UHGV virus genome: UHGV-0372926
Strand: one strand, 5' to 3'
Length of the DNA: 41,206 nucleotides
Origin: a virus
A program made the position numbers and the translations under genes. This document shows, one piece after another, positions 1 to 41,206 of the stretch. The notes under the pieces are model-generated. The model had not been told where the DNA came from. It was given only the letters and a program-made list of their open reading frames with translations, and made no database searches. Each line of letters starts with the position of its first letter. Within the stretch, counting starts at the first letter, position 1.

Positions 1-1703
1 AGGGCGTTCTGATATTCCTGTTCGTTAATGATCCCTCGATCGTAAAACTCTTTGGCTTTGTCCTCTTTTGCTTTCTGCTGTACGTCGATAAGCTCCAGCT
101 CTGTCGCGTTCAGCGCCTGGATATCGGCGATATACTGGTCGTGCTGGCCCTGTTTCCTGGCGGCTTCCTGCTGCCGCTTATCCAGTTCTTTCTGGCGGGC
201 TGCGCCGGCTTCGAGCACTATCGCGGTTTTCGCGTCTTCATACTCTTTTTGAGTAATGTTTCCCGCTTCCAGATATTGTTTAGCCTTTTCTAATTTTTGC
301 TGTTCCTTTGCATCTATCTCCTTTATCTCGTCCGAATTAGTGCGAGCTATCTGGTCTAAAAAAGATTGGGCGTTTTTGTCTTGGGTAGCTTTCGCGTTAG
401 CTTCACGTTTAGCTGCAGCCGCGGCACGGGTGGCAGCAGCTTTTTCCTGCGCCGCTGTTTTTTTAGCCTCTCTCTCATCGAACTTTTTCAGTTCATAGGC
501 CGCCTCGGCGTCACGGGCTTTGTTAAATTCAGCTATTTGGGCCTTAGTTACGCCTTGTCTTTTGGCAAAAGCCTCTTTATCAAGTTTAGCCTGAGCTGCA
601 AAACGGTCCCGCTCGGCCATGCCCTGAATCTTAGTCGCGGCGATTATCGCATCATTTTGGTCTCGTATTTGTCGGGTGGCTTCATTCGTCGCGGCCCCCA
701 TTTTCTTCTGAGACTCTGTTACTAAGTCCTGCTGTTTCTGCGCGGTCGCCAGTGCGTTCGCGTTCTGCTGCGCGGCTGTCGCCTGATCCAGCAGTTCTTT
801 CTTGTTTTCCGTGGCGGCTACCGCGGCAGCCGCCGTGGCATCGGCGACCTTCTGCGCGTTCTCGGCCGACGGCTCGGCGTTAAACTGGCGCTGGGCCACC
901 AGCATGTCGGAAATTTCTTTTGTGCCTACGCCATAAGTCGCGGCCAGCTCATTCACCGCGGCGGCGAGGTTACCGTATTTCGCGCTGTTCGCATCGGCGA
1001 GCACGTTGATATTGGACAGCGTATCGCCGACATTCATGTTTCGGGCGATCATGTCGTCCAGGGTGGCGATATTGGTCTGCGCGGCGACGCTGTTACCGAG
1101 TAACTCTTTTCCCTGCTCGCGGATCGCCGTCGTGGCTCGCTCTATTTGCTGCGCCGCCTGCAGCCCGATCAGCTTAACCATGCTGCCGTATGCGGCGTCG
1201 CCGTTCTGGCTAAGTTGCACAAGCGCGTCGGAAAACTCGATCGTGCCATCTTTGGCGGTCTGGAACGACTTGGAAAGCTCGCTCGCGCCTTTCTCCAGGT
1301 CTTTAGCGCTGGCGCCGGTGTCGGTGAATGCCTTATACAATACACCGCCAACGGCAGAAGCCAGGGCGATAACGGCGCCCAGCACCGCGCCGCCCGGGCC
1401 GAATGCGCCGGCAAGCTGGCTACCCTGCTGGCCTATAGCGACAAAGGCCGACGTGCCGCTCTGCAGCTGCACGACCATATCCTGGACCTGGAAACCGACC
1501 TGCCCGGCGGCGTTGCGAAACTTGGCAAAACCGTCGTTGGCCGCTTTTTGGGTGGCGGTGTTTACCTTAACGACGTCCGGCGTCAGCCGGTTAACCGACG
1601 CGTCGGCACGGTCGGCGGAGGAGGCAAACTGATCAAGCTGTTTCGCCCCGGCGTCCGCACCTTCGGTCTTCACCCTTGCAACTAGTGACGCTGTGTCAGC
1701 CAT
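1..1703 (-). CDS. Tail tape measure protein, N-terminal portion; gene continues across the window edge into 40597..41206
   Basis: ATG at complement(1701..1703) opens MADTASLVARVKTEGADAGAKQLDQ... The minus frame stays open to base 1 with no listed minus ORF interrupting it. The product is Ala/Gln/Lys-rich coiled coil with a GxxGxxG-like hydrophobic segment, typical of tape measure proteins. It sits after the G/T chaperone pair. Confidence 0.8.
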   Translation of the reverse strand, partial: MADTASLVARVKTEGADAGAKQLDQFASSADRADASVNRLTPDVVKVNTATQKAANDGFAKFRNAAGQVGFQVQDMVVQLQSGTSAFVAIGQQGSQLAGAFGPGGAVLGAVIALASAVGGVLYKAFTDTGASAKDLEKGASELSKSFQTAKDGTIEFSDALVQLSQNGDAAYGSMVKLIGLQAAQQIERATTAIREQGKELLGNSVAAQTNIATLDDMIARNMNVGDTLSNINVLADANSAKYGNLAAAVNELAATYGVGTKEISDMLVAQRQFNAEPSAENAQKVADATAAAAVAATENKKELLDQATAAQQNANALATAQKQQDLVTESQKKMGAATNEATRQIRDQNDAIIAATKIQGMAERDRFAAQAKLDKEAFAKRQGVTKAQIAEFNKARDAEAAYELKKFDEREAKKTAAQEKAAATRAAAAAKREANAKATQDKNAQSFLDQIARTNSDEIKEIDAKEQQKLEKAKQYLEAGNITQKEYEDAKTAIVLEAGAARQKELDKRQQEAARKQGQHDQYIADIQALNATELELIDVQQKAKEDKAKEFYDRGIINEQEYQNA

Positions 1704-2060
1704 CGTGTCTGCCCTCGAAAATGGCGTCAATACGCATAATCAAATCCGCTTCCATAATGCTGATCCGCTGCCCGGTTACCGCCTTGTAATCGACGATATC
1801 GGACCACTTAAGCATTTCTCGCGGGTATATCATCATAGTATCATTAGTTTCGCGCTGTATGAATTTTAGTTCCCGGTATTTCTCGAACACGCCAGCAAAA
1901 ATTAAGGGGCACTCTGGCCCCTTTAATTCTTCGCGCTGCGCGCCGGATATAACCCCCATCGAGATCAGCGCGGCCTCATGCCCCGCCGATATCTGGTCGA
2001 ACTCCTGCCGGCGCTGCCGTGTTACGAATTGCCAGGTCGCAAAATCACACAGCGCTTTTA
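1696..2060 (-). CDS. T-like C-terminal extension of the tail assembly chaperone, reached by a -1 frameshift from the G frame
   Basis: This frame stays open from the G stop region down to the stop at 1696-1698 (ORF-track segment MGVISGAQREELKG...). It is offset -1 relative to G (codon phase mod 3 = 1 versus 0). Its position between G and tape measure is the canonical G-T arrangement. Confidence 0.4.
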
Positions 2061-2474
2061 CTTTGCGTTCAGTTCGTCCCGGATCTTGGTGTGGAACGTG
2101 GCGACCTGCGGCGCGAGCCCGCGATACTGGCGCAGTAACTCCGCGAAGCCTTCGCGGCTAAACTCTTCATCGAACGACCAGCCGGTAACCAGCTCAACCG
2201 CGAGTTCACGATTAAGGCTCTCCACCTGAATATTTCGCTTCTCGTTCCATTCGGCGTAGTTGTCTTTCGCTTTACAGGCCGCCTCCAGCTCTTCCAGCGA
2301 GGCGTCAACTGCGCGCACGGCTGCCGTGTACGCCCGCCCGGCTTCGATCGAGGCGTCGCAATCCGGCCCGCGCACCTGCAGCCATTCACCGGAGTCCTCA
2401 CCATTCGGCAGCAAAATAGGCATACGCGATCCGGCTTCGTGTTTGTCGGCAAAGTAAAAATCTTTCAGCTTCAT
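2058..2474 (-). CDS. Tail assembly chaperone (gpG-like)
   Basis: A 138 aa acidic protein lying immediately upstream of the tape measure gene. It ends ...HTKIRDELNAK* on GCA AAG TAA, which is the candidate slippery site. Confidence 0.55.
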   Translation of the reverse strand: MKLKDFYFADKHEAGSRMPILLPNGEDSGEWLQVRGPDCDASIEAGRAYTAAVRAVDASLEELEAACKAKDNYAEWNEKRNIQVESLNRELAVELVTGWSFDEEFSREGFAELLRQYRGLAPQVATFHTKIRDELNAK

Positions 2475-2490
2475 TTTTAACCCGCTATGG

Positions 2491-2519
2491 TTGATTTGTT
2501 GGTTGCGATATGATTATAT
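2491..2519 (+). promoter_or_regulatory. Sigma70-like promoter: -35 TTGATT (2491-2496), 17 nt spacer containing GTTGGTTGC (2498-2506), -10 TTATAT (2514-2519)
   Basis: Same architecture as the minus-strand promoter at 16214-16242 (TTGCAA-tgttggttgcaatatga-TTATAC). It lies immediately upstream of the plus-strand ORF 2550..2798. Confidence 0.5.
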
Positions 2520-2549
2520 ACATGTAGAACTTTCAAAGAGGAATATACC

Positions 2550-2798
2550 ATGACGCAATTCATTATAGCAATTCTGGCGATGGGGCTAAATCTGGCCGTG
2601 CTGTTCTTCGTTGTGCGCTACGCCACGCGGTCAAGCGAACAGGTCGAATTGTTGCGCCAGATTCTGGCTACGGCGAAACCGGAAGTAAAAAGCGAAATCG
2701 TTAAACTGACAGAAGAAAGATTCCAAAAACGACGAGAGGAAATGCGAAAAGAGTTCGAGAAAGGCGCCAGGTTATCCGATCATCGTTTTGATATTTGA
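2550..2798 (+). CDS. Small membrane protein (one N-terminal TM helix plus a charged coiled-coil tail), encoded antisense inside the late tail-gene block
   Basis: 82 aa: MTQFIIAILAMGLNLAVLFFVVRYATRSS...EERFQKRREEMRKEFEK. It has its own promoter and a GAGGAA RBS, and is followed by a perfect hairpin terminator. Confidence 0.5.
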   Translation: MTQFIIAILAMGLNLAVLFFVVRYATRSSEQVELLRQILATAKPEVKSEIVKLTEERFQKRREEMRKEFEKGARLSDHRFDI

Positions 2799-2800
2799 TT

Positions 2801-2827
2801 AAAGGCCCCTTTCGGGGCCTTTCTTTT
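2801..2827. terminator. Bidirectional intrinsic terminator: aaaGGCCCCtttcGGGGCCttt followed by a T-tract
   Basis: A perfect 6-bp GC stem with a 4-nt loop, flanked by A-runs on one side and T-runs on the other. It lies between the convergent 2550..2798(+) and major tail (-) genes. Confidence 0.7.
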
Positions 2828-3992
2828 ACGCGTACACAAGGCGCTGAATGACGATAGACGACTGCAGGCTATTGCCCGTCGCCTGGCCTTCAATGCTCTG
2901 CGTCACCGACTCTGCGCCGCCAATCTCCGGCGTTACTGCCGTTAGCTCGGCGCGCTTCATCGAGATAGACATTGCGCCCTTCACACCGGACAGAATCGAG
3001 TTAATTTCGACCTGCGTCTCGTTAATGAATTTCTGGATCATCGCCATGTCGTAAAGTTTACCAGCGATGGAGAAGGTGTTGACCGCACGACCGCGCTCAA
3101 CGAACGCCACGCTATTATTCCCCAGCTCGAATTGCGCCGATGCGCCGTTGTCGTTGGTGAAGGTCAGCGTATCGCACTTAAGCGGCTGAATACCATCGAA
3201 CACAGATACATCAACCGAGGAGAAAGGCTCCGCGTCAAAGGTGATCTGTGAGAAGTCCGAACCGGCCGGCGGCGCGGTGAGGATCTCCTGAGTCATACCG
3301 ATAAAGGGGAAAGAGCCGGTAACCATAGCGTTTACCGCCTGCTCAATGGTAAATCCGGAGATCTCAACACCGCGGGTGATAACGAAGCTGTCCGGGTTAC
3401 CGCACTGGCCTTTGAACCAGGTAAGGATCGAGAAGGTCTTACACAGGTTACCAGTTTCCAGTTTGTCGCCGGTGGCGTAATCTGTCTCCGCGGCGGCGGC
3501 AGTGGTTAATGGGTACTGAATAGCTGCGCCGGCCACAACGGTGTCGTTAACGCTGGTGACGATAAACGGCAGCCCGTTATTGCCGGGCAAGTCTGCGAAG
3601 CGGATAAGGTCACCAACTTCGACGCCGTCGGTAAGGAAGTTGCCCGCCGAGCGCGTGAACGTTTTGGCGCCCGCGTCTACCGCGACGTCTACGGCGGTGC
3701 CAGTTACGCCGGCCACCCAGGAAGACGTCATCGCACCTGCAAGAAAATCATCCTGGCTGCGGGAACTCAGTTCGATCGCGTATTCGCCGGAGACCTGTTT
3801 ATTCCCGGTGCGGATGAAGGATGTTTCCCGGCTGCCGTCAAGCTCGTTGGACGTCAGCGCATCGCGGGTTACCGCGGGCACACCGCCGGTATTGCGCAGA
3901 GGCGACCATACCGGGCTGGTCGGTGTAGTTCCTGGCGTTGTCTCCGCAACGTAAAACTGTGCGGTAAGCGCGCCCTTATATGGCTGTACCAT
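2826..3992 (-). CDS. Major tail (tube) protein
   Basis: 388 aa, Thr/Gly/Ala-rich beta protein. It sits between the tail terminator-like gene and the G/T chaperones. Confidence 0.5.
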   Translation of the reverse strand: MVQPYKGALTAQFYVAETTPGTTPTSPVWSPLRNTGGVPAVTRDALTSNELDGSRETSFIRTGNKQVSGEYAIELSSRSQDDFLAGAMTSSWVAGVTGTAVDVAVDAGAKTFTRSAGNFLTDGVEVGDLIRFADLPGNNGLPFIVTSVNDTVVAGAAIQYPLTTAAAAETDYATGDKLETGNLCKTFSILTWFKGQCGNPDSFVITRGVEISGFTIEQAVNAMVTGSFPFIGMTQEILTAPPAGSDFSQITFDAEPFSSVDVSVFDGIQPLKCDTLTFTNDNGASAQFELGNNSVAFVERGRAVNTFSIAGKLYDMAMIQKFINETQVEINSILSGVKGAMSISMKRAELTAVTPEIGGAESVTQSIEGQATGNSLQSSIVIQRLVYA

Positions 3993-3994
3993 TT

Positions 3995-4408
3995 TTATAA
4001 CCTCGCAGTAAATGCTATGAAATTAATGGATAAAGGGCGAGTGGCCCATCCGTTTTGCACTATCAGAGGCCCCAGGCTCACCGATTGCACCTCGGCGCAA
4101 ATTGCGTTGCGCGACATCGCAGATCCCGCTTTAAACGCCGCATTCAATAAGTCTGCCATTTTATTGATCGGCGCGCTACCTTTAGCCTGCGCGTAGTTAA
4201 TATCGACCTGATACACCCCGGCACGCTGTTCTGTCCAGAACAGGTCCGCCTGCTCCGTATCGGCCAGCAGCATGTAGCTTGCCAGATACGGTGTATCAGT
4301 GGACGTCGGCGCGTCAATATTCTCCAGCGCAACGGCGATATTGTTAGTCGTGCCAAAGGCCTTCAATGCGATGTCGAACGCTTTCGTTAAATCCTCAAAG
4401 TAACCCAT
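3995..4408 (-). CDS. Tail terminator / tail completion-like protein
   Basis: 137 aa, located directly upstream of the major tail gene. Starts and stops are tightly coupled to its neighbours. Confidence 0.4.
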   Translation of the reverse strand: MGYFEDLTKAFDIALKAFGTTNNIAVALENIDAPTSTDTPYLASYMLLADTEQADLFWTEQRAGVYQVDINYAQAKGSAPINKMADLLNAAFKAGSAMSRNAICAEVQSVSLGPLIVQNGWATRPLSINFIAFTARL

Positions 4409-4869
4409 TATCGCACCTTCGCGGCTTCTTCATCTATCAGTTGCTGGAATCGTAGCACATTAACGCGCACAACGCCTTGCGGCGCTTGCTTTGAGAATCC
4501 GCCAATCGTATTCGGCCCGTCACCGGGGTAACCCCCGTATTCGATAACATTGGCATACGGCAGATTATTAACCAGGGTAAATTCATACCAGTTAGGATCC
4601 CGGGTGACGACGCTGCTCATCTGAGAAATGGCTTTAGATCCGGAAGGGTCAATTCCGTTTTTCACGCCAACGGCGATACTACCGCCGGACGCCGCTTGCC
4701 AGTTCATACGAAAGCGTCCAGTGTCTACCGGACTGGCCTTGATTATTGCAGAGAACAGCTTTAGCGACACCTGGCGCATAACGGTTTCGTTATTCTTCTT
4801 CGTCTTTTCCACGAATGCCCGGACGTCAAGAGCGAAGGTTCCCATTATTTGCGCACCTGGATAAACCAT
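4408..4869 (-). CDS. HK97 gp10-like head-tail joining / tail component protein
   Basis: 153 aa ...RFRMNWQAASGG... in the head-tail joining gene set. Confidence 0.45.
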   Translation of the reverse strand: MVYPGAQIMGTFALDVRAFVEKTKKNNETVMRQVSLKLFSAIIKASPVDTGRFRMNWQAASGGSIAVGVKNGIDPSGSKAISQMSSVVTRDPNWYEFTLVNNLPYANVIEYGGYPGDGPNTIGGFSKQAPQGVVRVNVLRFQQLIDEEAAKVR

Positions 4870-5204
4870 GCGATCACATCGTCGTTTACCATCTTCGTTT
4901 CAATGGCTACGATGGACCACTCGGCGCCATTAAACGACACCTTATCTTCCATGGTCGGCAGCACGCTATGATCGGCTTTAACAATCATATCTCCAGCTTG
5001 TATGGTAGTTCCGTTCACCAGCGCCACATTAACCGGTACAGGCACCGAGGTTAGCGGAATCGTGGTCGGCGGCGATTCAACGTATTCGCCTTCATCCGGA
5101 TCCCACACTTTAGACCCGGCGCGAATCAGGTTAACAGAGCTGCCGTACTTGCCTAAAAGGCGCGTCGCGGTTTTCTGCATGCGCTTACTGAATGCACTGG
5201 ACAT
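4845..5204 (-). CDS. Putative head-tail adaptor / head closure protein
   Basis: 119 aa small beta-rich protein between the connector-like and gp10-like genes. Confidence 0.35.
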   Translation of the reverse strand: MSSAFSKRMQKTATRLLGKYGSSVNLIRAGSKVWDPDEGEYVESPPTTIPLTSVPVPVNVALVNGTTIQAGDMIVKADHSVLPTMEDKVSFNGAEWSIVAIETKMVNDDVIAWFIQVRK

Positions 5205-5818
5205 TATACCGGCTCCAGACGAGAAATAACGAGAAGGCCCGACGGCGCCGTGCCCCAGGCCGTTACCGTCGCAGCCTGCGGATAAATCCCGCCGAAGTTA
5301 GTTCCTGCACTGTCGCGCATGATCTGCACTGCAAAAGTCTGCCCGGCGGTGGCATTGATGACGACGCGTGACTCAATAGGGATTGTCACGTCGGCGCTAA
5401 CCAGCTTAGTCGCGGCAGGAGAGCCATATTGCGCGCCGGCAAGCAGGATCCTCGACAGCAAAATGGAAACGCCACTTGCGCCGGTACGCCCGGCCTGCAG
5501 CTTGACGCGGACCGCATAATTACCCGCAACGTTGAACGTAACCAGCCCTGCGGCCGAGATTGACACCGGGTCAGTCGGCGCACCCTGCGCCGCTCCGAAA
5601 GACACCTGCAGCGGGGTATCGACCGCCGCGGGCGCCTGGGTCACCAGTGACGGTGCGCGCAATACTTCAACCTCTTTCACACCGGCGGCCGCATACAGCA
5701 TTGAGTCGGCGATCTGGGTATTAACTTCCCGCAACTTTTCCGGCGTAATCGCGCCGGTAGTATTATCGGGAAGGTTGTTCGCGATGAGCGTGAAAAGTTG
5801 TGTTTTTGTCAGCGCCAT
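5204..5818 (-). CDS. Hypothetical virion protein; start taken at the internal Met (MALTKTQLF...) that gives an ATG overlapping the upstream stop
   Basis: An open frame in the structural block with a Thr/Ala/Gly-rich beta composition. Confidence 0.4.
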   Translation of the reverse strand: MALTKTQLFTLIANNLPDNTTGAITPEKLREVNTQIADSMLYAAAGVKEVEVLRAPSLVTQAPAAVDTPLQVSFGAAQGAPTDPVSISAAGLVTFNVAGNYAVRVKLQAGRTGASGVSILLSRILLAGAQYGSPAATKLVSADVTIPIESRVVINATAGQTFAVQIMRDSAGTNFGGIYPQAATVTAWGTAPSGLLVISRLEPV

Positions 5819-5819
5819 A

Positions 5820-6332
5820 TCAGCCCCGGAATACGTTGAACGAATACCCGTTATTAGCCCCGCACAGCAGAGGCGCCAGCGCATCAAGCGCTGCGGTAAT
5901 CTCGACGGTGGATCCGTTGTTGCCGTTGTTGAAGTATTCGACGGTTACTGTGCCTTCTACGCGCTCCAGAGATACCGCCCGGCCGTCACTAGCCCCGCGA
6001 ACATCGGTCCCGGCTCCGTACTCAACGGCAGCGGCCACTTGTGCGCGGATAACCTGGGACGGAATGCTGTCGATGGCGATGGGAAAACCATAGAGCGTTA
6101 CGTTTTTGCGCGGATAGGCCAGCTCCTGCGCCGCGGATACACGGCTACCGCACATTGCGGGCTCCTGCAGGCCAACATATCCAGCGCCATTGCGTAACGC
6201 CTGCTCTGCTTCCGTATCGTCGGTGGGCAACTCCCAGCCATATTTAGCCGCTAGTGCGCGGGCGTCCGACAAACTTACATAGCTATCAGCCCCGGCGACA
6301 ATGCTGCCATCCTCGACTATAAGAGCCATCAA
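5820..6332 (-). CDS. Head-tail connector (gp6-like) protein
   Basis: 170 aa, placed between the capsid genes and the tail-joining genes. Confidence 0.4.
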   Translation of the reverse strand: MMALIVEDGSIVAGADSYVSLSDARALAAKYGWELPTDDTEAEQALRNGAGYVGLQEPAMCGSRVSAAQELAYPRKNVTLYGFPIAIDSIPSQVIRAQVAAAVEYGAGTDVRGASDGRAVSLERVEGTVTVEYFNNGNNGSTVEITAALDALAPLLCGANNGYSFNVFRG

Positions 6333-6352
6333 CTACCCCCCAACGCGCGTAG

Positions 6353-6547
6353 TTATTGTTCAGCAGTCGCGCGACGGCGACGACGCTGGCGATCGGCGCC
6401 ACCACCGTTATTGTGCGCTTCTTCATTTTCCGGCACTGTCGCCACCAGTTCTTCTGGCTTAACTTCGCCGCGCTGCGGGATTAGCTGGCCATCTACTTCA
6501 ACCAGGCCATTGTAGCGCTCACGGATCACATAATTATCATTTGCCAT
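6353..6547 (-). CDS. Small hypothetical protein with an Arg-rich C-terminus
   Basis: 64 aa ORF with an RBS, inside the structural operon. Confidence 0.35.
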   Translation of the reverse strand: MANDNYVIRERYNGLVEVDGQLIPQRGEVKPEELVATVPENEEAHNNGGGADRQRRRRRATAEQ

Positions 6548-6582
6548 TTTTTAGTCCTGTTACGGCCCCGAAGGGCCGTTAA

Positions 6583-6927
6583 TTACGAAACAGTTACGAC
6601 GGTGCTATCGGAGACGATATTACCATAACCGTCTTGCATCACAACTTTATAGGTGCCGGAATCCGCCGCAGTCGTAGATGCTTTTACGTAGCTCGCAGAA
6701 GTGGCGCCCGCGATCGCATTACCATTTTTAAACCACTGATAGCTATACGGCTCAAGGCCACCTGTAGCCACTACGGTAAGCGTCATGGTCTGCCCGGCGG
6801 TAACTGCTGTGGTGTCATTCAGTCCAGTAGAGAACGACGCGGGAGAAATATTCGCCATATCGATCTTCACCAGTTCGCCGGTGTCTTCTGAAACACCGGT
6901 AATGCGTCGTTTGATTACATCAACCAT
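6583..6927 (-). CDS. Ig-like (Big_2-type) domain protein, possibly capsid decoration
   Basis: ...VTAGQTMTLTVVATGGLEPYSYQWFKNGNAIAGATSASYVKASTTAADSGTYKVVMQDGYGN... is a classic bacterial Ig-like fold signature. Confidence 0.5.
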   Translation of the reverse strand: MVDVIKRRITGVSEDTGELVKIDMANISPASFSTGLNDTTAVTAGQTMTLTVVATGGLEPYSYQWFKNGNAIAGATSASYVKASTTAADSGTYKVVMQDGYGNIVSDSTVVTVS

Positions 6928-6939
6928 TTTCTATTCCTC

Positions 6940-7209
6940 TTAAGAAGCCGTTAAAATGCCCGCGGCGCGGAGTTTAGCAAGCAGGGCATTAAATTCTGCC
7001 TGGGTTGGGGCCGCGGCGGAATCAGCTTGCGCCGGTTGTAACAGAACTCCGCCGCGTTGGGTCGCTGTTGGCACTTTATTACCCGCCATTGCAGTTGTCC
7101 CCGTAGTGCCAATTGCCGGTGGATACGTGGTAGGTTTACCACTAACCTGGTCAAACGCCAGACTCGCGTCTTTCAGGCTGCGCGGCAGCCCTTTACCGGT
7201 GATAGCCAT
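6940..7209 (-). CDS. Hypothetical structural protein
   Basis: 89 aa ORF directly downstream of the major capsid gene. Confidence 0.4.
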   Translation of the reverse strand: MAITGKGLPRSLKDASLAFDQVSGKPTTYPPAIGTTGTTAMAGNKVPTATQRGGVLLQPAQADSAAAPTQAEFNALLAKLRAAGILTAS

Positions 7210-7270
7210 ACATTTCTCCTGTATGAATGTGAAAAGAGGGGCCGCAGCCCCTCCTGATTATACGCTACCG

Positions 7271-8320
7271 TTAAGCGCCTACGCCAGTTACCAGGAACGC
7301 GATCGGCACGTGTTTGCGCTCCACCACGCGGTTCCAGTTAGTGGCATTCGCCAGGTCCTGCCAGGAGGCCGAACGCGCGATAGTCTCGCTGCCGTTGCCG
7401 GTGATAACCGCACTGGTGAAGCTGTAACCCAACGGATGCAGCAGCCAGGTTTTACGGGTCCACAGGGTTTCGACGCCGCCGCCGTTGCCGCGGGACGCTT
7501 CGCGCTCATATTCCAGCGGATTGGTCGGGCTGCCTTCGCCGTAGCCGATCGCGCCATTGCCGAAAATGATGCTGATAAACTTACGGTCGTTGCCGGTGCC
7601 GACTACAGTCATGCTGTCATCCACTACCACACGGTAACCCTGGTAGGTGGCAAACATGGTGTTATTGTCGGCGTCACGCACAAAGTCAATAAGCTGTTGC
7701 TTGCGGGCCTGCGCATAAACGAAGCTGTGCATCGCAATAGCGCCGAGAACGTCACCGGACGCCCCCATCAAAGCGTCGCCCATGGTCTGGGTAGCGTCAA
7801 TGAATGCGCCGGCGTCAAAGCCCAAAGTTGCGGACACGTCGATAACCATATCGTCTTGGGTATGATAGGCGTCGGTAGCCGCACGGTTGTCGTTGTACAG
7901 ACCGAGTGCGGTTGCGATCAGACGACGCTGCGCCTGGCGCTGCCAGAAGTTGTCGAGACGATTCGCGACAGACTGCAGCGGGTTCTGGCTGGTCAGCTCA
8001 ACGGTAAGATCCGCCTGGCCGAAACCTTCGTTCAGGTACGCTACGCGCGCCATCATCTCACCGGTCTGGACATTACGCGGGGTCGCGATGTCCTGATAAA
8101 CGTCGTTCGAGTAGTTCGGCTCGATGGACGTATCGATCGCTTTCCAGAAAGGAATATTTGCGATGTTAGACGGGCCACGAGCGATCTCGGCAGCGTAGGG
8201 CGTTGGGGTTAAGATCCCGGATTCAAAGAACGCGGTTTTTTCTACCGGGTCTTCGGTCATATAGGACAGGATGACCGGTTCATTTCCGGTTACGATATCG
8301 CCGATAGTGGTAATAGCCAT
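7271..8320 (-). CDS. Major capsid protein
   Basis: 349 aa, immediately after the scaffold gene with stop/start coupling at 8320. The composition fits HK97-fold capsid proteins. Confidence 0.65.
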   Translation of the reverse strand: MAITTIGDIVTGNEPVILSYMTEDPVEKTAFFESGILTPTPYAAEIARGPSNIANIPFWKAIDTSIEPNYSNDVYQDIATPRNVQTGEMMARVAYLNEGFGQADLTVELTSQNPLQSVANRLDNFWQRQAQRRLIATALGLYNDNRAATDAYHTQDDMVIDVSATLGFDAGAFIDATQTMGDALMGASGDVLGAIAMHSFVYAQARKQQLIDFVRDADNNTMFATYQGYRVVVDDSMTVVGTGNDRKFISIIFGNGAIGYGEGSPTNPLEYEREASRGNGGGVETLWTRKTWLLHPLGYSFTSAVITGNGSETIARSASWQDLANATNWNRVVERKHVPIAFLVTGVGA

Positions 8321-9033
8321 TATTTTTTCCTCTGGGCCTCAAGTTGCCGTTTAAATTCGGCTGGATCTGATTTACTGAACGCGATGCGTTCAGCGTCGTT
8401 CATTTCACTTAACGTTTTAGCGGCCCCGCCGCCTCGATTACCGGAGGCCCCGCCACCGGATGCAGCACTCGCCTTTAACAAATGGCTGAATGCTTTGTGT
8501 TCCCGCAAATGTTTGCGAAATTGTTCTGGGTCAGTAGTAATGACGTTACCATTAGCATCAAGGTATTTGGTCACTACGTCTTCGCCATCGAATTCGGTTC
8601 GCACGAACGGCGCCAGGATCTCGACGGCTTCCGGAGTAATGAAGTCTCCGGCAAAGGCGCCGATAGCCGCTTTACGCTCACTGCCAAGCACCCGGGCCGC
8701 AAGCGAATTATACCGTGCGTCTTTCTCTGCTAATACGGGCTCGTACTGACTACGAATCGTCTTCTCGAATTCGTCCATTTTACCAGCGGATTTTAAAGCC
8801 TCCTGGTGTTCGCGCTGCCGTAGTTCCTCGGCCTCTTTGGCCCTGCGCGACGCCTCTTTACTCTCATTGAGAAGTGCGTCACGGTTAGCTTTAAGCCCGG
8901 CTACTTCTTTAGCGATCAGCTCATCGACTTCTGCCTGGGTGTAGGTCTTTGGCGCGTCGCCACCGCCGCCACCCTGCGATCCATCATCGTGCTCATCCTG
9001 GTACGCGAAAAGGAAAGACTGTAAAAAACGATG
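8320..9033 (-). CDS. Head scaffolding protein; start chosen at MHRFLQ... which has an AGGGGT RBS
   Basis: A Glu/Lys/Ala-rich coiled coil (...EELRQREHQEALKSAGKMDEFEK...) directly upstream of the capsid gene. Confidence 0.6.
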   Translation of the reverse strand, partial: HRFLQSFLFAYQDEHDDGSQGGGGGDAPKTYTQAEVDELIAKEVAGLKANRDALLNESKEASRRAKEAEELRQREHQEALKSAGKMDEFEKTIRSQYEPVLAEKDARYNSLAARVLGSERKAAIGAFAGDFITPEAVEILAPFVRTEFDGEDVVTKYLDANGNVITTDPEQFRKHLREHKAFSHLLKASAASGGGASGNRGGGAAKTLSEMNDAERIAFSKSDPAEFKRQLEAQRKK

Positions 9034-9138
9034 CATAGTACGTAGACCCCTGGTCTTTATGAATCCGGGCCACCCGGATTTACATACGCTAAATATACAG
9101 GGCAGCGCAAGTATTAACAATATATCTGCAAATGTTGG

Positions 9139-9167
9139 TTGCAATATGTATGAGGCAATATTATAGT
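9139..9167 (+). promoter_or_regulatory. Sigma70-like promoter: -35 TTGCAA (9139-9144), 17 nt spacer, -10 TATAGT (9162-9167); GTTGGTTGC at 9134-9142
   Basis: Nearly identical to the promoter at 33751-33784 (atgttggTTGCAAtat...atatTATAGTtag). Confidence 0.55.
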
Positions 9168-9198
9168 TAGGAAACCAACAACGAGAAGGGGTGTAATT

Positions 9199-9351
9199 AT
9201 GAACATAGCCACTAAATACCGAAAATCCGGAAAGGTTGACCTGCGCCGCTTGAGGCGGTGCGCGCGAAGATTGAAGGCCGCATATTTTAAGCTCGACTTA
9301 GGTCGCAACGAAAACTGGATAACGAAGGCTGAACGGAGATTCGACCGATGA
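9199..9351 (+). CDS. Small basic protein (50 aa), encoded antisense between Rz1 and the scaffold gene
   Basis: MNIATKYRKSGKVDLRRLRRCARRLKAAYFKLDLGRNENWITKAERRFDR, with a GAAGGGG RBS. It is below the 60-aa cutoff of the ORF track. Confidence 0.45.
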   Translation: MNIATKYRKSGKVDLRRLRRCARRLKAAYFKLDLGRNENWITKAERRFDR

Positions 9352-9488
9352 AACCAATGGCAAAGCGTAACCCGACGAAGTACCAGCAACGGCGCCGGGT
9401 ATTTCTGGTCTATCTTCCGGTAGCGTGGGTGGCTATAGCCTTCGTCTGCTGGGGCCTGGCCTGGCTGATAAAAAACGCCCCGTTATAG
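9348..9488 (+). CDS. Small tail-anchored membrane protein (46 aa)
   Basis: MKPMAKRNPTKYQQRRRVFLVYLPVAWVAIAFVCWGLAWLIKNAPL. Its start overlaps the previous stop in an ATGA arrangement, and the terminator hairpin follows. Confidence 0.45.
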   Translation: MKPMAKRNPTKYQQRRRVFLVYLPVAWVAIAFVCWGLAWLIKNAPL

Positions 9489-9495
9489 GGGCGTT
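9474..9495. terminator. Hairpin AACGCCCC-gttata-GGGGCGTT; followed by TTTTTTAT on the minus strand (after Rz1) and a weaker U-tract on the plus strand
   Basis: An 8-bp perfect stem. The Rz1 stop codon (9483-9485) lies in the loop. Confidence 0.6.
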
Positions 9496-9731
9496 GTTAC
9501 ATTCCGGATCCAGTCCTGCAGCTGGTACACCTGTAGCCTTAACTTTCTCCCGCAATCCATGTTCTGCACGTCCGCATTGAGATCCGCGTCACTGTCCTTT
9601 TCCGCCGGCTGAAACTGGCACGGCTTCGCCATCATAGCCGGGGATGGCGTTGGCGTTATCGATGGCGCGTTGTTTAATCCGCACCCGCTCATCGTCAAAA
9701 CTACAGCGCACACGATCAGGATTTTGCACAT
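9483..9731 (-). CDS. Rz1-like outer-membrane lipoprotein spanin (o-spanin)
   Basis: MCKILIVCAVVLTMSGCGLNN has a signal peptide plus an LTMSGC lipobox. The mature part is Pro-rich. Its start lies inside the Rz gene in another frame and it extends beyond the Rz stop. Confidence 0.7.
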   Translation of the reverse strand: MCKILIVCAVVLTMSGCGLNNAPSITPTPSPAMMAKPCQFQPAEKDSDADLNADVQNMDCGRKLRLQVYQLQDWIRNVTTPL

Positions 9732-9978
9732 ATTTAACCACCTCTCGGGTTATCACTACGGTTTTCGCGGCGCCGGCCTGTTCGGCTTCGGCGGCCTTCG
9801 TATCGTTTACCTGCTGCGCGGTTACCCGTTTCGCCAGTGTCGCCCGGGCCTTTTCTTCCTGCTGGGCTACCAGCTTCGCGCGGCCCTCATTCCAGCCGTT
9901 CCTGTACTGCCATTGGCCGTAAATAAACGCAACCAATAACCCGATACTAAGCGCTATACAGATATTTTTCAGCCCCAT
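9589..9978 (-). CDS. Rz-like inner-membrane spanin (i-spanin); start at the internal Met MGLKNICIALSIGLLVAFIYG
   Basis: An N-terminal TM helix followed by a coiled-coil periplasmic domain. It overlaps Rz1. Confidence 0.7.
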   Translation of the reverse strand: MGLKNICIALSIGLLVAFIYGQWQYRNGWNEGRAKLVAQQEEKARATLAKRVTAQQVNDTKAAEAEQAGAAKTVVITREVVKYVQNPDRVRCSFDDERVRIKQRAIDNANAIPGYDGEAVPVSAGGKGQ

Positions 9979-10004
9979 CGCTCCACCTTTACATTGCTGC
10001 CGTT

Positions 10005-10262
10005 GACTTCTCGCAAAATAAATGATACGATCAGCTTCGCTTTTGTGCGACGCCTCGCAAAGGCAGGCGCGCAACAAGCAATTGAAGTGATCGATTCAGC
10101 CCACCTCGTTATAACTCCTTGATTTTACTCACTTAATTTCGCCACTCGCAAACTAAAACGGCAGCAACCAACGAAATTAGCCTAAGTCCTTGATATTTAT
10201 ACTCGCAATTTGACTCGCAAAATTTTGCGAGTCTTGCGCGTCGCCGATACACGTAATTTATT
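10005..10262. repeat. Iteron-rich non-coding region A, homologous to region B (19890-20162)
   Basis: It shares the blocks ctcgcaaaa-atgatacgatca, gcgacgcc, gtgatcga and tactcgcaatttNNNtcgcaaaattttgcgagtcttgcg...acacgta..ttacgagtt with region B. It holds at least 7 copies of CTCGCAA/TTGCGAG and the palindrome cgcaaaattttgcg. Confidence 0.7.
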
Positions 10263-11310
10263 ACGAGTTCCCGGACAGGAATTTTGCAACGCGTTTATCG
10301 TTCTCCGCCATCTCGCGCAGGGTCAGCGGCCGGCCAAAGCCATCGACCGACGCAGCCCGGAATTCCTCTGCCGTCATACCGCTGTTACGGAAAATATTAC
10401 CCCTGACCGGGCCGAGCGCCTCATCCTGGAACCATGCCGGCTGCATCTGCAGGAATTCGTAGTATGACGTGTCGGCGTCTACCTGCGTGCCTCCGTCGGC
10501 CCCTCGGGCCGCCCGCTTCCCGCCGACGTCAAGGAAGTCGAAATCGCTGCTGATCACCGGCGCGGTGGTCGTCCTGCAGTTCGGATGCAGCGGCGGCAGC
10601 GGCCCCTTGCCGACATCGTAAACCTTGCCATGCGCCAGGTTCCGGCAAATCGACGAGGTGCGCTTGTCCAGGGTCACTACCAGCTCGTAGCCTTCCACGA
10701 TATCGTCGTTTTTCTGATATACGAGGTTTTTCGCTTCGGTCGATACATGGTTGATCGCGGTTCTAACCACCGTTGCCGCGTTGCGGTTTGACACGTCCGC
10801 CAGCCCGCCCGGGCCGACTACCTGGCGCACGATGTCGCGCGTCGTCATTCCCCGCACGAAGCCAGATTTAACGCCGGTCACCAGGCGGTTAATCTCGGTA
10901 TCCTGCCAGCTGGTTAGCATGTCCTGGAAGTCTACCGGCTTACCTTCCAGCTGCAGCGGATTGAACTTAATGGCGGACCAGACTTGCTCGGGCGACGGAG
11001 CGGTGAAACTGGCGTTGACGTTTCCGGACAGTGTGTCCGTCGTCCAGTTGGTCTCGTACTCGGCCAGCTTCTGCAGGTCCTGCTGTAAGCGTTCCTCCCA
11101 GCCGCTGGAGATTGCGTATAGGATGTCCTCCAGGTCCTTTAGCATGGCCTGCAGACGACCGCGGGTGCGGCTCTCGTCCCCGAAGGCCAGCACCTTCTGT
11201 TTTACCTCGTCGCGCATCTGCTGGATGAACGGCTCCAGCTCGTTCACCTCATGCGAGGCGTTACGCTGGAGCCAGATCTGGTGGCTAATAAAGGCCGTTA
11301 AGACACTCAT
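10261..11310 (-). CDS. Phage Mu F-like / SPP1 gp7-like minor head (head morphogenesis) protein
   Basis: 349 aa placed after the portal gene, as is typical for this family. Confidence 0.65.
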   Translation of the reverse strand: MSVLTAFISHQIWLQRNASHEVNELEPFIQQMRDEVKQKVLAFGDESRTRGRLQAMLKDLEDILYAISSGWEERLQQDLQKLAEYETNWTTDTLSGNVNASFTAPSPEQVWSAIKFNPLQLEGKPVDFQDMLTSWQDTEINRLVTGVKSGFVRGMTTRDIVRQVVGPGGLADVSNRNAATVVRTAINHVSTEAKNLVYQKNDDIVEGYELVVTLDKRTSSICRNLAHGKVYDVGKGPLPPLHPNCRTTTAPVISSDFDFLDVGGKRAARGADGGTQVDADTSYYEFLQMQPAWFQDEALGPVRGNIFRNSGMTAEEFRAASVDGFGRPLTLREMAENDKRVAKFLSGNS

Positions 11311-11386
11311 GCGCCCACCAACACTATCGCCAAAAGAACAATGGTTATGACGGCAGGAACTATAAGCACCACGTTAATCAAATGGG

Positions 11387-12883
11387 TCATTGTGCCTCCC
11401 CTTGCTGCTGCATATTAGCTGCCGATGGGATATCGCCGGTAACCGTCGTCGCCGTTCCGCGCGACGCGATCGGCTGGTCCGCGATGGCGTTCTGAATCTG
11501 TTCGTTAGTCCAGTTGGTAACCCCGGCCTCGCGCAGCGCCTCATAGTACGCCGTAGCGGGCAGATAACCGGCGTTAATGTCGGATACCCATGCGGCGCGA
11601 TCCTGCGCGGTCATCGACTTGAGGAAGAATTCCATATTCAGCTTAAACTCGATCTCCGATCCGTCAACGTTAAGCATATCGGCAACCCATTTAAGAGCGC
11701 TGGTGTACGCCTGGCTAACGTTACGCGCGATAGTAGCCATAACCGATGTATCCGCACCACGCTGGATGCGGGCGGCCTCCGCAGTTACCTGCACCGTCGG
11801 CATGATCAGCTGGGCTCCGATCTGCACGGCCTGCTGTTCCTTGTCCAGCATGTTCTGCTTGGCGAGGTTATTTTCCGCTGCCTGGATTAAATCCGCGGTA
11901 CCGCCGGCACCGATATTATGCCCTGTACGAGAGCCCATCTTAACACCGTTGGGGTTAGCCGCTTTGTATTGATCCGCGCTAAAATTCTCGCCCGGGCTAA
12001 TGAACAGGGTCGGCTGGCCGACAACAAAACTTGACTCTTCGTTATCCGCGCTGTTCCGGAAGTGTCCGATGTTCAGTTCCGCAAGCGGCAGCATTGGTGG
12101 GTCGTCGGGCGTATGATCGTTATTCGTTGCCCCGATAAAGGTAAACGGGATCATGCCTTTCAGATTGTCGCCGAGTTGTGGGTAAATGGTCTCTACTGGC
12201 TCCGCGTCGCCGCCTTCTGCTTTGAATTTATACAGCCGCTGCCGGTAGTTATTTTCGCTATCAATGTCGAGGACACGATATTGCTCTCCATACTGGATGT
12301 CGAACTCGTCGCCGGGAGATGAATACTCCCATACCTCGCGCAGTACGATCAGCGACACCCGGTTTACCGACCCTACCCGGGTCAGACGCCAGTTAACGAT
12401 ATTTTCGGCGGTATAGAAAACGATGACCGGGTTTAATAATCCCTCGTTTTGCTCCGCCATAGTCGCCGCGCCTGTCGGCGGGGCGTCCACTAGCAGCCCA
12501 CCGCGGCCAATGGAATCAATCTCCATAAGCGTGTCCTGGGCGTGCTGCCAAAGACCGACACCGGAGCCGTCGCAATTATCCTTGAGGTATTCAAGTTCTT
12601 TCGGGATCGTCTGCTCCGGGTCTTTGCGCATCACGCTTCCGACCATGCCTGATAGCGTCCGCTTAGTGAAGTTGTAGCAGATCGCCCCTTCTTCATACTC
12701 ACGCTGCCGTAGCTCGCCGTAAGACTTGTCTGCTTCATTCTTGCCTACGTTGCGCAGGTACCGCTTTAGGTCTCCCGCGATTGCATGGCGGACCTTTTCC
12801 CATTTCGGGAAATACGCCTTGTAGTCCCGGTGGGTGGTCTTTACGTTCTGCCCCGCACCGGCGGTAATATTTTCGCTGATCAT
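11387..12883 (-). CDS. Portal protein
   Basis: 498 aa lying between the large terminase and the head morphogenesis gene. Confidence 0.7.
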   Translation of the reverse strand: MISENITAGAGQNVKTTHRDYKAYFPKWEKVRHAIAGDLKRYLRNVGKNEADKSYGELRQREYEEGAICYNFTKRTLSGMVGSVMRKDPEQTIPKELEYLKDNCDGSGVGLWQHAQDTLMEIDSIGRGGLLVDAPPTGAATMAEQNEGLLNPVIVFYTAENIVNWRLTRVGSVNRVSLIVLREVWEYSSPGDEFDIQYGEQYRVLDIDSENNYRQRLYKFKAEGGDAEPVETIYPQLGDNLKGMIPFTFIGATNNDHTPDDPPMLPLAELNIGHFRNSADNEESSFVVGQPTLFISPGENFSADQYKAANPNGVKMGSRTGHNIGAGGTADLIQAAENNLAKQNMLDKEQQAVQIGAQLIMPTVQVTAEAARIQRGADTSVMATIARNVSQAYTSALKWVADMLNVDGSEIEFKLNMEFFLKSMTAQDRAAWVSDINAGYLPATAYYEALREAGVTNWTNEQIQNAIADQPIASRGTATTVTGDIPSAANMQQQGEAQ

Positions 12884-12895
12884 AGTGTCCTCGTC

Positions 12896-14242
12896 TTAAA
12901 GCGGGAAATAAACCGGGATATTGATAACAGGCTTCACGATCGGCATCTCGTATGCAATCGGGTAGCCAGTGGCGTCGTTCTGGTGGTCGTTGTTCCCTGA
13001 TTTATCAGGTACACCATTTTTATCATAGGCCTGCTGCTCTAAGCATCTAGCGGTAACAGGACACGCTTGCTCGTTTATCAGGAGCCTACCAGATTCAAAG
13101 GCTTTATTCACGGATGCTACCCGGTCTTTTACCGCAGGGTTGGCCACATTCGCGCGCACTTCAAATCTTGCTTGTTCCAGCTGGGCAATATCCGATCTCG
13201 ATGCATCCTGTGATTTTCGGTTCTTTCCGCTGGCGTCGGGATACATGACAATATGGTGGCCGGCATTCTGCCAGCGCTCCTTGATCGTGCGCACTATGTC
13301 AGGGGTGTCGAACATATCCACCAGTTCCGCCACCGCGTGCCATACGTGGCCGCGCTGCACGTAGACTGTAGAGGCCATATGCCCTACGTTAAAGTCCTGG
13401 CCTATGTACAGCGTTTCGCCGGGCTGGATAGTCTCGCGGCTACTGCACTTGTTGCGCTTATACGCATAGTAAACGGTTCCGGAAGTCAGGTTGACGAATT
13501 CACCGTTAATGTAGGCCTCTATCAGCTGCTCCGGGTAGGTGGCCCGCAACGATTCTACGTAATCCTCTGGCAAAAACGGATTGGATAGGGTGGAGGCCTG
13601 AATCATGTCATAACCCGGCATCTTGTTAACCACCCAGCGATCGTGAACGAACCGGAAACCTTCCGGCGTGGTGAATATCGAGACGGTGTTAATTGGCTTC
13701 GGTGACGACGCTACATAGGTATCGGGCCGTTGGCGATTACGCGCGATAATCTTATTCCAGGCGTCGGCAGCATGTTCCATTTTAAGGGTGTCCAGTTCGT
13801 CGACCTTGGCCCGAAAAGATTCATACCCCACTATGCGCGCCGGGTTATCGAGGGTACGCAATACAAAATCCCCCAGCTGCCGGTTGCTGGTGTAAATGAT
13901 GTTGTCGGATTTATTGTAGCGGTATCGGACGCCCCATTCCTGCAGCTTTTCCTCCATGCGTGGGGCCAGAATAAGGCGCACCAGGTCATAGGTCGGTTCG
14001 TACATGGCAATCATCGACGACGCACCGCCTTCCAGGCTGTCAAGCAACGCAGAATTGCACATCACCTCGGATTTACCCGTGCCGAAGCCCGCCACGAAAG
14101 CCGGGAATTTACAATGCATGTTGAGGAATGCCGCCTGCGGCTCAGTCGCCTTTATGCTTATTTGCACCGACGACCTCCACGACGACTTTCTGGATAGGCT
14201 GATCTTCTTTCGGGTCTTCGACCGCCGGCTCGCGCATACCAT
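12896..14242 (-). CDS. Terminase large subunit
   Basis: Walker A motif ...FVAGFGTGKSEV... The ATPase N-domain and nuclease C-domain are about the expected 448 aa length. The N-terminus overlaps the TerS frame by about 100 nt, so the true start is uncertain. Confidence 0.8.
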   Translation of the reverse strand: MVCASRRSKTRKKISLSRKSSWRSSVQISIKATEPQAAFLNMHCKFPAFVAGFGTGKSEVMCNSALLDSLEGGASSMIAMYEPTYDLVRLILAPRMEEKLQEWGVRYRYNKSDNIIYTSNRQLGDFVLRTLDNPARIVGYESFRAKVDELDTLKMEHAADAWNKIIARNRQRPDTYVASSPKPINTVSIFTTPEGFRFVHDRWVVNKMPGYDMIQASTLSNPFLPEDYVESLRATYPEQLIEAYINGEFVNLTSGTVYYAYKRNKCSSRETIQPGETLYIGQDFNVGHMASTVYVQRGHVWHAVAELVDMFDTPDIVRTIKERWQNAGHHIVMYPDASGKNRKSQDASRSDIAQLEQARFEVRANVANPAVKDRVASVNKAFESGRLLINEQACPVTARCLEQQAYDKNGVPDKSGNNDHQNDATGYPIAYEMPIVKPVINIPVYFPL

Positions 14243-14672
14243 GGTTGCATTTCAGGATGAAGGCCGCGCCGTTACCGCCTACACCGGCGGCGGACAGCTC
14301 CATGAGGAAAGCTTTCTGCAGCGATTCGGCGTCGGCGTATGCGCGGTCCCATTCCGGCCAGTGCTCGCGCCAGTTGCGCAGCGTGTCACGGTTGACTCCG
14401 ATCGACGCGGCGAAGCGCTCGAACGTCGGCAGCTTGCTTTGCGGGATCACCTGCGCGGTGCCTTTATCCGTGTAGTGGATAATCCACGACGCCGGCTCGG
14501 AGAAATAGCGCAGCAGTGCGCCGCAGTATTCCGGGCGGTAGTCGGTCGGTTTATCGTTGCCGCCGATGTCGTGCGGAAAGCGCTCGCCTTTCTTCCGTTT
14601 CGGCGGTACTCCCCTTAGATGTTTCGGCTTCGGCTTTAGATTCATATAACCCCCATTATGCTTGCGTACCAT
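14142..14672 (-). CDS. Terminase small subunit
   Basis: 176 aa basic/acidic protein directly upstream of TerL. Confidence 0.5.
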   Translation of the reverse strand: MVRKHNGGYMNLKPKPKHLRGVPPKRKKGERFPHDIGGNDKPTDYRPEYCGALLRYFSEPASWIIHYTDKGTAQVIPQSKLPTFERFAASIGVNRDTLRNWREHWPEWDRAYADAESLQKAFLMELSAAGVGGNGAAFILKCNHGMREPAVEDPKEDQPIQKVVVEVVGANKHKGD

Positions 14673-14723
14673 ACGCGCGCACCAGCGGCCCCCAGGGCCA
14701 CGTTAAGGGGATTATATAGCGGT

Positions 14724-14751
14724 GGTGAGGATTAGGCAAAAGAAGCCCGCA
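14724..14751 (-). terminator. Intrinsic terminator for the minus strand: GCCCGC-acggag-GCGGGC followed by TTCTTTTGCC
   Basis: Downstream of the 14770 gene stop and upstream of the small terminase gene. A TATATAAT-like element follows at about 14690-14700 on the minus strand, a candidate late promoter. Confidence 0.5.
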
Positions 14752-14769
14752 CGGAGGCGGGCAGGTTGG

Positions 14770-15345
14770 TTATTTTGCTGGGCAAGATGGTTTAGGCATC
14801 CAATGTGTTACGTCTTCCAGCACTACACGATCGAAGGGGTCGTATCCGTCTTCCGAGAATCCGTCTTCCGAAAAATACAAAACACGGTCGACTACACATA
14901 CGCCATTTAGGCAAATGATAACGTCCTCGCCATTATCAGGAAGCCGCTCGCTTACCGGAATCCATCCCTGGTTTTTCGACAGGGAATTGCCAACCTGGTT
15001 TATGGCGCCTTCGTAGGCTTCTTTCATAGCATCGCGCACCCATCCTTGCGGTTTTTGGTTTGTTTTAACACACCATTCATCAAACGTAAGAACCGGCGCT
15101 GGCTGCGCATGTGGGTAAAGCTTCGTTCCTGGCTCCAGCGGACATAGCATCCTGATGGATGGGCCAAGAGCGGCGCATATCCCTACATTCGTCACCTGAT
15201 ACACCTCCGCAACCGGCTCGGCCTCCATCGTCGCCAGAAGCATCTTATACGCGGCAAGGGTGTAATCCTCTTTCAGCGACCTCGCGCCAGATTCCAGCTC
15301 GGCGATACGGGCGGCGAGTGATTCTTTAGTAACGGTAGTTGTCAT
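14770..15345 (-). CDS. DUF551-like protein
   Basis: C-terminal ...DVTHWMPKPSCP matches the DUF551 THWMPLP signature. Start at MTTTVTKESL with an ATGA overlap. Confidence 0.4.
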   Translation of the reverse strand: MTTTVTKESLAARIAELESGARSLKEDYTLAAYKMLLATMEAEPVAEVYQVTNVGICAALGPSIRMLCPLEPGTKLYPHAQPAPVLTFDEWCVKTNQKPQGWVRDAMKEAYEGAINQVGNSLSKNQGWIPVSERLPDNGEDVIICLNGVCVVDRVLYFSEDGFSEDGYDPFDRVVLEDVTHWMPKPSCPAK

Positions 15346-15545
15346 AATGCCCGCTCCTTCCCACACTTCATGCACTGCAAAACTGGCACGTCATGCTCGT
15401 CGAAAAACTCCATGTATTCATGCGCGCACTTATTCAGGTTGCTCCGGTTCACCAGCTCGCGGCGGTGCTCCTGGGCTACGATTAGCGCCGCCTCCAGTTC
15501 TGCGATCTTGGCGTCGGCCTTCTTTATTTGCTCGTCGATTGTCAT
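15342..15545 (-). CDS. Small zinc-finger protein (C-x2-C...C-x2-C)
   Basis: 67 aa with a coiled-coil N-terminus and CMKCGKERAL at the C-terminus. Confidence 0.4.
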   Translation of the reverse strand: MTIDEQIKKADAKIAELEAALIVAQEHRRELVNRSNLNKCAHEYMEFFDEHDVPVLQCMKCGKERAL

Positions 15546-15967
15546 TGCGATTTTTCCTCTGCGAAATAGGCCAGCGCCAGGAGAAAGGCGCGCTGGGACT
15601 GCGGGTTTTTAAGCAGGCCGAAGCGGTGGCGGATGGTCGCCAGGTGCCGATCGAACGAATCGCGGCACCCCTCCTCGTCGGCCATCTGCACAACGGCAAC
15701 GAGTAACGCTTCGTGCTCCTCCTGCAATTCCTCCTCGCTGTACAGCACATCGTCAGCTGCCGTTATCGGCTCGTATTCTTGGACTACGGAAAACTCGGCA
15801 TCTTCCAGGCGCTCGGTACGGTAGCCGCCGTTATGCGTCTCTACGACCCACGACCAAACACCAAAGGCCCCACCACTATCGTCTGTTACGCGCATGTTTT
15901 CGTCTACTTCGTATTCACGGCCGACGGTGAACCAGGATACTTTTGACGCGGTGCAAATCAGTTTCAT
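15542..15967 (-). CDS. Hypothetical early protein
   Basis: 141 aa, with start and stop coupled to both neighbours. Confidence 0.4.
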   Translation of the reverse strand: MKLICTASKVSWFTVGREYEVDENMRVTDDSGGAFGVWSWVVETHNGGYRTERLEDAEFSVVQEYEPITAADDVLYSEEELQEEHEALLVAVVQMADEEGCRDSFDRHLATIRHRFGLLKNPQSQRAFLLALAYFAEEKSQ

Positions 15968-16182
15968 TTAGAACCACCTTTTTTCAGCAGTTCGCCACAC
16001 TCACGGCAATATTTATCCCACGCATCTGCCTGTCGGTGTTGGCATTTGGATGTATCCCACCCGCATATGCCGCAAATGCTGTTACTTTTACCATCGTAAA
16101 CACGCCCGCCATCGTGTTTACAATATGCCTGGAAACGGCGCTCCAGGTCTTCATATGTTGGTTTTACTAATTCATTAGCCAT
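15964..16182 (-). CDS. Small Cys-rich (zinc-ribbon-like) protein; start at MANELVKPT with an AGGAG RBS
   Basis: Contains CGICGWDTSKCQHRQ...CRECG. It is the first gene after the promoter at 16214-16242. Confidence 0.4.
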   Translation of the reverse strand: MANELVKPTYEDLERRFQAYCKHDGGRVYDGKSNSICGICGWDTSKCQHRQADAWDKYCRECGELLKKGGSK

Positions 16183-16213
16183 TCCGATTGCTCCTGTGTA
16201 GTTGACGATATGA

Positions 16214-16242
16214 GTATAATCATATTGCAACCAACATTGCAA
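16214..16242 (-). promoter_or_regulatory. Sigma70-like promoter on the minus strand: -35 TTGCAA (c16237-16242), 17 nt spacer with GTTGGTTGC (c16227-16235), -10 TTATAC (c16214-16219)
   Basis: The minus strand reads cTTGCAAtgttggttgcaatatgaTTATACtcat. Confidence 0.5.
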
Positions 16243-16250
16243 GTAGCGCG

Positions 16251-16284
16251 CAAAGAAAAAGCCCCAGCTGTTAAGCCAGGGCTT
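16251..16284 (-). terminator. Intrinsic terminator after the endolysin gene: AAGCCC...GGGCTT hairpin plus TTTTTCTTT on the minus strand
   Basis: A 6-bp stem with a 14-nt loop, so a weak to moderate terminator. Confidence 0.4.
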
Positions 16285-16330
16285 TCGGACCGTCAGGAGC
16301 AAATCAATCGTGTGCAATGAGACTATAGCA

Positions 16331-16825
16331 CTACTTCACGGCCCTGCCAATAGCCTCGGCCTCGGCTGCCGATTTGCCGTTGAACAGCGCAAGACGTCCG
16401 GTTGCGCGCCGGCGTAGCCCCAGCATCACCTTACCGCCCTGATAGATGAATTGCGGCAACTTGGCGCGCAGCGTCGCGATGTCGCCACGGCGCAGCGCCT
16501 TGCCGGTGCCCGTATCGGCGCCGATCACTTTCGGCCCGGCATTGAATACCAGGTCCACCATAGCGTCGAAGTATGGGCCAGTGACCAGCGGATGCGCCAC
16601 CGCGTCGACCTGGCGCTCGGCCTCTGCCATATCCTGGCGCAGTAACGCCAGTGCATTCGGTTCGGTGATGCTCGCCGGCGCCTGGGCTCGCGTACCTGTA
16701 TGGCCGTAACCCCAGGTCAGGATCCCGCGGGCCTTTTCTTTGGCGGTTGCGTAATACGGCACAGGTTTAAACGTCTCCCAGCGCCGGGCGAATTCAACGG
16801 CGTTATCGCTGACTGTTCTTCGCAT
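16331..16825 (-). CDS. Endolysin, GH24 (T4/lambda R21-type) lysozyme
   Basis: ...ILTWGYGHTG... resembles the TIGIGHT block of the lysozyme family. It has no N-terminal TM helix, so it is not a SAR endolysin. Confidence 0.65.
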   Translation of the reverse strand: MRRTVSDNAVEFARRWETFKPVPYYATAKEKARGILTWGYGHTGTRAQAPASITEPNALALLRQDMAEAERQVDAVAHPLVTGPYFDAMVDLVFNAGPKVIGADTGTGKALRRGDIATLRAKLPQFIYQGGKVMLGLRRRATGRLALFNGKSAAEAEAIGRAVK

Positions 16826-17087
16826 GGATCAATCTCCGATACTTGATGTAGCGCACCGACTTAACGCAGGCGCTGCGCAGAAATGAAAGGGTGACCAGCA
16901 CAAGGAGTGTTGACCAGATGAATAACGGCGCGCTGCCGTCTTTGTAGATATGAATCAGCCCGGCGCCGCAGGTGAGAAACAGGCCCATGAACACCAGGCG
17001 GCCCAGCAGGCCGTCGTCGACCCAGTGGGCGTAAATGTTAAACAGCGCGGTTGCGGCGATAACGGAAAGGCAGAAGGCACTAAGCAT
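16803..17087 (-). CDS. Holin/antiholin-like membrane protein (3 predicted TM helices, charged C-terminus)
   Basis: 94 aa, hydrophobic, lying between the holin and the endolysin. Confidence 0.5.
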   Translation of the reverse strand: MLSAFCLSVIAATALFNIYAHWVDDGLLGRLVFMGLFLTCGAGLIHIYKDGSAPLFIWSTLLVLVTLSFLRSACVKSVRYIKYRRLIHAKNSQR

Positions 17088-17089
17088 GG

Positions 17090-17371
17090 CTATTTACCCC
17101 ACGGTAGTTTAAAGCTGCTCGCCGCCACTTCCAGGGCCTCAAAGAATTTCCACCAGAAGGCGCCGATCACGAAAGGCACCAGGTATTGCCCGTCGGTGTC
17201 CGCCAGCTCGAAATAGCGGATCCCAAACGGTGAGAAGTAAACGGCACAAGCGGCACCGGCGGCCAGGTGTGCGCAGCGCTTCCACAACGGTAGCTGCTCT
17301 GCTTTCTTCACCTGGGCCACGATGCCGCCGCATACGGCAGCGACGACAAGCCAGAAATATCTGTCCATCAA
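17090..17371 (-). CDS. Holin (class I-like, 3 TM helices)
   Basis: 93 aa: MMDRYFWLVVAAVCGGIVAQV...CAHLAAGAACAVYFSPFGI...LVPFVIGAFWWKFF. Confidence 0.55.
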   Translation of the reverse strand: MMDRYFWLVVAAVCGGIVAQVKKAEQLPLWKRCAHLAAGAACAVYFSPFGIRYFELADTDGQYLVPFVIGAFWWKFFEALEVAASSFKLPWGK

Positions 17372-17434
17372 AAAGGACCCCCGAATGAATAGTATTCGGG
17401 GGCAGTATAGGGCGATTTAGGATTAATCTGCAAA

Positions 17435-17815
17435 TTACCAGTTTGTGTAAAGGCGACGTGACGGTTTATTTGGGATATCGCTGTACCCACGTTTACGCCA
17501 CAACATATAAATCCTGCGGGCGATCACTGCGCGGGCCTTTGACGAGAATAATCCGATCACTATCTTCTTCGTTCCGTCGTAAAAATACGCGTCCCATCCC
17601 CAGCTTCTCCCGCAGAATGATACGCCTGGCACGTGATCACCATGGCGCATCCGGCGCGCTTTAACCGGCGGCTTAGTCCTGGCGAATGTGCGCGGCTCCG
17701 GCTGTTTTATATTCGGTGCCTCCTTCGGCTCGCTGGGCCTTGGCGCCCGGCGCGCTTTCGGTGGAGGGTTTGCGATCTCCTCCGCGCGTTTCAGGATATC
17801 TGTTGCAAGACTCAT
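17435..17815 (-). CDS. AP2-domain DNA-binding protein
   Basis: ...HVPGVSFCGRSWGWDAYFYDGTKKIVIGLFSSKARAVIARRIYMLWRKRGY fits the AP2/ERF-like domain pattern (GV.....W.A......K..LG.F...E.A..A). Confidence 0.5.
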   Translation of the reverse strand: MSLATDILKRAEEIANPPPKARRAPRPSEPKEAPNIKQPEPRTFARTKPPVKARRMRHGDHVPGVSFCGRSWGWDAYFYDGTKKIVIGLFSSKARAVIARRIYMLWRKRGYSDIPNKPSRRLYTNW

Positions 17816-18252
17816 AAGTAGCCCCCGCACTCGTCGCAAGTCGCTACGTCACGGAATGTTACTGTGCCACAATCCCCACATTTACGGCCGCTGGGCGGCA
17901 GCTGTTCCCCAACTCCAGTACGCGAACGTAGCCCACACAAACGGCAGCGGCAAAGGGTGGCTAGTACGCCGGTCCCTTTATCCTTAGACATTCCATATGC
18001 GACCCACTCATGCGGACAGGCTTTCGCCCCGGCTGCTCTTTCCAGCTCGGCGATCAGCCGGTTGATGTACCATTGCGCCTTCTTCACGTCCTCCAGGCCG
18101 TTCTTCGCCTCATAGCGCCAGAGGTATTTGATGATGTTTGAGGTACATACGGCTTCTGCACCAGATTTATTTACGGTAGCGGCTTCCATCGCGTCGATGC
18201 ATTCCACGCTGCCGTTATTGTAATGCGACGGGTGGTTTACGTTGTTGGTCAT
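17812..18252 (-). CDS. DUF3310 family protein with a C-terminal zinc ribbon
   Basis: The N-terminus HPSHYNNGSVECIDAMEA is the DUF3310 signature. The C-terminus is RCRLCG...CGDCG...CDECG. Confidence 0.6.
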   Translation of the reverse strand: MTNNVNHPSHYNNGSVECIDAMEAATVNKSGAEAVCTSNIIKYLWRYEAKNGLEDVKKAQWYINRLIAELERAAGAKACPHEWVAYGMSKDKGTGVLATLCRCRLCGLRSRTGVGEQLPPSGRKCGDCGTVTFRDVATCDECGGYL

Positions 18253-18474
18253 TTACTTGGCCTCCACCTTGATGCCAGCGGCGATGATAGCATCGTGCAC
18301 GTCGTCGCGGGCATAATAATCACCGTTATGGTCGTAATGGGCATGAGCGCTACAATAAGAGCCTCCCTCAATGCTCATCGCCATAGGAAGATTAACGGTG
18401 CGGGACTCCAGATCGGCGATGCGCGCCTGCAGCTCGGCACGCGTTGCGGTGAATACGTTGAATTCGGCCATCAT
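18253..18474 (-). CDS. Hypothetical small protein
   Basis: 73 aa, coupled to its neighbours. Confidence 0.35.
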   Translation of the reverse strand: MMAEFNVFTATRAELQARIADLESRTVNLPMAMSIEGGSYCSAHAHYDHNGDYYARDDVHDAIIAAGIKVEAK

Positions 18475-18668
18475 TTATCCTTACTAATTCGTTTCGGTGA
18501 ACAATACGCGCGGATCTGCGCGTCAGGGCGCTGGCCTTCGAACAGCACCAGCGAGTTTTCTGCTTTACGGGCGGCCGCCTGGCACGCCTCCAGCGTATAG
18601 AACGTCTCGGTAGTGGGCGGGGCCAGCACGCCCTGCGCCAGCACCCATATAAACAGGACCGATGTCAT
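18471..18668 (-). CDS. Small secreted protein (signal peptide MTSVLFIWVLAQGVLAPP)
   Basis: Start at the internal Met, giving an ATGA overlap with the upstream gene. Confidence 0.35.
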   Translation of the reverse strand: MTSVLFIWVLAQGVLAPPTTETFYTLEACQAAARKAENSLVLFEGQRPDAQIRAYCSPKRISKDK

Positions 18669-19117
18669 TCGCAAACGTCCTCCACACGGCCGCACCGGAT
18701 GCACTCCCGGAACTCCGGCTCGCCCAGATGCTGCTGCCAGAGGTGATCGCATTCCGCGGGCCGGGTGTCGCCGCATTTTGAGCAAATATCGTCGTAACCT
18801 ACACCATTGAATTCGGATTGGTAGTCGTGATCGCATTTCCCTACTTTAGAACTAGGCGATCCGTCTCGGCATTTAACACAGTGTATGTCCCCGGTTCCTG
18901 GGCTACGAAACCATTGGTGATCGCATTCCTGGTGCGCGGCTGCCGCGGTGCGCTCCTCGACCGCCTGAATAACGGATATGCGGACGCGGTCCGACGGCAG
19001 CGCTTGTACGTGGCCGTTAGCGTTGACCCGGATAAACGCCAGGCCGGTGACCTGTGCTTCGCGTAACGCCTCGGCGAACGCGTTCAATACTTCATGCTCA
19101 CAGTTCATAATCAGCAA
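18665..19117 (-). CDS. Cys/His-rich protein with repeated x-C-D-H-x-W/Y modules
   Basis: NCEHEV / HQECDHQW / KCDHDY / AECDHLW, plus several CxxC pairs. Confidence 0.4.
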   Translation of the reverse strand: MLIMNCEHEVLNAFAEALREAQVTGLAFIRVNANGHVQALPSDRVRISVIQAVEERTAAAAHQECDHQWFRSPGTGDIHCVKCRDGSPSSKVGKCDHDYQSEFNGVGYDDICSKCGDTRPAECDHLWQQHLGEPEFRECIRCGRVEDVCE

Positions 19118-19488
19118 TCCTCTTTGCGGCAGCCGAGTTGCTCGAGCATGTCACTAGTCATCCCGCCAAGCCATCTTCTGAATGCACGCTTATTCGCCAG
19201 ATGCAACTTAGACGCCATATCGTCTATATCGTCGCGCAGGTCTTTATTCTGGCGACGCAGTTCTTTGTTGTCGCGCCGAAGATTCTGTATCAGGTTATGC
19301 GTTTCACGGGCTGTTTTACGCTCTAGGTAATTGTTGCCGACTAAAGTTATCTGTCTGTGCCCTATTGGCTTGGCGCGTTTGCTATCACCTATTTTCCTGA
19401 ATAATGGCGGATACCCTTTTACGCAGCTCACGCACACATAAAGTACGCCTGTTCTCATACTGCGCCACACTTGGCCTTTCTTGAACAT
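19111..19488 (-). CDS. Hypothetical protein with a coiled-coil C-terminus
   Basis: 125 aa. Confidence 0.4.
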   Translation of the reverse strand: MFKKGQVWRSMRTGVLYVCVSCVKGYPPLFRKIGDSKRAKPIGHRQITLVGNNYLERKTARETHNLIQNLRRDNKELRRQNKDLRDDIDDMASKLHLANKRAFRRWLGGMTSDMLEQLGCRKEDC

Positions 19489-19662
19489 AGTATTTGCTCC
19501 TCTCGTTTCGGTCCTCTGAGTATATGTCTAAATCAATGTTGGTTGCAATACTGAACAGCAAAAATAAGGGTCGGCGTAACTGGTATGGTAGTCTACTAGC
19601 CTACTTGCGTGCGTGGGGCGCGGAATTCGCTAGGACTAATCTTAATAGCGACCACCAACCCG

Positions 19663-19842
19663 TTACTCTCTTTTGGTTGCTTTTCTCTTCGCAACCAATT
19701 TCGATTTACTAAGGCGTTTTGTCTCCCGGGATTTCATGCTGCTAATATATCGAGTTAACCAAACCTCGACACCCAATCCGCACTGTTCAGCCCTCTGTGA
19801 AATGTATTCGTATGCTTTGTCTGACACTGTTATTTGTTTCAT
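19663..19842 (-). CDS. Possible ribbon-helix-helix-like small DNA-binding protein (59 aa, below the ORF-track cutoff)
   Basis: MKQITVSDKAYEYISQRAEQCGLGVEVWLTRYISSMKSRETKRLSKSKLVAKRKATKRE has a beta-strand then helix pattern. The RBS is GAGG. The last codons overlap the TTGGTTGC/GCAACCAA inverted repeat. Confidence 0.3.
   Translation of the reverse strand: MKQITVSDKAYEYISQRAEQCGLGVEVWLTRYISSMKSRETKRLSKSKLVAKRKATKRE
19672..19709 (+). other. Inverted repeat TTGGTTGC-N10-GCAACCAA followed by TTTCGATTT, a hairpin built from two copies of the recurrent motif that could terminate plus-strand transcription
   Basis: An 8-bp perfect stem located 125 nt downstream of the motif copy at 19538-19546. Confidence 0.4.
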
Positions 19843-19889
19843 ATTCCCGCCTCTCGATACTCGCTGCCGTGATATTTACATTCTGGCTA

Positions 19890-20162
19890 TTGCAAACTCG
19901 CAAAAAATATGATACGATCACTGCGTTCTCTTGGCGACGCCCGCCAAAGGGCAGCTCGCCTGAGACGCAATAACGTGATCGACTCACTTTGCGAAACAAA
20001 ATCCCTCCATAAATCAATCACTTACCTACCGACTCGCAATCCATTTTTGCGAAAACCAACAAAAACACCCTAAGTCATTGAAAACGTTACTCGCAATTTC
20101 ATTCGCAAAATTTTGCGAGTCTTGCGAGTCGATTCGCATTACTCGCAACACGTATTATTTTA
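19890..20162. repeat. Iteron-rich non-coding region B, homologous to region A (10005-10262), abutting the 3' end of the primase-helicase gene
   Basis: At least 8 copies of (A/T)CTCGCAA or its complement, the palindrome cgcaaaattttgcg, and block-by-block similarity to region A. Confidence 0.7.
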
Positions 20163-22460
20163 CGAGTTTAAGTCCTCATCACTTGCAACCAATTCCGGCG
20201 GGTCAAAGTCGTTCACACCAGTCGGCAGCCTGTATTGTTGGTTGTAAACTTCGCCGGTATCAGGGTTGCGTCCATGCACTAAAACCCGTCGTCGCACTAA
20301 TTCCTCCAGCACTTTTTTATAGTTGCCGCTGGTGAACTTGTTTCCGCCGGCGGTGCCGATCGCATACGGTGAGTACCCCTCGGGCTTGTCCTCCAGCAGT
20401 TCGAGTTGGGCGACCATCACCTCTTCGGCCTTGTTCTTCGGCCCTGCTCCGCCGGAGGTTTTCACAACCTCCCGGGCTACTTCGGCAGCTGGCGATTCGA
20501 ACGGCGCCAGGGCGACCGGTACCAGGTACAGCGTTTCATCGCGTGGCGACATCTCCAGCGGTTTCGGCGTCCAGCCGGACAGCTGATCGGAAAAGTCCGG
20601 GCCGGCGGCGGTGGACAGATACGCGTCGACGCGGTCGGCGTGCGCCTGGGGGACGTCGATTTTACATTTCAGCAGGACGAAGCCGCGCGGCGACTGTTTG
20701 ATGCCGTTACGCGCTTTTTCGTGATAGAGATTGATCTGGTGTGGCTTGGTCTCGTCCGGCTGCTCGATGAAGAAGGCGTAATCCACGGCCCCATGTAGCG
20801 CGCCAGAGCCGCGGGCGGTACGCTGGCCTGAGGATGACTTCGCCGGGTGGTGGATAACGCCGGCGCTGCCGCCGGTGGTCTCGGATATCTGTTTCAGCGC
20901 GCGGACGATTTCCCCCATATCGGTTGGCGAGTTCTCGTCGAACGGCTTTTTAGCCGTGCTGCGCATGGCGACGGTCTGGTTAAGCGAGTCGAAAGCCACC
21001 AGGCCGACTGGCGAATCGCCGGCCGCGTCGCGGATAATTTTGCATACCTCTTTCACGCCGCGCGCGTCGGTGATGTCGATCCCCTTATCCTGCAGGTCGA
21101 TGATATGCAGCCAGTCCAGGTCGTCCTGGTACATTTTCTGCAGCGCCTGCTTACGGTGTAGGCTGGTTTCGCCGCCTTCCGCATCGAAATAAAAATTGTG
21201 GGCGCGCACGACACGCCGTCCGCCGAACGGGATCCCGGCGGATATTGCCGCCATCTGGCCCAGGACGAAGAACGATTTACCGATGTTCGACTCGCCGGCG
21301 GCGTACCAGGTCGATTTGAAGTTAACCAGGCCCTCAATGATGGGGTCACGCTTGGTGAAGAGGGTAACCGGGTCGTCGTCCAGGTCCTCGTCGGTACACT
21401 GTCCGGCGGTGGGCCCGTCGAGCGCGGCCATTACCTCGGCCTCATAGACGTGGGTGATCTCCTCTTCCGGTAAATCCGGCAGCAGTTCGGCAATTTGCTT
21501 TTTGCTGATATTGTGGGCTTCCGGCAAATACTGGTCCGGCACGCCGCAAAGGCGCAGCAGCATGTGCTGGTGCGTGTTGTGCTTCCTGCAGTGGTCGTGC
21601 TGGCACGCGAAGCGCACTTCTGGATGCAGGGCGTCGGGCATCATGATCGCTGTGCTGCCGTCTGTCCCGTCGTTGTCGCTGTGCTGGTAGTGGTTCGGGC
21701 ACTGTATGGCGAAGCCACGGCCAGAGGATAACGGTTCGAGGCCCATTTCCCAGCACCATGCGGCGATCGCCTGGCTGTTCTCGCTGGCGTTCTCCAGCGC
21801 TTCGTCGGTCCAGTTGGTTGAGCCCGATTCGTCCGGCACGTCGAACCGGTGGCGCAGGATGCGGCGGACGCTGGCCGGCGTGGCGCGGTGGTCGAGGGTT
21901 TCCGCTTCGATATGCGGGGCGAACATAAGACGGGCGCGCTGGAATGCGGTTTCGTCCATCCCTTTCGCGCCGGTGAGCCCGAGCATATCGATGAATTTGT
22001 GCTGGCACGGCCAGATCTCATCCGCCAGCATCGGCCGGTCTGTCGGGATGAGAAAACGCCAGGAGCGCGACTTAACGCCGCCTTTCAGATCGTGCCGGTC
22101 GCCGCAGGTGGAGTACGCGAAGAAAGTGTATCCTCCATCCTCCAGCGCGCGACGCACCCGGCGGATCTCTTTGCTGGATACTTTGTCGATATCGATAAAC
22201 AGCAGGGACCGTGAAATGACGTTGTTGTTATTGCGCTTGTTGCGCTCGAACTCCGCAGCAACATACGGCAACCGGCCTTTCTTTTCTTCGTAGCGATCTT
22301 CGGTCTCGCTGCCGTCAATGGATACGCCCAGAACAGGGTCGGCGCCGATCTCCAGCAGGTCGTCGATAAACTCATCCCAGGAGGATTCGAAAGCCTTGGG
22401 GCGATTGTCGGTTTTATGCCGGCCGAGAGAATAGGATATTTTTGATTTTAACCGTGGCAT
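20160..22460 (-). CDS. Primase / replicative helicase (N-terminal primase-like region plus an AAA_25/RepA-like P-loop NTPase)
   Basis: 766 aa. The ...WYAAGESNIGKSFFVLGQMAAISAG... motif is of the Walker A / AAA_25 type. It is the largest replication protein and lies next to the iteron region. Confidence 0.6.
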   Translation of the reverse strand: MPRLKSKISYSLGRHKTDNRPKAFESSWDEFIDDLLEIGADPVLGVSIDGSETEDRYEEKKGRLPYVAAEFERNKRNNNNVISRSLLFIDIDKVSSKEIRRVRRALEDGGYTFFAYSTCGDRHDLKGGVKSRSWRFLIPTDRPMLADEIWPCQHKFIDMLGLTGAKGMDETAFQRARLMFAPHIEAETLDHRATPASVRRILRHRFDVPDESGSTNWTDEALENASENSQAIAAWCWEMGLEPLSSGRGFAIQCPNHYQHSDNDGTDGSTAIMMPDALHPEVRFACQHDHCRKHNTHQHMLLRLCGVPDQYLPEAHNISKKQIAELLPDLPEEEITHVYEAEVMAALDGPTAGQCTDEDLDDDPVTLFTKRDPIIEGLVNFKSTWYAAGESNIGKSFFVLGQMAAISAGIPFGGRRVVRAHNFYFDAEGGETSLHRKQALQKMYQDDLDWLHIIDLQDKGIDITDARGVKEVCKIIRDAAGDSPVGLVAFDSLNQTVAMRSTAKKPFDENSPTDMGEIVRALKQISETTGGSAGVIHHPAKSSSGQRTARGSGALHGAVDYAFFIEQPDETKPHQINLYHEKARNGIKQSPRGFVLLKCKIDVPQAHADRVDAYLSTAAGPDFSDQLSGWTPKPLEMSPRDETLYLVPVALAPFESPAAEVAREVVKTSGGAGPKNKAEEVMVAQLELLEDKPEGYSPYAIGTAGGNKFTSGNYKKVLEELVRRRVLVHGRNPDTGEVYNQQYRLPTGVNDFDPPELVASDEDLNS

Positions 22461-22501
22461 TGTTTATATTTACTCCTGGTATTTATGACGCGCTTCTGGT
22501 A

Positions 22502-22535
22502 AAGCCTCTCCGTTTTGGATGAGGCTTATTTTTTA
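22502..22535 (+). other. Hairpin AAGCCTC-N12-GAGGCTT plus ATTTTTTAT, a terminator-like structure on the plus strand
   Basis: The T-tract is on the plus strand only. On the minus strand it sits at the 3' end of the cro-like gene without a U-tract. Confidence 0.3.
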
Positions 22536-22762
22536 TCCGGGGTGCCTTCCCCAAGCGCCAGCCAGCGAGCATCGCACTCAAGCGCATCCGCCAGGCGAAA
22601 GATACGCTCCATATTCAGGCTTTTAGTCCGCCCGTTCTGCACAAATGATAAAGCCGACTGCGAGAGACCCCCGCGCATTACGACATCCTGCTGGCGCAGG
22701 CCGAGCTGTTTCATCCGCGCATTGACGCGGAGCTGGAAAGGGTTACGGCGTGCTGTTGCCAT
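22526..22762 (-). CDS. Cro/CI-type HTH (XRE family) transcriptional regulator
   Basis: ...LRQQDVVMRGGLSQSALSFVQNGRTKSLNMERIFRLADALE... is a helix-turn-helix. Confidence 0.7.
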   Translation of the reverse strand: MATARRNPFQLRVNARMKQLGLRQQDVVMRGGLSQSALSFVQNGRTKSLNMERIFRLADALECDARWLALGEGTPDKK

Positions 22763-22798
22763 TATAGGAATCCTCTTAATAGATAGGTTGACGTCTGC

Positions 22799-22828
22799 AA
22801 TACTATAGTATCTAACCGCACATAATCA
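22799..22828 (-). promoter_or_regulatory. Leftward promoter for the cro-like gene: -35 TTGATT (c22823-22828), 16 nt spacer, -10 TATAGT (c22801-22806), overlapped by the 12-bp palindrome ATACTATAGTAT (22799-22810)
   Basis: Read directly from the sequence. The palindrome is a candidate operator. Confidence 0.45.
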
Positions 22829-22896
22829 AGCATTCTCTGGTGATTAGCACTAAGTCATTGATTTTACCGGTGCTGCAATTTAATTTGAAAAATCGC

Positions 22897-22926
22897 TTGC
22901 AATCCCGATTTATCTGGACATATTAT
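22897..22926 (+). promoter_or_regulatory. Rightward early promoter: -35 TTGCAA (22897-22902), 18 nt spacer, -10 TATTAT (22921-22926); motif copy GCAACCAAC at 22941-22949 in the leader
   Basis: Upstream of the first plus-strand gene at 22971, divergent from the cro-like gene. Confidence 0.5.
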
Positions 22927-22970
22927 TACCTCGCCGAAACGCAACCAACTTAACTAAACGAGGATTCACC

Positions 22971-23459
22971 ATGATTGAGAAATTTTACGCACTGCTGGAG
23001 CGCTTTGTTATTGCCCTTGAGCTGATCGCGGCTAACAGCCGCCCGGTAACCGGTGCAGGCGGTTCGACCCCGGCCAAAGATAGCGAAGCACAGAACGGCA
23101 GCGCGCCAACCAAAACCACCCGCACCCGTAAGGCGCCGGCACCGAAAGAAGAACCGGAAGACGACGAGCCGGAAGAGAAGCCTACCACCAAAAAACGTGG
23201 CGGCAAAACCGAAGCGCCGGCCAAAACCACCCGCGGCAAGAAAGGCACCGACAAGCGCGCTGCGATCGGCGAAATGGCTAAAGTGGCTGTAGAAGGCGAC
23301 GGCCTGGACGATGACGACGCCGACGCGCTGGTGGATAAGTTCGACGACCTGCTGGAAGACTTCGAAGTTAAGAACGTCAAAGAGCTGGACGACGACCAGG
23401 TGGACGAATTCCACGACGCGCTGAAAGAGCTGATCGAAGAGTTCTACGACGCTGAATAA
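22971..23459 (+). CDS. Highly acidic first early protein (hydrophobic N-terminal helix, Lys/Thr-rich middle, D/E-rich tail)
   Basis: 162 aa. The C-terminal 70 residues are about 45% Asp/Glu. A GC hairpin follows. Confidence 0.55.
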   Translation: MIEKFYALLERFVIALELIAANSRPVTGAGGSTPAKDSEAQNGSAPTKTTRTRKAPAPKEEPEDDEPEEKPTTKKRGGKTEAPAKTTRGKKGTDKRAAIGEMAKVAVEGDGLDDDDADALVDKFDDLLEDFEVKNVKELDDDQVDEFHDALKELIEEFYDAE

Positions 23460-23466
23460 CTGATCT

Positions 23467-23488
23467 GCCCCGGCGCGCCGGGGCATTT
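23467..23488 (+). terminator. GC-rich palindrome GCCCCGGCGCGCCGGGGC plus ATTT, a possible attenuator after the first early gene
   Basis: A perfect 18-nt palindrome with a short U-tract. Confidence 0.4.
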
Positions 23489-23506
23489 AACCAGGAGTAA
23501 ACCGTT

Positions 23507-24202
23507 ATGCGCCTTACCAAAGATATTAAAAACCAGCTGATCACTAACTTGCTGAAACAAGCCCCTCTCGGCCTGCGCGCCATCGCGTGCATGGAAGAGC
23601 GCCGCGACGTCGTGGAGACCGCGCGCCTGCTGTGCCTCGCGGCTGAGAAGACAACCGACCTTGAGATCCGCGACTTGCGCGAGAAGATTAAGCGTCAAGG
23701 TGCGGCCGTTGATAATAGTTTCGTTAAAGTTCATGCCACGGTCTACGAAGTGGATAAGGATAATTACCATTCATATACCATAGATTTTGCCGTAGGTGGG
23801 GAGGTTCAATGCCGAATGTTGGATGGCTTCGACCGCTACTATCAGCCAGGGATCGGGCGTCGTGCGCTTCATGATGGCGAATATTTTGGCTGGTGGCTGT
23901 ATGAGCTGGCGGAGTTTGAAGACGTAGGCTACTTCCTGCCGCGTGAGCGTGTCTTGCTCGAGGCCGACCCGGCATTGCAGGCGCGTATCGCGAAAGTGGA
24001 TGCGGAGTATCGGGATCTGTTCTCGGAAGTTGTAGCATGGCGCGCGACCATGCGCTCAAATCTGGCGGCGGTGAATACCTCCGAGAAGCTGCGCGAGGTG
24101 TGGCCCGATGCGTTCCCATTCCTGCCGCCGGAAGCCAAGAAGGAGACCGCCGTCGCGCTGTCACCTGAAACCCTTAACGCTTTATGTGGGCTGCCGAAAT
24201 GA
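23507..24202 (+). CDS. Hypothetical early protein
   Basis: 231 aa. No family recognised. Confidence 0.45.
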   Translation: MRLTKDIKNQLITNLLKQAPLGLRAIACMEERRDVVETARLLCLAAEKTTDLEIRDLREKIKRQGAAVDNSFVKVHATVYEVDKDNYHSYTIDFAVGGEVQCRMLDGFDRYYQPGIGRRALHDGEYFGWWLYELAEFEDVGYFLPRERVLLEADPALQARIAKVDAEYRDLFSEVVAWRATMRSNLAAVNTSEKLREVWPDAFPFLPPEAKKETAVALSPETLNALCGLPK

Positions 24203-24459
24203 AATACACCCTTATGAAAGGCCGCGACTCCCGCGACAACGTGATCGCCTTCTGGCTCCTGCGCACCGACGGCGAGACGAAAGAATGCGCATATCTTGGC
24301 AAATGCCCGCCGCCGGGCAAACTTGGCGCACAGGCCGCCCGCATTAAGCAGGTGACCATGGTTAAGCCAGATTTTTATGTCTTTGAAGATCAGTCGATGT
24401 TCGCGCTTCACTGCGACTATGCGTCGGCATCACTGGTCGCAACCTGGGAGACCGTGTAA
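24199..24459 (+). CDS. Hypothetical protein (start at MKYTLMKGRD, ATGA overlap)
   Basis: 86 aa. Confidence 0.4.
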   Translation: MKYTLMKGRDSRDNVIAFWLLRTDGETKECAYLGKCPPPGKLGAQAARIKQVTMVKPDFYVFEDQSMFALHCDYASASLVATWETV

Positions 24460-24731
24460 TGTGGCTCTTTCGCGCTCTGCTAAATCGTAAAAAATACAAA
24501 TCGCTGTCATGGTGGGAAAATTTCATGGGCGGCCATATCAGTTTCGGCCCGCTAACCGTTTACGGTGAAAACGCCATGCACTGGGCGGTAAATATTCGTA
24601 CAAAGCGTTGGGGCTACGTGTGTTTTCGTCTCCCTTTACGCTGTTTTGGAAAATGGTGGCCTCTATATTTTTACGTGTCGCCGAACGGCACGCCACGGGC
24701 CGCCACATTTAAAATGGGAGACACCAAATGA
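24459..24731 (+). CDS. Hypothetical Trp-rich protein
   Basis: 90 aa. Confidence 0.4.
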   Translation: MWLFRALLNRKKYKSLSWWENFMGGHISFGPLTVYGENAMHWAVNIRTKRWGYVCFRLPLRCFGKWWPLYFYVSPNGTPRAATFKMGDTK

Positions 24732-26044
24732 CCAATGCAAGCGGCAGCAATCACGAACACGCCTTGCTGTCTCCGTCCGGGTCAAAGAAATGGCTGGGGT
24801 GCTCTGCATCCCTGCTGTGCGAGAAGGACATCCCGAACGAAAGCGGCCAGGCGGCCATTAACGGGACCGCGATGCACGCGGTATCAGAGGACCTTTTAAA
24901 CCGGCACATTAAAGGCGAGACCGCTGTTACAGCGGCGCATTACAAGGGCGTCTACGTCCTGAATGAGGGCAAAGGCCCTATTAAGGCGGTGGCCGGCAAG
25001 CCGCCCGCCGGCGCGGTACTCATCAACGATGAATTCGTGACCATGGTCGAGCGCTACACCGATTATGCGCTCGGGATCATCTCATCCGCTGAGTACGTTA
25101 AGATCGAGATGCGGGCCGAGCTTACCAAGTTGCTGCATCCGGACTACTGCGGGTCAACGCTGGAAAGTGAGCCTGACAAGCCCGTTAAAACCTTCGGTAC
25201 TGCGGACCTGGTTGCCGTTATCCCGCGCACAGACGGGTCGTTTATGCTACTGGTTGGCGACCTGAAAACCGGGCGCCACGCGGTCGAAGCGAAAGAGAAC
25301 AAACAGCTTATGCTGTACGCGCTGGCTATCCTGTCGAAGCTGCGGCGCCTGTATAACATTACGCTGGTGCGCCTGGCGATATTCCAGCCGTATTGCGGCG
25401 GCCCGTCAGAGTGGGATATTACGCCGGAAGGACTGGACATCTTCCGCAAGTTCGCAAGTAAGCGCGCAATTGAAGCGCTGGACGTTTACTTCGGCGGTAA
25501 GAAAAATCTCAAGGCCAGCCATTTCAAGCCGTCGGCGGACGCGTGCCAGTGGTGCCGGTTCAACGAAAAGTGCAACGCCCGTACTAAGGCCGCGGTCCAA
25601 ACGGGTGGAGCAACGGCCACGGATGACGACCTGGGCGACGACAGCCACGAAATGACGCCGGAAGCGCTGAAAGCGGCCTATGAAAAGCTGCCGGAGTTGC
25701 GCCAGCATATCGCCACCATCGAAAAGGCGATGCACGCGGCGTTATTGTCGGGCGTCGTAGTTCCAGGCTATAAGCTGGTGACAGGCGGCGAGGGTAATCG
25801 TAAATGGTCCGACACCGCGAAGGTTACCGAAATGCTGGAAGGCGCGCGTATCAAACGCGACATGATGTTTAAAGAATCGCTGATCTCGCCTACCGACGCG
25901 GAAAAGGTCTTTAAGGCTGAGAAGCCGCGTATCTGGCGACGTCTTGAAAAGCTGATCGAGCGCGCCCCTGGCAAGCCAACAATTGCGGCAGCGGACGACC
26001 CGCGCGCCGAGTGGAAACAGGCCTCCGATGAGGATTTATCATGA
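24728..26044 (+). CDS. PD-(D/E)XK nuclease, DUF2800 / Cas4-like exonuclease with a C-terminal Cys cluster
   Basis: LSPSGSKKWLGC...MHAV...DLKTGR...ENKQLMLYALA and CQWCRFNEKC. Confidence 0.6.
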   Translation: MTNASGSNHEHALLSPSGSKKWLGCSASLLCEKDIPNESGQAAINGTAMHAVSEDLLNRHIKGETAVTAAHYKGVYVLNEGKGPIKAVAGKPPAGAVLINDEFVTMVERYTDYALGIISSAEYVKIEMRAELTKLLHPDYCGSTLESEPDKPVKTFGTADLVAVIPRTDGSFMLLVGDLKTGRHAVEAKENKQLMLYALAILSKLRRLYNITLVRLAIFQPYCGGPSEWDITPEGLDIFRKFASKRAIEALDVYFGGKKNLKASHFKPSADACQWCRFNEKCNARTKAAVQTGGATATDDDLGDDSHEMTPEALKAAYEKLPELRQHIATIEKAMHAALLSGVVVPGYKLVTGGEGNRKWSDTAKVTEMLEGARIKRDMMFKESLISPTDAEKVFKAEKPRIWRRLEKLIERAPGKPTIAAADDPRAEWKQASDEDLS

Positions 26045-26250
26045 TTGTTAAATTGTTCAAAGCTATTGGCTTGGTCATTGCGTGGGCTTTTCATTGCCTG
26101 GCGGTAAGCCCTATCGTTTTGCTGGCTCTGGTCATCATGCTAATTCAGCCTTTTTTGATTAGCGAGGAACGCCTGGACGCTATCGGCGAATGGGGCTGGC
26201 CTGATAAGTACGAAGCATTTATTTCGAAAATTACCGGCGTTAAAGTTTGA
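26041..26250 (+). CDS. Small membrane protein
   Basis: 69 aa with two hydrophobic helices. Confidence 0.4.
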   Translation: MIVKLFKAIGLVIAWAFHCLAVSPIVLLALVIMLIQPFLISEERLDAIGEWGWPDKYEAFISKITGVKV

Positions 26251-26275
26251 CATCTGCAACCAACTAAATTAACGT
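26247..26275 (+). promoter_or_regulatory. Promoter-like: -35 TTGACA (26247-26252), 17 nt spacer carrying GCAACCAAC (26256-26264), weak -10 TAACGT
   Basis: Upstream of the SSB-like gene. Confidence 0.4.
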
Positions 26276-26328
26276 ATTCATACCGGCCCGGCGGTTTCCG
26301 GGAGAATCGCAAAAAGTGAGAAACGAAA

Positions 26329-27087
26329 ATGGGAATCAAGGTAAATCTGAAAAAAGTTCGCATCGCATGGTTCTACGGCACCGAGAAAGCGAAAGCACAG
26401 AATGATGGCGAAAAGGATGCTTATCGCGTCGAAATTCTGGTTGACAAGGACGATCACAAAAATATTGCCAAGCTGGACGAAGCGGCTTTAGCGGTAATGA
26501 CGGAAGCGCTTAAATCGGAAAAGGCTGCCGAAAAGTGGCTTAAACGTGAAAGCGGCCTCGAAGGCAATATCTCCAAAGATTGTGCCATCAAAGACGGCGA
26601 CGAGCGCGACACGGAAGACGAAAATTACGAGCACAAAATTTGGATCCGTGCCAAGTCATATAAACAACCTCGCATCTTAACTGACCTGGGTGAAGAAACC
26701 CGCGACGGCGAAGAAGACCTCGAAGGGAACGACCTCGAAGGTAAAGTGCCTTACGGCGGCTGCTTCGCCAACGTGTCGATCGAATTGTGGGGCCAGAATA
26801 ACGACAAAGGCAAAGGCCTGCGCTGTAACTGGCTCGGCGTGAAATTCGTCGAAGACGGTGAAGCGTTCGGCAGCGGTGGTTCCAGCGAGCGCGCCAACGA
26901 CGACGACCTGGATGACGACGATGAAGACGACGCGCCACGCCGCGGCAAGTCCAAGCCGAAACCGTCCCGCCGCTCCCGCGATGAGGACGACGATGAGGAA
27001 GAGGAAAAACCTCGCCGTCGCCGCTCCCGCGATGAGGACGACGAAGACGAGGAAGAAGAAGAGCGACCGCGCCGCCGTCGCCGCTAA
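26329..27087 (+). CDS. DUF2815-type single-stranded DNA-binding protein with a repetitive acidic/basic tail
   Basis: The tail has a duplicated PRRRRSRDEDD(E)DEEEE unit. An acidic C-tail is typical of T7 gp2.5-like SSBs. DUF2800 lies next to DUF2815 and then the DNA polymerase. Confidence 0.55.
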   Translation: MGIKVNLKKVRIAWFYGTEKAKAQNDGEKDAYRVEILVDKDDHKNIAKLDEAALAVMTEALKSEKAAEKWLKRESGLEGNISKDCAIKDGDERDTEDENYEHKIWIRAKSYKQPRILTDLGEETRDGEEDLEGNDLEGKVPYGGCFANVSIELWGQNNDKGKGLRCNWLGVKFVEDGEAFGSGGSSERANDDDLDDDDEDDAPRRGKSKPKPSRRSRDEDDDEEEEKPRRRRSRDEDDEDEEEEERPRRRRR

Positions 27088-27092
27088 AATCA

Positions 27093-27118
27093 AGGCCCGC
27101 GAAAGCGGGCTTTTTCAT
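27093..27118 (+). terminator. Intrinsic terminator GCCCGC-gaaa-GCGGGC-TTTTT
   Basis: Immediately after the SSB stop. Confidence 0.6.
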
Positions 27119-27134
27119 ATCCGGAGCGTGAACC

Positions 27135-27323
27135 ATGTATAAACACAACCGAAACCGCCCCCATGAAACCAGGATCCCCGTCGGGCTGCCGTTGGACGTC
27201 GAGGGCGCCGGAGAATACTTAACCCTCCGCCTTGGCCGTAAAATGTACCTGCGAATTGTAGACGTTGACGAACAAGCCCGCCGGCGCAAAGCAGTGACGG
27301 CAACCGACGAGGACCTGGAATGA
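27135..27323 (+). CDS. Hypothetical small protein
   Basis: 62 aa, with a 4-nt overlap onto the polymerase start. Confidence 0.35.
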   Translation: MYKHNRNRPHETRIPVGLPLDVEGAGEYLTLRLGRKMYLRIVDVDEQARRRKAVTATDEDLE

Positions 27324-29506
27324 AGTTCGATCACCTCTTTCTCGACACCGAAACATTCAGTGTCTGCGACCTGAAAAAATGCGGGTCTTATGCCTATGCC
27401 GAACACCCGTCCACCGAAATCATGATAGCCACCTTCGCTATTGACGATGGCCCGGTTATGGAGTGGGATGTGACGGCAGACCCCCGGATGCCGCGGGTAC
27501 TACGCCGGGCGCTGCGTGAGGTATGCAAGCCGAATACTAAGAGCCGCCTGGTCGGACAGAATTTTTTATTGTTTGACCGCCTTCTCATGCGCCACTGTTG
27601 GGGTATAGAGATCCCGGTAAAAAACATCATCGATACGATGATCTGCGCCTACAGGCTATCACTTCCTGGCTCCCTGGATGCGCTATGCCGCGTTCTGGAG
27701 ATATCCGAGGACTTAGCCAAGGATAAAGCCGGTAAAGCGCTGATACAGCGATTCTGTAAGCCTACGCCGAAAAATTACAAGATCCGCCGCTACACCAGCG
27801 AAACGCATCCGGAAGAGTGGCGCCGTTTTCTGAAATATGCCCGCAGCGACATATCGTCAATGCGTGAGGTGTTTTACGCGCTGCCGACGTGGGGCGACAC
27901 CGAGAAGGAAAACGAGATACTCGCCATCGACCAGGCGATCAACGACCGCGGCTTTTACGTCGACATAGCACTGGCTGAGTCCGCCGTCGCCGCGGTTAAG
28001 CAGCACAAGCTGGACCTGCAGCGCGAGGCAATGGCGAAATATGGCGGCAGCCTGACCGGTAAGGACTTCCTCCCGATTCTGCGCGACCTGGCGCCGGCGT
28101 TCGAGATTCCCAACGCGCAGAAGGCGACCCTGGGCGATTTACTCGAGGATGAAGACCTGCCAGACGCGGCCCGCGCGCTAATAGAAATGCGCCTCGGCGC
28201 GGCGTCTACCGCCTCAACCAAGTACGACCCGCTGCTGCGCGGCTTATCCCGCGACGGCCGGCGCCGCGGCTGTTTGCAGTATGGCGGCGCGAAACGGACA
28301 CTGCGCTGGGCGGGTAAAGGCTTCCAGCCGCAGAACCTGGCTCGCGGCCATTATGAAGGCGAAGACCTTGATTATGGGATCCGTTGTCTTAAGCGCAACC
28401 GCATCACGAAGGCTTTCGACATCGCCAAGCTAACGGCGACCACTGTTCGAGGATGCATTATTGCCGCGCCCGGATGCAAGCTGGTTGTTGCCGACTACTC
28501 GAACGTCGAAGGGCGCGGCCTGGCGTGGATATCCGGCGAAGAGGCGACGCTTAACGTTTTCCGGGCCGGTACAGACCTGTATAAGACGCTCGCAGCTACC
28601 GTGTTCTGCGTGTCGTATGACGATGTGTCGAAGGACCAGCGCCAGATCGCCAAGGCCATGATTCTCGGGCTTGGTTACGGCGGCGGCGTGGCGGCATTCC
28701 TGACATTTGCCAAAAACCTCGGGCTCGACCTCGACCGGCTGGCGCACGACCTGGCCGGAACTTTCCCCGACCATATCTGGAAGGCCGCGCGCAGGGGCTG
28801 GGAGTTTGCACGCATCCAGGAGAAAAACAAGCGCGCGCCGAAGGGCAAGAAGGCCGAGCGCCCATCGTATGACCTGCCGAAAAAGGTGTGGCTGACCTGC
28901 GACGCGCTGAAACGCATGTACCGCGAGGCTAACCCGAATATCGTTAACTTCTGGGCCGAGCTGGAAGCGGCAGCATTGAGCGCGATCCGCAATCCGGGTA
29001 AACCTTTCTGGGCGGGCGCCCGGGTACGTGCCGACGGTACCAAGGCCGTTAAGTTCACTCGCACCGTGAAGAATGGAAACCCGGGATGGTGGCTTAAGGT
29101 TGAGCTGCCGTCTGGTCGCATCCTGTCATATCCGGGTATTGGCCTGTCGGTCGAAAAAGAGGAAGACGAGGACACCGGCGAGATCCGCACGCGTACCCGT
29201 ATCAAATACCAGGGGGAGAACCAGACGACGCGCCAGTGGGGATGGCAATATACCTATGGCGGCAAGCTGGCGGAAAACATCGTACAGGCTCTTTGCCGTG
29301 ACCTGCTGGCCTGGTCAATGCCCGGCGTCGAGGTGGCTGGGTATAAGATTATTCTGTCCGTGCATGACGAACTTTTAACCGAAGTTCCCGACACGCCGGA
29401 GTATACCGTTAAGGAGCTGGAGCGCCTTATGTGCGTGCTGCCGGCATGGGCCAAAGACTTCCCTTTGAGCGCCGAAGGCTGGGAAGGAAAGAGGTATAAA
29501 AAATGA
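27320..29506 (+). CDS. Family A DNA polymerase with an N-terminal 3'-5' exonuclease domain
   Basis: Exo I FLDTETFS; motif A VVADYSNVEGRGLA; motif B RQIAKAMILGLGYGGG; motif C LSVHDELL. Confidence 0.85.
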   Translation: MKFDHLFLDTETFSVCDLKKCGSYAYAEHPSTEIMIATFAIDDGPVMEWDVTADPRMPRVLRRALREVCKPNTKSRLVGQNFLLFDRLLMRHCWGIEIPVKNIIDTMICAYRLSLPGSLDALCRVLEISEDLAKDKAGKALIQRFCKPTPKNYKIRRYTSETHPEEWRRFLKYARSDISSMREVFYALPTWGDTEKENEILAIDQAINDRGFYVDIALAESAVAAVKQHKLDLQREAMAKYGGSLTGKDFLPILRDLAPAFEIPNAQKATLGDLLEDEDLPDAARALIEMRLGAASTASTKYDPLLRGLSRDGRRRGCLQYGGAKRTLRWAGKGFQPQNLARGHYEGEDLDYGIRCLKRNRITKAFDIAKLTATTVRGCIIAAPGCKLVVADYSNVEGRGLAWISGEEATLNVFRAGTDLYKTLAATVFCVSYDDVSKDQRQIAKAMILGLGYGGGVAAFLTFAKNLGLDLDRLAHDLAGTFPDHIWKAARRGWEFARIQEKNKRAPKGKKAERPSYDLPKKVWLTCDALKRMYREANPNIVNFWAELEAAALSAIRNPGKPFWAGARVRADGTKAVKFTRTVKNGNPGWWLKVELPSGRILSYPGIGLSVEKEEDEDTGEIRTRTRIKYQGENQTTRQWGWQYTYGGKLAENIVQALCRDLLAWSMPGVEVAGYKIILSVHDELLTEVPDTPEYTVKELERLMCVLPAWAKDFPLSAEGWEGKRYKK

Positions 29507-29901
29507 TGAACGATGTCATGCATTTCGTAAAACGGCAGAAGCTGAAATGGTTCAACGCCACGCCATACCCGGCACAAATAATCGTCTATATCCTCGGAGA
29601 AGACGAGAAACTATTAAAGGCGATCCCAGATCACCCGCCACTTGATGCGGGGGTGAATGGCCGTTGTTGCTGGATTCAAAAGGACGGGTACAACCTTATT
29701 ACGATCGGTGTTAAGCGCGACCTTGGCGATTTTATGGCGGTTGCTGCGCATGAGTGTTACCACGCGATGAATCGCTGTTATGAGTGGTTCGGAGCATATC
29801 ACGATACGGAAAACGATGAGCCAGGAGCCTACTTTCTGGCGCACATCATGCGCGAATTCACGATCCGTTTCGCCGAATTGCTGGAGGAAACAAAGCCGTG
29901 A
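29503..29901 (+). CDS. Small HExxH-motif protein (putative Zn-metallopeptidase-like)
   Basis: 132 aa containing AAHECYHAMNRCYEWFGAYHD. Confidence 0.4.
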   Translation: MMNDVMHFVKRQKLKWFNATPYPAQIIVYILGEDEKLLKAIPDHPPLDAGVNGRCCWIQKDGYNLITIGVKRDLGDFMAVAAHECYHAMNRCYEWFGAYHDTENDEPGAYFLAHIMREFTIRFAELLEETKP

Positions 29902-30188
29902 CGCCAGAGGGAAAAGTACAGGCTTACGCAATGGCCGAGTTTAAAAAACTCGGCGGTCTGGTAAGAAAAATCCGATATGAGGGGCGCAACGGGTGCCCCG
30001 ATCTGCTGGTCATTCTGCCCGGCGGCCTGGTGGTGTTCATCGAAATGAAAAAGGCCGCCAATCTCGGGCCTGATCCGCACCAGGCCCGCGAGCATAAGCG
30101 GATGCGCAGTCGTGGCGCCATAGTTAGGACCATCGGCAGCAAAGAGCAGGTGGACAAATTGGTTGCAGAATTGCGCTATAGTGTTTAG
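29898..30188 (+). CDS. VRR-NUC domain nuclease
   Basis: ...GCPDLLVILPGGLVVFIEMKKAAN... Confidence 0.65.
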   Translation: MTPEGKVQAYAMAEFKKLGGLVRKIRYEGRNGCPDLLVILPGGLVVFIEMKKAANLGPDPHQAREHKRMRSRGAIVRTIGSKEQVDKLVAELRYSV

Positions 30189-30200
30189 TATGTTGGTTGC
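30155..30200 (+). promoter_or_regulatory. Two motif copies (TTGGTTGCA 30155-30163 and GTTGGTTGC 30192-30200) flanking a TATAGT -10 (30176-30181) inside the 3' end of the VRR-NUC gene
   Basis: Immediately upstream of the AGGAGG RBS of the 30216 ORF. Confidence 0.4.
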
Positions 30201-30215
30201 TAAGGAGGATAAACC

Positions 30216-30479
30216 ATGCCTAAACCTAAATTGAGAAAGGCCGGCCGGGAGCTGGTAGAAAAATATGGGTCGCTATCGGCGGCCCCGGATGAAGCGCTTG
30301 CTGCCGTTACCAAGCGTTGCAATGGCCCGTGCCGTAAGCGCAAGCCATTAAGCGAGTTCCACCGTTACAGCGGGCGCAGCGTGGACGGTTTCCGCGCAGT
30401 CTGCAAACAATGCCGCCGGGAAGCCGAACGCGAGCGCCAGCGGATCAAGAGAAACCCGGTACAGGAAGAAACAGAATGA
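30216..30479 (+). CDS. Small Cys-rich basic protein
   Basis: CNGPCRKRK...CKQCRRE. Confidence 0.4.
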   Translation: MPKPKLRKAGRELVEKYGSLSAAPDEALAAVTKRCNGPCRKRKPLSEFHRYSGRSVDGFRAVCKQCRREAERERQRIKRNPVQEETE

Positions 30480-30658
30480 GAGTTTTAGCGGGAGCAATCA
30501 AACGTGGGGACGTGCTACAGGTTGGTGATGTTCTGGAAACTGTTTTCGATGCCTTCCGATCGCTTGATGCACAGAAACAGGAGATCCGCGTTATCCAGTT
30601 CGAGAGCGGGACCGTCATGATCCTGGAATATTCCGACATTGTGGAGGTGCAGAAATGA
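30476..30658 (+). CDS. Hypothetical small protein (MRVLAGAIKRGDVLQVGDVLE...)
   Basis: Internal Met of ORF 30410..30658 with an ATGA overlap. Confidence 0.35.
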   Translation: MRVLAGAIKRGDVLQVGDVLETVFDAFRSLDAQKQEIRVIQFESGTVMILEYSDIVEVQK

Positions 30659-30864
30659 CATCTAAGCCTCATTACCGTCTGCGTCGGTTAATAGACTGCC
30701 CGGATGGGACTCGTTTTTACACAAAGACATCATTCCGGCCATACACTTTGATCACGTCCAGTGTTAAAAAATACGCCATTTGGACACATCTCGGGCATGA
30801 CTTCAACCTGTACGGCGCAAGAAATAAATGGGGCGGTTATGCTATGGGTTGGGTTGCCGTATGA
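30655..30864 (+). CDS. Hypothetical small protein
   Basis: 69 aa. Confidence 0.35.
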   Translation: MTSKPHYRLRRLIDCPDGTRFYTKTSFRPYTLITSSVKKYAIWTHLGHDFNLYGARNKWGGYAMGWVAV

Positions 30865-32282
30865 CCAGATTCAAACGCCGGCCCTATCAAAAGGCGATGA
30901 CGCGGCACATGCTGCGCCATCCGCGCTGTAATATCTGGGCGACAATGGGCTCGGGGAAGACTGGCGCCGTGTTGTGGGTGCTTAATCGCCTTTTCCAGAT
31001 AGGTGAGCTTGTAGATGGTGTAGATCGCGTGCTTATCCTGGCGCCGCTGCGCGTCGCGTCTGGCACATGGCCGGCTGAACAGGTTAAGTGGAAATTCCCT
31101 AACCTCCGCGTAGGAGATGCCACCGGCCCCGCGGCGCACCGCGTTGCCACGCTGGAGGAGGATTTTAACGTTATATGCCTTAACTATGAATGCCTTGAAT
31201 GGTTGACAGGGCTTTATGGCCCGGACGACTGGCCGTTTACTGTTATCGTTCCGGATGAATCAACCAAGCTTAAATCATACCGGTCGAAGAGCGGCGGCAG
31301 TAAACGTGCAAAAGCATTAAGCCGTGTTGCATGGGGTAAAGTTAAACGCTGGATAAATTTAACCGGTACGCCCGCGCCGAATGGCCTTAAGGATCTGTGG
31401 GGGCAAAACTGGTTCGTTGATGCTGGCGAGCGCCTCGGGACGTCTTACGCGGCATTTACCGATCGCTGGTTCATCACCGAGTCAAAAGGCGACCATCACG
31501 CGGCGAAGGGCTGCCGGCCGCGCCGGGGCGCCGATGATGAGATCCACCGGGCGATGAAAGATATTTCGTTGACGGTTGACGCTGCCGAGTTCTTCGGCTG
31601 CGAAGAGCCAGTGCTTGTCCCGGTGCTGGTAGACCTGCCGAAGAAAGCCCGCAAGATTTATGACCAGATGGAAAAGGAGCTTTTCGCGGAGCTGGAAAAC
31701 GGCGAGGTAGAAGCGGCCAATGCGGCAGCACGCACGTCTAAATGTCTGCAGATCGCCAGCGGCGCGGTATACGTCACCAACGAAGACGGCGAGCGCTCCA
31801 CCGAGTGGGAGAAAATCCACGACGCGAAACTGGACGCGCTGGACTCCATCATAGACGAGCTGGCGGGCGCCCCGCTTCTGGTGGCTTACCAGTACAAGCA
31901 CGACCTGGCGCGCATCAAAAAGCGGTTCCCGTTTGCGGAGGACCTGAAAAAAGGTGCTGCCGGTAATAAGCAGATCGATCGCTGGAACGCCGGCAAGATC
32001 GACGTGTTGCTGGTCCACCCGGCATCGGCGGGCCATGGGCTTAACCTGCAGGACGGCGGCTGTCACCTGGCCTTCTTTAGCGACACCTGGAACTATGAAC
32101 ACTACGCGCAGGTCGTCGAGCGTATCGGGCCCGTGCGCCAGCACCAGGCCGGACACCCGCGGCCGGTGTTTATCTATCTCATCCAGGCGAAAGGCACCCT
32201 CGACGAAGTGATGGTGGCGCGTCGCGGTGACAAGGCGTCGGTGCAATCGGTGCTTATGGACTACATGAAAAGGAAGAAGTAA
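30861..32282 (+). CDS. SNF2/DEAD-like superfamily 2 helicase
   Basis: RPYQ (Q motif), GSGKTG, DESTK and C-terminal helicase motifs. Confidence 0.65.
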   Translation: MTRFKRRPYQKAMTRHMLRHPRCNIWATMGSGKTGAVLWVLNRLFQIGELVDGVDRVLILAPLRVASGTWPAEQVKWKFPNLRVGDATGPAAHRVATLEEDFNVICLNYECLEWLTGLYGPDDWPFTVIVPDESTKLKSYRSKSGGSKRAKALSRVAWGKVKRWINLTGTPAPNGLKDLWGQNWFVDAGERLGTSYAAFTDRWFITESKGDHHAAKGCRPRRGADDEIHRAMKDISLTVDAAEFFGCEEPVLVPVLVDLPKKARKIYDQMEKELFAELENGEVEAANAAARTSKCLQIASGAVYVTNEDGERSTEWEKIHDAKLDALDSIIDELAGAPLLVAYQYKHDLARIKKRFPFAEDLKKGAAGNKQIDRWNAGKIDVLLVHPASAGHGLNLQDGGCHLAFFSDTWNYEHYAQVVERIGPVRQHQAGHPRPVFIYLIQAKGTLDEVMVARRGDKASVQSVLMDYMKRKK

Positions 32283-33254
32283 ATGAATTATTATAACGAG
32301 TGGGACCCGCAGGCCGCCGCATGGCTTCGCGAACTTATCGAGAATAAACTTATTCCAGAAGGCGTCGTAGATGAAAGATCAATTACCGAAGTACAAGCCA
32401 AAGACCTCAAAGGCTTTACACAATGCCACTTCTTCGCAGGGATCGGAGGCTGGCCTCTTGCGTTACAGATCGCAGGAATTCCCGCGACTCAACGCCTGTG
32501 GACGGGCAGTCCGCCGTGCCAGCCTTTTAGCGTGGCTGGAGCAGGAAAAGGGAAAGACGACCCACGTCACCTGGCTCCTACCTTTCTCAATCTCATCGCG
32601 GACTGCCGACCTGCACTCCTGTTTGGGGAACAAGTTGCAGCAGCAGTTACCAAAGATTTCTGGGTCGATTCTTTACTCTTTGAGCTGGAGGAAGAAGGCT
32701 ACACCAGCGGGTTTAGCGTACTTCCAGCTTGTGGCGTCGGCGCGCCGCACAAACGCGACAGACTTTTCTTCGGCGCGTACAACGTGGCCGAGTCCTTGCG
32801 CGCAGAACGGTACGGTGAACGGTTACACAGACTGGGAGAAAGTAATCAAACGCAAGGAAGCAGGACGGCAGCAGAACCTACAGGACGTGGTGATTCTTAC
32901 AGGATGGCCTACGCCATCAGTTGCAGACGACAACAACAGCCGAGCGAAAGACCCGCAAGCATATGCGGAGAAGAGATTCAACAGGCCGAATGCGAATTGC
33001 AATCTGGCGACATACGCGCAATATTTGGTGAATCAACCAATCCGCATCACGGCTTCTGGTCAGATGCTGACTGGCTCGGATGCAGGGATGGAAAGTTCAG
33101 GCCAGTTGAACCCGGCACATTCCCGCTGGCTAATGGGATTCCCGCCAGAGTGGGACGCCTGCGCGGTTACGGCAATGCAATCGTCCCGCAAGTCGCCGCC
33201 GAATTCGTCAAAGCATTCATGGCGGCCAAAGCAGAAACCGAAACTAAGGCTTAA
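32283..33254 (+). CDS. DNA (cytosine-5)-methyltransferase; the reading frame is suspect in the middle third (see findings)
   Basis: Motif I FFAGIGGW; motif [14 protein letters not shown]; motif VI LLFGEQV; motif [17 protein letters not shown]; motif [14 protein letters not shown]. However, LMGFPPEWD and GWPTP fall in the +1 frame (32371..33267). Confidence 0.55.
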
Positions 33255-33256
33255 AC

Positions 33257-33748
33257 ATGGCGGATAAATCAAACACGGCGCCGGAGGACAAGGACTGCTG
33301 GCGCTCACCTCCGGAGATATTCGAGCCGCTCAACGAGCGGTTTAATTTCCGCTATGACATGGCGGCAGCAGATCACAATGCCCTTTGCGCTCGGTACTAC
33401 ACCGAACAGAATAGCGCCCTGGGTATCGAGTGGCCCGCAGCATGGAAATGGTGTAACCCGCCATACTCGAAGCCGCTGCCGTGGTTCCAGCACGCCGCGC
33501 AGTACCGGAAAACGGTGTTGCTCCTGCACCTGGCCGTCGCTACGCAGTGGATGGACATCGCGCGCCGGGAGGCGAACACCATTATTCAGCTGACCGAGCG
33601 CATCCAGTTTATCCACGCCAGGACCGGCGAGCGCGCGGCGACGAAGAACAACCGCGACTCACAGATCATCATCTTTGGCCGACGGCCTAACCCCAACGGC
33701 GCGCGCATCGTCCAGTGCTCGATCGCGGATATCGCAAAATATTTATAA
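33257..33748 (+). CDS. Phage Dam-like N6-adenine DNA methyltransferase
   Basis: CWRSPPEIF...NPPYS signature. Confidence 0.7.
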
Positions 33749-33750
33749 AT

Positions 33751-33784
33751 GTTGGTTGCAATATTAGCGGAGTCATATTATAGT
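33751..33784 (+). promoter_or_regulatory. Sigma70-like promoter: GTTGGTTGC (33751-33759), -35 TTGCAA (33756-33761), 17 nt spacer, -10 TATAGT (33779-33784)
   Basis: Near-identical to the 9139-9167 promoter. It starts 3 nt after the Dam stop and gives a leader of about 190 nt. Confidence 0.55.
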
Positions 33785-33978
33785 TAGTTCATAGGGCGGC
33801 GGCAGGATGCAGCCGGAGAGGAGCAACGCAGGGGCTTGATCGTAGTGTCAGGATTCCCAACCGTGAGGCCGAACATTGGACACTCGCCGCAAGGCAGAAC
33901 GCTTACCAATGACATCGAACCGAGGCTACCGACGAAGCACGACGCCCTACCTAATGACGACTTTCAGGAGCAAACACA

Positions 33979-34296
33979 ATGAAACGTATTACCGCAATCG
34001 CAATCACGCTGGCCGCCGTCCTGGGCTGCTCGTATGTCGGGTCCGCCGCTGCCGTCACTCCGGTTGAAATGTGCCAGGAGCTGGCCGAAATGGGTGGCGT
34101 TATTGTCGATGCCCGGAATCGCGGCGACTCGCTGGAAAACGTAACCAGCATTATCAACGGCAGCGATATGACCCCGAGCCTTAAATCCGGCATGACAAGC
34201 ATCGCCGTTACGATCTACAGTAATCCGTCATTGAGACGCGCCGATGTCGTGGCGTATGGGTTTAAAGGTTGTATTGACGGAATGTCGGAGGAATAG
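33979..34296 (+). CDS. Lipoprotein (signal peptide plus lipobox LGC)
   Basis: MKRITAIAITLAAVLGCSYVGSAAAV... 105 aa. Confidence 0.55.
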   Translation: MKRITAIAITLAAVLGCSYVGSAAAVTPVEMCQELAEMGGVIVDARNRGDSLENVTSIINGSDMTPSLKSGMTSIAVTIYSNPSLRRADVVAYGFKGCIDGMSEE

Positions 34297-34298
34297 AA

Positions 34299-34463
34299 AT
34301 GGCTGAAACTGAATACACTTATTTACAGTGCGAGTTTTGCTGGTATAAGTGGAAAGTACCTTACAGTGCTGATAATGATTTTAAATGCCCCGAATGCGGA
34401 GACGTTGGCCTGAAAAAGATAATTCTACAGTCAACAGAAGACCCGGAATGGTTTAATAATTGA
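34299..34463 (+). CDS. Small zinc-ribbon protein (54 aa), AT-rich
   Basis: MAETEYTYLQCEFCWYKWKVPYSADNDFKCPECGDVGLKKIILQSTEDPEWFNN. GC content is about 38% against a background of about 55%. Confidence 0.4.
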   Translation: MAETEYTYLQCEFCWYKWKVPYSADNDFKCPECGDVGLKKIILQSTEDPEWFNN

Positions 34464-34468
34464 TAAAA

Positions 34469-34491
34469 AAAAGCGGCGTTTACGCCGCTTT
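34469..34491. terminator. Bidirectional terminator AAAGCGGCG-ttta-CGCCGCTTT between the convergent early-right and tail operons
   Basis: A perfect 9-bp stem flanked by A/T runs. Confidence 0.75.
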
Positions 34492-34495
34492 AATA

Positions 34496-36631
34496 TTATT
34501 TATCACCAGCTGACGAGAATCTCACATTTATCCTTGTGAATGCTGGCGTTATAGATGCCGCAGTCCTGTTTTTCGCGATCACCGTTAGGTTTCCGCTCGA
34601 CGCCAGACTAGGCACTATATCAAGGCCATTCAGAGAGTTATTGGCGGTTATTTCTACAGTGGTAGCTGCGAATCCGGTAGTGTCAGATACCGACTGCACC
34701 GGAGAAGTAGCCTCAGCCCCCGCCGCGATAGCACCCGGAGACCAGGCAAAACTCCAGTCAATATATGATTTCTTCTCAATAAATAATCCGTCAAAAAGTA
34801 TCGCCGAAGACCCATTTGTTAAAATTAATGCGCCATTAGTTATCAATGTCGGCTTTATCTGCCAGACAAGGTTATGCCATGCGCTATCAGCTGGCACTGG
34901 TATCGCACTAACAGCAGTACCGTCCAAAGTTAGAGTTACAGTTGAAGCTGACCCTGATACATTCTTAACTCTCGCGGTAACATGCACGAATTCTTTAGAC
35001 GAGGCTAAAGCCCTTGGGATTGTCGCTCTTCTAACCTCTGTACTGGATGGAACCGACATAACAGTGCCGTAGTGATTTGTTGCTGTTGCATCCGCTGTGA
35101 AAGGATTGTTAATTGTTCCGTGTAATTCATGTGCGGAATAAAAAGCCTCTGCGTCAAAAACAGAACGACGGTTTTTTGCACCATTTGACGCCTGAAATAT
35201 TAAAGGCTCGATGCTTTGTGGGAGCGGGGACGTACAAACAATGCTTCCTGCTGCCGTTGCACCGGCCTGGTTAACTATGTTGTTGGAACCAGCCACGGAA
35301 CCACCGGCAATATTTAGGAGATTAATGTCGCAGCCATCAAAATAATTATTTGATACGTTTGGCGATACTCGGCTGTTGGCCCCGAATTTAATCACGTTCT
35401 CATACAGGTTAGGGTTAGATAACTTAAAGTTAGTGAAACTATTGTTATCTATAAATACTTTTTTAGCCTCACCTAGATATAACACCGTTTTGGGGGTTGT
35501 GTTTTGAGATATCGGAGCGGCATCAAATTCTATTTTGTTATCCTGAATCCATATAACATCGGTGTTTGAGTTGTCGGTGCCATAGATCCAGTTTCCTGAG
35601 TTTAGACCAAGGGTGCCATTTTGCAGTCTATAGTTATTAACGTTGTTATTTGGTATACCGTCGTAATCATCAAATTTTATGCAGCCGCTGGACTCACTGC
35701 CCAGACGTCTGCATAAATAATAATCTAAACCACCTTCGGCAACGTTTTTAAGAACCAAACCCCAATCAGAGTTATTTTGCAGGCCAAGCATATAGTTTAT
35801 AAAATATGACCAGTTTTGAGCCATAAGCAGAGGACCAGTATCAGAGCTATTTTCTCCTCTAAGGTCAATGAAGTTCAGACCACCGCCATGCGGGCGGTTA
35901 TTTATATCGCCTAAAAATTTAATACCAAATGCCGCTCCAGATATTTTTATTAATCTCGACCCTACTTGGTCAATCGATATACCGCCATCGCCGTAGATAT
36001 TCATGGGCTGCGTCAAGGTTAACTCCCCAACTTTCAACGCTCCATATCTTGAGGGAACGTATATATTTTTAACACCAGCAAGTGCGGCCTTCTGAAATCG
36101 CGTTGTGTCATCATTAGCGCTATCAGAAGCGTAATCGTAAATAGATACTCTATCCTTAATAGCATCGTTAGCGTTTCTTGCGGATTCGTAAGCATTCAGT
36201 GGGACAGTTTTTACTAATGACAGACCCTTTCCCGTGGTGCCTGTTGCCAGGTCTTGGCGCAGTAATTGATCCGTGCGTGGTTTCCAGTTGCTATCTAATA
36301 GCGGGTTTGTACCAGGCGCCACAACATGCGGCAGCGTACCAGCCCACGAATACCAGTTATTATCCGCGGGGTTGTAAACCACGGTGTCACGTGCTGTTAC
36401 AGTGCCGCCGGTGGTGAAATCAAATGCTGCTGGATCAAAGCCCATATCTCGCAGGATCGCAGGAAGAGTCTTTTGCACTTGCCCGGTAACCTGGTTAGTC
36501 GCAAAGTCAATCTCCGCGCCGGATGATACGCCACCTGCACGCCCTGTAATGACTTCGGCCTCAAAGGTCTGGTGCTTCTTGGCCGTTTTCAGATCTTCCA
36601 GCGATAAGACGTCGCCGCATCCGCTTGACAT
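34496..36631 (-). CDS. Tailspike protein with a right-handed beta-helix (pectate-lyase-like), probably a polysaccharide depolymerase
   Basis: 711 aa. It has the N/G/S-rich repetitive pattern typical of a beta-helix, and is the last gene of the tail operon. Confidence 0.65.
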   Translation of the reverse strand: MSSGCGDVLSLEDLKTAKKHQTFEAEVITGRAGGVSSGAEIDFATNQVTGQVQKTLPAILRDMGFDPAAFDFTTGGTVTARDTVVYNPADNNWYSWAGTLPHVVAPGTNPLLDSNWKPRTDQLLRQDLATGTTGKGLSLVKTVPLNAYESARNANDAIKDRVSIYDYASDSANDDTTRFQKAALAGVKNIYVPSRYGALKVGELTLTQPMNIYGDGGISIDQVGSRLIKISGAAFGIKFLGDINNRPHGGGLNFIDLRGENSSDTGPLLMAQNWSYFINYMLGLQNNSDWGLVLKNVAEGGLDYYLCRRLGSESSGCIKFDDYDGIPNNNVNNYRLQNGTLGLNSGNWIYGTDNSNTDVIWIQDNKIEFDAAPISQNTTPKTVLYLGEAKKVFIDNNSFTNFKLSNPNLYENVIKFGANSRVSPNVSNNYFDGCDINLLNIAGGSVAGSNNIVNQAGATAAGSIVCTSPLPQSIEPLIFQASNGAKNRRSVFDAEAFYSAHELHGTINNPFTADATATNHYGTVMSVPSSTEVRRATIPRALASSKEFVHVTARVKNVSGSASTVTLTLDGTAVSAIPVPADSAWHNLVWQIKPTLITNGALILTNGSSAILFDGLFIEKKSYIDWSFAWSPGAIAAGAEATSPVQSVSDTTGFAATTVEITANNSLNGLDIVPSLASSGNLTVIAKNRTAASITPAFTRINVRFSSAGDK

Positions 36632-36643
36632 ATCAGAATCCTC

Positions 36644-39235
36644 TTATGAAAAACCAGTATCAAAACCGGTGCTAAACGCCCGCCCGAACGGCGACACGCC
36701 ATCTTTTTCGTAGTACCCGTCGGAATAATTGTATCCGGTAATCATCACGGTGCGATTATTACCCGGCGTCACGGTACTAACTAACATCATTTGCGCGGAG
36801 TGCCGCGCATCGCTGCCGAATGAAAACTCGGTCTTTAGTGCGTCGTTACCAGTATAAATGGATTCAGCTGGCGCGGAAAGCATAACCACTTCCTGCGCGT
36901 TAGCCCCTGGCGTAACACCGACGCTTTGCACCGACCCGTCGCGCTTTTTGAGTATGATCGAATGGTCTTCACCCGGTGTAAATTCCACCGGTTGCGAAAG
37001 CGTAAGCGTAAGGCCGTTTACCGCAATAACGTATCCGTCGAACGGCGCAACGCGCGACCCCTTAACCACACTTATCGGCCGCCCTGGTACGGCGAGAGCG
37101 CCTTCCTCCAGCGCTGTGAACTCAACGGCAACACGGTTAAGGCTATTGCGCTGGTACCGGCGCCAGGCGTGCCAAAAGGCTTGTTGATAGTTGCGGATGC
37201 CCTTCGAGTCGTAGGTGTCAGTCTTAACACCGCCAGTCTCCGGGATCTGGATGGTTTCCTTGATGTTGGTATCCGGGTCAATGTAGCTGAATTTAAGCGA
37301 ATCGTAGGCTGTGCGGTCGTTAAACTGCCGTGTCCACTTCTCGCCAGACGGCGCTTTACTGCGATGCGTGAATACCATTTCAGGGCCAGCGCGTGGGCGT
37401 TCCAGGTCCAGATAGATGCTGTGCCCCCGGCGAGACGCTGCGCAGAAAATGGCCTCGGCTATCGTCGTGATAATGTCCTGCGCCGTTGTCTCGTAGGAGT
37501 CGAACGTGTAGCAGAATTGCCCGGCAAGCGGCGTGCCAAAGTATGCCTCTACCTCGGCCTGGGTGGCGATCAGCTTATCCATGTTCGCCGCTGTGAGATT
37601 CAGGTTACCCACCACCGGATCGCGCATCAATCGGATCAGAGACTGCACGGCCTGTGTATTTTCGGTTAGCACCGTATCAAATACCCCGCCGCCGAGATAT
37701 TTGTAAAGTTTCTCGGTAACGATTAGCGCCAGTTTCGGCGATTTAACCGAGGTGGCGCGCGGCGTCTGCTTGCGCGCTGTGTGTACAGTTGTTCGGTTGC
37801 CGTAATCATGGGTGCGCTCGTAAACCTGCCCGTAAAGCGCATCGTATTTTATTTCGTCGACAACCTGGCCCTCGAAGTCGAAATCCGCATCCGTCACCCG
37901 GCGCGCCCGGACGCGTACGCGGGAAGCAAACGGCAGATCAGCGATAATGCTAACGCCGGTTGAGTTTGACGACCTGCCCGACACGGTTCCCTGCACCGCG
38001 TAAACATCGCCATATGGCGTGTTGTTCTGGTCAAGCAGCTGGTACTGTACCTCGGCGGTTACGCTGGCTGGTTTTTTGCTACTGCTGCCGTTGTCCTTGT
38101 ACATGCCGTTATCCGCGCTGATATTCACCAGGACGCGTTCGCATTCCAGGCTGGTGATAGACACCCAATCTGTCAAACTCTTCTCTACGGTGTTTACCGG
38201 GCCGATCTCGGCTGCGTTCCCGGCGGGGTCCGCGGCGTTCACCTGATTAACCGTCGGGCTGATCACCTGCCAGGCTGACAGGTTACTTGAAACGTCCAGA
38301 ACAATGTCGACTTCGCTGACCGAAATAACCGGGTAATAGCCGTCCAGGTATGGATCCGGGCCGCCAGGGTCATTCAGCGTGACGTTGGCCAGTCTCGCCG
38401 TGTCTCCGGCCTCCAGATACGCGTTAAAGGCCGCGTTACCCGAAGCGTCGGTGATAGTCCCCGTGGTGCCAGAAAGCGACGCTATCGTGCCGCCGTCGCC
38501 GGTAATGCTGGCGTTAAGGTCGTTGGGTGCCTTTAACGTCTGGCCGTCGATCTCATTCGACACGTAGGTGATGAACAGCGGTTCGGTAATCGGGTCGCCT
38601 ACCAGCGTTTGCGGAGCGTCGCCGCTGTTCGGCGAAGTGTATGGCGCGTATACGGCAGCCGAGGACCCGGTAATCTCCGATAACAGGGTGTCACCGTCCG
38701 TGATACCGCTTGCCGGCGTCGACATAGGCCCGCGGCCGACGTCGTAATAACCAAACTCGATAACCTGGCCGGCGCTGTTATAGAGTTGGTAGCTGTTCAT
38801 GAGGATCGCCGGAATACTCTGCACCGTGCCGCAAATATCGTAAGTGCGCTCGTAAGGGCGGGCCTTGTTCGTCCGGTCCGTTAAGCTGTTATTTGGGCTC
38901 TCGGCCTGCTGGTTGGACAGCCCCGCCGACACCGACGTTTTTTGCGATGGCATTAACAGTTTCAGGATGGGATTAAGAATTTTCCCAACGAAACTGAAAA
39001 CGGAGCCCACTGCACCGCCGCCCGGCGATTCAACGACGTAATACTCGGCGTTAAGTTCGAGGCGATCGAAATCCTCGGTCACGTCGTTATCTTCGCCTAT
39101 GCTGCCGATGTATACCCGGAACGGGACACCGTACGGGATGTGCTGTAGCACGATCCGCATCGGCGAGGCCCAAAAGCTTTTAGTCTGAAATTCGCCGTTG
39201 TCGTCGCGCGTGATTAAGTGTGTTTTCATCGCCAA
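36644..39235 (-). CDS. Tail tip / host-specificity protein (gpJ-like central fibre)
   Basis: 863 aa lying between the NlpC/P60-like protein and the tailspike. Confidence 0.5.
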   Translation of the reverse strand: MAMKTHLITRDDNGEFQTKSFWASPMRIVLQHIPYGVPFRVYIGSIGEDNDVTEDFDRLELNAEYYVVESPGGGAVGSVFSFVGKILNPILKLLMPSQKTSVSAGLSNQQAESPNNSLTDRTNKARPYERTYDICGTVQSIPAILMNSYQLYNSAGQVIEFGYYDVGRGPMSTPASGITDGDTLLSEITGSSAAVYAPYTSPNSGDAPQTLVGDPITEPLFITYVSNEIDGQTLKAPNDLNASITGDGGTIASLSGTTGTITDASGNAAFNAYLEAGDTARLANVTLNDPGGPDPYLDGYYPVISVSEVDIVLDVSSNLSAWQVISPTVNQVNAADPAGNAAEIGPVNTVEKSLTDWVSITSLECERVLVNISADNGMYKDNGSSSKKPASVTAEVQYQLLDQNNTPYGDVYAVQGTVSGRSSNSTGVSIIADLPFASRVRVRARRVTDADFDFEGQVVDEIKYDALYGQVYERTHDYGNRTTVHTARKQTPRATSVKSPKLALIVTEKLYKYLGGGVFDTVLTENTQAVQSLIRLMRDPVVGNLNLTAANMDKLIATQAEVEAYFGTPLAGQFCYTFDSYETTAQDIITTIAEAIFCAASRRGHSIYLDLERPRAGPEMVFTHRSKAPSGEKWTRQFNDRTAYDSLKFSYIDPDTNIKETIQIPETGGVKTDTYDSKGIRNYQQAFWHAWRRYQRNSLNRVAVEFTALEEGALAVPGRPISVVKGSRVAPFDGYVIAVNGLTLTLSQPVEFTPGEDHSIILKKRDGSVQSVGVTPGANAQEVVMLSAPAESIYTGNDALKTEFSFGSDARHSAQMMLVSTVTPGNNRTVMITGYNYSDGYYEKDGVSPFGRAFSTGFDTGFS

Positions 39236-39591
39236 AACTCAATTTCCTGGTAACGGTCCCGAATATCCGCCAGCGCTTCTAAGCGCACCTGGCGGGCCGC
39301 AAGTTCGCAATGGCTAACCATACCGTCGAAGTATACCCCAGCGTGCCACACAATGCGCGACCCAACACGGCAGCCCATTAACACCGCATCGAAATTCTGT
39401 GGCACGTCTACCCGGGAAAGCCCGGACGGGTCACGGTGGCCGGCGTCAAAAGCCGCGTCTATCTTGGTAGGGGAAATCACGTCGAAGATCGGCGTATCAA
39501 GCCCCGCCGCCGCACGCACGCGGCGGACGTGATGCCAGCAATGATAAGTCCTGAAATTGTATGGCGTGCCGGTGTAGTCGTTTATGTTCAC
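39226..39591 (-). CDS. Minor tail protein with an NlpC/P60-like motif (gpK-like)
   Basis: ...HAGVYFDGMVSHCE... fits the His motif of NlpC/P60. Confidence 0.4.
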   Translation of the reverse strand: MNINDYTGTPYNFRTYHCWHHVRRVRAAAGLDTPIFDVISPTKIDAAFDAGHRDPSGLSRVDVPQNFDAVLMGCRVGSRIVWHAGVYFDGMVSHCELAARQVRLEALADIRDRYQEIEFWR

Positions 39592-40118
39592 GATGCGAGG
39601 ACCCCGCGCAATAATGGGACCTCTGTCGGCGTCGCTAAAAGGCCGGTGCCGCGCTCGTTAAGCCGTGGCACGCCGACGTCGGCGGTAAAAACACCCTTTT
39701 CCTGGGATAAAGACTGCAGGTCGTAAGTCACCGGCCCGTCGCAGGGATAGGATAAATCTGTACTGATAAACCGGCGATATGTGAAAACAGGCCACTCCTG
39801 GTTATCCAGCGGAATATTCTGCATTTCGTCGTCCAGCTGGTTACCGACATCCGGCAGCGTGAAAGATGCCTGCTGGTCGAGGTTGTTGCTGTTCGCCGCA
39901 TTATTCGCGTTCATCGGTGACGGCTCAAACGTCACCGTTTCCCCGGTCTCCAGCGTTGCCGTTAATGGGGAGGTCCCTTTGACGATCAGATACCTCTTCG
40001 AAAGCAGTGGGTGCGTTATCTCGACCGTCTCATAGTCGATCTGGCCTTCCGGGTTAGAGGCCAGCTTGCGCTTATAGGCTTCGATTACCGATTCTTCGCT
40101 CATTGCATCGGGTCCCAT
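39588..40118 (-). CDS. Minor tail protein
   Basis: 176 aa, positioned after the tape measure gene. Confidence 0.4.
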   Translation of the reverse strand: MGPDAMSEESVIEAYKRKLASNPEGQIDYETVEITHPLLSKRYLIVKGTSPLTATLETGETVTFEPSPMNANNAANSNNLDQQASFTLPDVGNQLDDEMQNIPLDNQEWPVFTYRRFISTDLSYPCDGPVTYDLQSLSQEKGVFTADVGVPRLNERGTGLLATPTEVPLLRGVLAS

Positions 40119-40594
40119 ATCCGCGGAAAGTGGGTCTGGTCGTAGGTATATTGCGCCAGGAAGCGGTTAAGGCTATCGCCATAGCAGCCGAAGAGCTCCG
40201 GCAGATTGGCGGTAAGACAATCGCTGTCCTGGTTGGGCGTGCGCTCGGCGGTCAGCGTGAACGAGATCACCCAATTCTTTCCGTCCTGCGTGGTGTCGCT
40301 GATTGTGCTGGTGATCCAGACCTGGTGATCCTGCAGGCCCAGGCCACTGTCCAGCGTCATAACGAACGAATTGGCGCCGCCGTCTATCTGGTTCAGGAAT
40401 GCGTAGAACGCCTGCCGGCCGAGGGATGAAACAACCAGCACGACGCTAAAGGGCACCGCGTCGTAAAAGGTATCGCGCCCCTGGCGCGGTGCGCCGCCTT
40501 GCACGTCGTTGCGATAAATGTTGTTGCCGCGGGTTAGCGAGTAACCCTGGTTCACTATCGGCCGCAGAGAGGCCGGAAATCGTAAATCACTCAT
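40100..40594 (-). CDS. Minor tail protein (gpM-like position)
   Basis: 164 aa lying immediately after the tape measure stop. Confidence 0.4.
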   Translation of the reverse strand: MSDLRFPASLRPIVNQGYSLTRGNNIYRNDVQGGAPRQGRDTFYDAVPFSVVLVVSSLGRQAFYAFLNQIDGGANSFVMTLDSGLGLQDHQVWITSTISDTTQDGKNWVISFTLTAERTPNQDSDCLTANLPELFGCYGDSLNRFLAQYTYDQTHFPRIWDPMQ

Positions 40595-40596
40595 CG

Positions 40597-41206
40597 TTAG
40601 AATCCTGGCTGGTTGCGCGTGTTACGGCGGGATAGCGAGATCTGCGAATTGCTATCCTGTAGGTCACCGGATACCGTTTCGCGGATTATCACCCGCAAAC
40701 GCCCTTCATCATCGCGTTCAGTGCTGGCCTGGTCAACACGTCCCGTAGTCTGGTTCACGATCACCACACTGTCGCTACTGTTCTGCTTGTTGCCGTTCTC
40801 GCCCATAATCTGGCGCATCTGCTGCGCGGTGCGCACGCGAGACGCCGAGGCCGGCATAATCACTTCCGGCTTGCCGCGTTCGGCGATAGTCGACGCCTGC
40901 CCGGCCGACAGTGTGCCGCCCTGCTCGCGCGCTGACCGGATTTTCGCGACGTTAGCAGCGCCTGCAGCTACGGCAGCGGCGGCAGCGGCGACGCCCAGCG
41001 CCGGGCCGATGATAGGGATAGGGGCGAGAGCGGAATAGGCCGCGGTAGCCGCTTTGTAGGTGTTTATCACCGTTTCGGTGATGGCGGCGGCCTTATAAAG
41101 CGCGTTACCTTCGCCGAGGGCTGATTTAAGCGAAGACGTGGTGTCGCTTAACGTTTTCGAGTAAGAGTCCAGGCGTTTCTCGTCGGCCTGCTTCGCTATT
41201 TGAGCC
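40597..41206 (-). CDS. Tail tape measure protein, C-terminal portion; in frame with the minus ORF leaving base 1
   Basis: Reverse-complement of 1..60 joined to reverse-complement of 41147..41206 reads ...KAKEFYDRGIINEQEYQNAL|AQIAKQADEKRLDSYSKT... without a stop. The C-terminus (TAAYSALAPIPIIGPALGVAAAAAAVAAGAANVAKIRSAREQGG) resembles lambda gpH-type ends. Confidence 0.8.
   Translation of the reverse strand, partial: AQIAKQADEKRLDSYSKTLSDTTSSLKSALGEGNALYKAAAITETVINTYKAATAAYSALAPIPIIGPALGVAAAAAAVAAGAANVAKIRSAREQGGTLSAGQASTIAERGKPEVIMPASASRVRTAQQMRQIMGENGNKQNSSDSVVIVNQTTGRVDQASTERDDEGRLRVIIRETVSGDLQDSNSQISLSRRNTRNQPGF

Follow-up and report, generated by a model that had tools for sequence, protein, structure and literature searches.

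The window analysed here (41,206 nucleotides), which is the complete, circularly permuted genome of a Klebsiella siphophage (Guernseyvirinae), carries a short motif that recurs between its genes, and this raises the question of what reads the motif and with what consequence for the phage. We distinguish the 10-base word TGTTGGTTGC, the 9-mer GTTGGTTGC and the 8-mer TTGGTTGC, with TGTTGGCCGC as the contrast word to TGTTGGTTGC (a control-probe sequence); in its general form across the phage group the core is asymmetric, TGTTGG-NN-GC, with A as the next base in most copies. On balance we consider it probable that a sequence-specific DNA-binding protein encoded by the phage recognises TGTTGGTTGC, which would act as an operator on early and accessory promoters.

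Recurrence and conservation of the core

The recurrence that had been predicted is real. The 9-mer is present in nine exact copies when both strands of the whole window are counted, with plus-strand copies starting at 2498, 9134, 19538, 30192 and 33751 and minus-strand copies at 10164, 16227, 22941 and 26256, against 0.40 expected; none of 100 dinucleotide shuffles reached this count, and a first-order Markov model gave an expectation of 0.39 (P=4e-10). In a gene model anchored on annotated relatives, which leaves 2,609 bp or 6.3% of the genome as intergenic DNA, all nine copies are intergenic (binomial ~0.063^9, roughly 1.6e-11). The identical 9-mers occupy at least seven independent sequence contexts; longer flanks are common to 9134 and 33751 and to 2498 and 16227, and part of the copy count therefore reflects duplicated promoter cassettes. 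The description of the motif as always intergenic holds for the 9-mer but not for the 8-mer, which also lies in coding sequence at 9929-9936, 20185-20192, 30159-30166 and 19673-19680/19691-19698. A tenth copy, ATTGGTTGC on the plus strand, does exist, but at 30158-30166 and not at 30155-30163 as first given.

The motif also stood up to a search in related phages. Of 18 orthologous sites in VLCpiS11a and 37P2, the two closest relatives, 17 retain the exact 9-mer, and 7.2% of positions differ in the 30-nt flanks; the finding of no change in 153 core positions has P ~1e-5 given that flank rate, with the orthologues located via the exact core. Independently of the rate test, every site in the window has an exact-core orthologue except 2498 in 37P2, where the entire gene cassette has been replaced, and VLCpiS11a keeps this copy too. 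These comparisons indicate that purifying selection acts on the exact core. The extended form, aTGTTGGTTGCAATAT, fared less evenly, with the T preceding the core found in 6 of the 9 copies but the AATAT tail, which has little information content, in just 4-5. Information content is restricted to the asymmetric 9-10 bp core, and the dyad ATGTTG-N4-CAATAT that had been proposed gives way to the conserved unit TGTTGG-NN-GC(A), its CAATAT arm being weak.

Placement on promoters

Six of the motif-adjacent promoters were found by a promoter scan, and the other three were read by eye, with -10/-35 calls that are non-canonical (2498, 26256 and 30177). With these promoters, eight of the nine copies overlap or abut sigma-70-type promoter-like sites, in the spacer, on the -35 or just past the -10, and in either orientation.

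Three copies, one of them inverted, supply the -35 hexamer. At 9133..9142 (plus strand, TGTTGGTTGC) TTGCAA (9139-9144) is the -35 of the scan-listed TTGCAA-17-TATAGT (9139-9167), which drives an antisense small-gene pair (9199-9351 and 9348-9488), and at 33750..33759 (plus strand, TGTTGGTTGC) TTGCAA is the -35 of a second TTGCAA-17-TATAGT (33756-33784, scan-listed). The TGTTGGTTGC copy at 19537..19546 (plus strand) is reversed, and lies on the -35 and spacer of the minus-strand TTGCAA-18-TATACT (19548-19519, scan-listed). Three further copies sit in spacers. That at 2497..2506 (plus strand, TGTTGGTTGC) is within a putative promoter with a non-canonical -10, TTGATT-N18-TATATA, that would serve a lone plus-strand YebO-like gene (2550-2798), and that at 16227..16236 (minus strand, TGTTGGTTGC) is within the scan-listed TTGCAA-18-TATACT (16242-16213), with a terminator immediately before it and gene 15964-16182 ahead. 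The third, at 26256..26264 (minus strand, GTTGGTTGC; GCAACCAAC on the plus strand), is in the conserved promoter of the SSB operon and starts 3 nt after its -35, TTGACA (26247-26252).

Two copies lie past the -10. The GTTGGTTGC copy at 22941..22949 (minus strand) is 15-23 nt past the -10 of the rightward early promoter TTGCAA-18-TATTAT (22897-22926, scan-listed) and 11 nt before the RBS of gene 22971, in the divergent region that adjoins a gene for a helix-turn-helix (HTH) protein. The TGTTGGTTGC copy at 30191..30200 (plus strand) is between a -10-like TATAGT (30177-30182) and the RBS of a Lar-like gene (30216-30479); the near copy ATTGGTTGC (30158..30166, plus strand) falls 11 nt before that TATAGT, within the final codons of the endonuclease gene. 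The ninth copy, GTTGGTTGC at 10164..10172 (minus strand), is in duplicated module A ahead of the spanin gene, and ends ~12-13 nt upstream of the -35 of TTGCGA-18-TAAAAT (10151-10122, scan-listed). It aligns with the degenerate copy GTTGGTTTTC of module B, at 20051..20060 (minus strand), directly 3' of the primase gene.

These placements, which include +3 to +17, reproduce those originally described, and both orientations occur in each arm (leftward, 19538 and 9134 versus 16227 and 10164; rightward, 22941 and 26256 versus 30192 and 33751). A sigma-70 core element, whether -35 hexamer or UP element, would keep a fixed spot 16-18 bp before the -10 and a fixed orientation, and the nine copies keep neither; a T4 MotA box would have a fixed centre near -30 in place of the -35, and one orientation, whereas most promoters here own a -35. 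Cro and CI bind two-fold symmetric sites of 14-18 bp, and the present core is asymmetric; stoperators are oriented consistently relative to transcription, and these copies are not. What the nine do resemble is a set of dispersed asymmetric operators, with many near-identical sites in intergenic regions and promoters. Orientation is flipped, moreover, at orthologous regulatory sites of the window and Serratia phage Tsm2, in which the motif is inverted at the site matching 30191..30200, and such flips argue that the site works on double-stranded DNA, not RNA. The preference of the original prediction for an operator-type site over a core polymerase element is thus upheld by variable position, variable orientation and the concerted change of the two central letters.

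Concerted change of the central letters

When GTTGG-NN-G was counted per genome, a single NN was found to dominate each, except that in Otaku TT and CG are level, with 9 copies each (GTTGGTTGC, 9 copies against 0.47 expected). NN is TT in the window, VLCpiS11a, 37P2, Tsm2, L134 and L135, CT in phiEap-2, TS33, TS6, VSiP, L137, L138 and L139, CC in L131, and CA in L132 and L133. Serratia phages, too, carry TT. The substitution is seen at orthologous sites as well: the SSB-promoter slot holds GCAACCAAC in lineage L134 and GCGGCCAAC in L131, and the site before the Lar-like gene is GTTGGTTGC in the window and GTTGGCCGC in L131. Such concerted switching throughout a genome suggests a binder that the phage encodes and that co-evolves with its sites, and it is because relatives change the two central letters together that a docking site for a phage protein is the most likely role of TGTTGGTTGC.

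The change extends into a gene. The primase-helicase gene reads through the 8-mer at 20185..20192 (minus strand) in frame, in its last codons (GAA TTG GTT GCA, E-L-V-A), and this tail copy tracks the NN of its genome (ELVA versus ELAA versus MLAA), reading GAG TTG GCC GCA (ELAA) in L131 and ATG TTG GCT GCC in L139; most CT lineages have the reverse complement, CAGCCAAC (QPT), at the aligned position. This pattern indicates selection at the DNA level on the motif copy inside the gene. The status of another coding copy, at 9929..9936 (minus strand) within the spanin gene, is uncertain; it covers codons L-V-A of a membrane segment, and TTGGTTGC is in the same spanin frame in VLCpiS11a, 37P2 and Tsm2 (two copies in Tsm2).

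The slot 3 nt after the -35 of the SSB promoter holds the motif in three lineages (the window, L134 and L131), and a palindrome of GAATAGT..CTATTAT type in K1H, SE2, TS6, VSiP, phiEap-2 and Tsm2, the slot being filled by a palindromic operator in Kagunavirus and Jerseyvirus; a search of the window for the GAATAGT..CTATTAT-type element found none. The PHIRE consensus tgAATAGTa-ccTATTat-T of phage fBC-Eco01 has been published as 'phage promoters' (PMC9825357). The Kagunavirus element plays in a sister genus the part that the motif plays here, with 6-9 occurrences in K1H that lie in promoter spacers and in the large non-coding region near the primase gene, but it is unrelated in sequence and palindromic (AATAG-N5-CTATT). 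Given that it coexists with TGTTGGCTG in phiEap-2, TS6 and VSiP, it represents a separate system.

Candidate binders and alternative explanations

The original prediction overlooked a link to the primase-helicase (20160..22460, minus strand; 766 aa, with a BT4734-like N-terminal domain and AAA_25), which comprises clusters in relatives, the in-frame tail copy and a predicted winged helix. Just 3' of this gene the motif forms iteron-like clusters in both orientations, with 5 copies in TS33, phiEap-2, L132 and L133, 6 in L131 and 4-5 in L138; these clusters, 3-6 copies overall, suggest that the site family probably also marks the replication-origin region. The winged helix is predicted at the C-terminus (roughly nt 20217-20441), where an AF2 model of the last 153 aa gave the order H-strand-H-H-hairpin with pLDDT ~86-90 over most of its length. 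The top Foldseek matches of this region (MarR, MepR-DNA, Fur and a replication initiator) are without exception DNA binders of the winged-helix type but are weak, at E 0.04-0.3 with none at or below 0.001, and the primase-helicase has no sequence match among PDB chains. K1H and SE2, whose primase-helicase differs (31-32% identity over ~55% of its length), lack the motif family. Against the link, L140, which has a window-type primase, has no copies in the 12 kb sampled. The region 3' of the window's own primase gene has just one 8-mer copy (20185) and one degenerate copy (20051), so that an iteron role is not evident here. This region and a second paralogous module (the non-coding modules A and B, ~10 kb apart) are dominated by a TTGCGAGT repeat with a 22-bp palindrome (10212-10233); TTGCGAGT fits the ori/crr pattern of P4 better, and the winged helix may bind TTGCGAGT instead.

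We tentatively put forward the C-terminal winged helix of the primase-helicase as the binder, at rather less than even confidence. The Cro-like HTH protein, alone among the proteins first suggested, is still a live candidate, if a somewhat doubtful one; some other phage protein has a smaller chance, and a host factor is highly improbable. The residues of the HTH and winged-helix recognition helices do not sort with NN in either case. The 59-aa 'RHH' protein (19663-19842) was excluded, since it has no Pfam or PHROG match and VLCpiS11a retains every site without encoding it; its ORF contains at the 3' end an inverted pair, TTGGTTGC-N10-GCAACCAA (19673..19698, with arms 19673-19680 and 19691-19698), that is present in 37P2 and absent from VLCpiS11a. 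The AP2 candidate was also lost, as a Pfam scan of 40 window proteins detected no AP2 domain.

It is possible, though we doubt it, that the sites form a classical early-repressor regulon, the idea that came first in the original prediction, in which early promoters are shut off when the Cro-like HTH_3 protein (22526..22762, minus strand; 78 aa) binds the motif. This protein alone in the window has a recognised transcription-regulator domain, its gene adjoins the divergent control region that holds the 22941 copy, and it has orthologues at the same locus in every Guernseyvirinae genome examined. A Kagunavirus palindrome in the same promoter slots would fit one regulator family with diverged specificity, and in the lineages with the motif in the SSB slot (the window, L134 and L131) the HTH recognition helix does not follow the x-S/N-H-I/L pattern seen in other lineages with the window-type primase. 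However, an asymmetric core without a dyad is unusual for a 78-aa Cro-type dimer, the identical 9-mer is accompanied by dissimilar helices (SQSALSFVQN in the window, SQGMLNHLRG in Tsm2 and KQALLGQIRA in L134), and K1H and SE2 carry the orthologous HTH without the motif. Moreover, Tsm2, phiEap-2 and TS6 carry both the palindromic element and the motif and so need two binders, and the HTH protein is the natural partner of the palindrome, which counts against it as binder of the motif. An unlikely alternative is a purely replicative element (initiator iterons, secondary origins or helicase-loading sites) that overlaps promoters incidentally because intergenic space is scarce. It would account for the clusters 3' of the primase-helicase in TS33, phiEap-2, L131, L132, L133 and L138, for the predicted winged helix, and for the copy within the 3' end of the gene, which resembles phage N15 with its origin inside repA. 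Yet the origin-like region of the window is nearly devoid of the motif while eight promoters bear it, placement within promoters is precise and recurrent (SSB, 3 nt after the -35, three lineages), and strand orientation is patternless relative to the putative origin near 20.1 kb.

We give an equally low probability to a switch-on role, in which the motif marks a temporal class or is a positive element of the promoter, and RNA polymerase, a sigma-remodelling factor or an activator in the style of the T4 MotA box makes contact with it. Motif and promoters do co-occur, the TTGCAA of the motif is the -35 hexamer at 9134, 33751 and 19538, and at Tsm2 position 208 and phiEap-2 position 30541 the motif is near a good -10 with no obvious -35; but the distance from motif to -10 takes at least five values, in both orientations, and copies 22941 and 30192 are downstream of the start site. 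Most of the associated promoters are near consensus already, such that an activator should be unneeded, and Pfam and PHROG scans detected no sigma-like or MotA/AsiA-like protein. Least probable of all, to the point of being very improbable, is that the motif is acted on by a phage methyltransferase or by a restriction or nicking enzyme, or is bound by a host DNA-binding protein. In favour of this reading, there are adenines in GCAACCAAC, and among the complete genomes checked a Dam-type methylase (33257-33748, PF05869) is confined to those with the TT variant (the window, VLCpiS11a, 37P2, Tsm2 and Otaku). The complete CT-variant genomes checked, however, retain the motif family and have no Dam-type gene, no methylase gene was called beside the helicase gene in the 20-kb locus of L134 (TT), and VLCpiS11a and 37P2 have no homologue of the 323-aa C5 methylase, so that neither of the phage methyltransferases suggested earlier is supported as the enzyme. 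The sites are neither distributed blindly to coding sequence nor present in step with an enzyme, and a confinement to 6% of the genome would be unexpected for the targets of a methylase or restriction enzyme; a conserved host factor, for its part, would not require a concerted NN change between phage lineages. To our knowledge the motif matches none of the consensus sites of DnaA, IHF, Fis, CRP, sigma-54 or Chi.

Returning to the operator explanation, the sites would be placed on or beside nearly all strong sigma-70-type promoters of this phage, serving rightward replication operons, leftward accessory operons and two antisense small-gene cassettes. A bound protein would at most sites sit over the -35, in the spacer or over the first 20 bases of the transcript, which argues for an operator that blocks RNA polymerase. 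The outcome may be mostly repressive, with early and accessory transcription shut off at a set time or controlled by feedback.

Such an arrangement has partial precedents. C1 of phage P1 has asymmetric 17-bp operators at over a dozen places, and the 'stoperators' bound by gp71 of mycobacteriophage L5 are dispersed asymmetric operators of one phage repressor. The window site is likewise asymmetric without a dyad, highly uniform within the genome, and present in about ten copies in short intergenic regions and promoters. It differs from both in being shorter (9-10 bp), in belonging to a phage group described as virulent, with no CI-type immunity context seen, and in that the relatives' site also clusters like iterons beside the primase-helicase gene; unlike L5 stoperators, its orientation is inconsistent relative to transcription. 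In satellite phage P4 the alpha protein binds TGTTCACC iterons in ori and crr through a winged-helix origin-binding domain, and N15 RepA has its origin within the 3' end of repA. Both recall the large primase-helicase with its predicted C-terminal winged helix and the short asymmetric repeats, in both orientations, that relatives have beside and inside the 3' end of the gene, and the second paralogous non-coding module ~10 kb away in the window is a further point in common. Unlike these systems, the repeat clustered in both window modules is TTGCGAGT and not TGTTGGTTGC, and the window's primase-helicase has no detectable sequence similarity to any solved structure; we know of no description for P4 or N15 of an iteron-type motif spread over promoters. 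Plasmid Rep proteins autorepress at their own promoters, and bacterial DnaA acts on dnaA and nrdAB. Here about eight genome-wide promoters would be controlled, beyond that of the putative initiator itself, but, as with Rep and DnaA, one site family is found both in an origin-like cluster and in promoters, including those of replication genes (SSB, DNA polymerase; helicase).

The motif and its placement at promoters

The window is a complete, circularly permuted Klebsiella siphophage genome of 41,206 bp in the subfamily Guernseyvirinae, and given that both of its ends match one protein, it was opened within the tape-measure gene. Its nearest database relatives are the Klebsiella phages VLCpiS11a and 37P2 (86-92% nucleotide identity over ~45-78% of each query piece). 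An IMG/VR scan with the 14-mer TGTTGGTTGCAATA gave mostly chance single matches, and was informative only for a few near-identical metagenomic contigs, all from one sample. The gene model, derived from the annotated relatives, places on the minus strand from 22762 leftwards a Cro-like HTH gene (22526-22762), the primase-helicase gene (20160-22460), small accessory genes, and the lysis, terminase, head and tail genes, in that order, and on the plus strand the replication genes (22971-34463), leaving 2,609 bp, or 6.3% of the genome, as intergenic DNA.

The genome is mosaic at 6353-8320 and 12896-14167. For the major capsid protein and its three small neighbours no counterpart was detected in VLCpiS11a or 37P2; the Salmonella Cornellvirus VSiP has versions that are 75-95% identical. 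The large terminase shares 96% identity with its VLCpiS11a equivalent and only 24% with the one in 37P2. A pathway that modifies DNA or nucleotides is hinted at by two genes: one encodes an Nmad5 protein (nucleotide-modification-associated domain 5, E=1.7e-29; 23507-24202), which VLCpiS11a has and 37P2 lacks, and the other a DUF3310 protein (17812-18252), annotated in relatives as 'nucleotide kinase'.

The 9-mer core GTTGGTTGC was found nine times on the two strands, each copy where the original prediction had located it, against 0.40 expected, none of 100 shuffles reaching nine (Markov expectation 0.39, analytic P=4e-10). Since genome-wide k-mer lists were dominated by GC-rich coding words, we confined the word count to intergenic DNA instead. 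The proposed intergenic bias holds for the 9-mer, all nine copies being intergenic (binomial ~1.6e-11) and together occupying 9 of ~16 substantial intergenic regions, but not for the 8-mer TTGGTTGC, whose five further copies are all coding; these include the last codons of the primase-helicase, the endonuclease and a 59-aa ORF, and one within the spanin gene. The proposed extended form holds only in part: a leading T precedes six of the nine copies, to give TGTTGGTTGC, and the AATAT tail adds little information; the flanks are A/T-rich. Full-text literature searches on Guernseyvirinae or Jerseyvirinae promoters, phiEap-2 and Serratia phage eta turned up no account of the motif, and the literal strings GTTGGTTGC and TGTTGGCTG returned only PCR primers from unrelated papers.

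The spanin copy of TTGGTTGC lies among the first 20 codons, in the frame TTG GTT GC(N) (Leu-Val-Ala), in the window (9929-9936), VLCpiS11a, 37P2 and Tsm2 (35626 in L001, 1547 in L002, and two copies in Tsm2, at 20592 and 20613). It could reflect codon usage that was inherited in a membrane segment, or it could be functional, as a copy beside the non-coding module at 9973-10260.

A consensus scan identified promoter-like sites beside six copies. In TTGCAA-17-TATAGT at 9139-9167 and again at 33756-33784 the -35 is the TTGCAA of the motif itself; in TTGCAA-18-TATACT at 16242-16213 the motif lies within the spacer, and at 19548-19519 an inverted motif spans the -35 and spacer of the same arrangement. 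An inverted copy sits 15-23 nt past the -10 of TTGCAA-18-TATTAT (22897-22926), and the copy beside TTGCGA-18-TAAAAT (10151-10122) ends 12 nt upstream of its -35. Three further placements were made by eye: the copy at 2498 in the spacer of TTGATT-N18-TATATA, that at 26256 3 nt past TTGACA, and that at 30192 between a TATAGT box and the ribosome-binding site. The placement is thus variable, as had been claimed, with positions at the -35, in the spacer, upstream and downstream all represented, and both orientations occur in each transcription arm. Motif promoters serve the rightward operons of p162, of SSB and DNA polymerase, of the Lar-like, helicase and methylase genes, and of the last small genes, together with two leftward accessory-gene units and two antisense small-gene cassettes; the terminase-gene promoter (14739-14711) has no motif copy.

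An antisense two-gene cassette in the late region (9199-9488), with its motif-bearing promoter at 9139-9167, is closed by a bidirectional terminator (9474-9495); its first ORF (9199-9351, 50 aa) is strongly basic (MNIATKYRKSGKVDLRRLRRCARRLK...) and without a family match, and its second (46 aa) is kept in close relatives. The promoter at 33756-33784 is followed by an apparently untranslated leader of ~190 nt (33785-33978) before the gene at 33979; Rfam gave zero family matches across the window, and a known RNA family was rejected as an explanation of the motif. In the holin region (17369-17434) a promoter-like TTGCAG-18-TATACT leads directly into a strong terminator hairpin (17403-17377; a 10-bp stem, then a T-run) that precedes the holin start at 17368, a layout that resembles a late promoter under antitermination control.

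Conservation and lineage-wide change of the site

Every window site has an exact-core orthologue in VLCpiS11a and 37P2, except 2498 in 37P2, where the whole small-gene cassette is replaced; in the comparison with these two phages 7.2% of positions in the site flanks differ. The identical 9-mer occurs 8-9 times in the Serratia phages Tsm2 and Otaku (0.45 expected), and phiEap-2, Hafnia TS33, Salmonella TS6 and VSiP are enriched for GTTGGCTG. The motif family is not enriched in Kagunavirus K1H or Jerseyvirus SE2.

The core is asymmetric, TGTTGG-NN-GC, with TT as the central dinucleotide (NN) in the window. Among metagenomic lineages retrieved through primase-helicase homology, NN was TT in L134 and L135, CT in L137-L139, CC in L131, where GTTGGCCGC occurs nine times in 21.6 kb, and CA in L132 and L133, where the word is TGTTGGCAGC. 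Nearly every motif genome has a single dominant dinucleotide in GTTGG-NN-G, TT and CG being tied in Otaku and L136 being mixed. The switch is visible at orthologous sites: at the SSB promoter the window, VLCpiS11a and L134 have TTGACA-3nt-GCAACCAAC and L131 has TTGACA-3nt-GCGGCCAAC, and the site directly before the Lar-like gene ribosome-binding site is GTTGGTTGC in the window versus GTTGGCCGC in L131. It extends to the last codons of the primase-helicase, GAA TTG GTT GCA (ELVA) in the window, GAG TTG GCC GCA (ELAA) in L131 and ATG TTG GCT GCC (MLAA) in L139, and in most CT lineages the aligned position holds the reverse complement CAGCCAAC, coding QPT. In this tail it is the protein sequence that shifts while the DNA word, in one orientation or the other, stays. 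At two orthologous control regions, too, the window and Tsm2 carry the motif in opposite orientations.

Taken together, the switches at orthologues, the copy in coding sequence and the orientation flips indicate that the putative site is under selection as double-stranded DNA, and that it would co-evolve with a trans-acting partner encoded by the phage; a host-encoded partner is argued against.

The SSB promoter can be aligned across the whole subfamily, and in the window the motif fills its spacer right after the -35. In that slot K1H, SE2, TS6, VSiP, phiEap-2 and Tsm2 carry a palindromic GAATAGT..CTATTAT-type element, the recurring 'phage promoter' consensus obtained with PHIRE in a Kagunavirus (PMC9825357). 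The K1H palindrome, GAATAGT-N3-CTATTAT(AGT), recurs at promoters and near the primase gene (13027, 29585, 31731, 31776, 35228, 35261 and 36594), and, besides the SSB slot, two K1H regions that carry it correspond by position to motif-bearing window regions: the intergenic region between a small moron gene and the tail-assembly-chaperone gene, and the control region upstream of the HTH gene. These shared slots imply that TGTTGGTTGC fills operator positions in this clade; no copy of the palindrome itself turned up in the window, even when 3 mismatches were allowed.

In the sister genera the palindromic element lies between TTGACA and the -10 at several promoters, and in phiEap-2, TS6 and VSiP it directly adjoins TGTTGGCTG just past the primase stop. 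In the window a GC-rich hairpin, ccggcccggcggtttccggg (26283-26302), separates the SSB promoter from the ribosome-binding site of SSB. Most of the Guernseyvirinae genomes compared, K1H and SE2 among them, have it at the same position and with largely the same sequence. It may form a structure in the leader RNA through which, for instance, the single-strand-binding protein regulates its own translation.

Direct alignment revealed two paralogous non-coding modules of ~290 bp, ~10 kb apart, for which an automated repeat search gave nothing. Module A (9973-10260) follows the head-morphogenesis gene and module B (19843-20159) the primase-helicase gene. Each has several copies of TTGCGAGT in both orientations; they share the blocks GACTTAGG, TGATCGTATCAT-N5-TTTGCGAG and AATGTAAA, and within the window TTGCGAG is confined to them. 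A perfect 22-bp palindrome, GACTCGCAAAATTTTGCGAGTC, lies in module A (10212-10233), with two mismatches in module B (20100-20121). The equivalent places in relatives hold TTCCGCAC (Tsm2), CGGACAA (phiEap-2) or GGGGGAGA (TS6 and VSiP). The arrangement recalls a P4-style ori/crr pair, or else a region for late control.

Candidate binders and function

The motif is probably bound by an operator protein that the phage itself encodes and that recognises this site specifically. It lacks the defining features of a core promoter element, a dyad Cro operator, a MotA box or a methylase target. Repressor sites generally overlap the core promoter, and from the placement of the copies repression is the most likely effect, because the predicted binder would sit between -40 and +20, in competition with RNA polymerase; a dual or activating effect is possible at two sites centred near -36. 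An RNA-level element was rejected because orientation flips at orthologous sites. The spacing of ~3.3-3.9 kb between 16227 and 33751 is suggestive of primase recognition sites; these were rejected, strand orientation following no fork direction. Host DnaA, IHF, Fis, CRP, sigma-54, Chi and CytR sites were set aside, the motif showing no match to their consensus sequences.

Most of the binders originally proposed did not withstand comparison. The 59-aa ORF, put forward as an RHH protein, has no family match and is excluded as a general binder, since VLCpiS11a lacks it and keeps every site. No AP2 domain was found among the 40 window proteins scanned with Pfam (one relative, L139, has an HNH-AP2 protein), and methylases do not track the presence of the motif. 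The Cro-like HTH protein (78 aa) is the sole recognised regulator and its gene adjoins a motif copy, but orthologues exist in the motif-free K1H and SE2, and its recognition helix varies widely among lineages with the identical 9-mer; that it is the binder is conceivable but rather doubtful.

The predicted C-terminal winged helix of the primase-helicase (766 aa) is a reasonable, if less than even, prospect. The motif family occurs in 12 of 13 sampled lineages with the window-type primase-helicase, the exception being L140 (12 kb sampled), and the two genomes with the other type lack it. Relatives have clusters of 3-6 copies immediately 3' of the gene, and one copy lies inside its last codons. 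P4 alpha has a winged-helix domain, and a winged helix is predicted in the C-terminal 90 residues here, although the fold matches are weak. Moreover, the clustered repeat 3' of the window gene is a different word, TTGCGAGT, which better fits a P4-like ori/crr pattern. Full-length homologue searches succeeded (185 clusters), whereas the C-terminal 156 aa alone returned nothing, and the sequence matched no PDB chain. Another phage protein is an unlikely binder. Residue-by-residue comparison of NN with the recognition helix of the HTH protein or of the winged helix gave no clean co-variation pattern across 10-12 lineages.

A broader reading, which we advance only tentatively, is that the primase-helicase initiator, through its winged helix, also regulates transcription globally in a virulent phage. 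Copies of its origin iterons would have spread to nearly every early and accessory promoter and, in this clade, have displaced the older palindromic operator system, with NN and protein co-evolving in each lineage. Replication status would then gate transcription directly, as with DnaA in bacteria, and were the primase-helicase the binder, phages would have their own case of an initiator in control of a genome-wide promoter set.

Guernseyvirinae siphophages are widely isolated therapy candidates against Salmonella, E. coli, Klebsiella and Serratia, yet their gene regulation is essentially uncharacterised, promoters in published genome papers being only software-predicted. The motif is genuine and, with its probable regulatory role, has not been described before; it comes from a phage group that is itself unstudied, and we infer for it a candidate binder and a mechanism. 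It offers a testable regulatory map that comprises a single site, about eight promoters and two candidate binders. Because its sites fall at genuine boundaries of transcription units, it can also help in annotating and engineering these phages. The apparent signature of site-protein co-evolution is unusually clear, and the lineage-specific switch of NN at every copy, the coding-embedded one included, would constitute a natural experiment in such co-evolution.

Among known systems, the operators of P1 C1 and the stoperators of L5 are similarly dispersed and asymmetric, although the stoperators follow a different orientation rule. The origin iterons of the P4 and N15 primase-helicase initiators also resemble the motif, the iteron pattern being found in the relatives only, and in its behaviour the motif resembles the sites of plasmid Rep proteins and DnaA, initiators that also regulate promoters.

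Follow-up and report, generated by a model that had tools for sequence, protein, structure and literature searches.

Introduction

Small accessory units in hot spots are to be expected in phage genomes. The closest described counterparts of the locus analysed here are phage morons of the HK97 gene 15 type (Juhala et al. 2000; review PMC3594210), independent units that lie between late genes with a promoter and a terminator of their own, are patchy among relatives and spread horizontally; gp15 is a small inner-membrane protein. T5 llp belongs with the early superinfection-exclusion genes of virulent phages (PMC9586334, citing Decker et al. 1994). Its product, Llp, is a small outer-membrane lipoprotein with a known receptor target; T5 is a virulent siphophage, and the gene has a host-type promoter of its own. 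The llp gene lies in the structural region, in an orientation opposite to its neighbour. In the type I toxin-antitoxin system par/Fst of pAD1, convergent transcripts have a common bidirectional terminator. The Klebsiella podophages of the genus Drulisvirus, which are virulent, have a variable accessory position just 5′ of the DNA polymerase gene.

We analysed a cassette of two short ORFs in a viral sequence of 41,206 nt (the window). The closest complete relative has no annotated integrase or repressor, so the phage is probably virulent; it is a Guernseyvirinae-like Klebsiella siphophage. The cassette had been singled out in an earlier note made from the letters of the window. We explain it, with moderate confidence, as a moron-like accessory transcription unit of two independent host-directed effectors, placed in a recombination-prone slot.

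Results

Elements of the cassette

Both plus-strand ORFs recognised in the earlier note were found, overlapping by an ATGA (9348-9351) and each preceded by a Shine-Dalgarno (SD) sequence (Table 1). The promoter-like site, the coupled ORFs and the hairpin are conserved in relatives, and the comparison supports a self-contained plus-strand unit, as the note had proposed. The cassette had also been described as embedded in the late operon. Its antisense placement was borne out, but it lies between two late transcription units rather than within a single operon, with the Rz/Rz1 terminator on one side and a separate scaffold promoter on the other.

Table 1. Positions of the cassette features and flanking genes in the window.
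Feature	Position	Strand	Description	Basis
Head scaffolding gene	8320..9036	−		Context
Scaffold gene leader	9037-9091		Conserved hairpins	
Scaffold/capsid promoter, sigma70-like	9092..9120	−	TTGTTA-17-TATATT	Scan and conservation
Clade-specific motif	9134..9142	+	GTTGGTTGC; overlaps −35 of cassette promoter	
Cassette promoter-like site	9139..9167	+	TTGCAA-17-TATAGT	Scan and conservation, 11 loci
SD of ORF1	9185-9191	+	GAAGGGG, 7 nt 5′ of ATG	Read from sequence
ORF1	9199..9351	+	50 aa, very basic, predicted helical	Called ORF and dN/dS
SD of ORF2	9335-9338	+	GGAG, 9 nt 5′ of ATG, within 3′ end of ORF1	
ORF2	9348..9488	+	46 aa, predicted membrane peptide	Called ORF and dN/dS
GC-rich hairpin	9474..9495	both	Common to convergent ORF2 and Rz1 transcripts	
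Rz1-type outer-membrane spanin lipoprotein gene	9483..9731	−		Spanin annotation in relatives

The cassette promoter matches 9 of 12 consensus positions, and the promoter scan by itself was not significant (6 sites in 5 kb vs 3.3 ± 1.7 expected). Across 11 related loci, however, both hexamers and the 17-nt spacing persist as the sequence of the spacer changes; the −35 is retained in 10 of the 11, the −10 reads TATAGT, TATATT, TATGAT or TACAGT, and the spacer is invariably 17 nt. The sigma70-type promoter that the earlier note had called strong is upheld as a conserved site and not in its strength, and the cassette appears, by this predicted site, to have the promoter of its own that characterizes a moron. 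The scaffold/capsid promoter diverges from it, with invariant hexamers and a variable spacer centre in 11 loci, and the two lie back-to-back within a nearly invariant 140-bp block.

Nine exact copies of the motif GTTGGTTGC are present in the window (about 0.3 expected), every one of them intergenic, and VLCpiS11a has 10 copies at corresponding places. Elsewhere in the window, a near-twin of the cassette promoter at 33751 lies upstream of a predicted lipoprotein gene (33979-34296), and a second antisense unit (2550-2798) encodes another small membrane protein. The lipoprotein gene and this second unit hint at an envelope-directed class.

ORF2 and the Rz1 gene are convergent and overlap by 6 nt, and the hairpin loop holds both stop codons (ORF2, 9486-9488; Rz1, 9483-9485). 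The hairpin sequence is conserved across all loci of the clade, with predicted folds of −16.3 kcal/mol on the plus strand (z-score −3.9) and −14.9 kcal/mol on the minus strand (z-score −3.3). Only on the minus (Rz1) side does the hairpin lead into a canonical U-run, and there it is, by sequence, a canonical intrinsic terminator. The plus-strand continuation is GUUACAUU, a weak U-tail, so termination of the cassette transcript is plausible but weaker than the earlier reader had implied.

ORF1 and ORF2 evolve as proteins

Among 28 pairs from eight related phage loci, dN/dS was 0.07-0.35 for ORF1 and 0.05-0.29 for ORF2, and the substitutions in both were concentrated at third codon positions. The lack of protein-level conservation that the earlier note had named as fatal to its proposal did not appear, since both ORFs evolve as proteins (dN/dS 0.05-0.35), and on this evidence both are genuine genes. 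Its view that the segment has no plausible minus-strand gene also held. The competing minus-strand ORF of 91 aa (9114..9389) carries 3-5 stops in relatives and was rejected as a gene because its frame is broken there.

It might still be argued that the two frames are open by chance, within an intergenic spacer of regulatory function: both are very short, the annotation of VLCpiS11a has neither, and that of 37P2 has ORF2 only. This is extremely improbable given dN/dS values well under 1, the third-position bias and the conserved SDs, and given that the Drulisvirus podophages, an unrelated family, have ORF1 homologs with 64-66% identity at the amino-acid level. To the limit of sequence evidence, dN/dS refutes it.

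A cargo slot flanked by lysis and head genes

The position of the cassette is empty, a gap of 75-87 nt, in 43 of 55 related phage loci. In the remaining 12 the gap is 313-1152 nt and contains varied cargos, all antisense to the late genes, which include a methyltransferase, PAPS reductase, a Zn-finger protein and a membrane protein. The cassette promoter and terminator recur around five architectures: ORF2 by itself, with its own SD, AAGGAGG (L007-9); ORF1 and ORF2 (the window, 37P2, VLCpiS11a and L010-14); a 75-aa protein, ORF0, and ORF2 (L018); ORF0, ORF1 and ORF2 (L015/16); and PAPS reductase and ORF2 (L068). Every divergent leader or junction variant in the related loci keeps an SD, which in the ORF2-only and ORF0-ORF2 architectures is of other sequence and correctly spaced. 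Judged from these loci, the site between the lysis and head genes is a recombination-prone cargo slot.

The cassette is extra DNA with respect to close relatives, as a moron is, and the accessory character suggested in the earlier note agrees with the alternation of unit and short gap and with the other antisense cargo at the same site. Its base composition is not deviant (GC 50.3% for ORF1 and 55.3% for ORF2; 55.1% for the genome and 53-54% for the flanks), and the compositional hallmark of a moron is weak.

The main role of the locus could instead be at the level of RNA or transcription, with convergent transcription and the shared hairpin insulating or tuning the Rz/Rz1 and scaffold/capsid units and the ORFs secondary; the 3′ overlap would then recall type I toxin-antitoxin loci. 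Across the shared hairpin, the mRNAs of the cassette and of Rz1 would indeed be complementary, and the invariance of the block with the back-to-back promoters fits. The purifying selection on the amino acids of both ORFs and the presence of an SD in every architecture speak against this, as do the absence of any unit from the slot in most relatives and the free variation of its cargo. ORF2 synonymous divergence equals that of its neighbours Rz/Rz1, which indicates no extra nucleotide constraint on ORF2. A search for structured RNA in the cassette gave an MFE z-score of −0.25 and no Rfam match, and a promoter scan found no separate antisense promoter within 9199-9488, the sole overlap being the 3′ hairpin of the Rz1 mRNA. 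We consider an RNA-level role improbable, and non-coding readings are disfavoured.

Properties and spread of ORF1

The ORF1 protein (pI 11.4, 17 K/R) has an invariant N-terminal half, TKYR.SG..DLRRLRRCARRL, and an exchangeable C-terminal half. Its AF2 monomer model is of low confidence (pLDDT 63), with a predicted helix-loop-helix core, and Foldseek of this model against the PDB returned 0 matches. A large protein search yielded 7 clusters; when 1.84 billion representatives were searched with a profile, a single 50%-identity cluster came back. In Drulisvirus, ORF1 was found in 11 of about 252 records, none with ORF2. There it occupies the pre-polymerase position and overlaps the polymerase start; in other Drulisvirus records this position is taken by an HNH endonuclease or by different small ORFs. 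When the window was compared with L012, pS was 0.61 for ORF1 and 0.07-0.13 for the flanking genes, and the history of ORF1 is therefore separate from that of its neighbours. These comparisons identify ORF1 as an optional, horizontally mobile insert that spreads among Klebsiella phages of unrelated families. The likeliest role of this small protein is to bind nucleic acid or a protein of the host.

A small DNA-binding regulator, e.g. a ribbon-helix-helix (RHH) protein, acting at the GTTGGTTGC promoters is one possibility. The size and charge of ORF1 fit, in the predicted core K/R and T/N come after an invariant Gly (G-x-S/T/N-like), and ORF1 adjoins a motif-bearing promoter. However, when ORF1 was set against a hand-entered alignment of eight RHH sequences, the hhalign probability was 0.14%. 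Pfam yielded no RHH family, and we rejected the RHH assignment as unsupported. A GTTGGTTGC-binding role was rejected as well, because the distributions mismatch: the motif is present in L007, L018 and L068, all without ORF1, and is lacking in L004 and L005, the ~5-kb Drulisvirus stretches examined, both with ORF1. A regulator of this kind is very unlikely.

Properties and distribution of ORF2

Seven of the 8 K/R of ORF2 lie within its first 17 residues, and its hydrophobic stretch reaches a Kyte-Doolittle 19-residue maximum of 2.18 at residues 18-36. In the predicted layout the basic N-terminal 17 aa are cytoplasmic, a helix at about residues 18-41 crosses the membrane and 5 aa remain outside, and we infer the topology of an N-in single-pass (bitopic) inner-membrane peptide. 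The AF2 model is a single helix (residues 9-43, pLDDT 81), uninformative beyond membrane anchoring. An inner-membrane location, here a prediction, is that of the superinfection-exclusion proteins HK97 gp15, T4 Imm and P22 Sie. The 17-residue basic N-terminus is invariant while the transmembrane segment tolerates replacement. The large protein search returned 9 clusters for ORF2, to which a profile re-search added 0.

All 16 loci with the cassette promoter and terminator have ORF2, always as the last gene, and by this distribution it is the slot's resident gene within this clade. Its divergence tracks that of Rz/Rz1. The constancy of ORF2 could reflect its position beside the Rz1 terminator rather than selection for a function of its own, since it is always physically fused to that terminator; the dN/dS values and the retained SDs argue against such a reading.

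ORF2 might also be kept beside the spanin genes because it is a membrane factor that sets lysis timing or works with the spanins, e.g. by modulating the holin or Rz/Rz1. It always adjoins, overlaps and co-diverges with Rz1, its predicted form is that of a small bitopic inner-membrane peptide, and the same slot in L037 holds a multi-pass membrane protein that weakly matches a lysis-category PHROG. Against this, ORF2 is on the strand opposite to the spanins under a separate promoter, its predicted periplasmic part is 5 residues only, most relatives with homologous spanins have no gene in the slot, and two holins and an endolysin form a complete cassette about 7 kb away. ORF2 matched no holin, antiholin or other lysis family in PHROG, Pfam or NCBIfam, and we found no ground for assigning it to the holins or antiholins. 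A lysis role is unlikely.

Searches of ORF1 and ORF2 against PHROGs, Pfam, NCBIfam and PADLOC gave sub-threshold noise only (DUF6284, E=0.05; phrog_502, E=2.1; SepX/GlpR, 17 bits vs a cutoff of 160), PDB sequence profiles likewise gave only noise, and the large protein collections searched held no distant relative of known function for either ORF. Our literature search found no paper on them. The toxic proteins of Drulisvirus fHe-Kpn01 (69, 182 and 146 aa) were rejected as counterparts; they are different genes, and fHe-Kpn01 is without ORF1.

ORF1 and ORF2 as a pair

To the earlier reader, a basic protein beside a small membrane protein suggested a toxin-like, Kil-like or superinfection-exclusion module. 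In such a two-component module one product could be a toxin and the other its modulator, or the two could be a Kil-like pair or halves of a superinfection-exclusion system. The ATGA coupling and the co-transcription that the arrangement implies in 10 loci would agree with this, and a small hydrophobic peptide beside a basic protein resembles some toxin modules. Each gene, however, occurs alone: ORF2 without ORF1 in L007-9, L018 and L068, and ORF1 without ORF2 in the 11 Drulisvirus records. ORF2 is coupled alike to any preceding gene, PAPS reductase included, and the divergence of the two ORFs is discordant. Both proteins are strongly basic, which makes an electrostatic partnership unlikely. 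The co-occurrence and co-inheritance expected of a toxin-antitoxin or other two-component system are not seen, and the module did not survive the comparison; the distribution disfavours an obligate pair, as well as toxin-antitoxin and Kil-pair readings, and we give a joint module little probability.

Discussion

The favoured explanation remains a moron-like unit of two effectors that are independent of each other. Host sigma70 RNA polymerase would initiate at the 9139-9167 promoter, giving a bicistronic mRNA of roughly 325 nt; both this transcript and its timing are read from sequence. Translation of ORF1 would be driven by its own SD and that of ORF2 by the internal SD and ATGA coupling, and plus-strand transcription would stop, probably incompletely, at the Rz1-terminating hairpin. 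Both products would most likely act on the infected host, in takeover, exclusion of competing phages or counter-defence. The context of the genes points to this host-directed role, which we favour over virion assembly or regulation of neighbouring genes.

In its placement as an independent unit between late genes with a predicted promoter and a candidate terminator, its patchiness among relatives and its horizontal spread, the cassette is like the HK97-type morons, and ORF2, as predicted, is like gp15 in being a small inner-membrane protein. Unlike those morons, it is antisense to the late genes, its candidate terminator is common with the neighbouring gene, its GC content is not deviant and its phage looks virulent, so that the prophage-expression rationale for morons does not apply; gp15 has no sequence relation to the cassette proteins. 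Like llp, the cassette lies in a siphophage, here one that looks virulent, has a predicted host-type promoter of its own and, in ORF2, encodes a small protein predicted to be envelope-targeted. ORF2, however, is not a lipoprotein and would leave very little of itself in the periplasm; a closer analogue of Llp is the predicted lipoprotein at 33979-34296. As in par/Fst, a hydrophobic peptide of <50 aa is encoded and the convergent RNAs would be complementary at a common terminator hairpin, but the convergent partner here appears to be a protein-coding spanin mRNA rather than a dedicated antisense RNA, and ORF2 has a long, conserved, basic domain predicted to be cytoplasmic. The Drulisvirus pre-polymerase slot is likewise a variable accessory position of virulent phages that ORF1 occupies; there, in contrast, ORF1 is co-oriented with the replication operon, is translationally coupled within it and lacks both a promoter and a terminator of its own.

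Tentatively, the two genes and the slot may be read jointly, ORF1 as a Klebsiella-specific takeover or counter-defence effector, ORF2 as a separate membrane effector and the slot as an expression platform. ORF1 would then be an arginine-rich helical protein of roughly 50 residues passed between Drulisvirus podophages and a Guernseyvirinae-like siphophage; a conserved host nucleic acid or protein would be bound by its invariant N-terminal half, and a variable host partner tracked by its mosaic, fast-changing C-terminal half. ORF2 would act via its invariant cytoplasmic 17 residues. The fixed platform, into which cargo genes are swapped, would consist of the resident promoter, leader, terminal gene and terminator.

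The finding overturns no current knowledge, the cassette being an ordinary kind of phage accessory unit. If it is correct, real genes underlie two small protein families that had not been classified before, one of them annotated in neither of the two closest relatives and the other in one only. ORF1 would be a rare case of a tiny gene common to a siphophage and podophages of the same host genus. Such sharing across families often marks host-specific takeover or anti-defence functions, and the pattern would be relevant to the choice and engineering of Klebsiella therapeutic phages. The locus would also provide a natural series for the slotting of accessory genes, from the empty site to ORF2 and on to ORF2 with one or two cargo genes.

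The cassette and its borders

The window, 41 kb long, covers virtually the entire genome of a Klebsiella siphophage of Guernseyvirinae-like type. Its 9050-9520 stretch shares 95% identity with Klebsiella phage 37P2 and 80% with VLCpiS11a, and matches to the capsid and scaffold genes of the window also occur in Kagunavirus, Jerseyvirus and Cornellvirus phages. The minus-strand order around the cassette is portal, Mu-F-like head morphogenesis, Rz/Rz1, cassette segment, scaffold and major capsid protein, with the endolysin and holins about 7 kb away. The ORFs, ribosome sites, promoter-like site and hairpin proposed in the earlier note were all found in the window. ORF1 and ORF2 have an ATGA in common; GAAGGGG lies 7 nt upstream of ORF1 and GGAG 9 nt upstream of ORF2. 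The loop of the hairpin, which is stable on the plus and minus strands alike (-16.3 and -14.9 kcal/mol; z-scores -3.9 and -3.3, respectively), holds the stop codons of both ORF2 and Rz1, whose proteins both end in Pro-Leu, and a canonical U-run is present on the Rz1 side only. Consensus scans alone were not significant for promoter-like sites (6 vs 3.3 expected) or terminator-like sites (4 vs 6.0 expected), so the argument depends on comparing the locus among relatives.

Features of the cassette, its neighbours and the 9-mer copies
Feature	Position	Strand	Remarks
ORF1	9199-9351	+	50 aa
ORF2	9348-9488	+	46 aa
Cassette promoter-like site TTGCAA-17-TATAGT	9139-9167	+	
Hairpin	9474-9495	both	8 bp, 6 GC pairs
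Scaffold-side promoter-like site TTGTTA-17-TATATT	9120..9092	-	divergent, upstream of scaffold gene; scan and 11 loci
Mu-F-like head morphogenesis gene	10261-11310	-	
Rz	9589 to ~9980	-	
Rz1	9483-9731	-	
Scaffold gene	8320-9036	-	
Major capsid protein	7271-8320	-	
GTTGGTTGC copies	2498, 9134, 19538, 30192, 33751	+	
GTTGGTTGC copies	26264, 22949, 16235, 10172	-	

Over 11 loci the cassette -35 element is TTGCAA (TTGCAG in one) and the -10 element is TATAGT, TATATT, TATGAT or TACAGT; the 17-nt spacing is constant while the mid-spacer sequence drifts. The scaffold-side site follows the same pattern, with hexamers and spacing kept and the mid-spacer drifting. Since this site is separately conserved, the cassette does not lie inside the late operon, as had been proposed, but is flanked by the Rz/Rz1 terminator on one side and a separate scaffold promoter-like site on the other, outside any continuous operon.

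The scaffold mRNA leader (9037-9091, minus strand) contains two hairpins, one of them AAUCCGGGUGGCCCGGAUU (-20.2 kcal/mol, z = -2.3), and is nearly invariant in the 11 loci despite coding-region differences of up to ~20%. The head module (7271-9036) is mosaic (compared with L001, L002, L007, L013 and L014): relatives whose cassette and spanin genes are nearly identical to those of the window have another scaffold/capsid type (scaffold pS ~0.75; a 322-aa Gp13-like major capsid protein vs 349 aa in the window), and the junction coincides with the conserved promoter block. The Mu-F-like gene of one relative (L011, 1130-2992) encodes 620 aa with an intein (PF14890) inside.

Coding status of ORF1 and ORF2

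Protein-level conservation, whose absence had been named beforehand as a possible refutation, is present among 37P2, VLCpiS11a and metagenomic phage contigs. Nei-Gojobori dN/dS values (28 pairs each) were 0.07-0.35 for ORF1, where synonymous divergence reaches saturation, and 0.05-0.29 for ORF2. Third codon positions take most substitutions in both ORFs (window vs VLCpiS11a by position: ORF1 13/11/28, ORF2 2/2/13), and every divergent leader retains a correctly spaced Shine-Dalgarno site. The long minus-strand frame at 9114-9389 has 3-5 stops in relatives. The predicted cassette transcript gave no Rfam match and no unusual fold (z = -0.25). By these comparative measures ORF1 and ORF2 are both real protein genes.

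Separability of ORF1 and ORF2

Five architectures occur between one common promoter and one common terminator: ORF2 by itself, preceded by an AAGGAGG of its own (L007-9); ORF1+ORF2 (window, 37P2, VLCpiS11a, L010-14); a 75-aa ORF0 (phrog_1585) with ORF2 (L018); ORF0+ORF1+ORF2 (L015, L016); and a 283-aa PAPS reductase (phrog_424) with ORF2 (L068). All 16 clade loci contain ORF2, in each as the last gene, running into the hairpin. In 11 records of Drulisvirus (Autographiviridae) podophages of Klebsiella, full-length ORF1 homologs (64-66% identity) occur without ORF2; they are placed between the DNA polymerase gene and a small ORF, overlapping each. This helicase-polymerase region is common to ~252 records, which makes ORF1 rare as an accessory gene in Drulisvirus too.

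Divergence of the two genes is also discordant. Against L012, ORF2 follows Rz/Rz1 (pS 0.12; Rz1 0.13) and ORF1 reaches pS 0.61 and pN 0.26, with flanking pN at 0.01-0.02. ORF1 differences fall mostly in the C-terminal half; no variation is seen in the N-terminal half, TKYR.SG..DLRRLRRCARRL, podophages included. The earlier note had likened the pair to toxin-like or Kil-like modules. Because the genes are separable and diverge discordantly, a toxin-antitoxin, Kil-type or other obligate pair is disfavoured.

Some metagenomic ORF2 alleles (P0010, P0013, P0008 set) encode 64 and 78 aa and read through the hairpin, and others in this set repeat 8 residues internally within the transmembrane segment; either indels or assembly errors at the terminator may account for these forms.

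The Rz1-scaffold site in relatives

We surveyed 55 related IMG/VR loci, each with a scaffold and an Rz1 match. The Rz1-scaffold gap is only 75-87 nt in 43 loci, and in the other 12 it is 313-1152 nt and bears cargo, antisense to the late genes in every case. This cargo includes FSL SP-031 gp39 (phrog_20712), a Zn-finger protein (phrog_1934), a multi-pass membrane protein, a Dam-like methyltransferase, a PAPS reductase and several unknowns. The variable antisense cargo matches the signature of moron-type accessory hot spots (PMC3594210), and judged from sequence the site is such a hot spot. The moron-like character suggested earlier thus holds in that the slot is empty or loaded in relatives, with varied cargo. 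In contrast to a classical moron, however, the cassette is not deviant in GC content and the host phage looks virulent.

A clade-specific 9-mer and sister units

The 9-mer GTTGGTTGC has 9 exact copies in the window vs ~0.3 expected, all intergenic with A/T-rich bases on the 5' side, and VLCpiS11a has 10 copies in matching places. It was not found in Kagunavirus-/Jerseyvirus-like loci (except one copy each in L024 and L027) nor in the ~5-kb stretches of two Drulisvirus loci. Because it is placed variably with respect to the sigma70 hexamers (over the -35, within the spacer, upstream, or just 5' of the RBS), it looks like a candidate binding site of a clade-specific factor.

A promoter nearly identical to that of the cassette, GTTGGTTGCAATAT-N11-ATATTATAGTTAG, heads a unit at 33751-34463 that is convergent with the adjoining tail-fibre gene. 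The unit encodes a predicted lipoprotein of 105 aa (LGC lipobox, phrog_2315), which is a candidate for receptor masking or exclusion, and a Zn-ribbon protein of 54 aa. A second antisense unit within late (tail) genes, 2498-2798, has a motif-bearing promoter and an ORF (2550-2798) for an 82-aa small membrane protein with an N-terminal transmembrane segment. This protein scores just below threshold against YebO-like PF13974 (26.4 bits; threshold 27), and its VLCpiS11a counterpart is annotated hypothetical.

The gene-poor 670-nt gap at 19489-20159, between two minus-strand genes and before the helicase-primase, holds one exact copy and two near-copies of GTTGGTTGC in both orientations, with two further near-copies just inside the helicase-primase gene. 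Its VLCpiS11a equivalent is an unannotated 556-nt gap, and the region could be an origin or regulatory region. The commonest 9-mer of the window is CGCTGCCGT/ACGGCAGCG, with 17 copies on both strands (including 2012, 7387, 8813, 12702, 16931, 17334, 22307, 34047 and 40970); most checked copies are intragenic and flanks vary from copy to copy.

Predicted properties and roles

ORF1 (pI 11.4, 17 K/R) is predicted at low confidence (pLDDT 63) to form an amphipathic helix-loop-helix; the idea of a ribbon-helix-helix protein failed its test. The N-terminus of ORF2, MKPMAKRNPTKY..RRR, is basic and invariant, whereas its single hydrophobic helix is almost wholly replaced in the divergent L007 allele. 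The protein ends in KNAPL because the terminator sequence dictates those residues. The positive-inside rule predicts an N-in topology, and the functional surface is therefore most likely a membrane-tethered cytoplasmic peptide of 17 residues.

Family, profile and structure searches gave no functional assignment for ORF1 or ORF2. The comparisons show the architecture, and from contextual hints we infer that its products act as two independent host-directed accessory effectors behind a host-type promoter. Our leading guess is exclusion or membrane-level takeover for ORF2 and binding of nucleic acid or a host protein for ORF1. The lipoprotein (33751) and membrane-protein (2550-2798) units suggest that several small envelope proteins are made by the phage from cassette-type promoters; early exclusion proteins provide a precedent among virulent phages (PMC9586334). 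The class of finding is familiar, and the modularity of the cassette makes it more interesting than could be seen from the one genome.

Follow-up and report, generated by a model that had tools for sequence, protein, structure and literature searches.

Two homologous non-coding blocks in a siphophage genome

The sequence studied here, UHGV-0372926, comes from a phage that we read as a Klebsiella-type siphophage; the whole stretch of 41,206 nt that was analysed is referred to below as the window. It carries two homologous non-coding blocks of ~280 bp, set 9.9 kb apart as direct repeats in the same orientation (Table 1). Region A sits between a head-morphogenesis gene (Mu-F-like) and the Rz and scaffold genes, and region B adjoins the 3' end of the primase-helicase gene, beginning at that gene's stop codon. 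Alignment of the two with MAFFT gave a mean column identity of 78% over 336 columns, and when the B region was searched against the window by BLAST its sole match was A (E 2.5e-19, 70% identity over 242 nt). Identical runs reach ~30 bp at most, and overall identity is 70-78%. The initial annotation had placed A at 10005-10262 and B at 19890-20162 and had described them as aligning block by block. These coordinates were correct, the quoted blocks were all present and the self-alignment bore out the homology, which at the low-coordinate end reaches slightly further, to TTTACATT at 9988 and 19875. A and B are real, conserved copies of one module.

Both copies follow a common layout, consisting of a four-octamer core, an AT-rich spacer of ~100 bp, an imperfect palindrome of ~75 bp, a promoter-like site and the octamer ACGGCAGC. 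The minus-strand genes upstream of A and of B both end in ...NS*, as had been described, through AACTCGTAA, which is itself a copy of the repeated octamer with one mismatch, and both regions stop 20-45 nt ahead of a ribosome-binding site and start codon. Small ORFs lie inside A (39 aa, 10133-10252) and B (41 aa, 20026-20151); we took them to be non-coding because indels of 1, 2 and 11 nt between A and B cross them. The stretch beside B, described as free of a convincing long ORF, holds a 59-aa ORF with a ribosome-binding site. One GTTGGTTGC motif had been assigned to each region; A holds an exact copy, whereas B has just GTTGGTT.

The promoter-like site runs opposite to the genes. In A it scored 9/12 matches with an upstream TG in a promoter scan and has an octamer (10009-10016) in its spacer, and the same layout recurs on the opposite strand of the B copy of phage VLCpiS11a (TTGCAA-17-TATGCT) and of locus L028 (TTGATT-17-TATGCT). 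ACGGCAGC is a polar octamer that is over-represented 16-fold genome-wide, and in other lineages it is found roughly 15-45 nt past the palindrome. A sigma-70-like promoter and a ribosome-binding site beside each region also fit gene regulation.

Table 1. Positions of the two blocks, their parts and neighbouring genes in the window.
Feature	Position	Strand	Remarks
Region A	9979-10260		non-coding block
ACGGCAGC of A	9996-10003	-	19 nt beyond palindrome, before Rz start codon (9976-9978, -)
Promoter-like site of A	10003-10031	+ (opposite to genes)	TTGACT, 17 bp, TGaTACGAT
Imperfect palindrome of A	10023-10098	.	~76-nt hairpin on either strand; one-mismatch octamer at tip, 10053-10060
AT-rich spacer of A	10099-10200	.	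~60% A+T vs 45% for window; octamer 10144-10151; second ACGGCAGC 10158-10165; exact GTTGGTTGC box 10164-10172 (-); CCTAAGTC 10181-10188
Core array of A	10201-10241	.	four octamers (two direct, two inverted), starts 10201, 10213, 10225, 10234 (one mismatch); spacing 12-12-9; perfect 22-bp palindrome inside, 10212-10233
ACTCGTAA, one-mismatch octamer at A	10261-10268	-	overlaps head-morphogenesis stop codon (gene 10261..11310, -)
59-aa ORF	19663-19842	-	with ribosome-binding site; below B; annotated in phage 37P2
Region B	19843-20159		non-coding block
ACGGCAGC of B	19863-19870	-	39 nt beyond palindrome
Promoter-like site of B	19890-19918	+ (opposite to genes)	TTGCAA, 17 bp, TGaTACGAT, predicted from sequence; octamer 19896-19903 in spacer; -10 in palindrome base
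Imperfect palindrome of B	19910-19986	.	~77-nt hairpin on either strand
AT-rich spacer of B	19987-20088	.	~62% A+T vs 45% for window; candidate unwinding region; octamer 20032-20039; TTCGCAA-type half-sites 19989, 20047; GTTGGTT box 20052-20064; conserved CCTAAGTC 20069-20076
Core array of B	20089-20129	.	four octamers (two direct, two inverted), starts 20089, 20101 (one mismatch), 20113, 20122; spacing 12-12-9; 16-bp palindrome inside, 20103-20118
Outer octamer ACTCGCAA of B	20141-20148	.	
Outer octamer ACTCGTAA of B	20160-20167	-	one mismatch; overlaps primase-helicase stop codon
Primase-helicase gene	20160..22460	-	766 aa; candidate initiator
Coding part for predicted C-terminal winged helix	20223..20432	-	residues ~677-746; proposed octamer-binding domain
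HTH_3 protein gene	22526-22762		precedes primase-helicase gene

The repeats are confined to the two blocks

Of the heptamer CTCGCAA/TTGCGAG the window contains 12 copies, every one of them within A or B and 0 in the other ~40.6 kb. Shuffled sequences led us to expect ~7.7 copies window-wide; what sets the heptamer apart is therefore extreme clustering together with avoidance elsewhere, not a total excess. Perfect copies of the octamer ACTCGCAA behave likewise (10/10 inside A or B). With one mismatch allowed, A and B hold eight octamers each, in keeping with the 7-8 first counted, and a ninth is found near B just within the primase-helicase gene. Copies occur in both orientations and at irregular spacing. 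The palindrome CGCAAAATTTTGCG, reported for both regions, was recovered at 10216 in A and at 20104 in B, and in A it grows into the perfect 22-mer of the core array. The core array of B was unchanged in eight B copies, save for one G-to-A change in locus L015.

The palindrome is under selection for intrastrand pairing

When folded as single-stranded DNA, the B palindrome, which lies ~175 nt past the primase-helicase stop codon, gave -22.3 and -22.4 kcal/mol on its two strands (z -5.3 and -5.6), and the A palindrome gave -21.6 and -20.7 kcal/mol (z -4.7 and -3.5). The base of the hairpin is A+T-rich and broken by an internal loop. Compensatory changes were found in the B palindrome, both between B subtypes and in locus L028; among A orthologues, one pair passes from T-A to C-G through a C/A intermediate. 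In the alignment of the palindromes 98.7% of cells were paired, against 90.2% in shuffles, and six pairs had changed on both sides where 2.4 were expected. The covariation score, for which the formal test took in the outer and apical helices only, was matched by 0/500 shuffles, and slid controls scored near zero; the middles of the A and B hairpins failed joint structural alignment because their stems differ in register. The palindrome is under selection for intrastrand pairing. Across nine sequences, G-U pairs numbered only 6 among ~267 on one strand and 3 among ~266 on its complement, and energies were equal; that both strands fold equally and with almost no G-U fits an element acting at the level of DNA.

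Region A is conserved like the replication module

Both copies were present in 8/8 relatives from which both loci were recovered, with positions and orientation unchanged. Non-coding region A of the window shares 91% identity with that of VLCpiS11a (95% with phage 37P2), whereas the genes around it reach 78% (Rz), 83% (head-morphogenesis) and 77% (portal); the corresponding values for the replication module are 95% (primase-helicase), 92% (HTH gene) and 90% (B). In its degree of conservation, A matches the replication module and not its neighbour genes. Orthologues of A and of B are 90-98% identical while the paralogues stay at ~75%, which indicates that each copy is under its own purifying selection. 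In the phage collection the nucleotide relatives of A were 37P2 and VLCpiS11a only, and the plasmid collection held no relative of region B.

Lineage-specific repeats follow the primase-helicase gene

In Pfam scans the primase-helicase matched the RepA/RecA-type helicase domain AAA_25 (PF13481; E 9.3e-20, residues 362-543) and BT4734-like_N (E 1.5e-5), the latter of which we take to be an AEP-type primase domain, and it matched PHROG 3228, 'replicative helicase-primase', at E 1e-264. An alignment of five lineages revealed a Cys/His-rich segment between the N-terminal and AAA_25 domains, and an acidic tail, DEDLNS, after a C-terminal domain that is confidently predicted to be a winged helix. 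For this domain AlphaFold2 returned pLDDT values mostly of 80-91, with one 10-residue block at 71, and the order H-(strand)-H-H-strand-strand; its top Foldseek matches were MarR/MepR, linker histone, Fur and a plasmid initiator (4pt7), all of them weak (E 0.04-0.3). A sequence search of all solved chains with the primase-helicase yielded nothing at E up to 1.

Two further results concern other proteins encoded around B. The 59-aa ORF was considered as octamer binder and set aside: neither the complete VLCpiS11a genome nor the B2-type contigs contain it, and the genes that follow the equivalent block in other lineages are unrelated to it; searching solved structures with this protein gave nothing useful. 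Pfam and PHROG scans of ten ORFs near B found no homologue of gp38, gp39 or gp40 of phage SPP1.

In every relative examined, over a range of protein identity from 98% to 45%, an equivalent of B adjoins the 3' end of the primase-helicase gene. That gene is the block's sole conserved neighbour across lineages, and the genes that follow are non-homologous. We compared ~40 related loci over the 650 bp past the gene; most lineages, not all, carry 5-7 copies of a lineage-specific 7-8-mer there. The winged helix is the least conserved part of the protein (25-34% identity, compared with 50-80% in the helicase core), and in most lineages among the ~40 loci the type of 7-8-mer shifts together with its helix 3: NYKKVL is paired with CTCGCAA, HYGKTL with TCGCAA, DRYKIL with GGGGAGA, NQRRRAC and NSRRRSL with CGGACAA, RRRPA[LIV] with TCCGACA, NRRPAM with AGGGATA and TSTKAI with GCGGGACA. 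Shared descent confounds this pairing, since whatever a lineage carries is passed on as a whole. The group with helix 3 GRRPALKAL (L037, L039, L040, L042, L043 and L049) had no clear repeated 7-mer after the gene.

A second copy of the equivalent block occurs in other lineages as well. All 159 Dhillonvirus records (159/159) contain two copies of their own block, made up of GCGGGACA plus a hairpin, one past the primase-helicase gene and the other ahead of the tape-measure gene, between it and the tail-chaperone gene. In phage Gluttony the two blocks are 87% identical over 175 nt, and eiAU-183 has a partial second copy in the same place before the tape-measure gene. The Dhillonvirus duplication arose independently of that of A and B. 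FSL SP-031 and phiEap-2, examined as complete genomes, have a single cluster and no second, and in three other lineages no second cluster was found within 10 kb of the head-morphogenesis gene. Before Rz, phiEap-2 and SP-031 have a different element of similar layout (repeats plus hairpins), the repeats of which are TTATTCCA; because it differs, the function of a module at this place may be independent of the primase-helicase.

A duplicated putative replication origin

We consider A and B to be one cis-acting DNA module in two copies, with a function in the replication of phage DNA, and put the probability of this at about 55%. Most likely, they constitute a duplicated putative replication origin bound by the phage's own primase-helicase. 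The origin suggested in the initial annotation is partly supported: it is favoured by the presence of iterons after the gene in most lineages of the family and their shift with helix 3, by the conservation of A and by the duplication in Dhillonvirus. From these we infer that the primase-helicase is the probable octamer binder and that replication would start here. On the best reading, drawn by analogy with oriL/oriR of SPP1 and ori/crr of P4, B would be the origin and A a second initiator-binding locus.

The following scheme is proposed. The predicted C-terminal winged helix of the primase-helicase would recognise ACTCGCAA, of which each region offers eight copies, the core presenting two that face two. 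At B, directly 3' of its own gene, the bound protein would build helicase rings; the ~100-bp AT-rich spacer would then open, and the ~75-bp palindrome could extrude as a hairpin, providing single-stranded DNA for helicase entry and for priming. More speculatively, the promoter-like site, with its -10 in the base of the palindrome, may aid the opening. A, 9.9 kb away in the late-gene region and retaining all parts of the module, would be a second locus for the same protein: it could act as a second origin, or as a bound roadblock aiding the switch from circle-to-circle to concatemer replication, as proposed for oriR of SPP1, and a role as an enhancer resembling P4 crr is also possible.

GC skew had been suggested as a means of locating the origin. 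The cumulative minimum lies at 20473 in the window, ~300 bp within the 3' end of the primase-helicase gene, and likewise in VLCpiS11a, and it does not coincide with the transcription switch. In SP-031, however, the minimum fell near B only after detrending, in Gluttony it lay at the transcription switch, and eiAU-183 was uninformative; GC skew is a weak origin marker here.

A wider possibility, which we hold only tentatively and regard as doubtful, is that a self-contained origin module is common to many enterobacterial siphophages (Guernseyvirinae-like, Dhillonvirus, Eiauvirus). It would comprise a fused primase/RepA-type helicase/winged-helix initiator, lineage-specific octamers and a covarying palindrome as site of entry or priming, and on at least two independent occasions would have been copied into the late region, ahead of Rz in this clade and ahead of the tape-measure gene in Dhillonvirus and Eiauvirus, converging on the oriR solution of SPP1. 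Its octamers, two facing two, would resemble the sites in the origins of SV40 and papillomavirus, which assemble double hexamers. If the module is shared in this way, ACGGCAGC could join the replication system, for example as a priming or fork-polarity signal.

Alternative explanations

The strongest competitor, which we nonetheless consider unlikely, is that A and B are transcription-control regions whose octamers are operator or activator sites for a phage DNA-binding protein, the candidates being the HTH_3 protein or, in some genomes, the 59-aa protein encoded after B. Such sites would set the timing of the next gene (Rz after A, small genes after B) or of the opposite-strand promoter-like site. 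The ribosome-binding site and start codon 20-45 nt past each region agree with this, as do the retention in A, B, L028 and the B copy of VLCpiS11a of an opposite-strand promoter-like site whose spacer holds an octamer, the promoter-associated GTTGGTTGC box present in each region in exact or partial form, and the other repeat-rich conserved element before Rz in phiEap-2 and SP-031; the 59-aa ORF is also compatible with a ribbon-helix-helix fold. On the sense strand, however, sigma-70 candidates are weak and unconserved, with a -35 sequence that reads TCGCAC (A), TCGCCA (B) or TTGCCA (B copy of VLCpiS11a), and eight sites per region are many for an operator. Octamers are absent (0) from the early divergent promoter region (22763-23506), the place at which one would expect the HTH protein to control its own gene. 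The gene for the 59-aa protein is a clade-specific insertion, absent from the complete VLCpiS11a genome, which keeps both regions; there, B is followed by 280 bp of non-coding sequence and the next gene has a promoter of its own. Separate control would be unexpected at the place of the second Dhillonvirus copy, between the tail-chaperone and tape-measure genes, and the replication-module-like conservation of A would be left unexplained.

We rate as improbable, and more so than transcriptional control, that the functional unit is an RNA, in which the ~75-nt hairpin and a U-rich run would form a terminator, an attenuator or an RNase III-type processing site, or in which the opposite-strand promoter-like site would give rise to a small antisense RNA starting in the hairpin. 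Compensatory changes in the hairpin are what such an RNA would be expected to show; as RNA the hairpins fold at -33 to -41 kcal/mol (z -4 to -6), the neighbouring promoter-like site is conserved, and on the sense strand the hairpin is followed by UUUAUUUU (A), UAUUUUUU (B) or UUUUAAUU (B copy of VLCpiS11a). In L028, however, the run after the hairpin is A-rich rather than U-rich. A terminator scan called none within A or B (the nearest lies at 9495-9474), and the whole window had no Rfam 15 match at gathering scores, nor did 9400-20400 when E values up to 1 were allowed. The strand asymmetry of an RNA element is absent, with few G-U pairs on either strand and equal energies. The covarying outer stem includes the -10 of the opposite-strand promoter and therefore cannot form in an RNA started there, and the octamer arrays and their exclusivity to A and B would go unexplained.

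That the copies are substrates for recombination or inversion, as the initial annotation had also considered, or a selfish or mobile repeat that does nothing for the phage, we regard as very improbable. Two homologous blocks 9.9 kb apart invite this reading, and such duplications arose more than once in the family. Because A and B are direct repeats, however, recombination between the two would cost the phage its terminase, portal and lysis genes. Their longest identical run is ~30 bp, at 70-78% overall identity; the same positions and orientation are kept in 8/8 relatives with both loci, each copy under its own purifying selection; the alignments revealed no terminal inverted repeats or target duplications, and no copies were found in plasmids. 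The suggestion found no support.

Least probable of all is that A and B are packaging signals for the small terminase: pac-like short repeats do occur in both orientations, and the GATC sites in the outer stem of the palindrome recall P1 pac, but these sites are lost in VLCpiS11a-type B copies (CGATCAC/GTGATCG to TGCTCAC/GTGAGCA), the terminase genes (12896-14672) adjoin neither region, the block always travels with the primase-helicase gene across lineages, and a duplicated packaging signal would be unexpected.

Implications of a probable duplicated origin

Origins are unmapped for these siphophages, among which are many phages of Klebsiella, Salmonella and E. coli that serve in therapy and belong to collections (BASEL among others), and our literature search found no paper on origins or on these repeats in Guernseyvirinae, Dhillonvirus or SO-1. 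If the replication reading is true, origin and initiator specificity would be readable from sequence alone, the octamer being paired with helix 3, and the lineages would provide a natural set of matched initiator/iteron pairs in which to follow the evolution of DNA recognition. A and B would also represent a second, independent case of a two-origin arrangement, so far worked out mainly in SPP1, and the switch to concatemer synthesis at a fork barrier could then be studied in Gram-negative hosts. For phage engineering, A and B would be two non-coding blocks not to be disturbed, and the primase-helicase gene together with region B is a candidate minimal replicon.

Comparison with known replication systems

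Two accounts of phage SPP1 describe two origins of similar build, each having direct repeats together with an AT-rich unwinding element (PMC6316719; PMC3485210), and relate the proposal that gp38 bound at oriR stalls forks and triggers the switch to concatemers (PMC6316719; PMC3485210). One origin is inside the initiator gene; the other belongs to a segment of the late region, comprising genes 8-10 and oriR, that interrupts the order of the morphogenesis genes, and the two are ~13 kb apart (PMC6316719). The window resembles SPP1 in being that of a lytic siphophage of about 41-44 kb with two distant regions of similar build, repeats plus an AT-rich stretch, one at the initiator gene and the other in the late region, where it interrupts the morphogenesis order; its copies are separated by 9.9 kb as against ~13 kb. 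We take SPP1 gene 7 to be Mu-F-like and gene 11 to be the scaffold gene, so that the oriR segment between them would occupy the same interval as A. The replication proteins differ: SPP1 uses gp38, a separate loader and a DnaB-type helicase, whereas the window encodes a single, unrelated primase-helicase-winged-helix protein. SPP1 oriL is inside gene 38, whereas B lies just past a stop codon, and the window has in addition the covarying palindrome of ~75 bp and octamers in both orientations. Function has been demonstrated for SPP1 and is putative for the window.

In satellite phage P4, the winged helix of the alpha protein binds the origin repeats (summarised in PMC4234260). Like P4, the window encodes a single primase-helicase with a C-terminal winged helix, in this case predicted and alike in architecture only, and it has short iterons in both orientations with a second cluster kilobases away (8 + 8, 9.9 kb). 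The P4 repeats are octamers (TGTTCACC) in both orientations, and the second cluster, crr, lies ~4.5 kb away and is needed in cis. The likeness to P4 ori/crr that had been proposed thus holds for initiator architecture, iterons and a distant cluster; it does not extend to the proteins, alpha having a Toprim-type primase and an SF3 helicase whereas the window's protein has a BT4734-like N-terminal domain and AAA_25, with no alpha homology found. Further, P4 is without a long palindrome and its crr consists of little but iterons, whereas A keeps the full module. Because A retains the whole module and lies in the interval of oriR, SPP1 oriL/oriR is a closer analogue than P4 crr.

The plasmid RSF1010 (IncQ) combines iterons, an AT-rich stretch and ssi hairpins for a dedicated primase (summarised in PMC4234260). 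Its oriV is thus comparable in iterons, AT-rich stretch and hairpins, and both systems encode a helicase of the RepA family (AAA_25). RSF1010 RepA is the reference member of the AAA_25 family found in the primase-helicase. RSF1010 employs three proteins (RepA, RepB' and RepC) as against one fusion protein, tandem direct iterons of ~20 bp as against 8-mers in both orientations, and two ssi hairpins on opposite strands of one origin as against one palindrome in each of two copies 9.9 kb apart.

In the archaeal plasmid pRN1 the origin is a stem-loop just downstream of the primase-helicase gene orf904, and integrity of the stem-loop is required; an equivalent has been suggested in Bordetella phage BIP-1 (PMC4234260). 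The window shares with pRN1 the position directly past a gene for a primase-helicase with a C-terminal winged helix (predicted in the window), a long stem-loop past that gene (77 nt with covariation in the window) and a small repressor gene ahead of the replication gene, as is the HTH_3 gene here (PMC4234260). Unlike the window, pRN1 has no iterons, an SF3 helicase and a single copy.

A pair of like kind is annotated in Sodalis phage SO-1 (Dhillonvirus, NC_013600), the GenBank record of which contains repeat_region features named 'Region A' and 'region B', annotated as direct, inverted and palindromic repeats and as similar to each other. One of its blocks lies past the helicase-primase gene, the product of which is a homologue ~48-49% identical to that of the window, and the other lies in the late region; its repeat is GCGGGACA, its second site precedes the tape-measure gene, and nucleotide homology with the window is not detectable. 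Judged by analogy, the arrangement of A and B would be a variant of those known from SPP1 and P4.

Regions A and B are homologous and share a clustered repeat

The window is a siphophage genome whose kin are the Klebsiella phages 37P2 (~90% nucleotide identity over aligned parts) and VLCpiS11a (~82%), both filed by the database under Guernseyvirinae; minus-strand genes occupy the stretch from ~22.76 down to 2.8 kb and everything past 34.3 kb, and those between 23.5 and 34.3 kb are on the plus strand. The initial annotation had described two non-coding regions, A and B, as duplicates, and the duplication is real: they share 78% column identity over ~300 aligned nt, and when region B was searched against the whole window, the sole other match was A (E 2.5e-19). 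All 12 window copies of the heptamer CTCGCAA fall inside A or B, against ~7.7 expected across the window from shuffles, indicating that the motif is both clustered here and avoided elsewhere; the same confinement was seen for perfect copies of the octamer ACTCGCAA (10/10). With one mismatch allowed, A and B hold eight octamers each, a ninth for B falling just within the primase-helicase gene, and AACTCGTAA (..NS*), the common end of both upstream genes, is itself a one-mismatch octamer.

Coordinates of regions A and B and of neighbouring features in the window
Feature	Position	Strand	Remarks
Promoter-like site with the two small ORFs it leads into	9139-9488	+	site: TTGCAA, 17 bp, TATAGT; strong; opposes the surrounding minus-strand genes
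50-aa ORF	9199-9351	+	after the 9139 promoter-like site
46-aa ORF	9348-9488	+	after the 9139 promoter-like site; membrane-spanning look; annotated in 37P2
Terminator	9474-9495		G+C-rich hairpin where the two small ORFs converge on Rz
Rz-like spanin gene	9589..9978		PHROG 2536, E 9e-48
Region A	9979-10260		between head-morphogenesis stop codon and Rz-like spanin start codon
Head-morphogenesis gene	10261..11310		upstream neighbour of region A
Non-coding stretch	19494-19662	-	~170 nt between 59-aa ORF and next promoter (19548-19519, minus strand); conserved with VLCpiS11a (locus L002 4743-5020); may fold
59-aa ORF	19663..19842	-	directly after region B; plausible gene
Region B	19843-20159		between primase-helicase stop codon and 59-aa ORF
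Primase-helicase gene	20160..22460		upstream neighbour of region B
Acidic C-terminus of primase-helicase	20163-20180	-	DEDLNS
HTH_3 protein gene	22526-22762		upstream of the primase-helicase gene

The module has a fixed order of parts

The best available reading of the pair is that it serves as a replication origin, to which we assign a probability of roughly 0.55; B would be the likely origin and A a second binding locus of the SPP1 oriR type. Read along the flanking genes (window minus strand), both regions present identical parts in identical order: an octamer spanning the stop codon; a central set of four octamers spaced 12-12-9, one pair facing the other, which includes a palindrome (a perfect 22-mer in A); a spacer of ~100 bp with 60-62% A+T (window, 45%), in which lie another octamer, a GTTGGTT(GC) box and the conserved GACTTAGG; a 76-77-bp imperfect palindrome; a further octamer; AATGTAAA; ACGGCAGC; and a ribosome-binding site before the next gene. 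The exact copy of GTTGGTTGC earlier ascribed to each region is present in A, but B has GTTGGTT; likewise, the stretch below B, described as lacking a convincing long ORF, contains a plausible 59-aa gene.

The main rival is that A and B are a pair of transcription-control regions, which we consider doubtful. A conserved sigma-70-like site (TTGACT or TTGCAA, 17 bp, TGaTACGAT) lies on the strand opposite to the genes, with an octamer within its spacer and its -10 within the base of the imperfect palindrome, and this layout is kept in the B copy of VLCpiS11a and in a lineage with just 60% identity in the primase-helicase; no comparably conserved promoter was found on the sense strand.

An RNA-level role for the hairpin, the next rival, is less probable still. 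Folding energies of the imperfect palindrome are -33 to -41 kcal/mol for RNA and about -21 to -22 kcal/mol for single-stranded DNA, with z-scores of -3.5 to -5.6, and both strands fold equally well. Its arms change in pairs between subtypes: CGATCAC/GTGATCG becomes TGCTCAC/GTGAGCA, or ATGCTAC/GTAGCAT in locus L028; CTC/GAG becomes CGC/GCG; GGCGA/TCGCC becomes GGCAA/TTGCC; and among A orthologues one T-A pair is replaced by C-G. Over the alignable helices, 98.7% of cells are paired versus 90.2% in shuffles, and six pairs are changed on both sides versus 2.4 expected; none of 500 shuffles attained the covariation score, which was near zero for slid controls. G-U pairs are nearly absent (6 of ~267 on one strand, 3 of ~266 on the other). 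Pairing within a strand is therefore under selection; nothing found indicates RNA as opposed to DNA as the selected strand.

Both regions are conserved in close relatives

Both A and B, directly oriented and unchanged in position, occur in all eight relatives from which both loci were recovered (37P2, VLCpiS11a and six IMG/VR contigs of a single sample; a seventh contig yielded the B locus alone). This constancy renders unlikely the suggestion that the similar copies serve recombination or inversion, and a role as packaging signals is also unlikely. Orthologous regions are 90-98% identical, A and B only ~70-78%. Between the window and VLCpiS11a, non-coding region A is 91% identical, versus 78% for Rz, 83% for the head-morphogenesis gene and 77% for the portal gene, and the replication module is much better conserved, at 95% (primase-helicase), 92% (HTH gene) and 90% (B), so A evolves with the replication genes and apart from its neighbours.

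Iterons and second copies vary across the family

All relatives with a ~45-61% identical primase-helicase have a non-coding gap directly after that gene. Its repeat is GGGGGAGA in FSL SP-031, GCGGGACA in Gluttony (a Dhillonvirus), mainly GCAACCAAC in eiAU-183, TCGCAA in a three-facing-three array in locus L027, and TTCCGCACA in L028, where it is followed by a recognisable palindrome copy, TATCAT, AATGTAAAT and ACGGCAGC. Among 39 IMG/VR loci, most lineages have a 7-mer of their own that occurs five to seven times within 650 bp past the gene, and the type of 7-mer changes along with helix 3 of a winged helix predicted at the primase-helicase C-terminus; the group with GRRPALKAL in helix 3 has no clear repeat there. 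Such an association is what initiator-iteron co-evolution would be expected to produce, although it is confounded by common descent.

Gluttony has two GCGGGACA-plus-hairpin blocks, 87% identical over 175 nt, one after the primase-helicase gene and the other between the tail-chaperone and tape-measure genes; two places were found in 159 of 159 Dhillonvirus records of the phage collection. In GenBank, Sodalis phage SO-1 already has the pair marked as "region A" and "region B", and the available part of the record's text describes mutually similar direct, inverted and palindromic repeats. A partial second copy lies in eiAU-183 at the same place as Gluttony's late-region copy, whereas the complete genomes of FSL SP-031 and phiEap-2, and three further lineages searched within 10 kb of the head-morphogenesis gene, showed one cluster each and no second, so duplication is recurrent but not universal, having landed at differing late-region sites.

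A caution comes from the region before the Rz-like spanin gene in phiEap-2 (locus L068 11780-12152) and FSL SP-031 (L024 25328-25717), a mutually conserved non-coding element. It contains ACGGCA(A/G)C, G+C-rich hairpins over ~130 nt, an AT-rich stretch and, in either orientation, repeats of TTATTCCA. It is laid out as in region A, but its repeats are unlike the iterons that these phages carry behind the primase-helicase gene, which leaves room for a function of the pre-Rz region independent of the primase-helicase.

Candidate binders of the octamer

Three candidates were considered. The 59-aa product, modelled from its single sequence as an extended N-terminus and two helices (pLDDT ~80), fits a ribbon-helix-helix DNA-binding protein, and matched no Pfam or PHROG family. 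Its gene, limited to the window, 37P2 and two IMG/VR contigs, is a clade-specific insertion between B and a conserved MFKKGQ... gene; as the octamer binder it was rejected because VLCpiS11a, whose genome is complete, lacks it and keeps A and B, and because other lineages have unrelated genes after the equivalent block. For the HTH_3 protein, the octamer search of the window gave no octamer near the gene's own promoter region, and the family-wide GTTGGTTGC box is possibly a better-suited target.

The third candidate, the primase-helicase, combines a BT4734-like N-terminal domain with an AAA_25 helicase domain, and its last ~70 structured residues are predicted to form the winged helix (pLDDT mostly 80-91), for which the best fold matches were MarR/MepR, linker histones, Fur and a plasmid initiator, all weak (E 0.04-0.3); this is the least conserved segment of the protein. 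The acidic tail is conserved (elsewhere EDDLEN, DDDLKD or NSDLED) and resembles the partner-contacting acidic C-terminal tails of T7 gp4, T7 gp2.5 and bacterial SSB.

Two other motifs recur. ACGGCAGC/GCTGCCGT has 34 window copies (for example at 1182, 2013, 9996, 10158, 19863, 27185 and 40970) versus 2.1 +/- 1.4 in shuffles, mostly inside genes, and is also present in L002, L024 and L025; its strand bias (22 vs 12 in the window, 25 vs 6 in Gluttony, 14 vs 4 in FSL SP-031) is independent of transcription direction, and several lineages have one copy after each module's palindrome. It has the look of a polar signal, and may be a Chi-like, priming or fork-related site. GTTGGTTGC, often inside ATGTTGGTTGCAATAT, has nine window copies, all intergenic (2498, 9134, 10164, 16227, 19538, 22941, 26256, 30192 and 33751); it overlaps a TTGCAA -35 hexamer, with TATAGT or TATACT 17-18 bp further on, and its GTTGG part can precede or follow the palindromic TTGCAA. 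Similar forms abound in Gluttony (TTGGTTGC, 19 copies), eiAU-183 and L027 (GTTGGCCGC). It is probably a promoter or regulator site common to the family, and possibly the target of the HTH_3 protein.

Comparison with known systems

The pattern described above reaches across a large group of phages and can be tested directly. Homology does not support membership in the SPP1, P4, RSF1010 or pRN1 families. In SPP1, genes 8-10 are flanked by the Mu-F-like gene 7 and the scaffold gene 11, and region A, which we liken to oriR, occupies the same interval as that segment. SPP1 has two origins of similar build, one in its initiator gene and the second in this late-region segment, which breaks the morphogenesis gene order (PMC6316719); the proposal there is that initiator bound at oriR stalls forks and triggers the change to concatemers (PMC6316719; PMC3485210). 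The likeness to P4 raised in the initial annotation is architectural: P4 also pairs a one-protein initiator bearing a winged helix (predicted here) with a second iteron cluster, but the enzyme domains of its initiator are unlike those of the window's primase-helicase, and crr lacks the full module that region A has. RSF1010 has a helicase of the same family. It also joins iterons with hairpins, as the window does, and pRN1 has in common a stem-loop directly after the primase-helicase gene and a small repressor gene before it (PMC4234260). These resemblances are of architecture and probably of mechanism.
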